DNA of 64,000 bases from Candidatus Poribacteria bacterium. GTDB lineage: Bacteria; Poribacteria; WGA-4E; PCPOR2b. The notes under the pieces are model-generated. The model worked only from the letters and a program-made list of their open reading frames with translations. It was not told where the DNA came from and did not search any database. The position numbers and the translations under genes are program-made. Where the stretch lies: the NCBI GenBank assembly GCA_965116925.1, contig OZ220744.1, forward strand, positions 3,488,001-3,552,000. The letters are read 5' to 3'. Positions 1-64,000 of this stretch are shown here, in pieces (positions within the stretch are counted from its first letter, which is position 1; every line of letters starts with the position of its first letter).

Positions 1-179
1 GGGGCTCGTGGTAGATTATAGCGGAAAACATGCTTATAACTCGCTTTTGGTATATGACAATAATAAATTGTCAATTGTTGGCGTAGAACCCCAAAACGAT
101 AGGTGGGGCGTTGCGAAAACTGGGGCACCCATGTACAGTGCTCAAAACGGCTATACAATTTTCGGATAACTTTTTAACT

Positions 180-1022
180 ATGATTGCGATAATTCCGTGC
201 GCGGGGCGAGGGACCCGCCGTCGCCCTGATACAGAACATACTCCCAAAATTCTGCTTGAGCATGAGGGTCAACCCTTGATTGAGCATATTGTTCGCCCGA
301 TTGATGAATCCGGGCGGTTTGATAAAATTGTGTTCGTCCTCAGCTTAAAGCACGGTCAGAAGGTTATCGATCATGTCCACCGTTCCCTTTTGGATACGCC
401 GGTCAAGTTTGTTTGGCAGGACGCGCCGTTGGGGTTCGGCCATGCAGTCCTGCAAGCGCGCGAGGAGGTGTTGACGTGGAGGCGTGGAGGCGTGGAGGCG
501 CGGAAGCGAGTTTTTCCCCCGCTCCCCCGTTCCCTCACACACTCGCTTCCTCTCTTTTCCCCACCTGTGTTGATCCATACGGACGATGCGGTCAACCGTC
601 ACTGCGTGGAAGGCATGAGTCTGATAAGCGCGATAACGTCCAAAAAGGAATCCCAAATCGGGGTTCAGTGGCGGGGGAATGTGAAAAACTACGGCATGGC
701 AATCGTCAGTTATCCCAATGGGCATCTGCCAAGGACGAACTCGCCGACGCCGGGACGGGTGGAGCGGTTGGTAGAGAAACCGTATTGGGATGAGGGCGGA
801 TTGGCGATGACGGGGATTTACTATATCCGTGAGTCGCGGCGGCTGTTCCGGTGCTTGAACAGGTTGGTCAATTCGGGGCGGTGCTTGGGCGGGGAGTACC
901 AGTTCACGCACGCGCTCCAGATGATGGTCGATCAAGGCACGCCGTTTCAGACTTACTATCATGAGTGGGTGGATTGTGGGCAGGCGGGAAAACGGGAAAA
1001 CGGGAGAACGGGAAGAACTTGA
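180..1022 (+). CDS. Sugar-phosphate nucleotidyltransferase (RmlA/GalU-like)
   Basis: IAIIPCAGRGTR...PKILL N-terminal motif, QDAPLGFGHAVLQA, VEKP, GEYQFTHAL, WVDCG. ATG at 180 preferred over TTG at 111. Confidence 0.85.
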   Translation: MIAIIPCAGRGTRRRPDTEHTPKILLEHEGQPLIEHIVRPIDESGRFDKIVFVLSLKHGQKVIDHVHRSLLDTPVKFVWQDAPLGFGHAVLQAREEVLTWRRGGVEARKRVFPPLPRSLTHSLPLFSPPVLIHTDDAVNRHCVEGMSLISAITSKKESQIGVQWRGNVKNYGMAIVSYPNGHLPRTNSPTPGRVERLVEKPYWDEGGLAMTGIYYIRESRRLFRCLNRLVNSGRCLGGEYQFTHALQMMVDQGTPFQTYYHEWVDCGQAGKRENGRTGRT

Positions 1023-1076
1023 CCGCAGAGACGCAGAGCGCACAGAGGGAAATAAGAGGACGGGAAAATCGGTATC

Positions 1077-1418
1077 TCATAGGGCATAGGGGCTTGGTTC
1101 TAATCCTGTGACTATCTTTTGAAACCAGAGATGACTGTTTCCAACAGATGCCTCCTCATCGACAGGAGAGCTTGATTTTAACCGAGGGGTCACCGTTTGA
1201 ATACTAGGTCCCTCCCCATCGGAAACTTGAATGCTTTCAGGCAGTGGACGTCCGAAATCCTCATACAACTCAAGTGTCGCAGCGAAGGCATCCTCAACAT
1301 TGTGTAATGCTTCGTCTACCGAATCGCCTTCGGTGACTAAACCGGGCAGTTCTTCGCATGTTACGGTGTAACCGCCTTCTGGTTGTGGGGTTAAAATTAC
1401 CGTTATCCTGAATTTCAT
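1077..1418 (-). CDS. hicB: HicB-family antitoxin (orphan)
   Basis: EGGYTVTCEELPGLVTEGDSVDEALHNVEDA signature. Confidence 0.85.
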   Translation of the reverse strand: MKFRITVILTPQPEGGYTVTCEELPGLVTEGDSVDEALHNVEDAFAATLELYEDFGRPLPESIQVSDGEGPSIQTVTPRLKSSSPVDEEASVGNSHLWFQKIVTGLEPSPYAL

Positions 1419-1646
1419 AACAATTTCTCCTTGTGCGTGAAAGGTACAAACACCCCTTTTTGAAGGGTAATTTGACAGTATTATATCAGAAAAGTTTTCC
1501 TAGGGCAAACAAATGTATCTCCTGACCAAATCACAACCTCTAAGCATGGGCGAGCGGTTTTCGAGGAGGTATGATAGCGTGAAATGTGAAAAGATTCGCG
1601 ATGATTCGCGGGGATTGGTGGACACAAAAGACCGCCACAAATTAAC

Positions 1647-2363
1647 ATGAAAGGAAATAAATTGAAAAAAATTGGCGTGATTGGAGCAGGGTTGGTTGGC
1701 TCTATTTTCAAGGAGTTGGACGGGTTTCAAGTGGTGCATCGTAACGAGTGGAAAGATGCGATTTGGGACTGGAAGGGTGTGGTGAACTGCGCGGCTATCA
1801 CCGGCTTAGATAAGTGTGAGGAGACAGATTTCGCACAGGTTCTGCGCGCAAATGTGAAGATGCCGATCGACATTGCGGACTATGCCGCAAACCTCCAGAT
1901 CCCGTTTATTCAGTTTTCGACTAGCGCGGTATATCGACTGCCTACTAAGTTTAAGCTGGTGGAAGAAGATGCTCCGCTCTATCCGTACAATACATATTCG
2001 GGTAGTAAGATCCTGATGGAAAGAGTGCTTCCCAAATCGTGTTTTATTTTCCGTATCCCTGTGGTATCGACTGGGTCGGGTGCAGACAACGACTATGCAC
2101 AGAAGGTGAAGCGGTGGACCTATGTCGAGGATGTACACAAAAGCATCGTCTACAAGGATACGCTTATTGAAGCGGTTCGCAGGGCGTTGGGAGCGTACTA
2201 TAAAGCAGGGGTATACAACATCGGGTCGGAGGTTATACATCTGCCTACCTATGTCAAAGAAGAGTTGGGGTGGGAGGGTGAAATCGTTCCGGCGAACTCG
2301 TTGGGCCGGTCCCCAGCGATTGCGTTGGACACATCGAAAGCGAAGGTGCAGGGACTGATATGA
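1647..2363 (+). CDS. NAD-dependent sugar-nucleotide reductase/epimerase (RmlD-like SDR)
   Basis: GVIGAGLVG Rossmann motif, VVNCAA, FSTSAVY, YSGSK catalytic YxxxK. Confidence 0.8.
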   Translation: MKGNKLKKIGVIGAGLVGSIFKELDGFQVVHRNEWKDAIWDWKGVVNCAAITGLDKCEETDFAQVLRANVKMPIDIADYAANLQIPFIQFSTSAVYRLPTKFKLVEEDAPLYPYNTYSGSKILMERVLPKSCFIFRIPVVSTGSGADNDYAQKVKRWTYVEDVHKSIVYKDTLIEAVRRALGAYYKAGVYNIGSEVIHLPTYVKEELGWEGEIVPANSLGRSPAIALDTSKAKVQGLI

Positions 2364-3145
2364 ACGAAATGACTAATCCTTTTTTTATTGCGACCTGCCA
2401 GCGGTCAGGTGGGTTTTTCTTGATGAGTCTTCTCAACTCGACAAAGAAGGTAGGTTATGTACATGAATACTTGTACCACCTTAATGAAGGTTGGGAAGAG
2501 GATAGCCCTACGGATAAAGATATACTATCTGCGTTTGAGCAATTCCATGAAAGCACGAGTGAGATAGCAAGTCCAACGGGGCATTGGGGTACAAAGGTCG
2601 ATATAAGAGAATTTTGGGCTGTGGAGCGTTGGCTTGATTTGAATCAGACAGATCCGCAGTCTGTGAAATGGATTTGGCTTCGCCGACGAAACAAGATTCG
2701 GCAAGCCATTTCTTTAATCAAAGCGCAGGAAACTAAGATATGGCATCTCGATAAAGATGATCCAAAGGATAAGCAGGACTTGGCTCGTGCTGAGAGAGAA
2801 GTTAATTTTGAGAAATTGTGTGTATCAACTATTCGCTTTTTTCTAGGAGATTGTGCATGGTCAAATTTCTTTCAGTTATATGGAGTTGAGCCGCATATCC
2901 TTTATTATGAGGACTTTGTTGATGAATCGATGTGGGAACCGACAGTCGCAGATATTTTCGATTTTATTGAGGTCCCCTATGAATTGCCGTTGAAGGTTTC
3001 AACACACCGCTTAAAGCAGGGTGGAGGCAATGCGCCTGAGAGTTATAAGCACATGGTCAGGGAGATGGAAATGTATGGCATCCCTCTAAAGTATTTAGAT
3101 TTAGATTTAGATAAATATTACGAACTTGACTTGGAGACTTTTTAA
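2360..3145 (+). CDS. Stf0-family sulfotransferase
   Basis: ATCQRSGGFFL PAPS loop, WIWLRRRNKIRQAISLIKAQETKIWH, LYYEDF. Confidence 0.8.
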   Translation: MNEMTNPFFIATCQRSGGFFLMSLLNSTKKVGYVHEYLYHLNEGWEEDSPTDKDILSAFEQFHESTSEIASPTGHWGTKVDIREFWAVERWLDLNQTDPQSVKWIWLRRRNKIRQAISLIKAQETKIWHLDKDDPKDKQDLARAEREVNFEKLCVSTIRFFLGDCAWSNFFQLYGVEPHILYYEDFVDESMWEPTVADIFDFIEVPYELPLKVSTHRLKQGGGNAPESYKHMVREMEMYGIPLKYLDLDLDKYYELDLETF

Positions 3146-4191
3146 TGAGACATCAAGACAAAATAGTTTGTATAGATTCTGAAAAAGCACATCTGTGCCG
3201 ACTGCCAATCTTTGAGATGGATGAGATTCCACCAAGGGTTGAGAATCCAAGCAAAAAAGGGTTGGTAATTATCCCGCTTTTCGGACATATAACGGGTGCG
3301 ACCGACTACGTTGAGTTTTGTGGCTTAATTTCAGCGTTATGGGCGAGGCGGAGTTGGCTGTTAAACTCAGATGCAATGGACTACGGGGTTGAAGTCAAGC
3401 TCTATATGGAGAACCATTTTCGTGAAAATGCGGAAATTATGTCAATCCTCGATACGAGCGGTGTAACAGATGCAGATATCCTATGGTTTGATGGCAGTTC
3501 CGTTGAGGGAGCGGTGCCCGTATCGGATAAAGCAGGAACATACCTTGCGCGAAGTGCTAAAGTATGTACTGTGTATACCAATCGCGAGTTAGAAGATTAT
3601 GATTGGATTTTTATGGCAGATAGTGATCTATTTGTTATCAAAAGCGGTGAAAATCGTCTTCCATTCTTCTCCGATTTCTTCAAGCAAAAGCTACCATATA
3701 ACCTTATGTCATTTTATGTTAATGACAAACCGCCAGCCCCACCGTATCAGACTGAACAGGTTTTACCTCGTGTTCAGCTTTCTAGTGTTGAGGAATGGAA
3801 GTCGGATTTTGAGGCGTTGCTTGGATCGGATATGCTTGACAGATACTGCAATCCGGACCGTTGGTTTATGATACCCCATAGTTCGCTTCATGCGTTTCCA
3901 GCCAAGCACTTCATGCGGGAACGGTAGGACGATTGTGAGTTTTTGATAAAAATTGCTCGGATAATGATTAGCGATGAACAGACACTCAGCGTCTGGCATT
4001 CGCTCGGTCATGAAATAGGTGATTTGAGTAGGACACTTGATAACTGTCCGATGCACATGGTTGTAGAGCCGAATGTGGGATATACAGTTGATGAGGTTCA
4101 CAGATTATTCGATGCAGGTATTCCACATATTGTTCATTTTGGAGCACTCACGCTTGAGTTAATCTGGCGGAAAGGAATTGGTGCACTATGA
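3145..4191 (+). pseudogene. DxD-motif putative glycosyltransferase, paralog 1, interrupted by an in-frame TAG (3925-3927)
   Basis: YDWIFMADSDLF. The frame continues past the stop (ER*DDCEFLIKIAR...LSVWHSLG...WRKGIGAL) and aligns with the intact paralogs at 4993 and 6617. Confidence 0.65.
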
Positions 4192-5012
4192 AAATACTAT
4201 TGACAGGTGATAAAGGATTTGTAGGTAGCCATATTCGTGAGGCATTGACTTTAGAGGAGCATCAAGTTGTAGGGCTTGAAGCATCGCAAGCATTCCATCA
4301 GTGGTGTGATGATTTGCCTCGTATGATACCTGCGGACATAGATGCGGTTGTCCACGTCGGTGCTATAGCAAATAATCAATGTGAAGACCCGAACATATTT
4401 CTCTGGAACTCGTATGCGACACTGCTGTTAGCGCAACACTGCCGGGATCTGCATGGACCTGATTTCCCCTTCATTTTCTTTTCGACTTTCCAGGTGGATG
4501 TCATTCGGATACAACCTGAAAATGCGAGTTGGTACGGCTGGTCAAAGAAATACGCTGAAGACGGTCTGAAAGAAGTTCTGCCCGGCGCAACGATTTTCCG
4601 CCCAAATGTGATGTGGGGCGATGAACGTAATAAAGGGAGTCTTAAAGAGGGATCTGTGCCTTTCCGTCTTGCCAGTCGCAAATTGAAATTTCTCTACACA
4701 CATTGGGGACGATACTATGTGCATATTAGCGATGTGATTGAAGCGGTCAAGATTGCCCTCGGTGAGAAGCTGCGCGGTTGTTTTAGTCTGCTTGGCGAAT
4801 ATTGGTGGAATAAGGATTTGGCAGCACTTACCGACTGGAGGGGCTACGAGTTAATTGACAACAGAAACAGATCCGACAAAATGAAATTCAATTCAATCAT
4901 TTTACCCAATAAGTTACATGAGTTTGTATTGCCACCGAACTGGTCAAGCCAAACATCTTTACCGCAAGAATTCAAAAAATTGGAGTCTCAATATGCAAAT
5001 TATACCGGATAA
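4188..5012 (+). CDS. NAD-dependent epimerase/dehydratase
   Basis: MKILLTGDKGFVGSHI, VVHVGA, YGWSK. Confidence 0.85.
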   Translation: MKILLTGDKGFVGSHIREALTLEEHQVVGLEASQAFHQWCDDLPRMIPADIDAVVHVGAIANNQCEDPNIFLWNSYATLLLAQHCRDLHGPDFPFIFFSTFQVDVIRIQPENASWYGWSKKYAEDGLKEVLPGATIFRPNVMWGDERNKGSLKEGSVPFRLASRKLKFLYTHWGRYYVHISDVIEAVKIALGEKLRGCFSLLGEYWWNKDLAALTDWRGYELIDNRNRSDKMKFNSIILPNKLHEFVLPPNWSSQTSLPQEFKKLESQYANYTG

Positions 5013-6006
5013 GATTCACCTCGCGCAGCTGCCAGACATGGAAGCATCCCAAATTCCGCCGCGTTTGGAAGATTCCTCAACTCGCGGATTGGTGTTGCTT
5101 CCAATTTTTCTTGGCTATCCTAACTTCTTGCCTGACCGAAACTACGTTGCACACCATATTGTCAAATCAGCAATATGGGCTCACCGTTCATGGCTTGTGA
5201 ACTCGGACGCTATGGATTACGGTATTGCGGTTAAACTCTATATTGAAGAATCTGTCAGGGAAAGTGCTATGCCAATTCTTGAGCAGAATTTCATAGATGA
5301 AGCAGATGTCATCTGGTTCGATGGTAGCCAACTCGAAGGCACCCTCGGCAGCGGGATGACGCACGGGATTAAGAAGTGTTCGAGTTACAACGACGATCGG
5401 TTTCAGGATTACGATTGGATTTTTGATGTGGATTCGGATGTGTTTGTCCTTTCGCCGGACGGAGAAAAATATCCGTTTTTCCAGAGGTTTTTCAATAACT
5501 GTCCAGAGAATACTGTCGCAGCCTGTTATGTAAGATCCCCTCTCTCTCAGCCAGAATGTTTAACGCCCATAGATATGGGATGGTGTCTGTTTGAGGAAGA
5601 CACTACAGAAGATTGGCAGCGTCGATTCGAGTCTATTGCAGGCAGAGAGATGCTTGAAAGGTATTTCGATCCGAACACATGGATCATGACTTGTAACGGA
5701 AGCATCATCGGATTTCCTGCTAAAGAGTTTATACGGAACAGGCGATCCGATTGTGACTTCTTTGTTAACACAACTCGCGATCTACTTGATTTGGAAGCCA
5801 CGCTCAGTCTGTGGCATTCGCTTGGTAATCCTATCTTTAATATAACAAATTTCGTGCAGTTGATCATGTACCATGCCCAAGCCGGACAGAATGACAGGGA
5901 TCTGTTTATGCAATGCTATGACGAAGGACCTTTCCTGTTTCATTATTCGTTCACTGGTGAAGGTATCAATCATTTATGGAAAAGAGGAGTCGGATGTACA
6001 AGTTAA
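4993..6006 (+). CDS. DxD-motif putative glycosyltransferase, paralog 2
   Basis: YDWIFDVDSDVF. Shares WAHRSWL.NSDAMDYG and FPAK motifs with its neighbours. Confidence 0.5.
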   Translation: MQIIPDKIHLAQLPDMEASQIPPRLEDSSTRGLVLLPIFLGYPNFLPDRNYVAHHIVKSAIWAHRSWLVNSDAMDYGIAVKLYIEESVRESAMPILEQNFIDEADVIWFDGSQLEGTLGSGMTHGIKKCSSYNDDRFQDYDWIFDVDSDVFVLSPDGEKYPFFQRFFNNCPENTVAACYVRSPLSQPECLTPIDMGWCLFEEDTTEDWQRRFESIAGREMLERYFDPNTWIMTCNGSIIGFPAKEFIRNRRSDCDFFVNTTRDLLDLEATLSLWHSLGNPIFNITNFVQLIMYHAQAGQNDRDLFMQCYDEGPFLFHYSFTGEGINHLWKRGVGCTS

Positions 6007-6620
6007 TTACTTTTGACGGACCATCGGCATCAGGAAAATTTACGAATAGTGTTAAATTGTGCGATTATCTTGGCATTGAGCGAGTGAATGATAGCCTCTT
6101 TACTGTAATGAGGCACATGCTAGACCTAGGGATTTACAGCGATTCGCTCTTGCGTCCAATGATTTGGCTCAATATGGTTAGATTATCATATGCGTTTGAT
6201 TGGAAAAAGAGAGAAGTTTTTACGCTGGGCGGATTTTGGCAATATATCATCAACTTTTTTGCATGGGGCGATATATCAGATGATGACAGAGATGTGCTGA
6301 TGGATGCCTTTGACACTATCATACTAACAAACGCAGAGGACATATATCCGATTTGCTCGTTTTATCTGGATGTAAGTACTTACGAAACTAAAACCCGCTT
6401 TATCAAACGTGAAGCGCGATTGGGCAAACTGCAAGGATTAGAGGATATTCAGATAAAAGGACTAAAGGAGTCACCCCAAAACAGGAAACAAGATGAAAGC
6501 TTTAGAGAAATTGCGAACTGGTTGTCAGGTCGCTATCCATTTTTCCATGTAATTGATGCATCCCAATCGGAAGATGAGGTCTTTGATGAAATTGTTCGTT
6601 TGACGGAGGCAGCGTTATGA
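5994..6620 (+). CDS. P-loop nucleotide kinase (thymidylate-kinase-like)
   Basis: LITFDGPSASGK, FYLDVS, VIDASQSEDEVFDEI. Confidence 0.65.
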   Translation: MYKLITFDGPSASGKFTNSVKLCDYLGIERVNDSLFTVMRHMLDLGIYSDSLLRPMIWLNMVRLSYAFDWKKREVFTLGGFWQYIINFFAWGDISDDDRDVLMDAFDTIILTNAEDIYPICSFYLDVSTYETKTRFIKREARLGKLQGLEDIQIKGLKESPQNRKQDESFREIANWLSGRYPFFHVIDASQSEDEVFDEIVRLTEAAL

Positions 6621-7633
6621 GAGATTCAGGACGGACATACTACAGCGCGAGCGCGAAATCGCATCTTGTGAGGCTTCCAACGCTAACGGTTGAATCGCCG
6701 CGTGTTGAGAATCCATCGAAACGCTTGCTTATGCTCATCCCGCTGACCCGCACTACGAAGAGTTTTCCTTATGTGAAGGAGGCGGGGCTGATTGGTGGGA
6801 TATGGGCGAGACACAGTTGGTTGACCCACACGGATGCGGTCGACCACGGCATTGAGATTAAGTTTTACATTGAAGATGTCCTTAAAGACGATGTAACGCC
6901 CATTTTGGAAGCCAACCGTATAAATGAGAATGATGTGATGTTTTTTGACGGGTCATCATTGGAAAACGACAACATACCCCGCTTGGTTGGCAAGAAATTA
7001 GCATCATTTATCGACCCTCGTTTTCAGGAGTACGACTGGATTTTTGTCATGGATTGCGATATTTTCGCGCTATCTCCAGACGAAAGGCAAATCCCGTTCT
7101 TTAAAAGATTTTTTGAGGGGTGTATTGAAGGCGTTATCGGCAATCTCTATGCGATGGTGCGGGGTATAGGAATCCCTCCCAACTGGGTATCTCGCTTTGG
7201 CAATTTAGATGAGGTGCCGTACGATGAAGCACAAGCTTTGTGGCAGCAGATGGCAGAAACAGTGGTGAGTCCAGAGGTTGTCAACAGGTTTTGGGATAAG
7301 GAGGTTGATTCGATTATTGCCGGTGGGGCGATGCATGCATATCCTGCCAAGTCTATGATGCAAGACAACGAATTGCTGAAATGGTTTCACCGTGCTGCAC
7401 AGATGATGCAGGATGATGAGGCAGTAATCGCGCTTTATCACGCCATGGGCAATCCTGTATGGGATCTAAGAGAGCGTGTGAAGTTTAATGAGGTAATGGT
7501 AGGTCCCACAATTATTGGTTCGGACTACGAAGAGTTTAAGACATTTATAAATGCGGACAAACCTTTTATCTTTCACTATTCGATGAATCCTGTTGAGTTT
7601 TTTTGGCGGTCATGGATTGGAGCTTTAGAATGA
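6617..7633 (+). CDS. DxD-motif putative glycosyltransferase, paralog 3
   Basis: YDWIFVMDCDIF, WARHSWL, YPAK, FWRSWIGAL. Confidence 0.5.
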   Translation: MRDSGRTYYSASAKSHLVRLPTLTVESPRVENPSKRLLMLIPLTRTTKSFPYVKEAGLIGGIWARHSWLTHTDAVDHGIEIKFYIEDVLKDDVTPILEANRINENDVMFFDGSSLENDNIPRLVGKKLASFIDPRFQEYDWIFVMDCDIFALSPDERQIPFFKRFFEGCIEGVIGNLYAMVRGIGIPPNWVSRFGNLDEVPYDEAQALWQQMAETVVSPEVVNRFWDKEVDSIIAGGAMHAYPAKSMMQDNELLKWFHRAAQMMQDDEAVIALYHAMGNPVWDLRERVKFNEVMVGPTIIGSDYEEFKTFINADKPFIFHYSMNPVEFFWRSWIGALE

Positions 7634-8400
7634 CACCTTTTCCCTTTGTACTTGCCACATCTGCTCGCGCCGGTGGTAATTTCCTCATGGATTTATTGAC
7701 ATCAACCGGCAAGGTTGGAGAGGTAAAAGAACGTTTGCAGGAATACACACTTAGAGGTTCACAAGTATCTGATGCAGAAGTTGTAGATATATTTAATACG
7801 GTATACCGGTTGTCAGGAGGAAAAAATTCATGGGGAATGAAGGTGGATATGCGAGACCTGTTCATCTTTGAACATTACTTGCGGGTGCACAAGGTAGACC
7901 CGAAGGCGATTAAATGGATTTGGTTGAAGCGTATCAATAAAGCGAAGCAAACGCTCTCTTATCTGAAAGCGATTGAAACGGGAAGATTTCATCTGTATGC
8001 GGATTCTTCATCTGAAGATTTTGAGCAAGATAGAACGCCGGTCAATTACGATATGCGTTTGTGTAAAGACTATATGTTGAGATTCTTTATCATTGAACAC
8101 ACATGGCTCCACTATTTTCGTCTACACGGTATCACACCGCATACGCTCTACTACGAAGATTTTGTTGATGAATCAACGTGGGAATCAACGGTTGCTGGTA
8201 TCTTTGATTTTCTCGGAGTTCTGTATGAATTGCCGTTAAATGTATCAAGTGAGCATATCCAACAGCATGAGAATCATGCTGATGCTGTTTATGAAGAACT
8301 AAAAAATCTCATGCCGCATTATCCGTATCACTACACTTTCTTTGGTGAGTCCGATAAATCCCCGATAAGATCGGGACAGGCGAGACCAAGAAAAGACTAG
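7630..8400 (+). CDS. Stf0-family sulfotransferase, paralog 2
   Basis: ATSARAGGNFL, WIWLKRINKAKQ, LYYEDFVDES. Clear paralog of 2360..3145. Confidence 0.8.
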   Translation: MTPFPFVLATSARAGGNFLMDLLTSTGKVGEVKERLQEYTLRGSQVSDAEVVDIFNTVYRLSGGKNSWGMKVDMRDLFIFEHYLRVHKVDPKAIKWIWLKRINKAKQTLSYLKAIETGRFHLYADSSSEDFEQDRTPVNYDMRLCKDYMLRFFIIEHTWLHYFRLHGITPHTLYYEDFVDESTWESTVAGIFDFLGVLYELPLNVSSEHIQQHENHADAVYEELKNLMPHYPYHYTFFGESDKSPIRSGQARPRKD

Positions 8401-8763
8401 GGCGTATTGACATTGATATGGGGTGTGTCCACAATCGTAGGTGCTGGCATCCCGATTTATCAGGGGGCGAGGTCTCCTCGCCCGTTGCCCAACGCGGGTT
8501 GGGAGACCCAACCCCTACGAAGATTGATGCGTATACAACCGTAGGGGCGGGGTTCCCCCGCCCGTTGCCAAACAGGTTACGGCCCCATGTTTATCATTTG
8601 GAAAGTAGTTTGTAGGTCGAGATGTGAATCTTGACTGTCGATTTTGGAAAATTGACCTACAGAGGTCCGAACAAAGGGTTGGGGAACCCAACCCCTACAA
8701 GTTAGGTGTCAGCGTAGAAGGGGTCGGTCAAGATGCCCGACCTACGGGAGTAGTCATTTGGTA

Positions 8764-11700
8764 CTATTTGACGATAACCATGCGACGGGTTTGGGTGTAG
8801 GTATCGGTGTTGAGAGTATAGAAATAAACGCCACTACTGACAGATTCCCCTTTTTCATTCCGACCGTCCCAGTAGATGGCTCGTTCGCGGGTGAGGTAGT
8901 ATCCGACCGGCTTGTGTCCGACTTCAATTGTTCGCACCAAATGGCCACGTATGTCGTAGATTTTGACAGTAGCCGTTGACTCTTCCGATAGCTGATACGG
9001 TATCCATGTATCCGGGTTGAACGGGTTGGGGTAGTTGGGCAGGAGTTTGGTCTCTTGGACGTTCCGGTCCGCAACGGCTAGGTAGTGCCGGAGCAGTTCA
9101 ATGGCGATCTGAACGCCGTGTGATTTGTCGGGGATAGTCTCTAATTCGGTCAAAGCACGCTGTGCCGCGATAACCTCTTTGGCGGTGGAGGGGATAGATT
9201 TGATGAGGTCCAACTGGGAAGGTGCGGCGGTGTTTTGACTCAGATGCTCTGCGACAAATACGAGATCCAGCAGGTTGACCACGCCATCTTTGTTGGTGTC
9301 TGCCAATGGGTTGCTGGGTGGTTGCTCTCCGAAACTGCTTGCAACAGTAATGAGGTCGAGGATATTAATCCGTCCATCGAGATTGGCATCGGGGTTGGGA
9401 TCGGCAGAGATGCGGAGGTCCGCCCAAAATGCCCAATCACAAATTGTCGTTTCACCGGGGGCCGTTACCAATTCCAATAGAAGGGGTTGACCGGCAAACT
9501 GGGAGAGGGAGATGCTACCGTCCGTCCAGTCAAAGGTCTTTTTGAAAGTTTCAAAGTAGGTTTGACCGTTGAGGCGGACCTGAAACTCAACCCCATCGCT
9601 GCAGCCTTCATGTAAACCTACCGAGAAGGAGAAGGTGGACGGTTTTTGAGGGAGAAAGAGCGGAAATTGAATAACTGTCTGTCCATGGTCAGGGGGGTAG
9701 GCGGAGATGGTTTCTTTACGGATACCATCAATGGTTGCTGTCCTACGGTTACCTGAATCATGAATACTTCCAAGTTCAAAGATACCGTTAAGTTGAAGTC
9801 CTGCGTTAAATTGTACATCTCTCAGATTATAGGGCAAGCTGGCTTGTTGAACGGGACCGAAGAAGATGACAATCGGTTGAGACAGATCTGTCTCGAAGGC
9901 ATACTGTCCCGAACCGCTGGGGCGAAGGGTATCGGGGAAACTACCTACCGGTGGGGTGGGAAGGGCAAAACCGACGGTCGTCTGTCGATCAGAGGAAGTA
10001 GATTTGAGCTGAAAAAGTGCCGCTTGATCGGTCACACGAGTTTCACTGATGTAAATATCGGGGGATAGCGAGTTAATATGAGGTTGGGAAAAGTCGCGCG
10101 GTGTATTGTCAAGAATATAGTATCTGTTCGGATCCAAGCCGAGGAGAGTTGTATCGTTGTAGGCGCGCCAGAGGGGAAGACTTCGATGCGTTTGCGCTTG
10201 TGTAACGCCGTTGACACGCTCAAATCCATCAGTATTGGGAAGAACAAATACAGAACCGCTGTCGGTGCGTTGATACGTTACAATTTCGCCGGTTTGGGTG
10301 GTGTATTGAAACAGTGTATTGGGTTCCCAATTACAGCTAAAGTAGGGGGTTAACTCTAATGCTTGCCGCGCACGCACATCAGGAAGTATCTGTTGAACAA
10401 GTGGTTCGGTCAAGATTTCTGTTTTATTTATCCAGAGGGAGGGTAGAAACCCTTGGCTCTCAGCAGTATCAAGAAAAGGATGATAAAGCAGATCTCTTGT
10501 GCCAGGCGCTTTAATTCCACCATAGAAACGTGTATATGGCGAAAAAAGGTATGCATTGATGGGATGGACGGGTCCCTTGGTGAAACCGCGTTGGGCAAAA
10601 CTTTCACGGAAGAAGGTGACTTCATGGAGATTTTCGCCCCCGAGAACGACACCGGGCATGGCTTGGGCTAACTCTTTGTGCATCAACGCATTGCCTTGTG
10701 CACCGCTGAGTCCTTCAATTAAACCGTTGCCATCGTTCAGGACGTAGTGACTAGTATCCAGATGGAAGGCATCAATATTGTATTTCTCCCAGACTGCCTT
10801 GAGGCGTTGGACGATCAGGTTGCGCCATCTGGAACTGGCGGGGTTAATGTGGGCATTACGTTCTGGATTGTCTGTTTCATGCCAGAGCCAACCCGTTAAC
10901 TTTTCCGTCCAAGGGTCTCGATACTGAAATCTTTGAAATTCGGGATAAAGGGGATGGTTGGGTCCCATGTCATGGAGACTAGCATGCAGCATAACCCGAA
11001 ATCCATGCTGACGGGCGGTTTCAAGGAATTCATCAAAGTTTTCGTGGGGGGTGTAGTCGGGATAGTTAATGGGGTGTCTGTCTTTGCGCCAGTCTGTCAG
11101 ATAAAGGAGGGTTTTGGTCGGATCCACGACTTCTGCCAGATTCGGCAACAGTTCTGCATTTAATCTAGAATGTGAAATGACCAAGCCAATATCGCTGACC
11201 CATGAGGGCACATCTGAAAGGTGCCACGGGTCGAATGCTCCTTCCATCCAATTTCGATGAATCTGTGCAGGGACACACCAATCCCCGGCGTAGGTGTTGA
11301 ATCGCCATATAATAGATTCTGCTGAAGTGAGTGAGTCCCATGGTGAGTGATTCGCAGTTCTGAAACCGAGGTTGAAACTGTTGTCGGGATTACGTCCATA
11401 ATCCAACTCTTTGAATTGGAAGGTGTTGTCTGTCCCTCGAACATAAAATCCGCCGCGTGCCGATTCGACAATGGCGAGTTGTGCTTCCCAATGAGAGCTG
11501 GGATAGCGAAAAAGTTCACGTTCAATTGCATAGTTAGTATCAATAACCTGTCGGCTTTTTGCTGGAAGGATAAGCCTAAGATTTGAGAAGTTCAAGCTAT
11601 CAATACCCCACTGGATAGCATAGACACCGGGTGTATCGGATGCACAATTGCCTGAGATGAGCAGTTCGTCGGTATTAGGGTCAATAGCGATGAGGAGCCT

Positions 11701-12024
11701 TATTTCGTTGCCGCCTCCTCGGAATCGGATTTCTGCGGTGTGTTCGTTGATTTTGTGAGGTTCTACGATTTGAGCCCGGCGTGCCGAGAAGGATTCGTTA
11801 TTTCCTTTGATAAGGGCGTGTATGTTGAATACTGGCTCAAGGGGCAGGGTGTATGTTTCGTCGGTGAGTTTGTTGTAAAGGTAGGTAATTGCGCCGTAGT
11901 CGAATTGGACTTTATAGTTGTTGGTTTCGACGTAGATAGTTTCACCGTCAATGGTAATGTCGGCGGTGGCGTAGGTGGTGAGTAAAATGACGGACAGACA
12001 CATCAGGCGTATCAGGTTTTTCAT
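8764..12024 (-). CDS. Secreted multidomain protein: glycoside-hydrolase-like barrel, NPCBM-like module, dockerin-like repeat, C-terminal sorting (FlgD-Ig/T9SS-like) domain
   Basis: Signal peptide; DAFHLDTS; DANLDGRINILDL and DTNKDGVVNLLDL; ETKLLPNYPNPFNPDTWIPYQL...GVYFY...RRMVIVK. Confidence 0.7.
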   Translation of the reverse strand: MKNLIRLMCLSVILLTTYATADITIDGETIYVETNNYKVQFDYGAITYLYNKLTDETYTLPLEPVFNIHALIKGNNESFSARRAQIVEPHKINEHTAEIRFRGGGNEIRLLIAIDPNTDELLISGNCASDTPGVYAIQWGIDSLNFSNLRLILPAKSRQVIDTNYAIERELFRYPSSHWEAQLAIVESARGGFYVRGTDNTFQFKELDYGRNPDNSFNLGFRTANHSPWDSLTSAESIIWRFNTYAGDWCVPAQIHRNWMEGAFDPWHLSDVPSWVSDIGLVISHSRLNAELLPNLAEVVDPTKTLLYLTDWRKDRHPINYPDYTPHENFDEFLETARQHGFRVMLHASLHDMGPNHPLYPEFQRFQYRDPWTEKLTGWLWHETDNPERNAHINPASSRWRNLIVQRLKAVWEKYNIDAFHLDTSHYVLNDGNGLIEGLSGAQGNALMHKELAQAMPGVVLGGENLHEVTFFRESFAQRGFTKGPVHPINAYLFSPYTRFYGGIKAPGTRDLLYHPFLDTAESQGFLPSLWINKTEILTEPLVQQILPDVRARQALELTPYFSCNWEPNTLFQYTTQTGEIVTYQRTDSGSVFVLPNTDGFERVNGVTQAQTHRSLPLWRAYNDTTLLGLDPNRYYILDNTPRDFSQPHINSLSPDIYISETRVTDQAALFQLKSTSSDRQTTVGFALPTPPVGSFPDTLRPSGSGQYAFETDLSQPIVIFFGPVQQASLPYNLRDVQFNAGLQLNGIFELGSIHDSGNRRTATIDGIRKETISAYPPDHGQTVIQFPLFLPQKPSTFSFSVGLHEGCSDGVEFQVRLNGQTYFETFKKTFDWTDGSISLSQFAGQPLLLELVTAPGETTICDWAFWADLRISADPNPDANLDGRINILDLITVASSFGEQPPSNPLADTNKDGVVNLLDLVFVAEHLSQNTAAPSQLDLIKSIPSTAKEVIAAQRALTELETIPDKSHGVQIAIELLRHYLAVADRNVQETKLLPNYPNPFNPDTWIPYQLSEESTATVKIYDIRGHLVRTIEVGHKPVGYYLTRERAIYWDGRNEKGESVSSGVYFYTLNTDTYTQTRRMVIVK

Positions 12025-12285
12025 GGTTGCTCCTTTATTGGGTTGGCACATGAATTTATTGGTTCATTTTATCAGATTTCAGGGCGGAAATGGGAAGCAT
12101 TGAATCAATTTTTTCCCTATCTCTCAGAAGGATACCAGAAAGGACAGAGTGAATGCAAATTTGAAAACTTTAGAGTTAAACTAATAGTTTCAAACTGTCA
12201 AAAAAAGATGAGACGTTCAAATTTTTTCTTAATTTTTTTGGGTGATACCATTGAAAAAGAGTTTTTATTGGCGGGAGAGACTCCG

Positions 12286-13275
12286 ATGAAAAAGAGATTG
12301 ACAGCGTTATATCGGCACATTGACACGGAAGTAGACAAGAGCCGTCCCGCAGGGATAGGCAACAACGGCGGTGGGACGACCACGAAGATTTATCACATGC
12401 AACGTGCACTGCCGAACCTTGAGATAATTAACAACATCGAAGAGTCAGGGATGGTCTCTATCGCGGAGATCCTGTGGTTCCATGGGGAAGGTCCCGATCA
12501 TGTGCAGCAGCGGGTGAACGACTGGTCGAATTTGAACGCATTCAAGATACTGATGACCAGCGATGTCGAGCTATTTCGGTTGAATGGCGCGTTGAGGGAA
12601 CAGATAATTGATGGTTCCGATGCGATTGCGTGCCTGACGCAGTACGTTGAACAGATGTTTAAGGCATTCACCCCGAAGGCACAGGTGTTGTATGACCCGA
12701 TTGACATTGATATGTTTAAGCCGCGCCAAAAGAATCGAGAGATTTATAGCGCGGGACAAATTACGCTTGAAAAGAATGTGCAGATGATAGCGGAGATTTT
12801 TCAGGAGATCCCGGCGAAAGCGAATCTGACCAAGACCTATATCGGCAGTAGAAACTTGTGGGCAGGCAATAACCGGCCCGAGGCGAGTGCCAAACTTGAA
12901 GCGGACCTCTCCCAAGTCTGCGATCATCTTGAATCGGAGCTTCCGTACACCGTGATGCCCGAACGGATTGGCGGGATTTGGGGGTATGTTGCGGACACAC
13001 GCTACGACTTCTCATCATACTCAATGACTGAGGCGATGGCGTGCGGGTGTTGGATTTTCACAGGGCGGCATCTGATGTATGATGAAAGGCCCGGCAAGCG
13101 GTTCAACACAAGCAAAGAAGCGGTGCAGCACATTACGGCACAACTGCAAGAGACACCTCCTAAATCTGGCGTCATCAATGAAGAAGCGCGACAGTTTGTA
13201 GTGGATCAGAACAGCTATGAGGCATTCCGCAAGCAGTTCAAAAATATCGTTGGAGGTGTTGGACTTGGACTTTAA
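12286..13275 (+). CDS. GT-B fold glycosyltransferase (GT4-like)
   Basis: YDPIDIDMFKP, EKNV, DFSSYSMTEAMACGC. Confidence 0.7.
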   Translation: MKKRLTALYRHIDTEVDKSRPAGIGNNGGGTTTKIYHMQRALPNLEIINNIEESGMVSIAEILWFHGEGPDHVQQRVNDWSNLNAFKILMTSDVELFRLNGALREQIIDGSDAIACLTQYVEQMFKAFTPKAQVLYDPIDIDMFKPRQKNREIYSAGQITLEKNVQMIAEIFQEIPAKANLTKTYIGSRNLWAGNNRPEASAKLEADLSQVCDHLESELPYTVMPERIGGIWGYVADTRYDFSSYSMTEAMACGCWIFTGRHLMYDERPGKRFNTSKEAVQHITAQLQETPPKSGVINEEARQFVVDQNSYEAFRKQFKNIVGGVGLGL

Positions 13276-13675
13276 CATCAGTGGTAAATATAACGAGTTA
13301 CTGGGGGAATCGTTTTGGATATTGTCTAGCGCGCCTCCCTCCCACAATCTGGCAGTGCGCCTCGAAATGGCTTACGTCGAAGTGCGATCGATGTTCATCA
13401 GCGACAATCCGTTCTTTCTGACGGTATCGACGGGAAGAAAGCCACAGGTGGGACAAATTGTGCCAGGCGTGTTCTTCTGCCCGCCAGAACGGTTTCAATT
13501 TGGCGATCACACATTAATCAATTCCGCATTTTGGGACAAATGCCTGCACGGGAAAGGGTTCGTTGACGCGCTTGCTGCGATCGGCGATCTAATCAAAAAT
13601 GAGGAGATGGGACAGAGCCTTAAACAGTGGGAGCAGCAAGTCGGTTTCCACTGTTTCCAGCTTTTTCCTAATTAA
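13265..13675 (+). CDS. Hypothetical protein
   Basis: TTG start after GGAGG, overlapping the upstream stop codon. Confidence 0.5.
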   Translation: MDFNISGKYNELLGESFWILSSAPPSHNLAVRLEMAYVEVRSMFISDNPFFLTVSTGRKPQVGQIVPGVFFCPPERFQFGDHTLINSAFWDKCLHGKGFVDALAAIGDLIKNEEMGQSLKQWEQQVGFHCFQLFPN

Positions 13676-14385
13676 AATTATGTCAACATTTCTGCGAAGA
13701 TTGGCTGAATCGAGAAATAGGGTGCCCGCTATAGGGTCTGGAACCTATGTAACCTACGGAAACTATAAAATAAGACTGGGTGGATGGACGCGATAAATAG
13801 ATAGACACTTTCGGTCCCCGGTAGGTGCGGTTAGGAAAATGAAACTACTGTTCTTCTGTTTGGTAGGCGCTGTTTCTAACTGCGCCGATGCGGTGCGGTT
13901 ACAAACCGCACCTACCGGGTGGCGCAAGCGTTTCTTTATTTTTTGAATTCACTATAATTCTAAAATCCACTATAGTAGGAGCTACGCACTTCAGATTGTA
14001 TTTTCCCGATTTATCAGTTGCCTTGTAGTTGCCTGATTTATCAGGCGTCTTGTAGTTGCCGCCGGCGATAAATCGCCGAACTACAAGGCGTGAAGCGTTC
14101 AACTGCGTAAGTCCTAGAGCGTGTTGACATTTTGATGCTGCTGATTCGGCAAACGCTGTAATCATCAGGTAAGCTGCTATAAGTAGCGCGAACTGTTAGT
14201 TTGCAGGTTGGATCACAATCTAACAGATCGTGGTACAAAAGTCCGAAATGGTCTCTGACGTGCAAAAAAAGGGTGGGGAGCCCCAACCCCTACGCAGGAT
14301 TATGCGTTTGTGCTCCCTCTTGATAGTCTGATTGCAATGAAATGTCAACAGAACCCAATATATTTAAGGAGGTGTCAGCCACAAA

Positions 14386-15324
14386 ATGAATAAAACAGTT
14401 ACCAAGACCCCACTACGGATCAGTTTTGTCGGTGGAGGCACGGATCTCCCCTCCTTTTACGAGAAACATGGCGGTGCGGTGATTAGCACGGCTATTGATA
14501 AATATGTGACGGTCAAGGTGCAGGAAAACGGGAAAACAGGAAAACGGGAAAACGAGAATCCGATTGTGCAGGAATGTCTGCGTTATGCGGATGTTGATGG
14601 TGTGTCAATCGAGATTGAATCGGATGTGCCTCCGGGTTCAGGGCTTGGTGGTTCAAGTGCACTTACGGTGGGATTATTGAATGCGCTGCATCGGTTCAAG
14701 AATCGGGACATGGATGGGGACTGGAAGCCCTATCCCGAAACGATTGCCCAGCAGGCGTGCGAGATAGAGATTGATCGCCTCGGTAGCCCGATAGGGAAGC
14801 AGGATCAATACAGCGCGGCGTATGGAGGTTTCCGTCGCTTTCGGTTTGAACCGAATGGTGAGGTGGGGATAGAAAGCCTCAAGCCACCCAACGGTTTGGA
14901 TAATTTTCTACTACTTTTCGATACCTGTATTCGTCGCAATGCGAACGATATCCTGACGGAGCAGCAAAAGACGATGAGCGAAAAAACGCTTATGGAGATG
15001 AAGCAGCAAGTGAATCAGATGTATGCGCTGCTACAAATTGGCGATGTTGTTGAGATCGGCTACCTGCTGCACCAGGCGTGGGAGAAGAAAAAATCGTTGA
15101 GTGAACGGATTACCAACAAGCAGATAGACGAAACTTATCGACTTGCTCTTGGTGCCGGCGCGATTGGTGGTAAGGTATTGGGGGCAGGAAACGGCGGCCA
15201 TATACTGTTTGCCGTTCCATTTTCAAGTCAACGCCATGTCATTGATGCGCTTGATGGCCTTGCGAAGCTGGTCCCGTTTCAGTTTGAAAAACAGGGGAGT
15301 TGCCTAGTGTCTCCATCTCAATAA
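14386..15324 (+). CDS. GHMP-family sugar kinase (HddA-like heptose-7-phosphate kinase)
   Basis: TPLRISFVGGGTD, PPGSGLGGSS, IGKQDQY, GGKVLGAGNGG. Confidence 0.9.
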   Translation: MNKTVTKTPLRISFVGGGTDLPSFYEKHGGAVISTAIDKYVTVKVQENGKTGKRENENPIVQECLRYADVDGVSIEIESDVPPGSGLGGSSALTVGLLNALHRFKNRDMDGDWKPYPETIAQQACEIEIDRLGSPIGKQDQYSAAYGGFRRFRFEPNGEVGIESLKPPNGLDNFLLLFDTCIRRNANDILTEQQKTMSEKTLMEMKQQVNQMYALLQIGDVVEIGYLLHQAWEKKKSLSERITNKQIDETYRLALGAGAIGGKVLGAGNGGHILFAVPFSSQRHVIDALDGLAKLVPFQFEKQGSCLVSPSQ

Positions 15325-15408
15325 TGGTGACGAATTTGGCATGAAGTTCGAGTCGGTCAGTTTTGGACAATCGACATGTTCTGTCAAGTAAATGCCAATA
15401 GGACCTAA

Positions 15409-15804
15409 CTATTTATCTTCACCTTGAGTCGGAGTTTGACGGGAGTCGCCGTGCATAAACATGAGATGATTGGTGAAAGCCTCATCAAGCTTACTAAACC
15501 TCACGTTCATTTCACTGCGTAATTCTGTAATTTCATTGCGTAATTCGTTGCGAACGTCCCGAATTTCGTTGCGTAAACCTCCAATTTCGTTGCGAACGTC
15601 TCCAATTTCGTTGCGTAAGCCTCCAATTTCGCTGCGTAATTCGTTGCGAACGTCCCCAATTTCGCTGCGTAAGCCTCCAATTTCGTTGCGTAATTCAGTA
15701 CGCAAATCACTTAAATCCTTTCGGGTAGGGACGCGGGAGAAATATATGATAATATTTAGGATTAAGGCACCGATAGCGATCAACTCGGCAGCTGAAAATT
15801 CCAT
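15409..15804 (-). CDS. Small membrane-anchored coiled-coil protein with heptad repeats
   Basis: N-terminal hydrophobic helix followed by LRNEIGG/VRNE repeats. Confidence 0.7.
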   Translation of the reverse strand: MEFSAAELIAIGALILNIIIYFSRVPTRKDLSDLRTELRNEIGGLRSEIGDVRNELRSEIGGLRNEIGDVRNEIGGLRNEIRDVRNELRNEITELRSEMNVRFSKLDEAFTNHLMFMHGDSRQTPTQGEDK

Positions 15805-16032
15805 GATAAACCTCCTTTTTCAATTATGTAACTTGCCTCTATGATAGCACAATTTGAAAAGTAAATCAACCGAATATCTAAACTGAGCAACACCGCTATT
15901 TATTCAACGCCAAGACGCAAAGGCGCAAGGATTTAATCCTCTGCCACAGCCACCACCATAACAACATAAAAAAAATAGTTGACATCCGTTAAATGATTAG
16001 GTATAATTTCCCCTGATCATACAAAACCAGAC

Positions 16033-16164
16033 GGCTCATGTAAAAAGAAAGTGCAAAACGCGAAGCGAAATCGTAGGGGCGGGGTCTCCCCGCCCGCCGT
16101 AAGGGTTGGGGGACCCAACCCCTACGAATATTCGGTTTCTTTGCACTAAATCTTAACATGAGCG
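16033..16164. mobile_element. MITE (GGCTCATG...CATGAGCG termini) carrying a REP pair
   Basis: Terminal inverted repeats; flanks AACCAGAC/TACCAGAC; near-identical copy at 23532-23663. Confidence 0.75.
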
Positions 16165-16340
16165 TACCAGACGACACCAAATAAAATATCAGCGATGGAT
16201 CTACCCCGGCTGGGGCGGTATCCAGAGGAAGAAAGAGCCCTCTTGATACTGCTCGGGTCGGGGTTTTTTTGTTTAAGGCTCCCGTTCGCTTTGCCATTTA
16301 TGCCACACCCCAATATCTGTCAAAAAATCCGAAAAAATAT

Positions 16341-16458
16341 TGTGGACAACTTTTTTTCAAGTCGAAAACCCGCGCTACGACTACATTCTGAGCGTTAATT
16401 ATTGTGGATAACTTGTGGATAACTCTGTGGATAACTCTGTGGATAACTTTGTGGATAG
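16341..16458 (-). promoter_or_regulatory. DnaA-box cluster
   Basis: TGTGGATAA at 16403, 16414, 16426 and 16438; one-mismatch boxes at 16450 and 16341. Confidence 0.75.
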
Positions 16459-16739
16459 TCCCCAACGAGTAATACGCAATTCCTATCGCGGTAGGAAGGA
16501 ATTCCGATTCCTCCCTGATAAGGGGGGCGGGTCACGCATTTTTTAATGTTTCTCTCCGTGTCCCCTGCGTCTCTGTGGTTAGCTTGAACGATAGAATGTT
16601 CCGAACCTACGCCATTTTTGGCACATTGTGTGCCATTTTTGACAAACTCGCGTCATGAACCAATAAACCCTAAAGTAGCAGGCACACTCCGTGTGCCGTA
16701 ACCCTAATGAACCCCTTGCGTTAAAGGCTCAATCAACTA

Positions 16740-18536
16740 ATGAACCAACTGATGGAAAAATGGGATTTATTCACACAACTAAGCGACCTCTTCACACCGA
16801 TGGACTGCAACCAGCAGGTGGAAGCGTATGACGCATTACTAGCGGACTGCCCCGATGAACAGAAGCCGATACTGACCGAAATCGCAGGCTTCGCTTCGAT
16901 TGCTGTTTTCGCCAAGCTCCACCTGTCCGATTACACCCGGCTGCCCTTCGGGGTGCACCACAAGGCATTCTTTGAGGCGATACCGCGTGGAGAACGGGGA
17001 CAGAAGGTGAATATCCTCGCACCGCGGGGCAGCGGCAAAAGCACGGGGATTACTGTCTTCTATCCAATCCACTGTATCTACTATAAGTATCTGTACGACG
17101 AGTTCGACATGAAGTCCGAGAAATATATCCTGATCCTGTCGCGGTCATACGGGAACGCCATTGACCGGATTAAGGACATCAAATCCGAGATCGAGATGCG
17201 TCCCTCTCTACAGCATCTCAAAGGCGATGACACATGGGGCGAGATGCGATCTATCACCGCAAACGACATCCTGCTCGTACCGCAGAGCCGAGGGGGCAAG
17301 GTGCGTGGCAGTCTTTATAAAGGCTTCCGTCCGACATTGGTGTTGCCCGATGATCTCGACGACATCGACAGCATCAGAAACCCCAACACACTCCAGAAAG
17401 ACGAGGAATGGTTCAACAGTGACCTCATGGAGTGCGGCGATGCGGACACCAACTTTGTATGCGTGGACACCGTCAAGGGCGAGCGAGCCATTGCGAATCA
17501 GCTCCGATATCGACCCGCGTGGCGGAACATTTTTATACAGGCTATCCCGACACCTGACCAGCTTGTGCATCCGGATGCCGAACACCTCTGGCAAGAATAC
17601 AGGAAAATCTATGCCAACACCGCCCTAGAGCCACAAGAACGCTCGATGCAGATGGAGGATTTTTGGACTGAGCATCAGAAAGAGATGAACGCCGGCGTTG
17701 AGGAGACATGGCGCGAGAAATGGACTTACCGGTCCTTGCGGGAGAAGGAGTTTGATCAAGGGCGTGCAGCGATTCTACGGGAATACCAGAACCACCCCGT
17801 GGACAGAGAGTTAGCAATCTTTGACATGGAGAACGCCGTCCGATTCACCGTTGAGAGCGACGGGCTGTTGCGGACAGATGAACGACTGGTGCGCTGGGAA
17901 CACTTGAGCGGGGCGACGATCTTTCTAGACTGGGCGGGCATCAAGGAGAGTCTCGACAACTGTTTTGCCGCGGTCGTGGCGATCCTATGGGAACCTGCGT
18001 ATAAATCCAGCTATTCGGATATGCAGACACTGGGAGCTTACGGCTACGTGCATCAAGTCTGGATGGAACGCGGTTCACGCGGTAAGCAGATCGAGGCGCT
18101 GTGCGATGTATACAGAAACGTCTACGACTTCTTGGCACTGCGTGTGCGAGCACAGTTTAAAGTCCACCTGTGTTGTGAGGACTTCGTGGATACGACCGGA
18201 GATCAGAAAGAAAATTTCCTGAGACATTATGAGAGTATCAGCTCGGCTAAAGAAATTTCGACACCACTTCAGTTTTTGCCACGCCAGCGGAATAAGGAGG
18301 AAAGAATAGCTTCGCTTGAAGCACCCATCGAAAACGGATGGTTGGCATTTCATAAGGAATTGCCAAAGATATTCATGGATCAGATGCGAGAATTCCCGAT
18401 CTGTGATTTCAACGATGGACCTGATAGCTGTGAAGGGGCATGGTCATGCAAAATCATCGAAACAGAAAATGAGCGTCAAGCCAGACGCGACAGAGCAAAT
18501 CAGCGCGTCCAGAGCAGCCGCGTCCTACAATTTTAA
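16740..18536 (+). CDS. terL: Phage terminase large subunit
   Basis: Walker A APRGSGKST, Walker B LVLPDDLDD, REYQNHP, NKEERI, C-terminal nuclease FNDGPDSCEGA. Confidence 0.9.
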   Translation: MNQLMEKWDLFTQLSDLFTPMDCNQQVEAYDALLADCPDEQKPILTEIAGFASIAVFAKLHLSDYTRLPFGVHHKAFFEAIPRGERGQKVNILAPRGSGKSTGITVFYPIHCIYYKYLYDEFDMKSEKYILILSRSYGNAIDRIKDIKSEIEMRPSLQHLKGDDTWGEMRSITANDILLVPQSRGGKVRGSLYKGFRPTLVLPDDLDDIDSIRNPNTLQKDEEWFNSDLMECGDADTNFVCVDTVKGERAIANQLRYRPAWRNIFIQAIPTPDQLVHPDAEHLWQEYRKIYANTALEPQERSMQMEDFWTEHQKEMNAGVEETWREKWTYRSLREKEFDQGRAAILREYQNHPVDRELAIFDMENAVRFTVESDGLLRTDERLVRWEHLSGATIFLDWAGIKESLDNCFAAVVAILWEPAYKSSYSDMQTLGAYGYVHQVWMERGSRGKQIEALCDVYRNVYDFLALRVRAQFKVHLCCEDFVDTTGDQKENFLRHYESISSAKEISTPLQFLPRQRNKEERIASLEAPIENGWLAFHKELPKIFMDQMREFPICDFNDGPDSCEGAWSCKIIETENERQARRDRANQRVQSSRVLQF

Positions 18537-18676
18537 CCCGCGAATCCGCTAATCATTGAAACAGTGACCCCGTAGGTTGGGTTGAGCGATAGCGAAACCC
18601 AACACTATGCCCAATGCACCAATGTCCCTTACGCATCACGCATTACGCATTATCTTGGTTAGGCATCATGTTTCAA

Positions 18677-19165
18677 TTAGGGACGAGGTACCGTCCGAAA
18701 CTTTATCGTCGTGTCGTGTCCCAGCTTCTCGTTGTCCCTGAAGATGATATCGATATGGTATTCCTTATCGTATTCGAGAAGAGTACTTTCAACCGTCCGT
18801 GTCATCCTGATGCAAGAGCCGATGTTGTCGCCAGTGAGTGCAGCGCGAGGGGACCACTTAAGGGACTCCCCATCAAGCAGGAGGTCAGCCTTAAACAGAC
18901 CTAAATCTTCATCAAACTCAAAAAAAATACCGTCCCGATTTAAAGGGACAGGATTTAAAGGGACAGGGTCAGCGCCGGGCTCCTCTGGGAGGACATCGCT
19001 CCTCACAATGTGTGGTGGAGATCGATCTTCACGATTGCCCTCCACAGTGGACAGAGGGTCTTCAGCAACGGGCGAGAGTTTCTCAGCAAAGGGTTCCTCG
19101 ACGACCTCTGTATCGGTGCCACAGCCAAGTATCAGGATAGCGAGAATCAATAACAAGATTTTCAT
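18677..19165 (-). CDS. Lipoprotein with an Ig-like domain (paralog of 20807..21295)
   Basis: Lipobox LILGC; GIFFEFDEDL shared with the paralog. Confidence 0.7.
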   Translation of the reverse strand: MKILLLILAILILGCGTDTEVVEEPFAEKLSPVAEDPLSTVEGNREDRSPPHIVRSDVLPEEPGADPVPLNPVPLNRDGIFFEFDEDLGLFKADLLLDGESLKWSPRAALTGDNIGSCIRMTRTVESTLLEYDKEYHIDIIFRDNEKLGHDTTIKFRTVPRP

Positions 19166-19252
19166 AACGCACCTCCTTATGATAAGACACCCCGTTATAT
19201 CTTATATTGTTGCAGTATGCTTCTATTTTAATCAGGAAAAAGGAGAAATAAA

Positions 19253-19357
19253 ATGCCACTATTTGTACAACCACTTCGTAGATTGAGTCCCTTGGAAGAA
19301 TACGCAGTTAATTCGGTTTTTGGTGGAACAATAGATCCAGGCAAAATGAACCAATGA
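19253..19357 (+). pseudogene. Truncated N-terminus of an HEXXH metallopeptidase-family gene
   Basis: AGGAG RBS, then MPLFVQPLRRLSPLEEYAVNSVFGGTIDPGKMNQ*. Resembles RKLYSWEIDTARNFFGDMID of 34749..35462. Confidence 0.5.
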
Positions 19358-19372
19358 ACTAACTGGAAAGAC

Positions 19373-20178
19373 ATGGCACAAGAGAAACCGTTTGAAAAAT
19401 TGAGACCAAATACGCAGAAAGCGATACGGAACGAGACAAAGCGGAAAATGGAGGGCAGATATCCGCGGACATGGATAGATGCTGCCCTCGGAATTGAGGA
19501 TCCGCCGTGGTGGTGGCAGGGAGTGACATGGCTGCCGGGTCGAGCGGCACCTGCATTCCTAACCGGTATTGGCGAAGGGATAGAAGGCATTGATATAATG
19601 CTCAGTCCGGTCGACACGGCACTAAAGCAGAACTTAGAACTCGCTATCGAAAATGCTGAGAAATACAGAAGGGTGAGGATTTACATAAAGAAATCCATGT
19701 GCAGCTTATCAATAGGGCTCCACAGTTTGAGAAAGTCCGGCTTAAATTGAACCTTCAGGATTTGGTTGATGACTCCGGCGCGTTTATGACATACAGCGAG
19801 GCTAAAAAGCGGTGGGGCGACAAATTAGTAAAAAAAGAATACGATTATTGGTATAATTATGTAGAAACCGCAGAATCTTCCTTTAACCTGACGCCAATCA
19901 AGCCCGTGGAGATTGATGGTGAGATAGTGAGGATGCGGTATCTTGGTGTCAATGGAAGCGACAGTTTTGACGTAATATATGATTACTTGGTTAGAAGGGA
20001 GTGGGACAACGTTATTAAAAAAGAGGAGGACAGGTCGGTGTTACAAGTGATACAGGGCGATGAGATTGGTGAAACATGGTCAGACGATGGGAAAGTTATC
20101 AAGCCGAAAGAAACGCTCGCTGTGTTTGATTTGGACGCGATAAAACGCTTTCCGTACACTGTGGGGGGACAACAATGA
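19373..20178 (+). CDS. Hypothetical protein, probably one frameshifted gene (ORFs 19373..19750 and 19699..20178)
   Basis: Overlapping ORFs in different frames; the second frame is open upstream of its GTG (GEDLHKEIHVQL). Confidence 0.45.
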
Positions 20179-20666
20179 AAATAACAATGAAAGGCTATGT
20201 ACCCTATCCAGAAGAGATTGAAATCGAGCGCAGGACAAATATCACGGACGAAGAAGTTAAAGCAGCCAAGGCACACACGCTAAGAGTAGTTATAGAAACA
20301 GGTTCAAGCTCTGAAGAGTTCAAACGCGCCGCACGCATTGAAGCCGCGCTCGTCTGGAAGCAATACGCGCTGAAGAAAATGAACAACCCAGAACTAAAAA
20401 TGGAAAGGTATGAAGCCTACCCCGAAGAAATTGAAATCTTCCGAAAGCCAGAAATTACGGACGAAGATATTGCAGAAGCCGACGCACAACTGCGAAAGGC
20501 GAGAAAGGAAAAAGGACGAGAATCTGATGAATACCGCCGAGCCGCACGCATCCGGTCCAGTCTCTTCTGGCGCCGATTCGGACTCAAGAATATAGAACGC
20601 GAAAGCGAAGATGAAGATAATACCGATTATGGAGAGTTAGATCGCATTACCGGTGTTAAGAGATAA
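20175..20666 (+). CDS. Hypothetical protein with an internal tandem duplication
   Basis: YPEEIEI...ITDE...RAARI...W...LK occurs twice. Confidence 0.65.
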   Translation: MKITMKGYVPYPEEIEIERRTNITDEEVKAAKAHTLRVVIETGSSSEEFKRAARIEAALVWKQYALKKMNNPELKMERYEAYPEEIEIFRKPEITDEDIAEADAQLRKARKEKGRESDEYRRAARIRSSLFWRRFGLKNIERESEDEDNTDYGELDRITGVKR

Positions 20667-20806
20667 TGACATGGATTAAAAAAGAGAGGGGGCAAGGTAG
20701 TAGGCATACTCCGTATGCCGTAACCTCCGTCCTAATATGGAGAAATAACTCACGTCCGGGGGGCGACTCAATGAACCAATGAACCAATGAACCAACTGAC
20801 TTAAGG

Positions 20807-21295
20807 CTAAGGGATTGTCCAAAACTCGATCTCCAGTTCGAGAACATTACCTGTGTTATCCCCGGCTAGCAGATCGATAAGATACTCCTTTCCGCGTTCG
20901 AGAAAAGGACCGTTGGCTGGCGGGATTAGCGTGATGGAGACGCCGATATCGTTGGCGGAGCGTATCACAGTAGGGCGCCAACCCAGCGACGCTCCATCGA
21001 GCGAGAGGTCAATCACAATCCGATGCAAATCTTCATTGAAATCGAAGAAAATGCCTTCCTTATTTAACCGGTCAGAATTAAAGGAAACCCTTTCATGTTG
21101 GGGGTAGATGTTGCTCTTTATAATCCGTGGTGGATCCAGATCGCCACGCTCCCCCTCCACATTCGGCCCGACTTCGTGAACAACGAATACTCTCGACTCG
21201 GATTCTTCGGCAATAGGCGGAGGTTCCTCAACGACCTCTGTATCGGTGCCGCAACCAAGCATCAGAATAGCAAGAACCAATAACAAGTTTTTCAT
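20807..21295 (-). CDS. Lipoprotein with an Ig-like domain (paralog of 18677..19165)
   Basis: Lipobox LMLGC; CGTDTEVVEEP identical to the paralog. Confidence 0.7.
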   Translation of the reverse strand: MKNLLLVLAILMLGCGTDTEVVEEPPPIAEESESRVFVVHEVGPNVEGERGDLDPPRIIKSNIYPQHERVSFNSDRLNKEGIFFDFNEDLHRIVIDLSLDGASLGWRPTVIRSANDIGVSITLIPPANGPFLERGKEYLIDLLAGDNTGNVLELEIEFWTIP

Positions 21296-21458
21296 GTCGC
21301 ACCTCCTTGCGTCTTATATTGTTGCATAATATTACCACCTTGATCAAGAAAAAATCAGTTACAGCTCGCGCCTCACGCTTTACCGCCTCGTAGGTACAGG
21401 TTTCCTAACCTGTACGAATGAACCAATGAACTAACCAAAAAGGATAGACCAACAAAAA

Positions 21459-23081
21459 ATGGCAGCAAAAATACACCCACTCCTCGAACTACGCGACGCC
21501 GCCTACGAAGCCGCAGCACCCGCACACGAGCGGATGAAAAATGAAATCAGCTTATACCGTAACGAAGACTACACCGGCGAATCGTGGATCAAACGGTTCA
21601 AGCGATCCGTCACACGCTCCATCAGCCCACAGATCAACACCGCAATCAATCGCCTCATCCCCGTTTTCACCGAGCAGATGGCGCACGTCAACGTCGAGCC
21701 TATCCGCAAGGACGCCAGCGAACTGGAACGGTTGGCAACCGATGAGCTCCAAGAACATCTCGACAACTTAGAGGCGGTCGATTCCGAGACCGAAGAGCTA
21801 CGCACGCTGATCCTGCACAACCAAGCCATGGGGAACGCTATCTCAAAAACGGTCTACGATCCCACGACCGAAATGGTCCGTGCCGTCGCGATTAACCCGC
21901 TGCGGTTCGCGCCGTCGCCGTATGCCACACGCTCAGACTTCAGGGGCGGCGGCTACGTCGTGCATACCACATATCACAACTATATGACCGTTTCTAAAAA
22001 ATATGCGGACGCACCCATTCCGAACAAACCGTATAATGACAGAGCGTTGATGGGCGGGAATATCCGCGTGGACGAGGTCTACATGACCGGCGAGATTGCA
22101 CGAGCGATCGGGATTCCGCGGTCGAAAGATTCAACGGTGGTGATCGCGACCATTGTGGACGACGAACCGTATCGAGCGAGCCACGACGATTTCTGGTATC
22201 CCGACTTCCCGTTCGCACACTGGCGCAACTTCCTTGATGTCAGCAGTTACGGCAAGCCGAGCGATTTCTGGGGCTACGGCTACGCCACGCTCCTGGAACC
22301 GCAGCAGAAGGTGTTAGACGAATTTCTTGCCAACTACATGTGGATTACACGAAACCTCGCCACAGGGCGGCTGTTGGCGCGGGAGGGCGTACTGGATCAA
22401 GAACAGCTCTCCAACTCCAGCGGCGATATTATTAATGTCCGAAACCTCCAGACAGGTGAACCGATCGGGAACGCCGTCCAGTTCGTTCAGAACCCCGAAG
22501 CACCCGTATCCCTGTTGAACATGATCCAGATGGTGAACCAGTTCATCAACGAGCAGGTGCCGTCACTCTCGCCGGTGTTCGCCGGTCAGTCGCCGGGTGC
22601 CTCCACGAGCGGGCGGGCAATTAGCAGCCTCCAGACAGCGGTGTTCAACCAACTGTCCGACAACATCAGAGATATGAACGCCTTCCGTGAACGGCGAGCC
22701 CGGATTCGGCTCAACTTTATCCAGCAGTTTGCCAAGCGATCGATGCAGCCGAACCGATGGCGGATGGGCTATGATCTACCGGAACTGTCCGAAGAGGCGC
22801 GGCATCAACCGTTCATGGTCTCAACCCCGGACACCTCCGCATTGCCGCAGACGCCGCTCGGCAAGTTGCAAGTAATCTCAATGCTGATGGGGATGGGGAT
22901 ACGGGTGAAACCGGAGCGACTGATGGAGATGGTCGGACTAAAATCAAGCTACGGCTTATCCGAAGCGGATCTGGTGCAGGCGATAACCCCGCCACCAGGG
23001 CTATCGCTAGGCAACCCCCAATCCCCAATTGACGAAGCATCCGTCGCCGGCTTAGAAACCGTACCACCCATTGAACGATAA
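21459..23081 (+). CDS. Phage portal protein (podovirus/P22-like)
   Basis: 540 aa, downstream of TerL; FWGYGYATLLEPQQ, SGDIINV, TSGRAISSLQ pattern typical of P22-like portals. Confidence 0.8.
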   Translation: MAAKIHPLLELRDAAYEAAAPAHERMKNEISLYRNEDYTGESWIKRFKRSVTRSISPQINTAINRLIPVFTEQMAHVNVEPIRKDASELERLATDELQEHLDNLEAVDSETEELRTLILHNQAMGNAISKTVYDPTTEMVRAVAINPLRFAPSPYATRSDFRGGGYVVHTTYHNYMTVSKKYADAPIPNKPYNDRALMGGNIRVDEVYMTGEIARAIGIPRSKDSTVVIATIVDDEPYRASHDDFWYPDFPFAHWRNFLDVSSYGKPSDFWGYGYATLLEPQQKVLDEFLANYMWITRNLATGRLLAREGVLDQEQLSNSSGDIINVRNLQTGEPIGNAVQFVQNPEAPVSLLNMIQMVNQFINEQVPSLSPVFAGQSPGASTSGRAISSLQTAVFNQLSDNIRDMNAFRERRARIRLNFIQQFAKRSMQPNRWRMGYDLPELSEEARHQPFMVSTPDTSALPQTPLGKLQVISMLMGMGIRVKPERLMEMVGLKSSYGLSEADLVQAITPPPGLSLGNPQSPIDEASVAGLETVPPIER

Positions 23082-23082
23082 A

Positions 23083-23110
23083 GTAGTAGGCACACTCCGT
23101 GTGCCGTAAC
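23083..23110 (+). repeat. REP palindrome family B (GTAGTAGGCACACTCCGTGTGCCGTAAC), representative copy
   Basis: Copies or variants near 16675, 20698, 23950, 29151, 34635, 37831 and 41459. Confidence 0.85.
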
Positions 23111-23176
23111 CATAACTGTTTTAACTTGACAACCAATGAGGTATATGGTAAAACAATCTCCCAAGGAGGTTAGCAA

Positions 23177-23491
23177 ATGCAAACAAGCCAAGTTATAACA
23201 ATCATAGTGTCCATAGTTGTTTCAAACGTTACACTCTTAGGCGGATTGATTCTAATCCTTCATAGAGCGACTAACAAGCGGATTGATGACCTCTCAAAAC
23301 GATTCGATGATACCAACAAACGATTCGATGATACTAACAAACGATTCGATGATACTAACAAACGATTCGACGACATTAACGAACGATTCAATGACATTAA
23401 CAAGCAAATCGACGCTATTAGAGAAGATGTCCGCATGATACTAAATTACCTACTGCCAGAAAATATGCAGAAAAACAGACGTAAACGATAA
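23177..23491 (+). CDS. Small membrane-anchored coiled-coil protein (KRFDDTN repeats)
   Basis: Hydrophobic N-terminal helix plus 21-bp coding repeats. Confidence 0.7.
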   Translation: MQTSQVITIIVSIVVSNVTLLGGLILILHRATNKRIDDLSKRFDDTNKRFDDTNKRFDDTNKRFDDINERFNDINKQIDAIREDVRMILNYLLPENMQKNRRKR

Positions 23492-23531
23492 AGTGGACCC
23501 ATTGTCGAGGTCAAAATAATCTAAAAATAAG

Positions 23532-23663
23532 GGCTCATGTAAAAAGAAAGTGCAAAACACGAAGCGAAATCGTAGGGGCGGGGTCTCCCCGCCCGCCGTA
23601 AGGGTTGGGGGACCCAACCCCTACGAATATTCGGTTTCTTTGCACTAAATCTTAACATGAGCG
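23532..23663. mobile_element. MITE, copy 2
   Basis: Near-identical to 16033-16164; perfect 8-bp target duplication AAAATAAG. Confidence 0.8.
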
Positions 23664-24001
23664 AAAATAAGTAAGATATCTGAGTCCCCGTAGGTTGGGT
23701 AGAGCGCAGCGAAACCCAACAATATACTTACATACCACGCATCGTAGGTACAGATTTCCCAATCTGTACTCAAGGCACGAACAAAAAACGTCGTAAATCT
23801 CCCCTGAAGGGGCAGTATTCACGACCTCATAATTGATTCATCCAGATCAACCCCGAAGGGGCGGTATCTGATGTTAATTCATCAGTTCATTTAACGAACC
23901 GATGAACCAACACAACCGCCAATTCGGGGTTTTTTATTGATCCACCAAAAGTAATAGGCACACTCCGTGTGCCGTAACCATTTACAAAAAGGAGAAAAAC
24001 T

Positions 24002-24541
24002 ATGGCAGACGAAACGACCGCCACCCCTGATCTCGAAACGGACAGCGATCAAGCCACAGACGACGCTGTAGACGTAGACACCGATCAGAGTGGCGAAGAC
24101 GGTGCCGAAAAGCAGCCACTGGGGTTTATGCAGTTCGCACAACAGTTTGTCGAAAGCGATCCCAGGATCCAGGCACTTCGAGACGCACCGGAACCCACAG
24201 CAGAGCAGCGTACCGATTTACGGCTGACAGCGATGGAGATTCAGCAGAACATTCGGCACGCGCAAGACGATTTCAAACGGCTGAACCCCGATGCGTCGGA
24301 GGTACAGGTCGAAGAGTATGTCGCGGCAGTATTTGAGCGCGACATTGTTACGGCGGACCGCATCCAGAAAGAAGTCCAGCGGAAACGCCAAGAGAAGGAA
24401 CAGGCAGAAGCCAACGATAAGAAAAGATCGGTGGCACTCAACACGACAGACACAGCGCAGGACGGCGGTGCGAAAGAGAACCGCTTCACTGGGCAAAACA
24501 CTGTAAACGGAATCCGAAGAATCCTCTTCGGCAACAGCTAA
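24002..24541 (+). CDS. Putative capsid scaffolding protein
   Basis: Acidic disordered N-terminus and helical core; lies between the portal and capsid genes. Confidence 0.6.
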   Translation: MADETTATPDLETDSDQATDDAVDVDTDQSGEDGAEKQPLGFMQFAQQFVESDPRIQALRDAPEPTAEQRTDLRLTAMEIQQNIRHAQDDFKRLNPDASEVQVEEYVAAVFERDIVTADRIQKEVQRKRQEKEQAEANDKKRSVALNTTDTAQDGGAKENRFTGQNTVNGIRRILFGNS

Positions 24542-24649
24542 AAGCAGAAGACGAGAAGACCAGAAGACGAGATAAAAGCCAAATGCTTTTTCCCGTTCTC
24601 CCGTTTTCTCGCTTTCCCGTTTTCTCTTAACTCTATAGGAGGTTAAACA

Positions 24650-25861
24650 ATGTCTATTTGGGGACGAGTGAACAACGCGGTTGATGCCTATGTCATGCCG
24701 GAAGTGATGGCAGACGGGCTGGTCAGCGAGTCGAGGACCGCGTTAATCCTAAAAGCACGGGCGGAGAATGTTACAGGTCCCGCCGGAAACGATATTGAAT
24801 TGACATGGCAGACCGAAATCGCACGCGGTCGAAGCTATCGCGGCGCACCGGAGAAGGGGCAAGTCGTCGATACCGGCGAGCCGGTCTCCAGCCGCGCGCT
24901 CTGGAGCGGTTTCGAGGCAGATATTGTTATCCAAGGCGACGAGATCGTTAAGTCAACCGGGATGACAACCAAGCAAATCATGGAGAAGGAAGTTGCCGAT
25001 ATGTCCGGCGGCGAGCGCGATATGATGCGCGTCTACGACATTCACAAGGAAGCGGTCATGGGCGCAGCACAACGCACCAAAACACAGATCTCCAAAGCAC
25101 TCTGGGAGAACTACCTGTTCGACGACCGTCCCGAATACGCACCAGAAGGGTTGCCGACGCTGTTCGATGAGAACGCAGACTGGCACGGACTGGCACCCGC
25201 CGGGTTAGGCAACTGGCAGGATGGCAGAGCCCATAACCCCTGGGGCGGCTCAGGACCGCCGAATGATCTAACCGGCGATGCGAAGTATTATCGGCATATC
25301 CCGCAGATCTTCGATCCGGGTGCGTCCACGACCATCAGCTACGACGTGCTCCACGAGTACAACGTGGCGATGTCCGCATCAATACCCGGCTACTGGATCT
25401 GTCCGCTGCACTACAAGCTGTTCACCACGCTGACGAAGAAAGCGGAGGGCAGTGACAAGCTCCCGATTTCCGTCGGCTACGGTATGTGGCGCAGGAGTGA
25501 GACGGTTTTGCTCTATGATCGAACATTCTACTTCGCCGACAACGAAGCGCCGGAAGACGAAGCGTGGCACATCCACATCGGCGATGTCGGTGGGACAAAC
25601 TCCACACGGGGCGCAGGCTTGAAGATGATGCAGTGGGTACCGCCCAATGCAGAGGAGGTTATGAGCCAGATGCCGCCGCCCGATCCGTTCACCGAGCCGG
25701 GCTATAACCTCGGTTACAACACGACCCTTCCAGTCTGGACGGACGAATACGATAGAGCGCAGGGTCAGACGGATACGATCTACTCAGAAATGCGCTATCT
25801 GTTCGCATTCTGTGGCGGATACAGATGGAAAAATTTCAAAGTGAAAGGACTCACATCGTAG
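24650..25861 (+). CDS. Putative major capsid protein
   Basis: 403 aa; strong RBS (TAGGAGGT); GNDIELTW...SYRG...ALWSG...IVIQGDEIVKSTG...EGLPTL pattern seen in HK97-fold capsids; synteny. Confidence 0.7.
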   Translation: MSIWGRVNNAVDAYVMPEVMADGLVSESRTALILKARAENVTGPAGNDIELTWQTEIARGRSYRGAPEKGQVVDTGEPVSSRALWSGFEADIVIQGDEIVKSTGMTTKQIMEKEVADMSGGERDMMRVYDIHKEAVMGAAQRTKTQISKALWENYLFDDRPEYAPEGLPTLFDENADWHGLAPAGLGNWQDGRAHNPWGGSGPPNDLTGDAKYYRHIPQIFDPGASTTISYDVLHEYNVAMSASIPGYWICPLHYKLFTTLTKKAEGSDKLPISVGYGMWRRSETVLLYDRTFYFADNEAPEDEAWHIHIGDVGGTNSTRGAGLKMMQWVPPNAEEVMSQMPPPDPFTEPGYNLGYNTTLPVWTDEYDRAQGQTDTIYSEMRYLFAFCGGYRWKNFKVKGLTS

Positions 25862-26053
25862 CATGAGGAAGCGAGGAGGCGAGTGAACGAGGTGGCGAGA
25901 GGACGAGGAAGTGAGGTGGCGAATGAACGAAGTGGCGAGGAAAATATAACCTGCTCCCACGCTTACTCACACACCTGCTTCCTCTAAAACTCGCTCCCTC
26001 ACATACTCACACACGCGCTCCCCCGCTCCCACAACAATGGAGGGACACAAAAA

Positions 26054-26848
26054 ATGGATTTCAGCAGATTTGACTACGGGGCTTTGCACGAAGATCAGCG
26101 GGCAAGGCTCGGCATCGGAATTACTGATATTAACGGTGAACGTTGGGGCTACGTCCGGATACGCGAGGCGATGAGTTTTGGGCAGGTCGTCCGTTCAAGC
26201 AAGCACACCGACTTGGTATCGACAAACCCCGGCGCAGTTTCTGCAGCCGCACCCGTTGGCAGCGACAAGCTGACGACCGACAACGGCTTTCAACTTTCAA
26301 GCGTCACCCAAGATCTGCGAGGCGCGATCGGTTATATTTCGCAAGGAACTGGAGTCGGTCAGCAGTTCTACATCTTGGAGAACAACGACGACACAGCGAA
26401 GGTCTTTGTCCTGACAGGCGGCCTCAACCGCAATAAAAACAGAGGGTGGGTCACCGCGCTGGATAACACCTCCAAGTTCCTACTCTTTTTCCCCGGCGAA
26501 GGACGCCAGGGCGAGGGTGTAAGCGATCTGGTCGAAGGCGTTATCCAAACGGAGGCAACTTCAGACGACATCGGCAAGTTCTGCTGGGTGAAGCGTTCCG
26601 GAATCACCGCTTGCTTGGCAGATTTCGACGGAACCGATATAAGCGCGGGCGGCATCGTTGTCCCGGCAGCGGACGGCTTGGTCGCAGGACACAATACAAG
26701 TGCCCGTGGAATCGGTCAAGGGCTGGCTGCAACGGATCAATTGACTGCCAACACATTGGCGTTGGTGAATCTGAACATCCCTGACGGCCCCCTAAGCTAC
26801 GCCTATGCGCGTGCTACGAACGCTTTCAACGAGGCAACGATCCGCTAA
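26054..26848 (+). CDS. Putative capsid cement/decoration protein
   Basis: Directly follows the capsid gene; LG...D.NGERWGYVR...GQVV N-terminus; Gly/Ala/Thr-rich, beta-prone. Confidence 0.55.
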   Translation: MDFSRFDYGALHEDQRARLGIGITDINGERWGYVRIREAMSFGQVVRSSKHTDLVSTNPGAVSAAAPVGSDKLTTDNGFQLSSVTQDLRGAIGYISQGTGVGQQFYILENNDDTAKVFVLTGGLNRNKNRGWVTALDNTSKFLLFFPGEGRQGEGVSDLVEGVIQTEATSDDIGKFCWVKRSGITACLADFDGTDISAGGIVVPAADGLVAGHNTSARGIGQGLAATDQLTANTLALVNLNIPDGPLSYAYARATNAFNEATIR

Positions 26849-26931
26849 GGTTTATATAAAAAGAAAGCGCAAAGAAACCGAGTTTTTTCGGCAAAACTCG
26901 GTTTCTGTTGCACCATTTCTTAACATGAACC
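26849..26931. mobile_element. MITE, short variant
   Basis: Same termini family; flanks TCCGCTAA/TCCACTAA. Confidence 0.7.
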
Positions 26932-27034
26932 TCCACTAAAAATTGAAAGTGTGAAGGTGGGCGGTACATTTTTCTCACTTTCACACTTTCAGCTACTTTT
27001 GTTGAAAATCCCGATTTATCGGGGAGGTGTTGAG

Positions 27035-28045
27035 ATGACAGCCCGTGAAATTATCGAAGAAGCACAGCTATTAATCGGCGATCCAAATGTCGATTTCCAC
27101 GATCAAGACCGAATGCTTTTCGCGCTGAATCGTGCGACAAACCGAATATCGACGCGCAGCCGATCTATCCACGAACAGTGGCATCACCCGGTCATAGCGG
27201 GTCAATATCAATATGCGCTGCCACCGGGGACCCTCTATATCCGCAAAGCAAAATATAAGAACGGGACATGGTGCGACTTGGATCGGGGATTTTTTGACGA
27301 TGTCGAAGCACGCGCAGCATATCCGGGCGGCGGACCGCCGCGAACCTTTTCGCTATGGCAGAACGCGAGGGAGGAGCGATTTGTCGGCACGGTCGAAGCG
27401 GTTGAGTTTAACGAGCAGCAAATGCAGCGGCGCGTCACCTTTAACATGCCAAATACCGAAGGGGCAATCCGTTTAGGAGATTTGGTGTTCAACCTGTCCA
27501 TAGGTCACGGCGAAGGAGTTATCACCGCGATCTTCGATACAGATGACCCCAATAATACGACGCAGATTGCGTATTCCGCACTACAAGGCGGTACGCGGGA
27601 CCAATTCGAGGTAGGCGATCAGATTCGGATCACATCACCTCACACCAGCGGCCATGCGATGATTATCGCACCGGCACCTACCCGCAACGACGAAGCAGGC
27701 GAAGAGTCGATTGCAGTATTCGTGGCGCGACGGCATCGGGTAATCACGCCGAAGGAGATGGACAACGAGAACGACTCATTGGAGTTAGACGACGAATTTA
27801 ACGACACACTTATCTACGAAATACTACACTGGGCCCGGGTGCAAAGGATGGGGCTTGACACGACCGCACAGCTCTATCGGCGGCTCTCCAACGAGGAGTA
27901 TCTCCAAGCGATTCCGTTGGTCGAGAATCGAATCAGCCAGCGTCTAAATATGTGGGAACGCGGACTGACCGCCGGCGGTGCCTACAGAGATGTAGATGTC
28001 AAAAACACCACACAGAACGGCTTCAACAACGTTGTGGTGGCATAA
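27035..28045 (+). CDS. Putative head-tail adaptor protein
   Basis: MTAREIIEEAQLLIGD...LNRA...AGQYQYALP pattern typical of podovirus adaptors. Confidence 0.65.
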   Translation: MTAREIIEEAQLLIGDPNVDFHDQDRMLFALNRATNRISTRSRSIHEQWHHPVIAGQYQYALPPGTLYIRKAKYKNGTWCDLDRGFFDDVEARAAYPGGGPPRTFSLWQNAREERFVGTVEAVEFNEQQMQRRVTFNMPNTEGAIRLGDLVFNLSIGHGEGVITAIFDTDDPNNTTQIAYSALQGGTRDQFEVGDQIRITSPHTSGHAMIIAPAPTRNDEAGEESIAVFVARRHRVITPKEMDNENDSLELDDEFNDTLIYEILHWARVQRMGLDTTAQLYRRLSNEEYLQAIPLVENRISQRLNMWERGLTAGGAYRDVDVKNTTQNGFNNVVVA

Positions 28046-28332
28046 TAAGCCTTCACCAATCTTCAAAAGTCTGTAGGTTGGGTTGAACGCCTGTGAAACC
28101 CAACATTTACGCATTACGCATCACGTTTTAGGGTATCCGTGAATTTGGGGTTGCTTTGGCGGATAGGGGCCGTCAAGTGCTTCAAACAAAAAATGTTGAA
28201 CAATAGTCACTGTAAGGGGTAATACCCATTATAATCCTTCCTTTCTTGGGAGTTGGATAAGATTATGACCCTTATCCCGACTCAAGTTGATTTATGAGCA
28301 ACCCTTTAATTAAAAGTAAGGAGACATTCCCC

Positions 28333-29142
28333 ATGAAATTGAATCGGATACCCAAACCTATTCTCATAGCAACATTTATCGTCATCGTTTTGGTCGCGCT
28401 ATGGCACTTTGGATCCAATCGACAAATGCCCAAGCACATCACCGGTAAAGATGGCACCCCGATGGTCCTAATCCCTGCCGGCGAGTTTCAGATGGGAAGC
28501 GACGACGGTGAAGATGACGAAAAACCGGTCCACACCGTCTACCTCGATGCCTTCTACATGGATATCTATGAAGTGACCAATGCACAGTACGTAAAATTCT
28601 GTGAATCAACGGGACGTGAGCCCGGAGGGCATTGGAGTCACGGGCTACCCGGATATGGTCTTCCCAATCAGCCGGTCATGGGCAGAGCGTGGCAAGAAGC
28701 GGTGGAATATTGCGAGTGGGCGGGAAAGCGGCTGCCCACCGAAGCGGAGTGGGAGAAAGCCGCACGAGGCGGTTTAGAAGGAAAGAGATACCCTTGGGGT
28801 GATGAACCCCCTGACGAAACCAAGACAAACTTTAATAGGCATCGCAGATACCCGATGCCTGTAGGAAGCTATCCTCCTAATGGCTATGGTCTTCACGACA
28901 TGGCGGGAAATGTTGAGGAATGGTGCTATGATTGGTATCGTCCCGATTACTATCAAAACTCCCCGAAACGGAACCCGCAAGGGCCCGATTCAGGATTTCA
29001 TGGTCGGCGTGTCCTGCGTAGCGGGGATTCGACCAACATAGCGGAGGGAATTAGGTGTGCAGACCGAAGGGATCAAAACCCCAAGCCAAGGGGCATTCGT
29101 CATAATTATGGTTTTCGTTGCGCCAAATCGGTTTCGCAATAG
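28333..29142 (+). CDS. Formylglycine-generating-enzyme (FGE-sulfatase) domain protein, membrane anchored
   Basis: IPAGEFQMGS, EVTNAQY, RLPTEAEWEKAARGG, NGYGLHDMAGNVEEW, GFRCA. Confidence 0.9.
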   Translation: MKLNRIPKPILIATFIVIVLVALWHFGSNRQMPKHITGKDGTPMVLIPAGEFQMGSDDGEDDEKPVHTVYLDAFYMDIYEVTNAQYVKFCESTGREPGGHWSHGLPGYGLPNQPVMGRAWQEAVEYCEWAGKRLPTEAEWEKAARGGLEGKRYPWGDEPPDETKTNFNRHRRYPMPVGSYPPNGYGLHDMAGNVEEWCYDWYRPDYYQNSPKRNPQGPDSGFHGRRVLRSGDSTNIAEGIRCADRRDQNPKPRGIRHNYGFRCAKSVSQ

Positions 29143-29336
29143 CTGTTAAAGTAGTAGGCACACTCCGTGTGCCGTAACCAATGTTTTTCATGTTCCAATC
29201 TGGAGTTGAGCTCGTAGGTTGGGTTGAACACCAGTGAAACCCAACGCCTATCAACAAAGCAAAAACAGCTTTCACACTTTCTATCTTTACCGAAAGGAGG
29301 GAAGCGTGGACTTCCACATTTCACGCTTCACACACA

Positions 29337-29687
29337 ATGATACAACGAAAATCCGGAGAATTTAATGCAACCGCGGTGGATCTGGTATGGCAGCCGAAGG
29401 TCCAAGGCGCGGCACTACTGGTATTGGTCTCACTCGATCAGGCACCATCAACCGCTGCGAATATCGAAGTGACCTACGACAGCGCAGACGGTGAGAATTT
29501 CGACACCGTTGTTGAAGGGACAGACCCTGCGACATCTCCCGCTGCGGCGGACCTGACATTCTTGGTGGGGAATCCGCTGCCACTGCTCCGCGGCGATGCC
29601 GTGCGGGTCAAGTACACAAATCCCGACGCTAGAAGAGTCAACGTCACTATCATCGGGACGGACGATTATCTGATAGGAGGCAGCTGA
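29337..29687 (+). CDS. Hypothetical small beta-rich protein, possibly a virion component
   Basis: Co-oriented ORF within the structural gene series. Confidence 0.5.
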   Translation: MIQRKSGEFNATAVDLVWQPKVQGAALLVLVSLDQAPSTAANIEVTYDSADGENFDTVVEGTDPATSPAAADLTFLVGNPLPLLRGDAVRVKYTNPDARRVNVTIIGTDDYLIGGS

Positions 29688-29844
29688 AAAACCGTGCGTT
29701 GACAGGTATAAAGTTCCCCCCTGATAAGGGGGGCTAGGGGGGTTAGAGGGCAAAAAAATAAGAAATCCACCCCTCGCGCGTAACATAATTCTTACCCATC
29801 ACGCATCACCTATCACGCATCAATCACATGACAGGGAGAACCGA

Positions 29845-31638
29845 ATGGCTACATTGTGGCGAACCGAGAACTTTTCGAGTGGCATCCACACAAAACCCGC
29901 CCGCCTCGAAGGCGGCGAACGCTACGCCCGTGACATCGAGAACCTCCGCATCACGCATAACGGATTTATGAAATTGCGAGGCGGCTTTGAACCGATCGGG
30001 GGAAGCGGGCCCGACATCACAGGGATTGCCGCCACCACCCGTTACCTCCTTTTATTGCGAAGCGACGGCTATCTATACATCAGGGATATAAACAATCTGA
30101 ACGCCGAATCCCGCGTAGCAAACGTCGACCCCGCTACCGCCGGCTTGTCAGGGCGAATCTCTCTCGCATCACCCACCCCCGATTATCTGATAGTGACCAG
30201 CGAAGGCGACGACCTCGGCTTTTGGATAGACCTCAACAAGGAATCTACCACCTTCAAACACGCCTTTCAACTCGGTTTAGACGTGCCCCACGCCGCTCAG
30301 GTAGCAGCCATTGGACACACCACCACCGGGACCGGGTTTTCAGGCGATGGCTGGCTCCGCTACAGGTTGACATGGCTCCGAGACGCACCCGGCGAGCCGT
30401 TTGATGGCGCAGAAAGCAGTCCATCAGGCACCGTCGATGTCAATGTTATCGGCGGCGGCACAATCAACATCAACAATATCCAATTCCCGACCGACCCCCA
30501 AGTCACCCACCTCGCAATCTATCGTAATCGGGAACTGGTGCCTGAACAGAGCGATCTCACCCTCAACGCCGCCGACCTGCACCGCATCGCAACCGTTTCA
30601 AGGGAGAACCGCATTGTCGGATACATCGACGATAACAGCGCAGATTTTGACAACGGCGTCGAGATTGAACTTTTCAATAACCGATTGCCACCGGGCGTAA
30701 AACAGATTCATTTCCACCAAAAAAGGATTTTCGCAGCAGCAGGCAACAGGCTCGTATATAGTGCTTTCAATCACCTAACCCCCCAATATTGGCGGTTCAC
30801 ACCCACCAATTCTCAGCGCAGACCCGACGCCGGAGATATTACCTTCTGCGCCAGCCACCGTGAAGTCCTTTTATTCGGTGCACAGGACGGGCTCTTCAGA
30901 CTCGACGGCACGGACAACTTCGATTTTCAGGTTGATCAGATCTCAGGGGCTGGACCACGCGACGGATACAGCTGGGGGGTGTTCGAGAACACACTCGGCT
31001 TTGTCTCAGGAAGGGGCTTCCATGTGACCGACGCATCGAACAGCGATTTAGTCAGCGACGAAAGCCTTGACCAGTTCTTTACCGGGCAGCAGATAGAGCG
31101 GGGGCTCGTCGGTTTTTTCTCCGATAACACCCTCATCTTTTCCGTGATACTTCGCCCCATAGACGGCGGGGACACCAAGCAGAGCTACTTTCTTTTCGAC
31201 GATCGACACTGGACAAAATGGAGTGCCGCAAATGTCCTACAATTCGCGACCATCAACGGGCAGGTGTATATCGCAGGGAGTGACCGATTGCATCGGATTA
31301 AGTGGGAAGAAGGCGACAACACCGATACTGCCCTGGACTGGGCGTATGAATCAAACCTAATTGACGGCGACGCATTCGGCATACAGTCGGATCTCAAGCG
31401 ATTTACAGAACTCTATATCAACGCCGCAGCAGGCAGTCGCATCGTCCTCAAGACATGGAAGGACGACGATGAGATGCCCGTCAAGCAAACCTTTACGACG
31501 CGGGACAGCACCGACAGCAACGTTCAAACTGTTCTCATCGAACGAATCGCACGGCGGCTCAGGTTTCGCCTCGAAGGCGTGGGACCCGTAACGATTCGGG
31601 GCTTGTGCCTTGAAGGTAACGCAGAAAAACGGGTATAA
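29845..31638 (+). CDS. Putative tail nozzle / DNA-stabilisation protein (P22 gp10/T7 gp12-like)
   Basis: NFSSGI...ARDIENL...G.MKLRGG N-terminus, propeller-like repeats, C-terminal KRF...ARRLRFRLEG; synteny. Confidence 0.65.
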   Translation: MATLWRTENFSSGIHTKPARLEGGERYARDIENLRITHNGFMKLRGGFEPIGGSGPDITGIAATTRYLLLLRSDGYLYIRDINNLNAESRVANVDPATAGLSGRISLASPTPDYLIVTSEGDDLGFWIDLNKESTTFKHAFQLGLDVPHAAQVAAIGHTTTGTGFSGDGWLRYRLTWLRDAPGEPFDGAESSPSGTVDVNVIGGGTININNIQFPTDPQVTHLAIYRNRELVPEQSDLTLNAADLHRIATVSRENRIVGYIDDNSADFDNGVEIELFNNRLPPGVKQIHFHQKRIFAAAGNRLVYSAFNHLTPQYWRFTPTNSQRRPDAGDITFCASHREVLLFGAQDGLFRLDGTDNFDFQVDQISGAGPRDGYSWGVFENTLGFVSGRGFHVTDASNSDLVSDESLDQFFTGQQIERGLVGFFSDNTLIFSVILRPIDGGDTKQSYFLFDDRHWTKWSAANVLQFATINGQVYIAGSDRLHRIKWEEGDNTDTALDWAYESNLIDGDAFGIQSDLKRFTELYINAAAGSRIVLKTWKDDDEMPVKQTFTTRDSTDSNVQTVLIERIARRLRFRLEGVGPVTIRGLCLEGNAEKRV

Positions 31639-31668
31639 ATCCACAACACACTACAAAAGGAGATTACA

Positions 31669-32634
31669 ATGCCATACCACGATGAAGGATTCGGAGATAC
31701 CGAATTTGACCCCAAAAACAACCCACATGACAGAAAAGTGGTCGAGCGATACGGCGGCAAGAAAGCAGCAGCGCAACTCAAGAGCAATAAGCAGGGCAGT
31801 TTTCCGAGCGCGAAAGATTGGGCAAAGATGTTTATACCGCAAGCCAACGATCCGAATCATGTAAAAGCGGGTAAAATTATCACCTTAATTACCGCTGCGG
31901 CTGCCGGCGCACATTCGTTTTGGCCCGCTGCTGCGACACCCGCTGCTGCGACGCCACCAGCTTCAACACCATCGGCAAGTCCGGGAGAAGTGTTTGGTCC
32001 CCCCGCACCGGCAGAGGTGCCTACAGACGGAACCGATTGGGGCAAAGCCATCTCGGATTTTGCCAAAGAGAACTGGAAAGAGATCGGCGATACCGTCCTC
32101 AGTGCAGGTAACTGGATCTACGACCAATTGACCACATCTCCAAAAGAGGCACTGGAACAGGAATTCCACGCCTCACGGACAGAACGGCTCCTGGATCTCA
32201 GACGGCACGCACGCGGCGATTTCTCACAAAGCGAACGGGCAGCAATCATGAAGGCTTACGAACCCGTCTACCGCCGCGTATTACGCAATTTAGCCACCCG
32301 CGGCATCTCCGGTGCCGCTGAAGCCCAAATCCTGGCTGAAACAGAACAAGCCCCGTTCCTCATGGCGCAACAGCACGCAATCGCGCAACTCGATGCTTAC
32401 GAATTGGAAAGCTTCAAACTCCTCCATGAAATGACAGAGGACGATCCCAACTTTTTCGACATGACCCAACAACTGATTCAGAAATGGGGCAAGGTAGACG
32501 GGATGACCGGTGGGCAAGACACAGAATTGGCACGACTCAACCAAGAGATTAACCGTCTAACCCACGCTGTCACTGAATACGAAGAACTTGTCAACGAACT
32601 AAAAGGAGATCAAGATAATGCCACCCCCCGGTAG
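31669..32634 (+). CDS. Putative internal virion (ejection) protein
   Basis: Ala/Gln-rich and helical; NLATRGISG; follows the nozzle gene. Confidence 0.45.
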   Translation: MPYHDEGFGDTEFDPKNNPHDRKVVERYGGKKAAAQLKSNKQGSFPSAKDWAKMFIPQANDPNHVKAGKIITLITAAAAGAHSFWPAAATPAAATPPASTPSASPGEVFGPPAPAEVPTDGTDWGKAISDFAKENWKEIGDTVLSAGNWIYDQLTTSPKEALEQEFHASRTERLLDLRRHARGDFSQSERAAIMKAYEPVYRRVLRNLATRGISGAAEAQILAETEQAPFLMAQQHAIAQLDAYELESFKLLHEMTEDDPNFFDMTQQLIQKWGKVDGMTGGQDTELARLNQEINRLTHAVTEYEELVNELKGDQDNATPR

Positions 32635-32707
32635 GTGCGGTTTGCAACCGCACCGGTTTGGAGTGTCTCATTAATTCCAATATCCACTATAAAAGGAGAT
32701 CAAGATA

Positions 32708-33655
32708 ATGGCAGCTGAAAGAACCGTTGACCGAAACATCGTCAAAGCCACCTTGGCGGCAGGACTACACGCCGCTAACAGTTACGCCGATTTCAAACTC
32801 GCCCAACTCACCGAGCGGGACGAACGCCAGAAGGAGATGCGCCGCTATAATCTGGACAAGGCACGCGCCCGCATCAACAATCAAAAATCTACCATCAACG
32901 CGCTCTCTAAACAGGTCGAAGCAATTAACGCAGACCTCAAGGAAAAGAAGAAGCACCGGGCACTCGGCATCGAAGAGGCTCCACTCGCAGAGACGGACAC
33001 CACGACGGCACCGAGCACGGAGGTTGACCGGAAAACCGCCGAAGCGGTTGAGAAATATATCGCGATGAATGCAGCATACGCCCGCCACGGACTTATCTCA
33101 CCCGACACACAGAAACAGTTAGACCAAGTAATCAACCAATTCATGAACAGCACAGGCAGTGAGCAAGTCTACCGTAATTTGATCGATGTCCGCCCACTCT
33201 TTGAGACCCTCGAAACCTACAAAGACAACTTGGACCCAGCCGCCGCACCGCGGATTGACGGCGCGCTCCGTAAACTCCTTGCGCCTGATAGTGTGGCGAT
33301 GCAAGGTGAAGTTGAAGCCTACAGCGCGCATCGCGGCTACTACGATGAGCTCCTGGAATTACGCAAACGGTTAAAAAGCGGATCCGCACTCACGCCACAG
33401 GAACGAAAGAGCGCGTACAAATTAGCCCAAGCCCTCCAAGAGTTCTATATCGACGAGGCGAACACGCTCAAAGAGATATTGGTGGAACATATTCAAGCAT
33501 TAGGCATACTTGGCATCACAGACAGCAACGGGCAGAAAATCCTATCAGCCGATCCCGATTTCCTACTGTCCGCTATTGACATGTCTCAATTCGACTTGAG
33601 TGAGCCTGCGCTTGGGGACGATGGCGATACAACCGAAGAGGCAACCGAGGCATAA
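32708..33655 (+). CDS. Putative internal virion protein / helical hypothetical protein
   Basis: Coiled-coil rich; good RBS; synteny. Confidence 0.4.
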   Translation: MAAERTVDRNIVKATLAAGLHAANSYADFKLAQLTERDERQKEMRRYNLDKARARINNQKSTINALSKQVEAINADLKEKKKHRALGIEEAPLAETDTTTAPSTEVDRKTAEAVEKYIAMNAAYARHGLISPDTQKQLDQVINQFMNSTGSEQVYRNLIDVRPLFETLETYKDNLDPAAAPRIDGALRKLLAPDSVAMQGEVEAYSAHRGYYDELLELRKRLKSGSALTPQERKSAYKLAQALQEFYIDEANTLKEILVEHIQALGILGITDSNGQKILSADPDFLLSAIDMSQFDLSEPALGDDGDTTEEATEA

Positions 33656-33839
33656 GATGCAGCGGGAAACCGAGTTTTTTCTTGAAAACTCGGTTTCTGT
33701 TGCACCATAAGAAACCGCAAGAAAATTGTAAGATCGGAAAACTGGCGGTGAAAGTTCCATCCAACCTTCCCTGCTTTTCTTTTCTTTCTTCCTCTTTTTT
33801 TAATATTTTACACTTTATTCTGACATAACCCCACACAAA

Positions 33840-34307
33840 ATGTACAAACTCACCACAGACCGACAAAACCAACTCTGCGCCCTAATTGCAGAGGGTATGA
33901 ATAAATCAGAAGCCTCCACTGCCGTAGGGATTAGCCGGAGAACACTGAATAACTGGTTAAAAAAAGGCGCAGCGAAACAGACCGAGCGGTATACAGAATT
34001 TTATAACGCATACCAACTCGCGGTGCAGGTATCGTATCAAAAGCTTTGCCGACAAGTCCTTGAGGACGATATCCAGATACGCACAGAACTGGACGCAAAC
34101 GGGGATGTGCTGAAGACTGTGAGGACGGAAACTCGATCGTGGCGGCAGGCAGCATGGCTACTCGAAAAACGGTTCCCACACCTGTTTCGCGAGCAGATCG
34201 AGAAACCACCCACACCAAAGGACACGCCGCAGCCACCCAACTACACCGCTCTCAGTGCACTAATCAAACAGTTTGAAGAGGAAAATGAAACGCAGCGTGA
34301 AACGTAA
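33840..34307 (+). CDS. HTH protein, terminase-small-subunit-like
   Basis: EASTAVGISRRTLNNWLKKG helix-turn-helix plus SWRQAAWLLEKRFP. Confidence 0.55.
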   Translation: MYKLTTDRQNQLCALIAEGMNKSEASTAVGISRRTLNNWLKKGAAKQTERYTEFYNAYQLAVQVSYQKLCRQVLEDDIQIRTELDANGDVLKTVRTETRSWRQAAWLLEKRFPHLFREQIEKPPTPKDTPQPPNYTALSALIKQFEEENETQRET

Positions 34308-34334
34308 TGCGTGAAGAATTGCCAAATCGGCGGA

Positions 34335-34424
34335 CGCTCATGTTAAGATTGAGTGTAAAGAAACCGAGTTTTTTCGGCAAAACTCGGTTTCTCTTCGTGC
34401 TTTGCACTTTTTTTTATATAAGCC
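34335..34424. mobile_element. MITE, reverse orientation
   Basis: Perfect 8-bp target duplication TCGGCGGA. Confidence 0.75.
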
Positions 34425-34748
34425 TCGGCGGAAAAGCAACCGAATTGAGGCGGTTGAAGTGCTACCCAGCCGAACCGAGCGCGGCGATATGGTCCATATC
34501 CACTACCCGACACACCCATATCTGCGGGAAAAATGGGAAAATTTGAACCAAGATCCCCACCTGCCCTCAATGAAATCGACTCAACCTGCGAACCAATCCC
34601 ACAGTTTGGGGTGAACCCTAGTAAAACCCCAAAAGTAGTAGGCACACGCCGTGTGCCGTAACCCTAATGAACCAATAAACTAACCCAATTAACCCGGTCT
34701 AAATCGCTAAATCCAGACCATACCCCAAAGAGAGCGAGGCATCACCCA

Positions 34749-35462
34749 ATGCGATTCAATTCTGCGAGACCAATAAAAGCCCTTACTCCGAAAGAGCAAG
34801 AAGGACTGCGGGAGCTGCTTTTTCCTAAAGAGCAGCCAGAAGTATTTGCGAGGAGCGGGAAGGATAGTAGCCCGGACGGATTCCATGCGTCGAATACAGA
34901 CGACAAACCCCGTAAGCTGTATTCATGGGAGATAGACACAGCACGGAACTTTTTCGGAGATATGATTGACCTCGAGCGCGTCAGAATTTCGGAAAACAGC
35001 TGGTTGGCTCACAAAACGTACGAAGATAAGTCGGCGATAACGATCTACAACACGATCCATGGCATCAGTATGCAAGATCACACCTTCATCCACGAATTAG
35101 CCCATGTCTGGCAGTATAACAATGTTCGCATCTCACTCCTACCGGCAGGTGCTACACAACTCACAGCAAGATTAATAGGTCAGACGGATGAGTTGTACGA
35201 TTATAACGTTGACCCCGTCGGGGACCCGGATCGGAAAACCTTTCGCGAATACAGTTTTGAAGAACAAGCCGCGATCCTCGAAGATGCTTACTTGGTTACC
35301 GTTGAGAATAGTCTACCAATACATAACAAGGATTACAAGGGTGGACTCTTGTATCCGAATGAAGACCTTTTGCAGCTATATCACCTCTTCCTGTACGAAT
35401 TTCGGCAGTGGCATGAGGAACTGCAATCGAGTCGTTCAAATTCTACTCTAGAAGAAAATTAG
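34749..35462 (+). CDS. HEXXH zinc metallopeptidase-like protein (DUF4157/VgrG2b-C-terminal-like putative effector)
   Basis: EIDTARNFFGDMIDLERVRI, FIHELAHVWQY, YSFEEQAAILED. Confidence 0.7.
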   Translation: MRFNSARPIKALTPKEQEGLRELLFPKEQPEVFARSGKDSSPDGFHASNTDDKPRKLYSWEIDTARNFFGDMIDLERVRISENSWLAHKTYEDKSAITIYNTIHGISMQDHTFIHELAHVWQYNNVRISLLPAGATQLTARLIGQTDELYDYNVDPVGDPDRKTFREYSFEEQAAILEDAYLVTVENSLPIHNKDYKGGLLYPNEDLLQLYHLFLYEFRQWHEELQSSRSNSTLEEN

Positions 35463-35473
35463 GAGGTAGCAAA

Positions 35474-36010
35474 ATGTTAAGGTGTCTTGTCGCGCTAGTC
35501 GGTCTGCTCATAACAAGTGGCTGTGTAATTATGGCGGGAGATCCTAGCATGCACCCCCATTCAAAAATAATGACACCGACATTCTGTCTCCACGATGGAA
35601 ATTCAGAACCCCTGCCAATAACAGGAATTACGGTGATTCGGGCTGAGAAGGTCAATAACGAACGAATCGAATGGGTCGAATCAGGTCCGCCTGCATGGTA
35701 CGGGTTGTGGAGGGGAGGCGACCAATTGGCGTGGGTTTTGGAATACGCGCCCGATGGCTCTGACCCACCCCCCAACACCTACGCTTGCATCACCTACGGT
35801 AAAGCACTGCCGGGATACAAGGAGAAAACTCCCGCTTTGCCCTTAACCCCGGAGAGACTTTATCGCGTTGAAATTGAGCGCGAAGATGCTACCTCGTACG
35901 TGAAGATGTATTTTATCATCCGCTTAGATTTGATAGGTAGACCCGTCAAATTGGAATATATTCCATCATACCTCCAACCGCGCGATGTTCAAGTGATAAC
36001 TCAACCATGA
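35474..36010 (+). CDS. Lipoprotein, family A copy 1 (putative immunity protein)
   Basis: Lipobox ITSGC; PTFCL...CITYGK..PGY...PERLY. Confidence 0.65.
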   Translation: MLRCLVALVGLLITSGCVIMAGDPSMHPHSKIMTPTFCLHDGNSEPLPITGITVIRAEKVNNERIEWVESGPPAWYGLWRGGDQLAWVLEYAPDGSDPPPNTYACITYGKALPGYKEKTPALPLTPERLYRVEIEREDATSYVKMYFIIRLDLIGRPVKLEYIPSYLQPRDVQVITQP

Positions 36011-36045
36011 AGGCGTTACAACTCCCTAAACGCCTTCGATAGCCC

Positions 36046-36077
36046 GTAGGTTGGGTTGAGCGATAGCGAAACCCAAC
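36046..36077 (+). repeat. REP palindrome family A (GTAGGTTGGGTTGAGCGATAGCGAAACCCAAC), representative copy
   Basis: Copies or variants near 18572, 23690, 28074, 29214, 37728, 38820, 41418, 42395 and 59763. Confidence 0.85.
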
Positions 36078-36172
36078 ACAATCAACCAATGAACTAATGA
36101 ACCAATCCAGATCATACCCCAAAGAGAGCGAGGTATCACCCAATGCGATTCAATTCTGCAAGGAAATATCCA

Positions 36173-37108
36173 ATGAAAACCGTCAGAATCATACTCCTCG
36201 GATGCCTAGCAGCCGTGTGGATTGTCGCCTGTGGTCAGGACACGGCGGAGCCACCGAGTCCCGACCCAGCAGATTCACCGAATAATGAGGAGCATGTCGA
36301 ATATGGGTCAGTTATAATCGCATTGTGGAATGTACTGGGGAAACACCCCTCTGACGCTACAAAGGATGAATTGGAAGCGGTGACTCATCTACAGGTGAGA
36401 CCGTTGTTCTACCCATTTATCGACCCGCATGAACTCGATTCATTAGCAGCGTGTGTCAACTTGGTGGAGTTAGAAATAGTGGCCATGGGTCTATCCAACG
36501 AGCAGTTTGTGGTGTTCGCATCATTGACCAAGCTGGAGTCGTTGAAGCTGCGTGGAAACAACATTACTGACCTCTCACCGATTGCGAAATTAACCAATCT
36601 GAAGACGTTAGATATTTCTTCAAACCCCATCGCCGACCTCCGGCTCCGTCCCCTATTCGAGTTGCCCAACCTGACCGCGTTAAATGCCTCTAGCATCGGA
36701 CTCACCGATCTCCGTCCGATTGCAGACTTGGTCAACCTACAGCATCTGGAGCTCTCGGGCACCGACATTGACGACATCAGTCCAATTGCAGACTTGGTGA
36801 ACCTACAGTCTCTCCGCTTTTCTACCGGTGACATTGACGACCTCACCCCATTTGCAGGATTGATCAATCTACGGCACCTGGATCTCTCTTTCAATGACAT
36901 TGACGATCTCACCCCGCTTGTGGGATTGGTTCAGCTAGAGACACTCAATCTGAATAACAACAGGATTGTAGATATTCAGCCATTACTAGATAACAGAGGG
37001 ATTGGGGCTGGCGATGAGATACAACTCAAAGCCAATAAGTTGAGCGACAGGTCACGCAATCAGCACGTTCCCGCGCTTGAAGCACGCGGCGTGACCGTCA
37101 TGTGGTGA
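36173..37108 (+). CDS. Internalin-like leucine-rich-repeat lipoprotein
   Basis: Lipobox IVAC; 22-aa LxxLxLxxNxIxDL repeats. Confidence 0.85.
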   Translation: MKTVRIILLGCLAAVWIVACGQDTAEPPSPDPADSPNNEEHVEYGSVIIALWNVLGKHPSDATKDELEAVTHLQVRPLFYPFIDPHELDSLAACVNLVELEIVAMGLSNEQFVVFASLTKLESLKLRGNNITDLSPIAKLTNLKTLDISSNPIADLRLRPLFELPNLTALNASSIGLTDLRPIADLVNLQHLELSGTDIDDISPIADLVNLQSLRFSTGDIDDLTPFAGLINLRHLDLSFNDIDDLTPLVGLVQLETLNLNNNRIVDIQPLLDNRGIGAGDEIQLKANKLSDRSRNQHVPALEARGVTVMW

Positions 37109-37149
37109 GCCACCTCTTCCTATCTGACACACAATTAGGAGGTAACAAA

Positions 37150-37692
37150 ATGTTAAGATATCTTATCGCGCTAATCGGTCTGCTCGTAACAAGTGGCTGT
37201 GTAACTATAGCAGGGGATCCTAGCCTGCACCCCTATTCAGAGATAATGGCACCGACATTCTGTCTCCACGATGGAAATTCAGAACCCCTGCCAATAACAG
37301 GAATTACGGTGATTCGGGCTGAGAAGGTCAATAACGAACGAATCGAATGGGTCGAATCAGGTCCGCCTGCATGGTACGGGTTGTGGAGGGGAGGCGACCA
37401 ATTGGCGTGGTCTTTAGAATACGCGCCTGACGGCTCTGATCCACCAGCGAACACCTTCTCTTGCATCACCTACGGTAAACCCCTGCCGGGATACAAGGAG
37501 AAAAGTCCCGCTTTGCCCTTAACCCCGGAGAGACTTTATCGCGTTGAAATTGAGCGCGAAGATGCTACCTCGTACGTGAAGATGTATTTTATCATCCGCT
37601 TAGATTTGATAGGTAGACCCGTCAAATTGGAATATCTTTTCCTACACACCACAGTCCAAGCGCGCGATGTTCAAGTAATAACTCAGCCATGA
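37150..37692 (+). CDS. Lipoprotein, family A copy 2
   Basis: Near-identical to 35474..36010 over most of its length. Confidence 0.7.
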   Translation: MLRYLIALIGLLVTSGCVTIAGDPSLHPYSEIMAPTFCLHDGNSEPLPITGITVIRAEKVNNERIEWVESGPPAWYGLWRGGDQLAWSLEYAPDGSDPPANTFSCITYGKPLPGYKEKSPALPLTPERLYRVEIEREDATSYVKMYFIIRLDLIGRPVKLEYLFLHTTVQARDVQVITQP

Positions 37693-37944
37693 AGGCGTTA
37701 CAACTCTCTAAACGCCGCCGCTAGCCCGTAGGTTGGGTTGAGCGGTGAGCGCGAAATCCAACGCCCTAAAAGTAGTAGGCATACGCCGTCCCGATAGATC
37801 GGGATTCAAAGCAATATGCCGTAACCCCTAAAGTAGTAGGCACACGCCGTGTGCCGTAACCCCTAAAGTAGCAACATGGCGACCCCGATGCCGAATCGGG
37901 ATCTCACACCTATCTCCATAGCGTCCTAACCAAGGAGCAATACA

Positions 37945-38781
37945 ATGAAAAAACAACGACGCGTCTCTATAATGACGGGCATCGGCTGCCTGTTGGTACT
38001 GTTAATTATTGCTTGCAGTGATGATGTCGATGACGACAATTACGATGATCCCGATCCTCCCATAATTGAGTATACCGTCTTTGAAAAGGCGTTGGCAGAA
38101 GCAGTGGGGAAAGTGCCGGGTGAGGAAATCACCCCAGACGAATTGGCAACCTTGACCCACCTTAGGTTTCCTCCTCCCCATTTTTCCAATCTTTTCTTTG
38201 GAGAGCAAAGCATAGAGTTGTTGGCGTATTGTATCAACCTGAAGGAGTTAGATCTTTATGGGCACCAAATCGTCGACTTCAGTCCATTGGCGGGATTGAC
38301 TCACTTGGAGCGGTTAAATCTTTCGCTCACTGAAATCTTTGACCTTGAGCCGCTGACCGGGCTGGTTAACCTCCAGAAACTGGATCTCTCTTGGAATCGG
38401 GTAAACGACCTGACTGCTTTGGCTAGCATGATTCAGCTAAAGAAACTTAACCTCCGAGGCAATCAGATTCGCGATATAACGCCTTTGGCTGGTATGGTTC
38501 AGCTAAAGGAGCTTGACCTCCACGACAACCAGATTCGCGATATTAAGCCGTTAGCAAACTTAACTCAGATAGAAAAGTTTTATCTCCATAATAATATGAT
38601 TGTGGATCTGAAGCCGCTGGTAGATAACCCCGGGCTGGTTAATACCAATCCTGTACACCTTGAGGGGGGCTTCGAGTGGCGGGCAGATGTTGTCACAGTA
38701 CGCGATAATCCGTTGAGCGATGTTTCACGTAACGTATACATTCCCGCGTTAGAAGCACGGGGGGTAATTGTACGGCAGTAG
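37945..38781 (+). CDS. LRR lipoprotein
   Basis: Lipobox IIAC; internalin-type LRRs. Confidence 0.85.
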   Translation: MKKQRRVSIMTGIGCLLVLLIIACSDDVDDDNYDDPDPPIIEYTVFEKALAEAVGKVPGEEITPDELATLTHLRFPPPHFSNLFFGEQSIELLAYCINLKELDLYGHQIVDFSPLAGLTHLERLNLSLTEIFDLEPLTGLVNLQKLDLSWNRVNDLTALASMIQLKKLNLRGNQIRDITPLAGMVQLKELDLHDNQIRDIKPLANLTQIEKFYLHNNMIVDLKPLVDNPGLVNTNPVHLEGGFEWRADVVTVRDNPLSDVSRNVYIPALEARGVIVRQ

Positions 38782-38908
38782 ACGAGAGCAGTTTGTCACA
38801 GAGCCTCTTTTTCAAGCCCGTAGGTTGGGTTGAGCGATAGCGAAACCCAACACAATGAACTAATGAACCAATCCAGACCATACCACAAAGAGAGCGAGGT
38901 ATAACCCA

Positions 38909-39682
38909 ATGAGATTCAACCATACTAACCCAACAGGGCGCGGTTTCAAAGCACTTCGAGATATGCTCCTTACTGCGGAAGAGCGAGAAGTATTTCGGAG
39001 ACCACTACCGGGTAATTTTCCACCAAATCAGGTTCCTTCTGTGGAAAATCCTATAAAGATTGACCCGGATCCGAAAGCAGGTTGGGGACCGCAATGGAAT
39101 AATTTTTCCCAACTTGATTCCCGGTTTCCAAACGATCAAGAAGCCACAGCCTTGATATTTACTTTTGGGGATACGGTGGGCAAAATCCTCATTGATACCA
39201 TAAAAATCAGGCAAGGAACCGGAGAGACTGACGATAAAACCGAAGTGTTACTACACAAAAATTATAAATCGGAAGAACTCGCTTGGCTGGGAATTTTTAT
39301 CTATAAAGCCACGCGTGTATGGCAAGGGGAGGTAGGGCTTTACCACCAACGGAAGGGGCAGAGGGATTATAATTACAAGCAATTATACGCCTTAAACCTC
39401 AACGGTAAGCAGCACGCAGAGGCAGCGAAACACTGGTTCTACGTGAGTTATGGTAATGTACACCGTCTAATTGGTTCTGGTGCTCAACGATTGACGCTCG
39501 ATGAGCTCTGGAAAATGATTCTCCCTGTCCTAGGACTTGATTTCCAGCACAAAAAGTGGTTTGGCTATAGGGTTACCGATTTGCAACAGGTTGTCAGCAA
39601 TCACTACGGGTGTGTTATTAAAGAAATACGAGACGCAAACAAATTTTATAGACTTGGTCAGAACTTCCCAAATCCCTTCTGA
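38909..39682 (+). CDS. Metallopeptidase-like protein with a degenerate active site
   Basis: Aligns with 39886..40500, but HEAVH is replaced by YKATR. Confidence 0.6.
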   Translation: MRFNHTNPTGRGFKALRDMLLTAEEREVFRRPLPGNFPPNQVPSVENPIKIDPDPKAGWGPQWNNFSQLDSRFPNDQEATALIFTFGDTVGKILIDTIKIRQGTGETDDKTEVLLHKNYKSEELAWLGIFIYKATRVWQGEVGLYHQRKGQRDYNYKQLYALNLNGKQHAEAAKHWFYVSYGNVHRLIGSGAQRLTLDELWKMILPVLGLDFQHKKWFGYRVTDLQQVVSNHYGCVIKEIRDANKFYRLGQNFPNPF

Positions 39683-39885
39683 TTTTTGGGAGAGGAGGGT
39701 TCTGTGCTGCCCGAATGAAGCAATATCGCAGCGACAGATTGTCCAACCTGTAATCGTGAAGAATGTTGGGTTGAACGCCAGTGAAACCCACACACTAGGT
39801 TTAATGAACTCATGAACCAATCCTATTAACTCGGTCTGAATTACCCAATCCAGACCACACCGCAAAGAAAGTGAGGTATAACCCA

Positions 39886-40500
39886 ATGGAATTAATCTGT
39901 ACTGACCGAAACGGGTTCCGGCGTGTGAATAATCGAGAAGCGGATGCCTTGAGATATACTTTTGGGGTAAGCGTAGGAAGCTTCTTGGTCGATATTATAA
40001 ATATTGAGTATGATCCGACGTTGGCTAAGATTAGCAAAAAGGGACGGGTCAGAACTGATAGGGAAATTCAAATGCGGTCAGATTATAATCCGGAAAATCT
40101 ACAGTGGTTGGGAGTTTTTATCCATGAAGCAGTGCATATATGGCAACGAGAGACAGATCGGCACCTGGAAGGTAAAGGTGGGAAGGATTATGAATATGGT
40201 TACACGCAGCTACCCACCTTAAAACTCAAAGTAGAGGAACACGCGAGGGCAGTGCAAGACTGGTTCTATGTGAATTACGGTATCAAATATGGTCTGATTG
40301 GTGCTGGTGTCAATCAAATGACTTTTGAGAGTATCCAGAAGTTTATCCTCAAGGCTATGGGTTTTGATCCCGACGATAATCTTGGGAAAGATGATGTGCT
40401 GCGGTTTGTTAAGCATTACTATGCGCGTCTCATTGAGGAGATACGGAACCCAGACCACCTGCCGAAAAGTACTCGGCCGAAATCCCCTAGATTTCCCTAA
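39886..40500 (+). CDS. HEXXH metallopeptidase-like protein
   Basis: WLGVFIHEAVHIWQ, VEEHARAVQDWF. Confidence 0.7.
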   Translation: MELICTDRNGFRRVNNREADALRYTFGVSVGSFLVDIINIEYDPTLAKISKKGRVRTDREIQMRSDYNPENLQWLGVFIHEAVHIWQRETDRHLEGKGGKDYEYGYTQLPTLKLKVEEHARAVQDWFYVNYGIKYGLIGAGVNQMTFESIQKFILKAMGFDPDDNLGKDDVLRFVKHYYARLIEEIRNPDHLPKSTRPKSPRFP

Positions 40501-40614
40501 GTTCTTGTAGGGGGGCCTCCTGCATCGTCCCCAGCACACCTCCGTCGTGCATCTCCTGACTGAGAGCCGTGCAACGATGCAAATTCGTCAGCATCCTAAC
40601 CTCGGAGCGATACG

Positions 40615-41379
40615 ATGAAAAAACAACGACTCTCTTGTATACTAACGTACATCGGTTGCCTGTTGATATTGTTAATGGCCGCCTGTGGCAATGATGCCGA
40701 TGATAACAACAATGATTACGATGATCCCGATCCTCCCATAATTGAGTATACCGTCTTTGACAGGACATTGGCTGAAGCAGTGGGGAAGGTGCCCGGTGAG
40801 AAAATAACGCCAGCCGAATTGGCAACCCTGACCCATCTTACGTTTCCTCGTCCCCGCGATCCCGGTCCTTCCTTTGAATGGCAAAGCATAGAGTTGTTGG
40901 CGCATTGTATCAACCTGAAGGAGTTAAATCTTTATGCACACGGAATCGTCGATTTCAGTCCGTTGGCGGGGCTGACTCGCTTGGAGCGGTTAAATCTTTC
41001 GTTCACTGGACTCTCCGATCTTGAGCCGCTCGCCGGGCTGGTCAACCTCCAGACGCTGAATCTCTCCATAAATGAGTTAAGAGATTTGACCGTTTTGGCT
41101 GGCATGATTCAGTTAAAGGAGCTTCACCTCTACGACAACCAGATCCGCGATATTACGCCGTTGACAAACTTAACTCAGCTAGAAAAGCTATATCTCGATA
41201 GAAACATGATTGTGGATCTGAAGCCTTTGGTAGATAACCCTGGACTGGTCGATGACACCCGTGAAGACTTCGACTGGGCGGGAGATACCGTCACAGTGAG
41301 TGGTAATCCTTTGAGCGACCTTTCGCGTAACGTATATATTCCCGCGTTGCAAGCGCGGGGGGTGAATGTACGGCACTAG
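40615..41379 (+). CDS. LRR lipoprotein
   Basis: Lipobox MAAC; LRRs. Confidence 0.85.
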   Translation: MKKQRLSCILTYIGCLLILLMAACGNDADDNNNDYDDPDPPIIEYTVFDRTLAEAVGKVPGEKITPAELATLTHLTFPRPRDPGPSFEWQSIELLAHCINLKELNLYAHGIVDFSPLAGLTRLERLNLSFTGLSDLEPLAGLVNLQTLNLSINELRDLTVLAGMIQLKELHLYDNQIRDITPLTNLTQLEKLYLDRNMIVDLKPLVDNPGLVDDTREDFDWAGDTVTVSGNPLSDLSRNVYIPALQARGVNVRH

Positions 41380-41570
41380 GCGGGATCGGCTTGGCACAAC
41401 ACTTCTTTTTCAAGCCCGTAGGTTGGGTTGAGCGACAGCGAAACCCAACGCCCTAAAAGTAGTAGGCACACGCCGTGTGCCGTAACCTTTGTACAAGTAG
41501 CAACATGGCGACCCCGATGCCGAATCGGGATGTCACACCTATCCCCATAGCGTCCTAACCAAGGAGCGAT

Positions 41571-42356
41571 ATGATGAAAAAACAACTATTTTCGTCTATA
41601 ATGATGTGCATCGGTTGCCTGTTGATATTGTTAATGGCCGCCTGTGGCAATGATGCCGATGATAACAACAATGATTACGATGATCCCGATCCTCCCATAA
41701 TTGAGTATGCCGTCTTTGACAGGACATTGGCTGAAGCAGTGGGGAAGGTGCCCGGTGAGAAAATAACGCCAGCCGAATTGGCAACCGTGACCCACCTTAG
41801 GTTTCCTCCGCCCCGTGATCGCTGATTTTCAGGCGGCATGGGAGGGACAAGCATAAAGTTGTTGGCGCATTGCATCAACCTGAGGGTGTTAGATCTTTAT
41901 GGACACGAAATCTACAACTTCAGGCCGTTGGCGGGATTGACTCGCTTGGAGCGGTTAAATCTTTCGGACACTGGAATCTCCAACCTTGAGCCGCTCGCCG
42001 GGCTGGTCAATCTCCAGAGACTGAATCTCTCCAGGAATCAGGTGAACGACCTGACCCCTTTGATAGGTATGATTCAGCTAAAGGAGCTTAACCTCCACGA
42101 CAACCAGATTCGCGATATCACCCCCCTGGCAAATTTAATTCGGATAGAAAAGCTATATCTCCACCATAACATGATTACCGATCTGAAGCCTTTGGTGGAT
42201 AACCCTGGACTGGTTAATAAAAACCCTATACACCTTGAGGGAGGCTTCGACTGGCATGCAGATGTCGTCGGATTACACGGTAATCCGTTGAGCAATGTTT
42301 CACGTAACGTATACATTCCCGCGTTAGAAGCGCGGGGAGTAATTGTACGGCAATAG
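41571..42356 (+). pseudogene. LRR lipoprotein with an in-frame TGA (41823-41825)
   Basis: ORFs 41571..41825 and 41838..42356 are in the same frame and together match the full-length paralogs. Confidence 0.75.
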
Positions 42357-42454
42357 ACGGGAGCAGTTTGTCACAGTGCCTCTTTTTCAAGCCCGTAGGT
42401 TGGGTTGAGCGATAGCGAAACCCAACACTGTTCAAGTGATAACGAGGTGAAAAA

Positions 42455-43012
42455 ATGATGCGCGATATTGTCGTTTTTCTCATTAGTGTCGGCTGTTTGG
42501 GTTCGAGTGGGTGTCAGCCGACTATGCTGCAGCATAGCTATACGCACCCCCATTCCGCAGTGACGGCACCGACATTTTGTCTCTACTTTGGGGAAGATGA
42601 ACATTCACAACCGATTCAAATCTACGAGATTACCGTTGTTAGACATGAGGCATTCAGCGATGATAAGCGATTCGAGTGGCACAATTGGCGACCGGGGCAC
42701 GGGGAGCCATACGGTGACCTAGTGATATGGCAAATCCAATATCTGCCTGATGACAAAGCCCATCCTCTGGCGAAACCGTTGTCTTGTATTACTTATGGAA
42801 AAGCACCGCCAGGGTATGACGAGCCAATCCCTCCATTGCCCCTAATCCCTGAAAGACTTTATACCGTCTCAATTGGGCCGACGGACTTACCCCCGGTCGC
42901 GTGGGTGTATTTCATCATTCGTGCAGATTCAACGGGGCACCCGACTCAATTGGAAGTTAAGCACGAGGATCGCGACGGACGTGGTGACATTCACATCATA
43001 AATCAGGAGTAG
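42455..43012 (+). CDS. Lipoprotein, family A copy 3
   Basis: SSGC lipobox; APTFCL, SCITYGKAPPGY, PERLY. Confidence 0.65.
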   Translation: MMRDIVVFLISVGCLGSSGCQPTMLQHSYTHPHSAVTAPTFCLYFGEDEHSQPIQIYEITVVRHEAFSDDKRFEWHNWRPGHGEPYGDLVIWQIQYLPDDKAHPLAKPLSCITYGKAPPGYDEPIPPLPLIPERLYTVSIGPTDLPPVAWVYFIIRADSTGHPTQLEVKHEDRDGRGDIHIINQE

Positions 43013-43017
43013 ATGAA

Positions 43018-43596
43018 ATGTATCAAGCGAAAATACGAGTGCTGCGCGCCATTGTCGTTTTGTTTCTCTGCATCGGTTGTTTGGTTTCGAGTGGATGTTT
43101 GAGAGGGCTGCACGGCTTGACCCATCCGCATTCAGACGTGACAGCACCAACATTTTGTCTCTATAAGCGATGGAAAGATGGGTGGGAAGCTGAACATGCA
43201 CTTCCCGTTCCAATCTACCGGATTAGAGTTACTAGGGCGGGGAAATTCAGTGGTGATGAGCGATTTGAGTGGCGCAATTGGCGCGTATGGAGGAAGGGAC
43301 GAGACTCTGACCAAGTGACATGGGAGATGGAATACGTGCCTGATGACGAAGCCCATCCGCTGGCGCGACCGTTCTCTTGTATTACCTATGGCAAAGTACC
43401 CCCGGGGTATGAGGAGAGAATCCCGCCTGTTCCCTTAATCCCGGAAAGGCTGTATACTGTTCAGATGCTGCCCAAGGGAGTAACTCCAACATCGTGGGTG
43501 TATTTCATCATTCGTGTAGATTCAACGGGGCACCCCACTCAATTGGAAACCAGTCACAATGGACCGCATGATATTCAAATCATAAATCGGGAGTAA
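43018..43596 (+). CDS. Lipoprotein, family A copy 4
   Basis: Same motifs as the other family A copies. Confidence 0.65.
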   Translation: MYQAKIRVLRAIVVLFLCIGCLVSSGCLRGLHGLTHPHSDVTAPTFCLYKRWKDGWEAEHALPVPIYRIRVTRAGKFSGDERFEWRNWRVWRKGRDSDQVTWEMEYVPDDEAHPLARPFSCITYGKVPPGYEERIPPVPLIPERLYTVQMLPKGVTPTSWVYFIIRVDSTGHPTQLETSHNGPHDIQIINRE

Positions 43597-44355
43597 ATGG
43601 CGATGTATAAAGTAAAGGCTCATATTAAGAAATCGTGCAACCGAAACCGAGTTTTTTCTTCAAAACTCGGTTTCTCCGAATGCTTTGCACTTTCTTTTTA
43701 CATAAACCCAGTAAAAATAGGAATAAGACAAGCAATTTTTGGGCTTCTCATCTGTGTCGGCTGTTTGTTTGCGAGTGGATGCGCGAAGCTCAAGCTACAC
43801 GGCTTCGCACATCCACATTCAGACGTGACGGCACCGACATTCTGTCTTCACAAGGGCGATGCACAGGACAAAAATGCACCGCCCGTCCCAATCTACCGGA
43901 TTAGCGTTTTTCGGTATAAGCCAACAGGACGTAATCGACGCTTAGAGTGGCGCAATTGGAGCTTCTGGTGGGAGGGACGTAGATCAGTCATTAACGAAGT
44001 CGCATGGGAGCTGGAATACGGTGCTCCACCGACAGAGGCGAGATTGAACCGATACACTGACCAAGTCGCATGGGTGATGGAATACGCGCCGGATCCCCAA
44101 GCACAACCCTCACCGAGACCGTTCTCTTGCATCACCTACGGCAAAGTACCGCCGGGGTACATCGAGAAAATCCCTGCTGCGCCCTTAATCCCGGAAAGGC
44201 TTTACACCGTTCTGCTTGACCCCCAAGAAGTCACTGCACGGGGCGGCATGTATTTTATCATCCGCTTAGATTCAACGGGGCACCCGACTCAATTGGAATA
44301 CACCATCAAACCGACGCGACTTGACCATGTTCGCGTCGTCACCCAGCAGCAATAG
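43597..44355 (+). CDS. Lipoprotein, family A copy 5, with an in-frame MITE in its N-terminus
   Basis: Same motifs; 33-aa insert from the MITE at 43617-43708. Confidence 0.65.
   Translation: MAMYKVKAHIKKSCNRNRVFSSKLGFSECFALSFYINPVKIGIRQAIFGLLICVGCLFASGCAKLKLHGFAHPHSDVTAPTFCLHKGDAQDKNAPPVPIYRISVFRYKPTGRNRRLEWRNWSFWWEGRRSVINEVAWELEYGAPPTEARLNRYTDQVAWVMEYAPDPQAQPSPRPFSCITYGKVPPGYIEKIPAAPLIPERLYTVLLDPQEVTARGGMYFIIRLDSTGHPTQLEYTIKPTRLDHVRVVTQQQ
43617..43708. mobile_element. MITE inserted in frame in a CDS
   Basis: GGCTCATATTAAG...TACATAAACC termini; AGTAAA duplicated on both sides. Confidence 0.7.
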
Positions 44356-44523
44356 GTTGGGTAAAGTGCTAGCAAAACCCAACACTGACCCATCATACAT
44401 CACGCATTATTCTGTTCTCATCGATCTCCAAATAAAAAAGCGCGAGGGGCAGTATTAGATGTAATATCATAATACCTCTCCCCGCGCTTCCCAATCTAGT
44501 TTTGTTTTTGAATGTGTTTTGTT

Positions 44524-44994
44524 CTATTCCTGAATTCTCTCCACGAAGGTGTGAGGATCAACGATGTGAACGCCGTATTCAAAAAGTGCTTGTTTGAGTG
44601 TGGGATTCTCTAAGAAATCATTGTCATACGATACTAAGAATTGTGCTCTACCCCAGATTGCACAATCAGCGACCGGATCATCGTCTACATCTCGCCGCCG
44701 GCATAACCCATGTGAAAAAGATGGCTCAACAATGGTTGCCCGTTGCTCCAAAAAATTGATTAGGCGGGTGACTGACTGCAGCGTATATGAATATTTATCC
44801 ATGAGATGGGGACGCAACAGAACCGCCTGAGTCTCGTCAAGAATAGCCTGCGATAGCACGAGGACGAATCGCCTATGATGCCAAAGCGAAAGCAGATGAT
44901 TAGCAAGGTTTTGCTTTCGGATAACTGAACGGAAAAAGATATTGGTGTCGATTGTTACTCGGTAAACGCGCCACCGGCGTTCAGATTCGCTCAC
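44524..44994 (-). CDS. PIN-domain toxin
   Basis: VTIDTNIF, RDVDDD...DCA...FLVSYDNDFL. Confidence 0.85.
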   Translation of the reverse strand: MSESERRWRVYRVTIDTNIFFRSVIRKQNLANHLLSLWHHRRFVLVLSQAILDETQAVLLRPHLMDKYSYTLQSVTRLINFLEQRATIVEPSFSHGLCRRRDVDDDPVADCAIWGRAQFLVSYDNDFLENPTLKQALFEYGVHIVDPHTFVERIQE

Positions 44995-45514
44995 GCCTTA
45001 CCTCCGCCAGTGCCTCCTCGAAATCTCGCATTACTTCCTCCTCTGGCGTGTCGGCAAAGGCTTCATGAAAGGGCGCGACGATATTATCCCATGAGTCCTG
45101 TCCTGCCGTTGAATCCACTTCAAGGAATTTACATACAACTGGCAGCCGGGCTTCAAATTCATGAGCGGTTCGTGCGAGAAATGCCTTCCCGGTAAATCTA
45201 CTATCATCAACAATCTGTTCAATGTGATAGATCTGCGATTCCGATTTTCCCCATAGCTGATAAATTGGCATCGGATTATCTAAATCGGTGATAAAAATAG
45301 AACGGGCATCTTGCTGGAGGTAATGCTGAGTTTCCATCGTCAGCGTATTAATCACAGAGTCATCTGCTTGGTCGGACATCAAGAAGGCTTTTTTATTAGT
45401 TGTTTGGCTGGCTAGAGTCCCAAGTTGCGAATCTGTTGCCCACTCATTGACCAAATACTTGACTGCTTGAGTGCCATAGATTGATTCGACACTCCAGATT
45501 CTTACATTTGTCAT
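44981..45514 (-). CDS. Hypothetical protein: degenerate DUF4276/TOPRIM-like N-part plus antitoxin-like C-terminus
   Basis: VRIWSVES...FITDLD...HEFEA, then FADTPEEEVMRDFEEALAEVR overlapping the PIN gene. Confidence 0.4.
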   Translation of the reverse strand: MTNVRIWSVESIYGTQAVKYLVNEWATDSQLGTLASQTTNKKAFLMSDQADDSVINTLTMETQHYLQQDARSIFITDLDNPMPIYQLWGKSESQIYHIEQIVDDSRFTGKAFLARTAHEFEARLPVVCKFLEVDSTAGQDSWDNIVAPFHEAFADTPEEEVMRDFEEALAEVRRERI

Positions 45515-46689
45515 TTAGAATTCTCCTCCATCAGGTCTTGTAGCAGTTCACTCTCAAAAATAGCACTGCCAATCCCGAAATCCGTCATCCAACCGTCGAG
45601 TGCGACTCGGTCTTTGCGGATATCCTCAAGGTTGAGGACCTCTGTGCCGCGTCCGGGAAGGTTGCGCAAAAGTAAAATGCCGAGAGAATCGGATAGGTTC
45701 TCAGAACTAAAGGCATCGAGGAGTTGAGAGCTATGGGTTGTGATAATCACTTGGGACCGGTCGGCAATTTGACTAAGAATTGTTGCAATCTCGTTCAGCG
45801 CAACGGGGTGCAGATTGCGCTCCGGTTCTTCGATGGCGATTAGTAGCGGCAATTCAGGTTGGCTAAACAAGGTGTAGTAAGCAATGAGCCGTAATGAGCC
45901 GTCGGATGCCCCTTCCAAAGGTATTGGCTTCTTATATCCCTCTAAAAGGCAGAGTTCAAACTCTCCGTCAATTGGACGATAGTCTATGCTGAGATTCGTA
46001 GAAGTTGCGAGGGAGTCACTAACGCTGTGGAAAAGTTCAGGTGCATTATTATGCCAATCCACGAGCACCTCCGATAGTCTAAAACCAGAACTATCAAGTT
46101 GTGGCGATTTACCTGGCTTTTTTGTAACATGTGAGGAGTCCATGAGATAATTTCGTATGGATTCTGGTCGAAAGCTATAAAATTCCCAAGCCTTAATAAA
46201 TCCCGTCAAAGCACTGGTAACGGGCTTATCTCCATAATCGCCTGCCGACTTCAAAGCGAGTTTATTGGACCTGTATCTTGTTTTGTTTTTGCCATCCTCC
46301 TCCTGAACTATGCCCTGTCCGTTCTCAATTGATATGATTTTCACACCGTCAACTAGCAATTCTTCAGCGGTAAAAGGATTGTCAGTCTCTGCTTTAAGCT
46401 CCAGTTTATATACGGTTGGGATTTCTCCCACTCCCGCTTGTAATTTGAAAGCAATATTGCTTTCTTCACCTGCCCCCGCCCAAAGAGAGCCTTGGATAAA
46501 TTCAGCTGGTGGCAGTTGCTCAGCAATCATCATGGTATTGAGAAACCCCAAGGCACTTAAGATATTTGATTTCCCACTTGCATTGGGACCAACAAGTATC
46601 GTCAGAGGCTTTAATGGAAGGGAAACATCACGCAAGCTAAGGTAGTTTTCAATGTGAACTTTCTCTAGGAACGTTTTCATTTCAGACAC
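45511..46689 (-). CDS. ABC/AAA ATPase (AAA_21/AAA_15-like)
   Basis: GPNASGKSN, SDGSLR, IAIEEPERNLHP, ITTHS. Confidence 0.9.
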   Translation of the reverse strand: MSEMKTFLEKVHIENYLSLRDVSLPLKPLTILVGPNASGKSNILSALGFLNTMMIAEQLPPAEFIQGSLWAGAGEESNIAFKLQAGVGEIPTVYKLELKAETDNPFTAEELLVDGVKIISIENGQGIVQEEDGKNKTRYRSNKLALKSAGDYGDKPVTSALTGFIKAWEFYSFRPESIRNYLMDSSHVTKKPGKSPQLDSSGFRLSEVLVDWHNNAPELFHSVSDSLATSTNLSIDYRPIDGEFELCLLEGYKKPIPLEGASDGSLRLIAYYTLFSQPELPLLIAIEEPERNLHPVALNEIATILSQIADRSQVIITTHSSQLLDAFSSENLSDSLGILLLRNLPGRGTEVLNLEDIRKDRVALDGWMTDFGIGSAIFESELLQDLMEENSK

Positions 46690-46961
46690 GATTACTCACC
46701 TCTCCTCACCTTTGTTAGGTCATAGGATACGAGCATTTTAGCACGCCATCGGTTTTTATGGCAAGAAATTTTGCATTTTTTCTCACTAGTGTGTAGCTAC
46801 GCTGTCAACGGATATGGAGTGTGTATTTTTCTCTTTCTCGACTGTTGTGTCACTGATGTGCTAATGGGCACTTGGGTAGACGCGCGGTTATCCGCGTTTA
46901 TTATTGCGTACACTTTGTTTCTGAATTTGAGATGATGAACCCACCATCAACCCGCGCTGTT

Positions 46962-47483
46962 TCATATACACCAGTCCATTTCCCTTGAATGAGATTGAGA
47001 GTGTTGGAGATGATTGTGTTGCGAACACGGTGATTGGGGTTTCTTTATTTGATTTTCTATTTCTCGGAAGAATTGGTGTTCATTATGCCGAACATACCGC
47101 CAAGACTGTGGAACGACGAAATTTGATAAACGATTCCTCAATGTGTTTAGGTTGACAGGGTTTTGATATTCCCAAACTGCTTTGATTTCAAGCGCATAAG
47201 CAATAGGTTGCCTCTCAAAGTAGATATCGAAATCTCGCTTATCAACACTGGCGAGTTCGGACACCATGTTCCAAATATCTTCAGGGGGCCCACTCCATAC
47301 CTCACCAACACGGAAACCACCGCGCAATGCCATAATAGGCATGGAAACATAGATGAACACATCGCGACCCTCTATATGTGAGGCTATACGCCGTCGAAGT
47401 TCAATCGTTTTGAGGCCGTCAAAGACTAAGTCCGCATAGCAGGGTTTTAATGAAAGAAGCAAGGGAGACATTGTAAGGTTCAT
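46962..47483 (-). CDS. ASCH-domain protein
   Basis: LSLKPCYADLVFDGLKTIELRR, FIYVSMP, PQSWRY. Confidence 0.85.
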   Translation of the reverse strand: MNLTMSPLLLSLKPCYADLVFDGLKTIELRRRIASHIEGRDVFIYVSMPIMALRGGFRVGEVWSGPPEDIWNMVSELASVDKRDFDIYFERQPIAYALEIKAVWEYQNPVNLNTLRNRLSNFVVPQSWRYVRHNEHQFFREIENQIKKPQSPCSQHNHLQHSQSHSREMDWCI

Positions 47484-49495
47484 GATTGGTTTAGATATCC
47501 TCTTTGAAATAGTTTGTGGAACACTTCTGGTGTTCGTTCTGATGGTCCTTGTAGTGATAGTCGAACTCCGTTTTCGTCACAGATAGTTCTCAATACGTCC
47601 AATGAAACCGGTTCTCGAAAGGGGAACGTGTGCGAAAATTTCAACGCCATGAGTTCTTTTGATGGATCGCCCTCACACATTTCACGAAGGTCTTCCCATT
47701 CCAGCACCCCGAACTTTTTGAATTTCCTGAACAGTTCCTTGGTTGTGTCAATTACAACGCCATCAAGACAGGATACGGCTATAATTTGTTGGTCAGGAGC
47801 ACTAACATACCATAAAATCCTGCCGGGGGCTGTGAGCATATTGTGAAAATTTGGTTTTCGATAATACACGTTATCCCAGCGCAGTAGAACCTCGGTCTTA
47901 TCTACAAAAAGCATGTTGGCTGCCTGACGTCTATCAATCAGACTGGTCGCGTAGATTGGACGAATTGGTATCAAAAAATACTTCTGATCCGTAGATTCCA
48001 AATCAAGCGGGGAGCAGCACTGTTCAAGCGCAAGATCTGACAATTTCTGATAATCGCTTGCAACTTCAGAACACAATTCGGAAATCGTGGACAATGCTTC
48101 TTGGCGGTCAAGGCAACGCGAGAAACAAAATCTCACAAAGCCATCGTTACATTTTATAAATCCCATTTCTAACAGGTCTGGTATCAATCTAGGAGTGAGA
48201 GCAGAATCTTCAAACTTCACCATATCCAGATTCTTTTCTACAGCCTTGGAAACGGTATCTGCGATTAAAAAGCGTCCGAATAGAGATTGGTCGGCACCAC
48301 CTGCTGTTCTCGCCAAGGGTGAAGCAAGCATCTGGTTGGCACCCTTCGCAAGAACCCGGAGGGCAATAACTTCATCGCCTGACCAAAGTAGTTCGCATTC
48401 GTAACGATTGGGTTGAGCTATCAAGGACTCCAATCTTTCCCTGAATTTATCTACTGTTTCCTGCTGCTCAAGAAACGAATCAAAAGGCAAGGCTGCCAGA
48501 TCACTCGATCTCAAGCGTTCCCAACGAAGACTGAGGCCCGCAACGCGATCTGGCGCATAGGATTGTTGTTCGGACAGCTCATGGACGCGCACTATCAGGT
48601 CTGCGGGACGTACCACTTTAATCCCTGTCAATTCGGCAATTTCCTCTGACTTTGCCAAAAGCAAATGGTCTCTGGTAACAAAGATCTTAATTTTTGAAGC
48701 GGCAGCTTTCGCTAGATATCTAATATCGGAGGCTTGGTTCGCTGTGTGGGTTGGGAAAAGTCCGCTTAGAGATCTGTAAAAATCTTCATATAAGCGCGGG
48801 TCAAACTCTAATTTTGGAAAACAATCATATTTGTTTCGGGATTGATTACGCTCTGCACGGGTGTTTTGCTGATCGATTGCATTCAGCAGTTCATCAGTAA
48901 TATAGAGGTTGATAGAATCTATTAAAAAGTCAGCAAGTAGAACCTTAGACGGCAATCCTTTGTCACTATCCGGTGCATCAAAATCGAAGAATATTTGGGC
49001 ATCAACAACTATATCTAGATTCTCATCTGATGTTTGTGCCTGAAAGAGTTCTAACTGGTCATCTGGGGATAGAATGAAATGCCAGATCGTCAGAAGGCAC
49101 CCCGACGATTGGCTAGGTTTTTCACTGTAAGCAACGAACCCTAATCTAGGCCATAAGGCGTTCGCAGGAAAATCACGGCGACAGTGAAGTTTGATGAGCT
49201 TCTGAGTTTTGGCTAACCCCTTTAAGCTATTAACCAACCCCTTTGCAATGCCTTGACCTTGGCACTCTTCCAATACACAGAGATGAGTAATCCGGAAGTA
49301 TGTTGAACGATCTGCGTAGAGGAGGTAGCCAACGAGTTGGCCATCATCATTTTTAGCACCCAATACGGTTCCTTTTTCAAGATAATCTTGAAGTGCTTCC
49401 ATTGGAAGAAAACCGAGCCACCGACTATGACGTTTCATTAGCTCATCCACTGCACTGAGGTCAGTGCATGTCAATTGTGAGATACTTACGTTCAT
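47480..49495 (-). CDS. GNAT acetyltransferase-PIN-PUA/EVE-like fusion protein
   Basis: GNAT QGQGIAKGL...ANALWPRLGF; PIN VVDAQIFFD...FVTRD; C-terminal LIPIRPIYA...NVYYR...ILWYVS. Confidence 0.75.
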   Translation of the reverse strand: MNVSISQLTCTDLSAVDELMKRHSRWLGFLPMEALQDYLEKGTVLGAKNDDGQLVGYLLYADRSTYFRITHLCVLEECQGQGIAKGLVNSLKGLAKTQKLIKLHCRRDFPANALWPRLGFVAYSEKPSQSSGCLLTIWHFILSPDDQLELFQAQTSDENLDIVVDAQIFFDFDAPDSDKGLPSKVLLADFLIDSINLYITDELLNAIDQQNTRAERNQSRNKYDCFPKLEFDPRLYEDFYRSLSGLFPTHTANQASDIRYLAKAAASKIKIFVTRDHLLLAKSEEIAELTGIKVVRPADLIVRVHELSEQQSYAPDRVAGLSLRWERLRSSDLAALPFDSFLEQQETVDKFRERLESLIAQPNRYECELLWSGDEVIALRVLAKGANQMLASPLARTAGGADQSLFGRFLIADTVSKAVEKNLDMVKFEDSALTPRLIPDLLEMGFIKCNDGFVRFCFSRCLDRQEALSTISELCSEVASDYQKLSDLALEQCCSPLDLESTDQKYFLIPIRPIYATSLIDRRQAANMLFVDKTEVLLRWDNVYYRKPNFHNMLTAPGRILWYVSAPDQQIIAVSCLDGVVIDTTKELFRKFKKFGVLEWEDLREMCEGDPSKELMALKFSHTFPFREPVSLDVLRTICDENGVRLSLQGPSERTPEVFHKLFQRGYLNQS

Positions 49496-50061
49496 ATCTT
49501 ATTTCTCCGTTTCAAAATAATGCGAAATCCTAGGCTGTCGAGCATTTATCGGTGTTTTCTTAAAGCTCATACTTATTCTTACAGAATCCGCACTTTCTCA
49601 ATTATGCCTCTACTTTAGACGCAGCCTTTTTGGATCTCGTTTATTTTTTATTTTGAAATTCCTAACTAAAGTCTGATTGTATAGTTGAAATCTCCTTTCC
49701 CCCTACAAATCTGATGCCGCTGAATAGATGAACGTCATCCTCATAGAAAGTGCCCTCCTGTCAACTCCAAAAAATTCTGTCGAAATGAGCAGCATCAAGC
49801 GCAGCCACTCCCCTTCCCCTCACAACCCCCGAATAATCCCCTCCCCCTCCGTCCACCCAAGTTCCGTGAGGCGCCAAGTGACCCACGTCCGCTCCCCCAG
49901 AATCCGTTCAACGATCCCCAAACTCTCCAGCGTGACCTGCTTCGGTTGGGAGGGCTGACGCATCAAAGGACGTGTGCAGTTGAAGCCGACCGCTTTCTCA
50001 ATCGCCGAGCGATACGTCACTTGCATAGATACTCCTTTCACGTTTTACGTTTCACGCAAAG

Positions 50062-50300
50062 TTATCCACAGGTTATCCACAATTTGTGCATCTGTGACAC
50101 CGATGTCGGAGTTTTGACACGCATGACACAAGATTGACATAGCCATCCAAGTTGTGACACCGATGTCAAAATCGGCAAAATTAAAATCGCCGAAACCCTT
50201 GTGGTTACTGAGCCCGGCGAGTTATCCACAATCGCCTAATAAAGCTTTAAGAACTTCCTAATAAAAATTTAATACCCGGCAGCCTAAAAATTTGATTAGG
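50062..50300. promoter_or_regulatory. Putative replication origin (DnaA boxes, iteron-like repeats, AT-rich tract)
   Basis: TTATCCACA at 50062, 50073 and 50222; TGTGACACCGATGTC at 50093 and 50153. Confidence 0.55.
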
Positions 50301-50595
50301 GGGAAGAAAGGGAGTTCATTGAGGTTACAGCACACGGAGAGTGCCCACGACTCTGTGGACGGCACACGGAGAGTGCCCACTACTATAAGGTGCATTGGTT
50401 CATTAGAATTGAGTTAGGGTTCACAGTTTCCGACGATACACCTGTCGCCCTGTTGGAGTTGGTGGAGATGCCGCTGGCGGAGGGTGCGTATGCTGTTAGG
50501 GGGCCGTTTGCGCCTTTTAATCCGCGTTGCGCTTTTATGGTTAAACCTGCTATAATACTTGTGTGTCTACATTAAGGGGATAAGGAGGAGCCGCC

Positions 50596-50940
50596 ATGAA
50601 AGTGACACAAACCCAAGCCGAATCAAAAACTGATACTATAGTTCGGGGCGTTGAAGCCCATGAAGTGGGTGAAGCCGAGCAAATTCTAAAGGAGTACCAA
50701 CGGACACTCAGCCAAATACCAGAGGTCCAGCAGGTTGTATATATACGACGCAAAAAGAGCATTGAATTCGTTGTTGTCATTGACCGAATTCGACGGAAAC
50801 TCTCCAGCCAACTATCCCAAATTGAATGCCGATTGTGTGATGAATACACTGATTGGTTCTTTGGATTTGAACATATTAGTTCCCGTACTTTCTCCCAACA
50901 GTCTCGGGGCGGATACACTAACCTCTTTCGCTCATGTTAA
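50596..50940 (+). CDS. Minimal-nucleotidyltransferase-like antitoxin (degenerate)
   Basis: Size and pattern (IPEVQQVV...IEFVVVID); directly upstream of a HEPN-like gene. Confidence 0.45.
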   Translation: MKVTQTQAESKTDTIVRGVEAHEVGEAEQILKEYQRTLSQIPEVQQVVYIRRKKSIEFVVVIDRIRRKLSSQLSQIECRLCDEYTDWFFGFEHISSRTFSQQSRGGYTNLFRSC

Positions 50941-51046
50941 GAATTAGTGCAACAGCATCGACTTACCTCAAAAACCGTAGGCGGGGCATCTGGTTTCCCC
51001 ACCCTCAACGCGTGCACCGTAATTGCACTCCGTTTTTACATGAGCC
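50929..51046. mobile_element. MITE
   Basis: CGCTCATGTTAAG...TACATGAGCC; perfect 8-bp target duplication ACCTCTTT. Confidence 0.8.
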
Positions 51047-51068
51047 ACCTCTTTAACCGTGATTGACA

Positions 51069-51488
51069 ATGCCAACCCTTGAAGAACACCGTCAAAAATG
51101 TGATGCAGCCAAATCCGCTCAACTCGTCCTGCAAGCAGCAGATCCAAACGAACACGCAGATTGGATTGTTATCACCGCGTTCTATCAAGCATTACACTGG
51201 GTTGATGCGTTTTTCGCGTTTTATGACTACCATCCGGCAGCACATGGTATCTCCTATGACGAAGAGGAGGATGTGACTGACCCTGGACGCAATGAAGCCG
51301 TTAGAAAACATAGAGATCTTAGACCAATCCGTCATAGCTATTTTAACCTCTACGACGCGAGTATTGATGCTCGCTATGAACCAGAAACCTACAAAGACGA
51401 TCCCGATATAGTCGAAGCATTGCTTGAGGAAGATTTAGCTTTAATAGTTACACACATAAATGAGTTGATTCACCAATCCCAAGCCTAA
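51069..51488 (+). CDS. HEPN-like toxin
   Basis: DWIVITAFYQALHWVDAFF, SIDARY. Confidence 0.6.
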   Translation: MPTLEEHRQKCDAAKSAQLVLQAADPNEHADWIVITAFYQALHWVDAFFAFYDYHPAAHGISYDEEEDVTDPGRNEAVRKHRDLRPIRHSYFNLYDASIDARYEPETYKDDPDIVEALLEEDLALIVTHINELIHQSQA

Positions 51489-51516
51489 CCCTATCGAAAG
51501 AGAGTCCGATGTTACT

Positions 51517-51762
51517 ATGAGTTCTCAAAATGGTTATAAGAAGTGCTATACCGCCTATATCGCTCAAGAGGACGGTTGGTGGGTTGGCTGGGTTCAAGGA
51601 GTTCGGGGCGTAAATTGTCAAGAGAGAACCAGAGAGGAACTTCTTGATACCTTGCGAGTTACCCTTCCCGAAATTTTGGAGTACGATAGACAGGGATACG
51701 ATCAAGTTGGATTTGTCCGCACGCCTGAGCCTCACTTTGAGCTGGTTACGATTCAGTTATGA
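51517..51762 (+). CDS. hicB: HicB-family antitoxin
   Basis: EDGWWVGWVQGVRGVNCQERTREELL. Confidence 0.85.
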   Translation: MSSQNGYKKCYTAYIAQEDGWWVGWVQGVRGVNCQERTREELLDTLRVTLPEILEYDRQGYDQVGFVRTPEPHFELVTIQL

Positions 51763-51944
51763 GACGACGGGCACTCGAACGGCATCTCAGACGGCATGGT
51801 TGTGTCCTAGAGAGAGAAGGTAAACACTCTATCTGGAAAAATCCAGAGTTTAATGTTATCAGTGCTGTGCCAAGACACACTGAAATACCAAGAGGGACTG
51901 TGAGGGCGATTTGCCGTGATTTACGGATTCCGAGTCCCTTTTGA
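51759..51944 (+). CDS. hicA: HicA-family toxin
   Basis: REGKHSIW...VPRHTEI...ICRDL. Confidence 0.9.
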   Translation: MRRRALERHLRRHGCVLEREGKHSIWKNPEFNVISAVPRHTEIPRGTVRAICRDLRIPSPF

Positions 51945-52037
51945 TTTTGCCCATGTTAAGAAATCGTACAACAGCCATCGAATGCGAAAAACTCGGTTAC
52001 TGTTGGCACTCTACACTTCGGCGTGATGGTGTACCTG

Positions 52038-52595
52038 CTAATCCGGCGCAACCGGGGCATAGAGATTCAGCTTCTCTTGGAGATGCCCGAACCCCTTCGC
52101 TTTCGGATAGAACCGCTTCCCCTTCACACATTCCACGATTAATGCCTCATAAAGCCGGCACACCGCCCCAAACGGTAACGGGGTCGTCCTGCCCTCCGAT
52201 TTTTCGTTGATCCGCTCCCGCAACGCTTGGTAAAAGCGGCGTTCCTTCTTTTCGTAGCTCTGCTGGGCGGCGAGTTTCTGGATCAAGCCTTGATGCGGGA
52301 TCACCCCCATAAAGTCGCCCGACTCCTTCATGTAGATCAGCCCCGCCCCCTCCAGTTCCGCGACCCCTCGATAGACACTCCTAAGCGTAATCCCCCAATA
52401 CTCCGCGATCCGCGAATAACTGAGCCGATGCGTGATGCCGCTGGCGAGATTGCAGTTGAAGTTGATGTAGAGATACACCTTCATCGCTGAGTAAGAGAGC
52501 TTGGTGCCGATCGAGTGGATCGCGTTTTCGTGGATGCGCGTGTACCGCAGCGCAACAGTCCGATCTTCTCTGTCCTGGGGATTTTTAGAGTTCAT
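52038..52595 (-). CDS. Winged-HTH protein, putative phage/plasmid replication initiator
   Basis: AMKVYLYI...SYSRIAEYWGITLRSVYRGVAELEGAGLI. Confidence 0.55.
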   Translation of the reverse strand: MNSKNPQDREDRTVALRYTRIHENAIHSIGTKLSYSAMKVYLYINFNCNLASGITHRLSYSRIAEYWGITLRSVYRGVAELEGAGLIYMKESGDFMGVIPHQGLIQKLAAQQSYEKKERRFYQALRERINEKSEGRTTPLPFGAVCRLYEALIVECVKGKRFYPKAKGFGHLQEKLNLYAPVAPD

Positions 52596-53389
52596 CAGAT
52601 CCGCTCCGTGGAGCTTTTATCTTTCAGAGATCGCAGATAGTGGTAAAAGTAAGTGAAGCCGTGGAAGGTGACACGCTCCTGATGCAGCAGCGAGTAGAGG
52701 ACTCGGTTCGTGAGAGCCTTGGAGAAGCCGAGTGCGTCGAGGTCCTCGATGCGAGCGGGGGCGGCGTAGAGTCGGTTCAGGATCGCCCGTTTGCACCGAT
52801 CCCCTTCGCGCGACAGCTTTTCCCCAAACCCGATTTCAATGGAATCGGTCTTTCGCTTCGGCATTACATCCTCCTGATGCACTTTGAACGCAGTAATCCG
52901 TTCCGCAAAAATCTCCGGCGACTGAAACATCGCCTGCACCTCCGCCGCTGCAATCGCCCACTCACGCTGCGAGCAGACAGACATTTTTCGTCCTGATTTT
53001 CGGTCGGGCTGTGAATCCTCGCTGCTGTGAGGATTGGGACAATGGACAGTCTCAGTATCGTCTGCGGCAAACCGTTTCGCATAATACCCCCGCACATCAT
53101 CGGCGGACACCCCATGCCGCTCCAATCTAGCACGCATCGCATTCAGGAACCCGAAGAACCCTCGTCGATCCGCGGCACGCTCATCTGTCCGCGGGGGCGG
53201 TGTGGCGGGGCTCTCATCTGTCGGGGCGACCGTCGTAACCCATCGGTACCCTTTTCGCCCATTAAAGAAAATCGTCCGAATCTCTTCTTCCATCTTTTTT
53301 CTACAACATCCACAAATCCACACGAAAAATAAATCGTAGGGGCAGGATTTCCCCGTCCGTTGCGTAGATTCGCGGATACTGTTCCACAC
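52595..53389 (-). CDS. Hypothetical early protein with a C-terminal wHTH-like part
   Basis: Long ORF coupled to the downstream gene; internal GGAGG-ATG (MPKRK). Start position uncertain. Confidence 0.45.
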   Translation of the reverse strand: MWNSIRESTQRTGKSCPYDLFFVWICGCCRKKMEEEIRTIFFNGRKGYRWVTTVAPTDESPATPPPRTDERAADRRGFFGFLNAMRARLERHGVSADDVRGYYAKRFAADDTETVHCPNPHSSEDSQPDRKSGRKMSVCSQREWAIAAAEVQAMFQSPEIFAERITAFKVHQEDVMPKRKTDSIEIGFGEKLSREGDRCKRAILNRLYAAPARIEDLDALGFSKALTNRVLYSLLHQERVTFHGFTYFYHYLRSLKDKSSTERI

Positions 53390-53583
53390 TTCACGTTTTA
53401 CGTTTCACGTCCGGGAGCCATACCAACCGTCCATCAATTGTCACAGATGAGTGTTTCGAGTGAAAAGTGCATTTTTCGGATTGCCCCTTGAAAAATTTGC
53501 GGAAGTGTGTAATAATAGAGTGTTTGTGGAAAACCATCGCGCTGTGCGAGCGTAAATGTTACTACACACTTCCTTGTTAGCGA

Positions 53584-53612
53584 ATTATATCACTATAAGA
53601 GAAGTGTGTCAA
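53584..53612 (-). promoter_or_regulatory. Consensus sigma70 promoter
   Basis: TTGACA (53612-53607), 17 bp spacer, TATAAT (53589-53584) on the minus strand. Confidence 0.85.
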
Positions 53613-53656
53613 GATAATTTTATGATTAAGCGAACAATTTCTCTTGAGGTGATATT

Positions 53657-54370
53657 ATGAGTCTGTTAATTGATGAACTGATGTTGGAGTGTAAACGGAA
53701 GGGGATAAAAATTACGCAAAAGGATTTGGCTGAAGCTGCAGGGATTGGGCAGACCGCCATCCATAAAATTGTGCGGGGAGACACGCAGGCACCGAAACCG
53801 CAGATTCTGGTAGCTATCGCAGATCGCTTTACAGAAGCACTCAATCGGAAGATCACGGTCGATGACCTGATTGCGAAGGAGGAGACGCCGCCCCGTGCAA
53901 CGTTGGCGACCCCTCGGAATCCGCTCAAGATTTCTAACTGGACACGCTTAGATGAGGCGGAACCGGTGACCGATGACGATTTCGTCGCGATCCCCGTCTT
54001 GGGGGATATCCCATGCGGCGACTTGGATCAGGTGGGTCAAGGAGATATCGTGGGCTATCAGCATGTGTACAGGGACAAAATTGGGAAGGGTCGGTTCTTT
54101 CTGCGTGCCAGAGGCGACTCAATGGCACCGCTCATCCTTGACGGCGATCTGCTACTAATCGAGCCGGGACCGCAGTGGAATAACCGAACCGTCGTCGCGG
54201 TCTACATGGACGGGCATGTGACCTGCAAGCGGCTCTATCTCTACGACCACAGTGCCGCGCTGGTGTCTGCCAATCCGAACTATTCGCCGATTATCGTCAC
54301 GGAGGAGATGATTATCCTGGGGCGGGTGATAAAGATTGAGCGGAACTTGGTCGAGGGCTGGCAACCGTAG
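53657..54370 (+). CDS. cI/LexA-like repressor (XRE HTH plus S24 peptidase)
   Basis: TQKDLAEAAGIGQTAIHKI; IPVLGDIPCG cleavage region; ARGDSM; TCKRL. Confidence 0.9.
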   Translation: MSLLIDELMLECKRKGIKITQKDLAEAAGIGQTAIHKIVRGDTQAPKPQILVAIADRFTEALNRKITVDDLIAKEETPPRATLATPRNPLKISNWTRLDEAEPVTDDDFVAIPVLGDIPCGDLDQVGQGDIVGYQHVYRDKIGKGRFFLRARGDSMAPLILDGDLLLIEPGPQWNNRTVVAVYMDGHVTCKRLYLYDHSAALVSANPNYSPIIVTEEMIILGRVIKIERNLVEGWQP

Positions 54371-54670
54371 GACTATTAAAAGTCGGCACGAATAACTTAG
54401 GCAAAGCTAAAGCCCCAGCGGGGTAACATGTCTATAGGACTTGGCTTTCGCTCCAGCGGAGCGATATGTCTATAGAACGGATGCGTTTATAGTTTCTGCT
54501 TTTGGCAAACATGGTTTTTCACATAAGGAGACCGTCGTTAGGAATATCCCCAACAAACGTATGCCCAAGAAGAATAGCCCTTCCAACGTAGCCGGTGAGA
54601 CGGCTGTAACAATGCACGAGGAGAACATCGTTGTCTGCCAACGCCAAGATGGCTGAATGAAGGAGAGAGG

Positions 54671-55426
54671 ATGACTGAGGAACGAAAGCAGGAATTGAGG
54701 CAATTGCTAGAGGAAGTAATGGAGAGTTTGGAAGTACGATATGGAGCGGTTGACTCTTTCAAGAAACTCTTTTGTCAGACACTATCTTTGGTTTGCAATG
54801 CTCCAGTTCGCATTTTTTATCAAAGATGGTTTTTAGCGGAAGATAAGTCCTTTAATCGACATCACGGAAGCAGGGGTATACCTAGACAGAGCAATCTGCT
54901 TGGAACTTCCACTGAAGCTGAGGAGGCTGATATAGCGAAAGCAAGATGCTTGTATGAAATCCTGGACAAAAATCCAGACCTTAGGGACAAATTGCAGATA
55001 CCCATTGATAGATGGATAAAAGCAAAAGCACAGAAGAGAACCATCGGCTGGATAACAGATTGGAATCCACCTAATAAAATTATTGACCTAGGGATAGCCC
55101 TTGAAGCCCTTTTCGTAACACGCGAGGACAGAATATCGAATCAACTTTGTCATCGTGCTTCTTGGTACTTGGGAGAAAATCCAGCGCATCAGCAGGAGTT
55201 AGAGACAGAACTTGAAGCAATATATGACTATCGTTCCACTGTTCTCCATAATAGAGAAGTTGGCGAGACTGTGCAGATTGGGGATCAGTCTGTTTCTATA
55301 TCTGACTTGGTCATAAAAACTCAGAATTTATGTCGGAAATCAATCTTGCAGATTATGGAAGATGGCGATTTTCCCGATTGGAATACCTTGAGACAGAGAG
55401 CCAAAGCGAAATGGGCAAGCAACTGA
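54671..55426 (+). CDS. Apea-like HEPN domain protein
   Basis: IDLGIALEALF...IYDYRSTVLH (RxxxxH). Confidence 0.75.
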   Translation: MTEERKQELRQLLEEVMESLEVRYGAVDSFKKLFCQTLSLVCNAPVRIFYQRWFLAEDKSFNRHHGSRGIPRQSNLLGTSTEAEEADIAKARCLYEILDKNPDLRDKLQIPIDRWIKAKAQKRTIGWITDWNPPNKIIDLGIALEALFVTREDRISNQLCHRASWYLGENPAHQQELETELEAIYDYRSTVLHNREVGETVQIGDQSVSISDLVIKTQNLCRKSILQIMEDGDFPDWNTLRQRAKAKWASN

Positions 55427-55533
55427 ACTTTCAGGTTGGGAGTATGTCAGATATGGAAAAACAGGTTGCTTTGAACCCCGATTCCAGCATCGGGGGCGGT
55501 ATTTACGTGACGAAGCGTTGAGTGGGGGAAGAT

Positions 55534-56397
55534 ATGACGAATAACCAATCTCAAAAGGCGGACACCTCAATCCGTCACTATTTTATAGATGAAGGCGGCG
55601 ATGGCACACTGTTCTCCAGCAAGGGGAAAGTGCTGATTGAAACAGAGGGTTGTTCCCGCTTTTTTATCCTCGGCTTACTGGATGTACCAGACCCAGCAAC
55701 ATTACAGCAGAACTTTGAGGACCTGCGGGCACGATTGATGAGCGATCCATACTTTGAGGGTGTGCCATCAATGCAAGCCAAGTGGCAGAAAACAGCGGTT
55801 TTCTTTCATGCGAAAGACGACGTGCCTGAAGTGCGTAGGGAAGTTTTTAGACTTTTGCGTGACACCCAAGGATTGCGTTTCTTTGCTGTCGTTGCTGACA
55901 AGTGGCATGTGTTAGATTATGTCCGGCAACAAAACGAAAGCAATCCTGACTATCGCTATCACCCCAACGAACTTTACGACTATCTGATACCGCGTTTATT
56001 TAAGGAAAGGTTACACCAAAGTAGTGAATATCATATTACCTTCTCGAAGCGGGGAAAATCCGACCGTACCGCTGCCTTACGTCAGGCACTTCAAATCGCC
56101 CGGGACCGCTTTGCCAAACAGCATAATGTGATAAGCAATGCTTCTCTACAAGTATCCGAGGCAAAGCCAAAAGCACAAGCCAGTTTACAGGCTGTGGATT
56201 ATTTCATCTGGGCATTACAGCGACTCTATGAGCGTGGTGAGGAAAGGTATGTGAACTATCTACGGCATACTTTTCGGTTGGTTCAGGATATTGATGATAG
56301 ACGCAAGGCGGGTTATGGCGTGTATTACACACAAAAAAAGCCGCTCAACGCGGCGGCTTTGGAGTGGAGACGGGGAAATAAAAAGCCAAGGATATAG
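55534..56397 (+). CDS. DUF3800 domain protein
   Basis: YFIDEGGD, FHAKDD, SLQAVDYFIWAL. Confidence 0.8.
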   Translation: MTNNQSQKADTSIRHYFIDEGGDGTLFSSKGKVLIETEGCSRFFILGLLDVPDPATLQQNFEDLRARLMSDPYFEGVPSMQAKWQKTAVFFHAKDDVPEVRREVFRLLRDTQGLRFFAVVADKWHVLDYVRQQNESNPDYRYHPNELYDYLIPRLFKERLHQSSEYHITFSKRGKSDRTAALRQALQIARDRFAKQHNVISNASLQVSEAKPKAQASLQAVDYFIWALQRLYERGEERYVNYLRHTFRLVQDIDDRRKAGYGVYYTQKKPLNAAALEWRRGNKKPRI

Positions 56398-56632
56398 GAT
56401 TGCGCGAACCGCAGCCCGACAATCACACGGCATGGAGCCGAATTTTGTCCCTGGCAAGTGCTATTATAAATGAATCCCAATTAAATGTCAAGGCATTTTT
56501 CGTTTTTCCTGACCAACCGTTGCCATTGACGGCTTTGGAGTGGAGACGGGGAAATAAAAAGCCAAGGATATAGGATTGCGCGAACCGCAGCCTGACAATC
56601 ACACAGATGAACCCGAATTTTGTCCCGAGCAA
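56354..56632 (+). repeat. Two ~100-bp direct repeats at the 3' end of the DUF3800 gene (candidate ncRNA)
   Basis: 56354-56457 and 56530-56632 are near-identical. Confidence 0.8.
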
Positions 56633-56846
56633 CTCGCGTCATTAAAAATAAAAATCAAACCTTTTTTTAGGTAGAGTGTGATATGTACAAATGTCACCCC
56701 TATGCCAATCTGTCGGGACGAAACGACAGAAATTTTGGTGTCCCTTCGTAAATAAGAGGTGAGAGCAAGGGTTAGAGATTTTAACACACAAAAAGATCCG
56801 AAACACCATCCCCACCCATGACACCTAAAGAAAGGCAACATTCCAG

Positions 56847-58694
56847 ATGAAAATAGCCGCGACATTACTTACACTTCTAATTCTATCCTCACCAAACACC
56901 CCCACCCAACAGTACATGCAGATGAATCTCCCCAAAGGTGCCGTTGCTCGTCTTGGTAAAGGCTATGTAAGGGAGGTTATGTATTCTCCGGACGGGACTC
57001 TCCTTACTGTTTACGGTTCCATCGGTATTTGGCTCTATGATACAACGACCTATCGAGAAGTTGCTCTGCTCCCCGCTGAACCAGGTTGGATGCATAGTAT
57101 AGCGTTTAGCCCGGATGGTGCCACCCTTATCACCACTGGGAGTAGCGACACCACGGTGCGGTTGTGGGACACCGAGACGTGGGAACAGAAGGGCGCGCTC
57201 ACCGGGCATACGAGGGTAATCGTAGGCGCAGCGTTTAGCCCGGACGGCAAGACGTTTGCTAGTTGGGGTTTGGCCGGGACGGTGCGGTTGTGGGATACCG
57301 CGACGTGGGGACAGAAGGGGACACTCACCGGGCATACGGGGTGGGTCACAGGCGTCGTGTTCAGCCCGGATGGTGCGACGGTTGCTAGTAGAAGTAGAGA
57401 CAATAGTGTGCGGCTATGGGATGCGGTGACAGGTGAACAGAAACGGACGCTCACCGGACATACAGAGTGGGTCTCAGACGTAGCGTTTAGCCCTGATGGT
57501 ATGATGGTTGCTAGTGGAAGTAGAGACAATAGTGTGCGGCTATGGGATGCGGTGACAGGTGAACAGAAACGGACGCTCACCGGGCATACAGAGTGGGTCT
57601 CAGACGTAGTGTTCAGTCCAGATGGTGCGACGCTTGCCAGTGGGAGTGAGGACGGTGTGTATCTATGGGATACGGTGACCGGTGAACAGAAGCATGTATT
57701 CACCGGGCATACGGCAGAGGTCAGAAGCGTAGTGTTCAGTCCAGATGGTGCGACGCTTGTCAGTGGGAGTGAGGACGGTGTGTATCTATGGGATGCGGTG
57801 ACCGGTGAACAGAAGCATGTATTCACCGGGCATACGGCAGGGGTTACAAGCGTATCGTTCAGTCCGGATGGGAAGACGCTTGCTAGCGGGAGTTGGGACG
57901 GGGCGGTGAGGCTGTGGGAGGTCAAAACGGCAGAACAGACGCATGTGTTCACCGGGCATACGGCAGGGGTCACAAGCGTATCGTTCAGTCCGGATGGGAA
58001 GACGCTTGCTAGCGGGAGTTGGGACGGGGCGGTGAGGATATGGGAGATCGAAACGAGGGAACAGACGCATGTGCTCACCGGGCATACGGCAGGGGTCACA
58101 AGCGTGGTATTCAGCTCGGTGGGTACGACGCTCGCTAGCGGGAGTTGGGACGGGACGGTGAGGCTGTGGGAGGCCAAAACGGGAGCACAGACGCAGCTGT
58201 TCACCGGACATACGGCAGAGGTCACAACCGTATCGCTCAGTCCTGATGGCGCGACGCTTGCCAGTGGGGGTCGGGACGGGATGGTGAGGATATGGAAGGT
58301 CAGAACGGAAGAACAGACGCACGTGTTCGCCGGGCATACGGCAGGGGTCACAAGCGTGTCGTTCAGTCCTAATGACGCGACGCTTGCCAGTGGGGGTTGG
58401 CACGGGCCGGTGAGGATATGGGATGTCGAAGTGGGAGTACAGAAGCAGGTATTCACCGAGTATGTGGGTTGGGCAGATACCGTAGCGTTCAGTCCGGATG
58501 GCACGACGCTTGCCAGTGGCTGCGGGGAATCCTTTGATCAAACGGTGCAGTTGTGGGATGTCAAAAAGGCAGAACAGAAGCGGCGGTTGACTGGACATAT
58601 GGGTGGAATTCAGAGCGTAGCGTTCAGCCCGGTTGAAAAAGTCCTTGCCAGTGGGAGTACCGATGGGACAGTGCTCCTGTGGAAAGTTCATTAG
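56847..58694 (+). CDS. Secreted WD40-repeat protein
   Basis: Signal peptide; GH...FSPDG...LWD repeats. Confidence 0.95.
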   Translation: MKIAATLLTLLILSSPNTPTQQYMQMNLPKGAVARLGKGYVREVMYSPDGTLLTVYGSIGIWLYDTTTYREVALLPAEPGWMHSIAFSPDGATLITTGSSDTTVRLWDTETWEQKGALTGHTRVIVGAAFSPDGKTFASWGLAGTVRLWDTATWGQKGTLTGHTGWVTGVVFSPDGATVASRSRDNSVRLWDAVTGEQKRTLTGHTEWVSDVAFSPDGMMVASGSRDNSVRLWDAVTGEQKRTLTGHTEWVSDVVFSPDGATLASGSEDGVYLWDTVTGEQKHVFTGHTAEVRSVVFSPDGATLVSGSEDGVYLWDAVTGEQKHVFTGHTAGVTSVSFSPDGKTLASGSWDGAVRLWEVKTAEQTHVFTGHTAGVTSVSFSPDGKTLASGSWDGAVRIWEIETREQTHVLTGHTAGVTSVVFSSVGTTLASGSWDGTVRLWEAKTGAQTQLFTGHTAEVTTVSLSPDGATLASGGRDGMVRIWKVRTEEQTHVFAGHTAGVTSVSFSPNDATLASGGWHGPVRIWDVEVGVQKQVFTEYVGWADTVAFSPDGTTLASGCGESFDQTVQLWDVKKAEQKRRLTGHMGGIQSVAFSPVEKVLASGSTDGTVLLWKVH

Positions 58695-58789
58695 TTCATC
58701 ATGTTAAGCCCAAGCATGGGCTATTAAAGTTACGGTACACGGAGTGGGTCTACTACTTTTTTGACATTTACAGAAAGGGATTTTTTCGG

Positions 58790-59743
58790 ATGAAAATAAC
58801 AGCGACATTACTTATGCTTCTGATTCTTTTCTCATCGAACACTCTTGCCAACACAGCGGTATACAAAGATGAATTCGTCGGACATCCTGAAGGTGTTAAT
58901 AGCGTGGCATTCAGCCCGGATGGGAAGCTACTCGCGAGTGGGAGTTGGGACAAGACGGTGCAACTGTGGGCTGTCAAAACGGGCGAACAGAAGTGGCTGC
59001 TCACTGGACACATGGCGTCGGTCATTAGCGTGGCGTTTAGCCCGAAAGGCAAGTTGCTTGCCAGTGGGAGTGCGGACAAGACAGTCCGATTGTGGGACAC
59101 AGCAAGAGGCACACCCAAGCAGATGCTCACCGGCCATACGGACGCGGTCACAAGTGTGACGTTTGATCAGGATGGGAGGACCCTTGCCAGCGGGAGCGCG
59201 GACAAGACAATCCGACTGTGGAATGTCGAAACAGGTGAACTGACACAAACACTCACCGGACATACAGACGCTGTCCATAGCGTGGCGTTCAGTCGAGATG
59301 GGGGTATGCTTGCCAGTGGGAGTAAGGATAAGACAGTACGACTGTGGGATGCCGAAACAGGTGAACTGATACAAACACTCACCGGACATACGGAAGGGGT
59401 TCACGGCATAGCGTTCAGTCGAGATGACAAGGTGCTTGCTAGTGGAGGTTCGGACAAGATCGTGTGGCTGTGGGATACCAAAACGTGGAGACCGAAGGGA
59501 CGGATCATCGGTCATACAGACTATGTGACGAGCGTCGCATTCAGTCCGAAGGCGAGTGTGCTTGCCAGCGGGTGTGTGGACAAGACGGTGCAACTATGGG
59601 ATGCCAAAACAGGCGGACATCTACAGCGGCTTACGGGCCATGGAGATTGGGTGACGAGCGTCGCATTCAATCCCGATGGCAATGTACTAGCCAGTGGGGG
59701 TGCAGACGGGACGGTGCTTTTGTGGCGGATGATAACGGATTAA
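58790..59743 (+). CDS. Secreted WD40-repeat protein
   Basis: MKITATLL signal peptide; about 7 WD40 repeats. Confidence 0.95.
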   Translation: MKITATLLMLLILFSSNTLANTAVYKDEFVGHPEGVNSVAFSPDGKLLASGSWDKTVQLWAVKTGEQKWLLTGHMASVISVAFSPKGKLLASGSADKTVRLWDTARGTPKQMLTGHTDAVTSVTFDQDGRTLASGSADKTIRLWNVETGELTQTLTGHTDAVHSVAFSRDGGMLASGSKDKTVRLWDAETGELIQTLTGHTEGVHGIAFSRDDKVLASGGSDKIVWLWDTKTWRPKGRIIGHTDYVTSVAFSPKASVLASGCVDKTVQLWDAKTGGHLQRLTGHGDWVTSVAFNPDGNVLASGGADGTVLLWRMITD

Positions 59744-59872
59744 ACCGTCCAGCCTCTACCTCGTAGGTTGGGTAGAGCGTTAGCGAAACCCAGCACCAAT
59801 GCCCTGTGCGGGCGAGGCTACCTCGCCCCTCCGAAATCGTAGATTCACACTTACAGAGAGGTGGTATTTCAG

Positions 59873-60826
59873 ATGAGAATCGCGACCGCAACCCTGATGC
59901 TCCTGGTTCTGTTTTCGCCGAACAGTCCCACCGCCACGGAGGCACCCGCAGCGAAACTGATCGGGCACACAGATAGAGTCAAGAGTGTCACATTCAGCCC
60001 AGATGGTAGCCTGCTTGCCAGTGGGAGTTATGACAAGACAGTGTTGCTGTGGGAGGTCAAAACGGGGCGTGAGAAGGGGCGACTCACCGGGCATCAGGGC
60101 GGGATCGCAGCGGTAACGTTCAGCCCGAATGGCAAGCTAATTATCAGTGCGAGTTTGGACGGAACGGTGCGGTTATGGGATACCGAGACAGGCGTACACC
60201 TGCGGACACTCACCGGTCATACGGGTCACGTCCTGAGCCTGGCCTTCAGTCCAGATGGAAAGACGTTTGCCAGTGGGGGTTGGGAGGGGACGGTGCGGTT
60301 GTGGGATGTCGATACGTGGACACATCAGCGGACACTCACCGGGTATACAGGTTGGGGCTTAAGCATCGCGTTCAGTCCAGATGGCACCCTGCTTGCTAGC
60401 GGGAATATAGATTGCTCTGTGCGGTTATGGGATACCGAGTTCTGGGGAGAGAAACGGACGTTTATAACGCATCATAGGGGTATGGTGCATAGCGTGGCGT
60501 TCAGTCCGGATGGAAAGACGCTTGCCAGTGGGGGACGGGGCGAAATTATATGGCTGAAGGACCCGAAAACATGGGAACCGAAGGGAAGGCTCGTTAGGCA
60601 TACGGATAATGTCCATAGCGTAGCGTTCAGTCCAGATGGCGTGACGCTTGCCAGTGGGAGTCGGGACACCACCGTGCGACTGTGGGATGTAGCGACGGGC
60701 GAACCGAAGCGGACCCTCACCGGGCATACAGGGACGGTCGACAGTGTAGCGTTCAGCCCTGATGGGAAAACGCTTGCCAGTGCAAGTTGGGACAAGACGG
60801 TGCTCCTATGGACGGTCGCTGATTAA
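59873..60826 (+). CDS. Secreted WD40-repeat protein
   Basis: MRIATATL signal peptide; about 7 WD40 repeats. Confidence 0.95.
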
Positions 60827-61109
60827 ACCACCCAATACTGTAGGAGGGATCTCCGAATCCCGACCCCTACCGATTTTGTTCATTAGTTCATTAAAAGTAG
60901 TCGTTTGTACCACAATCTGTTAGATTGTGATCCTGCCCCGCAAACTGTTAGTTCGCGCTACATTCTTCAGATTCCCCGATGTCCAATCCGTAGGTCGAGA
61001 TTCACATCTCGACACCCACTGTAGGGGTTGGGTTCCCCAACCCGTCAGGCAAGGAGACCTCGCCCCTACGAAGAGGTAGCTTCACGGCTACAGAAAGCGA
61101 TTATTTCAG

Positions 61110-63323
61110 ATGAAAATCACGGCGACACTCCTGATAATTTTGGTTCTGTTTTTACCGAACACCTCCGCCCAAGACTACACACAATGGGGACTACCCGAAG
61201 GTGCGATTGCGCGGCTCGGTAAGGGCAGTGCAGAGGCGGTTCTGTATTCTCCCGATGGCACTCGGCTTGCTGTTGTCAGCACCATCGGTATCTGGCTCTA
61301 TGATACAACGAGTTATCGAGAGGTTGCGCTGCTCGACGCGGATACAAGTAGGAGCACAAGCGTCGTGTTCAGCCCCGATGGGGTGACACTTGCCGGTTGG
61401 AATAGGGCTGGGACGGTGCAGCTGTGGGACACCGAGACAGGTGAACCGAAGGAGGCACTCATCGGGTATACGGAGGGAGTCGATAGCGTAGCGTTCAGCC
61501 CAGATGGGGTGACGCTTGCCGGTTGGACTTGGGAGTGTACGGTGCGGTTATGGGATACCGAGACAGGTGAACAGAAGGGGACACTCAGGGCGGAGGAACA
61601 GAAGGATGCATACACCATGTATTTCCCTCGTGCTAATAATAGTATCGTGTTCAGCCCGGATGGGAGAACGCTTGCCAGTACGGGTTATGATAAGACAGTG
61701 CAGTTGTGGGATGTCGGGACGGGTGAACTGAAGGGGACACTCACCGGGCATCCGTACGGAGCCAATAGCGTCGTGTTCAGCCCGGATAGCAAGGTGTTTG
61801 CCAGTGGGAGTGGGGGTGATACGGTGCGGTTATGGGATACTGAGACGGGTGAACTGAAAAGGACACTCAGGGCGGAGGAACAGAAGGATACACCCGTTGT
61901 CTATTCGAACAAGGTGCATAGGGCGGCGTTCAGCCCGGATGGGAAGACACTTGCCGCTTGGACTAGGCGGAATACGGTGCAGTTGTGGGATACCGAGACA
62001 GGTGAACATAAACGGACATTCACTGGCGATTGGGATTATGTCTCAAGCGTGGTGTTCAGCCCGGATGGTAAAACGCTTGCCGGCGGGAGTGAGAACAATA
62101 CGGTATGGCTGTGGGATACCGAGACGAGTGAACTGAAAAAGGTACTCCGGGCGGGCGAACAGACGGTAACACATGCCGAGATTGGGGGCAGAGTCAAAAG
62201 CGTCGTGTTTAGTCCGGATGGCACGACCCTTGCCAGTATGAGCTGGGGCAAGACGGTGCTATTGTGGGACACGGAGACGTGGGAACAGAAGGGTAAACTC
62301 ACCGGGTATATGGATTGGGTAAAGAACGTCGTGTTCAGCCCGGATGGCACGACCCTTGCCAGTTGGAGTTACGCTGGTCCCCTAAGGTTGTGGAATACCG
62401 AGAGGTGGGAACGGAAAGGGACGCTCACCAGCTATACAAGAGATTCAATCGGAAGCGTATCGTTCAGCCCGGAGGGCATTACGGTTGCCAGTAGTGGCAC
62501 GCACGCCAGGGGCGTGCTGTTGTGGGATGCTGTTACGGGTGAACTGAAGGCGACGCTCTCCGGGCATACGAATTACATCTTGAGTATGGCGTTTAGTCCA
62601 GATGGCAAGACGCTCGCCAGCGGAGGTCGGGACAAGACGGTGCGGTTGTGGGATACCGAGACGGGTGAGCATAGAGATACACTCACCGGGCATACAGAAG
62701 GGGTTAGAAGTGTAACGTTTAGCCCGGACGGAAGTATTCTTGCGATTAAGGGGACCGATAGGACGTTGTGGTTGTGGGATACCACGACGTGGGAACAGAA
62801 GGCGACACTCACCGGGCATACGGGAGTTGTCACAAGCGTGGCGTTCAATGCTGATGGCAGGACGCTCGCCAGCGGGAGTTGGGACACTACGGTGGTGTTG
62901 TGGGATGCTGTTACGGGTGAACTGAAGGCGATGCTCACCGGGCATACAGATCGGATCTGGAGCGTAACGTTTAGTCCAGATGGCAGGACGCTTGCCAGTG
63001 GGAGTGACGACTGCACGGTGCGGTTGTGGGATACCGAAACGGGTGAACTGAAGGCGATATTCACGACGGATGAAAAACAGGAGAGGATCATCAGCCTACC
63101 TATGGCTAGAATCACAAGCGTCGCGATCAGCCCAGATGGGGTGACCCTTGCCAGTGAGAGTGAGGATGATACGGTACAGTTGTGGGATACCGAGACCGGT
63201 GAACTGAAGGCGATACTCACCGGGCATATGAGTGGGGTCTTGAGCGTCGCGTTCAGCCCGGATGGCAAGACGCTTGCCAGTGGGGGTTGGGACGGGACGG
63301 TGCTCGTGTGGAAAGTTGATTAG
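61110..63323 (+). CDS. Secreted WD40-repeat protein
   Basis: QDYTQWGLPEGAIARLGKG N-terminus; many WD40 repeats. Confidence 0.95.
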   Translation: MKITATLLIILVLFLPNTSAQDYTQWGLPEGAIARLGKGSAEAVLYSPDGTRLAVVSTIGIWLYDTTSYREVALLDADTSRSTSVVFSPDGVTLAGWNRAGTVQLWDTETGEPKEALIGYTEGVDSVAFSPDGVTLAGWTWECTVRLWDTETGEQKGTLRAEEQKDAYTMYFPRANNSIVFSPDGRTLASTGYDKTVQLWDVGTGELKGTLTGHPYGANSVVFSPDSKVFASGSGGDTVRLWDTETGELKRTLRAEEQKDTPVVYSNKVHRAAFSPDGKTLAAWTRRNTVQLWDTETGEHKRTFTGDWDYVSSVVFSPDGKTLAGGSENNTVWLWDTETSELKKVLRAGEQTVTHAEIGGRVKSVVFSPDGTTLASMSWGKTVLLWDTETWEQKGKLTGYMDWVKNVVFSPDGTTLASWSYAGPLRLWNTERWERKGTLTSYTRDSIGSVSFSPEGITVASSGTHARGVLLWDAVTGELKATLSGHTNYILSMAFSPDGKTLASGGRDKTVRLWDTETGEHRDTLTGHTEGVRSVTFSPDGSILAIKGTDRTLWLWDTTTWEQKATLTGHTGVVTSVAFNADGRTLASGSWDTTVVLWDAVTGELKAMLTGHTDRIWSVTFSPDGRTLASGSDDCTVRLWDTETGELKAIFTTDEKQERIISLPMARITSVAISPDGVTLASESEDDTVQLWDTETGELKAILTGHMSGVLSVAFSPDGKTLASGGWDGTVLVWKVD

Positions 63324-63484
63324 TTCATTGGTTCATTAAAAGTGGTCTTTTGTACCAGCCCGCAGGCCCGGTAGGTGCGGTTTGTAACCGCACCGAATCG
63401 GCGCAGTTGGAAACAGCGCCTACCAAACACTAGATAACTGTGCGGGCGAGGCGACCTCGCCCCTACGAAGAGGGAGGATTTCAG

Positions 63485-64000
63485 ATGAAAATAACAGCGA
63501 CGTTACTTACGCTTTTGGTTCTATTTTTACAGAATACCCACGCCCAAGAGTCCATGCAATGGGCTTTGCCCGAAGGTGCGGTTGCGCGCCTCGGAAAAGG
63601 AGTGCTAAAGGGGATACGGTATTCTCCTGACCGCACTCGTTTCGTGGTTACGAGTTCCATCGGTATTTGGCTTTACGATGCAGCAACCTATCGGCGAGTT
63701 GCGTTACTCATCGGGCATACGGGTCAACTCAACAGCGTTGCTTTCAGTCCAGATGGGAAAACTATCGCTACTGGAGGTTCCGACAAAACGGCGCGATTGT
63801 GGAGCGCCACAACGGGGGAACACATAGCAACCCTCACCGGGCATACGGCCGGTGTTGCGAGCGTAGCGTTCAGCCCAGATGGGAACACTATTGTTACTGG
63901 GGGTTCCGACAAAACGGTGCGGTTGTGGGATGCCAAAACGGCGACACACAAGCGAATACTCAAACGATACACATCGGCCGTTCGCCGTGTATTTTTTAGT
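63485..64000 (+). CDS. Secreted WD40-repeat protein (partial, runs off the window)
   Basis: MKITATLLTLLVLFLQNTHAQESMQWALPEGAVARLGKG, followed by WD40 repeats. Confidence 0.85.
   Translation, partial: MKITATLLTLLVLFLQNTHAQESMQWALPEGAVARLGKGVLKGIRYSPDRTRFVVTSSIGIWLYDAATYRRVALLIGHTGQLNSVAFSPDGKTIATGGSDKTARLWSATTGEHIATLTGHTAGVASVAFSPDGNTIVTGGSDKTVRLWDAKTATHKRILKRYTSAVRRVFFS

Follow-up and report, generated by a model that had tools for sequence, protein, structure and literature searches.

Virus-derived genes for a putative short-tailed, DNA-packaging particle in the chromosome of a poribacterial sponge symbiont

The chromosome of this sponge-symbiotic poribacterium carries virus-derived genes for a particle with a short tail that packages DNA; as a candidate for a particle that the bacterium now uses, the element is good but unproven. 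It spans ~16.4-54.4 kb of the window (the whole 64,000-nucleotide stretch analysed here), beyond the 16.7-34.3 kb first noted, and has kept its chromosomal position while several species diverged, with selection still keeping it intact. The explanation that we place just on the probable side is that of an old temperate podovirus-like prophage, vertically inherited, fixed and intact under selection, which would be silent until induced and would then replicate in place and package host DNA by the headful.

The structural genes at 16.7-34.3 kb, every one of them single copy in a genome-wide count and all full length compared with their orthologs in relatives, are:

16740-18536, +, TerL, large terminase subunit, intact (phrog_38, E 1.9e-43)
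21459-23081, +, portal protein, P22/SU10 type, intact (PF16510 P22_portal 3.3e-10; phrog_156 1.4e-14)
24002-24541, +, scaffold candidate by position and composition (acidic N-terminus, between portal and capsid)
24650-25861, +, major capsid protein, HK97 fold (predicted structure and Foldseek)
26054-26848, +, conserved head or neck protein, earlier termed 'cement-like' (label from position and composition)
26951-28045, +, head-to-tail adaptor, SU10 type (PF24175 SU10_adaptor 2.3e-7; phrog_399)
29337-29687, +, small conserved structural-module protein, 116 aa (conservation in carriers)
29845-31638, +, probable nozzle or tail-hub protein, fast-evolving (weak phrog_511 match, 4.5e-5)
31669-33655, +, two tail-region proteins of 321 and 315 aa, the earlier 'two helical genes' (label from position and composition)
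33840-34307, +, TerS, small terminase subunit, Sf6/P22-type HTH (phrog_4102 5.8e-16; Sf6_terminase 3e-4)

HMM calls, the capsid model and the full-length ORFs bear out the first-pass annotation of an intact podovirus-type particle gene set, including its portal and capsid calls. The capsid protein gave zero HMM matches in profile searches; its AlphaFold model, built on a 49-sequence alignment (pLDDT 81.5, pTM 0.80), found 293 matches in the PDB with Foldseek at E<=0.001, and among the matches listed all are HK97-fold capsids or encapsulins, with SU10 at 1.2e-8. Capsid clusters account for 26 of its 30 Atlas neighbours, and PF17236 SU10_MCP is matched by 2 of the 49 aligned homologs. The portal is 540 aa long in every carrier and matches PF23899 SU10_portal at 2e-6 with 27.0 bits, under the family's 30-bit cut-off, while the Walker A/B columns of TerL are invariant in a 10-sequence alignment. 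The gene at 26054-26848 always lies directly 3' of the capsid gene, including in genus g11, G105 and G111 (28-39% identity), and the 116-aa protein is 80-93% identical across all carriers and 35% in G105. HMM searches returned no match for the scaffold candidate, whose gene is doubled in G005, G002 and G007, or for the 321- and 315-aa proteins, of which relatives and g11 have partial homologs. All 30 Atlas neighbours of the nozzle candidate are viral clusters, the nearest named one being the P22-gp10-type PF11134 at 0.95, and we treat the nozzle assignment as a lead only; in G004, G002, G007 and G019 this protein is only 40-54% identical and stands elsewhere in the order, and tail-region gene order is not the same between subclades. 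The gene order is not fully the canonical podovirus order originally claimed: TerS closes the module at its 3' end, ~15 kb downstream of TerL, while a TerS homolog lies directly upstream of TerL at a different poribacterial TerL locus, that of G026.

Beyond the particle genes, the element carries a CI-like repressor, a replication gene, DnaA-box arrays and defence genes:

16403-16458, +, five tandem DnaA-box-like 9-mers (TGTGGATAA type, 11-bp phase), ~280 bp upstream of TerL
44524-49495, -, minus-strand block (PIN protein, 177-aa ORF, defence-like AAA_21/AAA_15 ATPase, phrog_3136 protein, GNAT-domain protein)
50040-50235, unstranded, origin-like region (two adjacent DnaA boxes and a third, repeated 16-mer)
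51759-51944, +, small toxin-like ORF
52038-52595, -, O-like/DnaD-like replication gene
52595-53389, -, partner gene, 264 aa
53657-54370, +, CI/LexA-type S24 repressor, intact (PF00717 4.3e-21; phrog_4 9.9e-35)

The repressor sequence contains HTH_3, a serine motif (GDSMAP), a lysine downstream of it and a Cys-Gly site, and its distribution tracks that of the element; a true LexA, 28% identical to it, is encoded elsewhere in the genomes that have one. The block at 51759-53389 matches phrog_353 (2.4e-12), phrog_678 (1.6e-5), phrog_186 (2e-4) and PF13730. The array at 16403-16458 is probably the left end, an origin or a control region. Tandem box pairs number six in the genome, three of them within the window; the cluster upstream of TerL is kept in G004, G002, G007 and G018 and not in G005, and the two-box cluster of the origin-like region is kept in 6/6 genomes. 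Copies of the element in relatives carry AbiJ and AAA_21/DUF4435 genes. Because the intact repressor, the O/DnaD-like gene and the DnaA-box/iteron regions are retained, the element is best described as a grounded prophage and not as a bare cluster in the style of a GTA. The initial proposal of a candidate domesticated GTA-like particle is supported as regards long residence and purifying selection; it needs changing in that the element is more than a particle gene set and is dispensable.

The junctions between the structural genes are occupied by REP hairpins of genome-wide families, by MITEs, by paralogs of lipoprotein and coiled-coil genes and by an FGE gene, and further guest material lies on either side:

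16033-16165, unstranded, MITE just left of the element (inverted ends, GC-rich hairpin core, 7-8 bp target duplication)
18576-18603, +, REP_A hairpin directly 3' of TerL
18677-21295, unstranded, TerL/portal guest block (two lipoprotein paralogs, three small ORFs, REP_B and AATGAAC repeats)
18677-19165 and 20807-21295, -, the lipoprotein paralogs (lipobox LGC; 11-15 genome-wide paralogs)
19373-20666, +, the three small ORFs
23086-23990, unstranded, portal-to-scaffold junction (REP_B, coiled-coil gene, MITE, second REP_B)
23086-23111 and 23954-23979, its REP_B pair
23177-23491, its membrane-anchored heptad coiled-coil gene
23531-23666, its MITE with target duplication AAAATAAG (97-100% identical copies elsewhere in the genome)
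26862-26930, unstranded, MITE remnant with REP_C hairpin (same junction in G005)
28077-29245, +, guest cassette 3' of the adaptor (REP_A, then FGE-sulfatase gene, then REP_B and REP_A)
28294-29142, the FGE-sulfatase gene (PF03781 2.3e-62)
34334-44390, +, LRR island (REP-bounded LRR lipoprotein genes and small lipoprotein paralogs; Pfam LRR matches)
34334-34415, MITE in the LRR island

Repeat and motif scans and paralog counts confirm that host-type material sits at the junctions and spares the structural ORFs, inside which no repeat motif was found in any genome checked. The three REP families have 38, 97 and 173 sites genome-wide at <=2 mismatches, with 10, 8 and 4, respectively, in the window; in an alignment of seven copies, the MITEs end in inverted repeats and are flanked by target duplications of 8 bp. 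The lipoprotein, coiled-coil and FGE genes are members of multi-copy host families, and the LRR-island genes, which have lipoboxes, belong to 47-124 LRR paralogs genome-wide. Junction lengths and cargo (MITE, IS and gene insertions) vary by species, the portal-to-scaffold junction ranging from 923 to 4545 nt in six genomes. The lipoprotein at 20807-21295 is kept at its junction in 5/5 relatives, and REP_A directly follows the adaptor in 6/6 carriers. FGE copies at the adaptor junction number one to three in G005, G004 and G007 and zero in G019; the non-carrier G009 has a chromosomal FGE copy, 85% identical at the nucleotide level. In G004 and G002 a GIY-YIG/NUMOD3 homing endonuclease separates the capsid gene from orf264.

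The element occupies the same locus in six species of one clade, all carriers falling within the nine genus members nearest to the genome analysed here (G000) by rpoB (94-97% identity); the distribution is confined to one clade and syntenic. Both flanks are shared in G005, and G004, G002, G007 and G018 have the right-hand genes and the GHMP/GT1 left flank in common with the G000 locus; in G019 the module is on a 17-kb contig. Full-length TerL is present in 5 of the 19 other genomes of the genus, one with a stop, and G019 adds portal and capsid. A further species, G018, has a partly deleted copy, in which portal through TerS is gone, TerL has a stop and the repressor is kept; G008 and G014 have fragments only, and G001 has none of the element. 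The element is, accordingly, dispensable.

When TerL, portal, capsid and repressor are grouped by pairwise dS, the result is (G000, G005), (G004, G002), G007 and G018, as it is with rpoB. With rpoB and a few flanking genes as the host baseline, TerL dS is 2.0-2.9 times rpoB dS in 7/8 pairs; in the exception, G004-G002, the flanking GT1-like gene is equally low (0.12 versus 0.06-0.15 for the element). Element and flanking genes have dS of 0.14-0.42 and 0.14-0.33 versus G005, and of 0.33-1.0 and 0.59-0.76 versus G007. Across element genes dN/dS is 0.04-0.31 at dS up to ~1, far from the value near 1 of unconstrained genes; versus G000 it is 0.08-0.10 for TerL, 0.05-0.10 for the portal, 0.04-0.09 for the capsid (0.01-0.11 over all pairs), 0.09-0.21 for the gene at 26054-26848, 0.12-0.18 for the adaptor, 0.22-0.31 for TerS and 0.04-0.07 for the repressor. 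The shared locus, rpoB-like divergence, flank-like dS, species-specific insertions and low dN/dS support the long residence under selection that the first-pass annotation had proposed. Agreement with the host phylogeny holds for the dS grouping but not gene by gene, portal, capsid and orf264 of G007 being nearer G000 and its adaptor nearer G004/G002. This mosaicism and the homing endonuclease point to exchange with other copies, as infecting phages do.

Under our favoured explanation, an element with SU10/P22-type head, neck and nozzle and headful-type TerS/TerL would have entered an ancestor of the Poribacteria clade, become fixed in the chromosome and descended vertically, host REPs, MITEs, IS elements and gene cassettes settling in the junctions while selection kept the packaging, head and neck ORFs intact. 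The S24 repressor would keep it silent until RecA-type self-cleavage; having no integrase it could not excise, so replication would start in place from the DnaA-box/O-protein origin, and TerS/TerL would package chromosomal DNA into capsids by the headful. The cargo would be host DNA, neighbouring or general, by analogy with lateral transduction or gene transfer agents. We infer induction, in-place replication, particle assembly, packaged content and host benefit.

Alternatively, this could be an autonomous temperate phage lineage that enters lysogeny in related Poribacteria at a single preferred site, its own infectious cycles giving the purifying selection, its integrase, lysis and receptor-binding genes lying among unannotated ORFs or being host-supplied, and the clutter reflecting the host's very active REPs and MITEs; we consider this possible though rather unlikely. 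The repressor with its catalytic motifs, the replication gene and the origin-like repeats, retained as in a live temperate phage, speak for it and against our favoured explanation, as do mosaic gene histories, the homing endonuclease and the hypervariable nozzle (40-54%) with rearranged tail genes; patchy presence within the genus also speaks for it, and dispensability against our favoured explanation. A published contig from a sponge virome, assigned to Poribacteria, is said to be homologous to integrated prophages (PMC8245591). The phage alternative is countered by the lack of any tyrosine integrase in the element or next to it (only three tyrosine recombinases occur in 6.47 Mb, all far off) and of any resolvase in the genome. 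As in the first pass, HMM searches recognised none of integrase, lysin and tail fibre in the window; five relatives' copies have no integrase, no copy yielded an integrase or lysin, and the relatives' 66 ORFs without a window homolog and two long nozzle-like ORFs include no integrase, resolvase or lysin. A novel integrase, lysin or fibre could be concealed among the many ORFs with no assigned function. The same locus, the host-like dS pattern, flank-like dS and a late operon with species-specific MITE, IS and gene insertions also argue against autonomy, as do the contigs of IMG/VR and JGI metagenomes, which include no close relatives (among viral contigs, TerL <=31% identity and capsid no match). 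By word depth of the contigs, a rough measure, unique element sequence equals the chromosome (72-118 versus 82-92 in flanks for X1; 7.8-14 versus 11.5-15 for X2).

It is improbable that the whole particle is no longer made and that selection keeps single genes which serve the host in other ways, for example as a capsid-shell compartment or, in the case of the repressor and the adjacent defence genes, in superinfection exclusion or defence, with the remainder not yet decayed. The repressor is indeed the best-kept gene, survives in G018 without the structural block and adjoins defence-type genes here and in relatives; yet TerL, portal, capsid, orf264, adaptor and TerS all have low dN/dS together in two genera, which fits selection on an assembled machine, not on one gene, and TerL keeps its ATPase motifs. 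Very improbable is an ordinary cryptic prophage in neutral decay with ORFs intact by chance or youth: decay in G018, G008 and G014 and the absent integrase and lysis genes would suit it, but ~4,000 codons at dS 0.3-1.0 give dN/dS of 0.04-0.3, five further carriers have no stops or frameshifts, and ortholog dS is not far below that of the flanks, as a very recent transfer would require. Neutral decay is contradicted by low dN/dS in both the carrier clade and g11.

In that genus, a related, structural-only module occurs as a single copy in 8/9 sampled species, with no repressor or integrase found alongside it in G051. Its dN/dS of 0.03-0.15 indicates strong purifying selection; g11 gene trees are strongly discordant, and the capsid gene often has a lower dS than rpoB.

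The window genome (G000) is a single contig of 6.47 Mb, in which the window is G000:C1:3488001-3552000, and the sequencing runs with related sequence are labelled sponge metagenome. The structural module of the element occupies 16.7-34.3 kb, and every structural gene is single copy in the genome. HMM scans bear out the TerL, portal, adaptor and TerS calls of the first-pass annotation, which had proposed a host-domesticated, GTA-like podovirus particle gene set at this place, and the capsid call is upheld by a structure model and a fold search of the PDB.

Genes of the structural module (window coordinates)
16740-18536, TerL (phrog_38, 1.9e-43), Walker motifs kept
21459-23081, P22/SU10-type portal (PF16510, 39.6 bits, cut-off 26.1; PF23899, 27.0 bits, under its cut-off of 30)
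24650-25861, capsid ORF of 403 aa, HK97 fold (predicted structure and fold search)
26054-26848, orf264, the 'cement-like' gene of the first-pass annotation
26951-28045, SU10-type adaptor (PF24175, 31.9 bits, cut-off 27)
28294-29142, FGE-sulfatase gene (HMM match)
29845-31638, probable nozzle or tail hub, 597 aa (weak phrog_511 match; Atlas neighbours)
33840-34307, Sf6-type TerS (HMM match)

The capsid ORF has no family match in HMM scans, with no direct match to PF17236 (SU10-type major capsid protein) even at E<=10, and Pfam searches with 12 of its homologs at E<=10 returned chance matches only. A first structure model, built from a 12-sequence alignment, was useless (pLDDT 33). Querying 1.84 billion representatives with a profile then yielded 77 homologs, and the final model, from an alignment of 49 sequences, reaches a pLDDT of 81.5. 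Against the PDB it gives 293 matches at E<=0.001, and all matches listed are HK97-fold capsids or encapsulins, SU10 capsid chains among them. Capsid clusters make up 26 of its 30 Atlas neighbours, and two of the 49 aligned homologs match PF17236 (4.4e-6). By its sequence and neighbours, the 597-aa ORF is probably the nozzle or tail hub: all 30 Atlas neighbours are viral, the nearest named one being of P22-gp10 type. Sequence searches of solved structures gave no match for the capsid profile, weak beta-sandwich noise for the nozzle candidate and nothing below E 0.3 for adaptor and portal, and scans of the element's ORFs with Pfam, PHROGs and NCBIfam matched no tail needle or fibre family. Of the remaining labels in the first-pass annotation, the nozzle stands as a lead and 'scaffold', 'cement' and 'helical' are assigned from gene position only. 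The TerL-portal-scaffold-capsid-adaptor-nozzle order is indeed the usual one, but TerS is displaced to the far end.

The idea of a particle gene set by itself did not hold. The element is larger than 16740..34307 and continues through further genes to an S24 repressor, retaining both a lysogeny switch and a replication module (S24/HTH_3 repressor, O-like gene, DnaA boxes and iterons).

Downstream part of the element (window coordinates)
34.3-44.4 kb, REP-bounded island of LRR and lipoprotein genes
downstream of the LRR island, minus strand, block with PIN, AAA_21 and GNAT genes
50.04-50.24 kb, origin-like stretch with DnaA boxes and repeated 16-mers
between the origin-like stretch and the O/DnaD-like gene, small toxin-like ORF
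52038-52595, O/DnaD-like gene
53657-54370, divergently placed S24/HTH_3 repressor (phrog_4, 9.9e-35) with serine motif, lysine and Cys-Gly site

The distribution of the repressor tracks that of the element within the genus, with intact copies in G000, G005, G018, G007, G004, G002 and G019 and broken ones in G008 and G003; a true LexA, 28% identical to the repressor, sits elsewhere in the genomes that have one. A row of five tandem DnaA boxes precedes TerL by about 280 bp, with a similar cluster there in four of five relatives, and the two-box DnaA site of the early region is conserved in all six genomes. These arrays could possibly serve as an origin, titrate DnaA or put the late genes under DnaA control. 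Perfect DnaA boxes bracket the element: the TerL-upstream array has its five in 11-bp phase (16403-16458), and the boxes at 50040-50235, two plus one, are in the opposite orientation. Half of the genome's tandem DnaA-box pairs (three of six) fall within the window, at sites conserved across species (relatives' stretches L013-L032).

Genes for other phage functions were not recognised, and the earlier report that integrase, holin or endolysin, tail fibre and polymerase could not be recognised was confirmed by family scans and genome-wide searches. No lysis, fibre or polymerase family was matched by any ORF of at least 45 aa between 13.6 and 56.9 kb (Pfam, PHROGs, NCBIfam), and the endolysin family PF01510 has no match in the genome. 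The three PF00589 tyrosine recombinases of the genome are all far away, with none in the window, and PF00239 resolvases are absent genome-wide. The window holds no tRNA, and no flanking direct repeat stood out among the 20 largest repeat families. Consensus scans were at chance level for promoters (16 versus 15.6 expected) and terminators (32 versus 23.7 +/- 5.2 expected), and composition sets the element apart in a mild, not decisive way (GC 51.5% versus 49.2% for the genome; tetranucleotide distance at the 94th percentile).

Comparison of 80-kb stretches around TerL places the element at one locus in its carriers. Full-length TerL is found in five of the 19 other genomes of the genus (G005, G004, G002, G007 and G018) at 86-93% identity; that of G018 contains one TAG stop, and portal through TerS are missing there. 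TerL fragments occur in G008, in G014 and at a second site in G002. In the fragmented G019 assembly, one contig carries portal, capsid, adaptor, TerS and nozzle-like genes, all of them intact, and a second contig carries the repressor. Collinearity with G005 extends over the entire window and takes in both flanks, and the right-hand genes together with a left flank of GHMP/GT1 polysaccharide genes are common to G004, G002 and G007. By rpoB, all carriers and remnants fall within the nine genomes nearest G000 (94-97% identity), and the structural genes are absent from the ten more distant ones. One of the nine, G001 (96% rpoB identity), has no element, and no empty site could be located in it because neither the left-flank DNA nor the O-like protein was found there. 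Within this clade, carriers have the element at the same locus, G018 has it partly deleted, G008 and G014 keep fragments, and G001 has nothing.

Conservation of element genes within the genus (amino-acid identity to G000; dN/dS by Nei-Gojobori versus G000)
TerL: dN/dS 0.08-0.10
Portal: identity 88-97%; dN/dS 0.05-0.10
Capsid: identity 91.5-97.5%; dN/dS 0.04-0.09
orf264: identity 78-96.5%; dN/dS 0.09-0.21
Adaptor: identity 78-95%; dN/dS 0.12-0.18
TerS: identity 66-88%; dN/dS 0.22-0.31
Nozzle and neighbours (outside G005): identity 40-54%; gene order also differs
Repressor: dN/dS 0.04-0.07

Across genes, dN/dS versus G000 is far below 1 (0.04-0.31, at dS of 0.15-1.1; TerL dS is about 1.5 between G018 and G004/G002), which bears out the proposed purifying selection and excludes neutral decay of the element. 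Pairwise dS groups the elements as (G000, G005), (G004, G002), G007 and G018, and rpoB gives the same grouping; element dS also resembles that of flanking genes, both versus G005 and versus G007. Descent with the host since the ancestor of the clade therefore fits. Synteny, dS and dN/dS together describe a phage-derived structural cluster that is fixed in the chromosome, vertically inherited and under purifying selection. TerL dS is 2.0-2.9 times rpoB dS in seven of the eight pairs compared, the exception being G004-G002, where a flanking GT1-like gene has a dS as low as the element's. The agreement with the host phylogeny holds for the dS grouping but not for every gene. In G007, portal, capsid and orf264 are nearer G000/G005 than its TerL is and the adaptor is nearer G004/G002, and orf264 is sharply different between G004 and G002. 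Judging by these sequence comparisons, descent of the element is not purely clonal.

Between the structural genes lie three hairpin repeat families and an AATGAAC repeat, all on the plus strand. With at most two mismatches, the hairpin families have 38, 97 and 173 sites genome-wide and the AATGAAC repeat 361; the window holds 10, 8, 4 and 15 of them, respectively, a share that marks all four as enriched there. The junctions also contain MITEs and their remnants.

MITEs in and next to the structural module (window coordinates)
16033-16165 and 23531-23666, MITEs in which the inverted ends are conserved and the hairpin cores exchangeable, with target duplications of 7-8 bp
26862-26930 and 34334-34415, MITE remnants

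The MITE at 23.5 kb has copies of 97-100% identity at other places in the genome, and all genus members listed have copies of 80-93%. The two lipoproteins on the minus strand between TerL and portal come from a family of 11-15 copies, and in G000 the paralogs number 5 for the coiled-coil gene, 14-18 for FGE and 47-124 for the downstream LRR lipoproteins. Among the matches listed from a 10-kb DNA search of 29 genomes of the family, beyond which lie 311 further matches, the MITE and FGE paralogs dominate. Structural ORFs are free of the repeat motifs both in G000 and in every relative checked, so the earlier observation that insertions spare these ORFs extends to the relatives. Contig word depth rises 10- to 150-fold exactly in the junction bins, with unique structural sequence at flank depth; contig joints all run between repeat copies and do not count as evidence of excision. 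The highest word depth of the region (about 12,400 versus about 85, sequencing run X1) is found at 13336-14669, from a 152-aa ORF to the GHMP kinase gene, which for this reason is taken to hold a very high-copy repeat.

The junctions differ in length and content between relatives. G005 carries an IS630 transposase and a polysaccharide deacetylase as junction cargo, and FGE is present in two or three copies in G004 and G007. At the capsid-orf264 junction, G004 (L019:8655-9302) and G002 (L023:4608-5306) carry a free-standing GIY-YIG/NUMOD3 homing endonuclease gene on the opposite strand, which is absent from G000, G005, G007 and G019. Scanning 68 ORFs of the relatives (66 without a window homolog) revealed no integrase or lysin. 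The G019 element is a compact form that lacks FGE, the coiled-coil gene and the MITE, with REP_B present after the portal and REP_A after the adaptor. Since REP_A follows the adaptor in all six carriers and the MITE/REP_C insertions are lineage-specific (two common to G000 and G005 only, one more private to G005), insertion predates the split of the clade and has continued since.

Junction lengths (nt)
G000: portal-to-scaffold 923; adaptor-to-FGE 251
G005: portal-to-scaffold 4545; adaptor-to-FGE 588
G007: portal-to-scaffold 1375; adaptor-to-FGE 1490
G004: portal-to-scaffold 1187; adaptor-to-FGE 2896
G002: portal-to-scaffold 3244; adaptor-to-FGE 1945

The FGE cassette (28077-29245) has REP_A upstream and REP_B downstream and occurs as three in tandem in G007 (L026:11300-15750), and the LRR and lipoprotein genes at 34.3-44.4 kb are spaced by REP_A/REP_B-type hairpins. 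Such REP_A/REP_B-bounded gene cassettes look like products of REP-mediated insertion or amplification. Recent copying of the element's FGE from a resident gene was rejected as an explanation because the other FGE paralogs of G000 are only 31-46% identical to it, and REP_B is near one and REP_A near none of the 13.

The early and right-hand region of the relatives carries varying defence genes. Defence-type genes cluster at the element's early end (44524-46689; in relatives, to the right of the repressor, L016, L017, L021, L030) and differ by species: PIN with AAA_21/AAA_15 in G000, AbiJ with DUF2971 in G004, AAA_21 in G005, G002 and G018, either by itself or paired with DUF4435 or DUF3696, and a C5 methylase with HATPase in G002.

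Taken together, the observations fit best a prophage whose integrase was gone by the time the clade diversified and which was then inherited in place, with its whole packaging, head and neck machine kept by selection. Its most likely mechanism would be SOS-type derepression through the retained repressor, followed by replication in place and headful packaging of host DNA into particles. The chief competing explanation is a temperate phage that still infects, its recombinase, lysin and fibres being hidden in uncharacterised ORFs. Mosaic gene histories, the homing endonuclease of G004 and G002, the switch and origin that the element keeps, and its losses in G018, G008, G014 and G001 are in favour of such a phage. 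Counting against it are the fixed locus, the host-like divergence, the continuing host insertions, the lack of a recombinase in six copies, the absence of close viral-contig relatives in IMG/VR and JGI searches, and word depth at chromosome level.

Of 151 genomes of the phylum searched with a capsid profile, 17 gave matches, all single copy: six of 20 in the window genus (including G000), eight of nine in g11, a genus of another family, two of 57 in g14 and one of two in g17. Five g11 genomes share the order capsid, orf264, adaptor, nozzle, orf321-like gene, portal, a 187-aa gene, a variable stretch of 5.6-17 kb and TerL, and a GT1 gene on the left is common to three of the five. The g11 proteins are 23-39% identical to those of the window; within g11, identity is 95-97% for capsid, 86-92% for portal and 84-89% for TerL, with dN/dS of 0.03-0.07, 0.04-0.09 and 0.05-0.15, respectively. 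Exchange between species is stronger in g11, given that its gene trees conflict mutually and capsid dS is often below rpoB dS. By Pfam, the g11 genome G051 has an SU10 adaptor (44.3 bits), a P22 portal, and HNH and Schlafen/AlbA guests, with no repressor, integrase or replication gene. G111 has the window gene order, circularly permuted, and two accessory genes, homologs of window 51063-51488 and 54671-55426, are common to the elements of the window genus and g11. Beyond the phylum's genomes, TerL alone found nothing in IMG/VR, the TerL alignment found only relatives at 21-31% identity there, and the capsid alignment found none among IMG/VR and JGI metagenome contigs.

Other Poribacteria (g5: G023, G026-G028; and g11) have up to eight TerL matches per genome at 33-55% identity to the window TerL (loci L133-L138), and a capsid match is missing from all four g5 genomes. 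The TerS-TerL pair at the inspected G026 locus has large uncharacterised proteins and a helicase-like gene behind it where the window has portal and capsid, and at the G045 locus TerL is followed by uncharacterised and ABC-transporter-like genes. These extra TerL loci may be a different kind of terminase-carrying element.

By family, the parts of the element belong with SU10/P22/Sf6-type short-tailed phages at very low identity, and in the way it may work its nearest counterparts are GTAs and lateral-transducing P22-like prophages. Its portal, adaptor and TerS match Pfam/PHROG families of SU10 (Kuravirus) and P22/Sf6, its capsid model matches SU10 capsid chains, and the gene order up to the nozzle is the usual one; unlike these phages, it has guest genes between almost all structural genes and TerS at the far end, and no tail fibres, needle or ejection proteins were recognised in it.

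RcGTA-type agents consist of phage-derived head and packaging genes that are chromosomally fixed, vertically inherited, under purifying selection and without integrase, with a fast-evolving host-recognition part, a siphovirus-like tail and a compact operon. The element shares the fixation, vertical descent, purifying selection, lack of integrase and fast-evolving host-recognition part, as well as an HK97-fold capsid; the RcGTA capsid 6tb9 is among the fold matches (E 1.2e-7), as one of 293 generic HK97-fold matches. A specific sequence relation to the RcGTA capsid, portal or terminase was not seen, the best matches being P22/SU10/Sf6 families. In contrast to RcGTA, the element has an SU10/P22-type short-tail neck and nozzle, retains a CI-like repressor and replication genes in the window genus, has host repeats and genes in its junctions, and is lost or broken in several close species. 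The GTA class is also defined by packaging of more or less random host DNA, too little for the whole cluster, and its delivery to other cells; GTAs have no integration, replication or lysogeny-control genes of their own and are controlled by host regulators. The window-genus element has no integrase, but it does have a repressor and an O/DnaD-like gene; since it carries these, and since random packaging and transfer would be the decisive features, it is not filed as a GTA.

Bobay, Touchon and Rocha reportedly described, in 2014, vertically inherited defective ('grounded') enterobacterial prophages under purifying selection. The element resembles these in its missing mobility functions, one conserved locus and dN/dS far below 1, and differs in keeping a complete head and packaging set across species, in an uncultured phylum, in its invasion by REPs and MITEs and in the parallel module of a second genus. 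Capsid-forming cf-PICIs are small, have an integrase and a replication module but no neck or nozzle, and depend on helper tails. Like them, the element carries its own capsid, portal and terminase genes, and the EcCI2 capsid is among the fold matches; unlike them, it measures about 38 kb, includes an adaptor and a probable nozzle, and lacks an integrase. Compared with a functional temperate prophage, family scans find the lysogeny switch and replication genes and neither recombinase nor lysis cassette. P22-like prophages are reported to replicate in place and package host DNA by headfuls before they excise (PMC8575938). As in lateral transduction by P22-like and staphylococcal pac prophages, a pac-type TerS/TerL could fill heads with adjacent host DNA; excision is merely delayed there, whereas in the element it is apparently impossible, and in-place packaging would be the only option for a prophage without integrase.

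We rate the element as a domesticated or grounded prophage with GTA-like potential. Among the papers listed in literature searches, none was found to describe an element of this kind from Poribacteria or sponge symbionts; PMC8245591 mentions a Poribacteria-assigned virome contig that is homologous to integrated prophages and need not be related to the element. Even on the conservative reading, a complete head-and-packaging set has stayed intact across speciation while its junctions filled with repeats, transposons and cassettes, and the parallel copy in a second genus makes this a natural experiment open to comparison.

A more far-reaching proposition, unlikely in our estimate when all its parts are taken together, is that Poribacteria carry an unrecognised podovirus-derived family of gene-transfer particles. 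A chromosomally fixed SU10/P22-like head, neck and headful machine may be kept by selection in at least two genera and, with no excision, may package host DNA in place. In the window genus, firing would be SOS-driven through the repressor that the element retains, a pac site close to TerS would be where packaging begins, and the most-packaged DNA would be the LRR and WD40 'eukaryote-like' gene arrays directly downstream. Known GTAs come from few lineages and are mostly long-tailed, and sponge symbionts show heavy gene exchange. If true, virus domestication would extend further than known so far, to a short-tailed GTA from an animal-associated phylum without cultured members; host-interaction genes would have a route of their own from one sponge symbiont to another, which would offer a mechanism for the gene exchange, and the junction load of REPs, MITEs and cassettes would be the mark of a late operon freed from fitting its own capsid.

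The 165 CRISPR spacers of G000 gave only 15-16-nt chance matches to the window, the relatives' elements and related loci; one spacer of an array at about 4.93 Mb is a perfect 36/36 match to the genome's own chromosome outside the window (G000:C1:2175205-2175240). In G008 a distance of about 3.9 Mb separates two sets of remnants, one with fragments of TerL and portal and the other with repressor, O-like and DUF3800 fragments (G008:C1:5535380-5537869 and 1659122-1661862), which implies rearrangement through the decaying element. The rpoB frames of the genus (L113-L132) range from 1379 to 1797 aa, and in eight genomes (G004, G003, G010, G012, G013, G006, G015 and G016) the match is in two pieces with extra sequence after about residue 250-310, which points to a lineage-specific insertion in the beta subunit.
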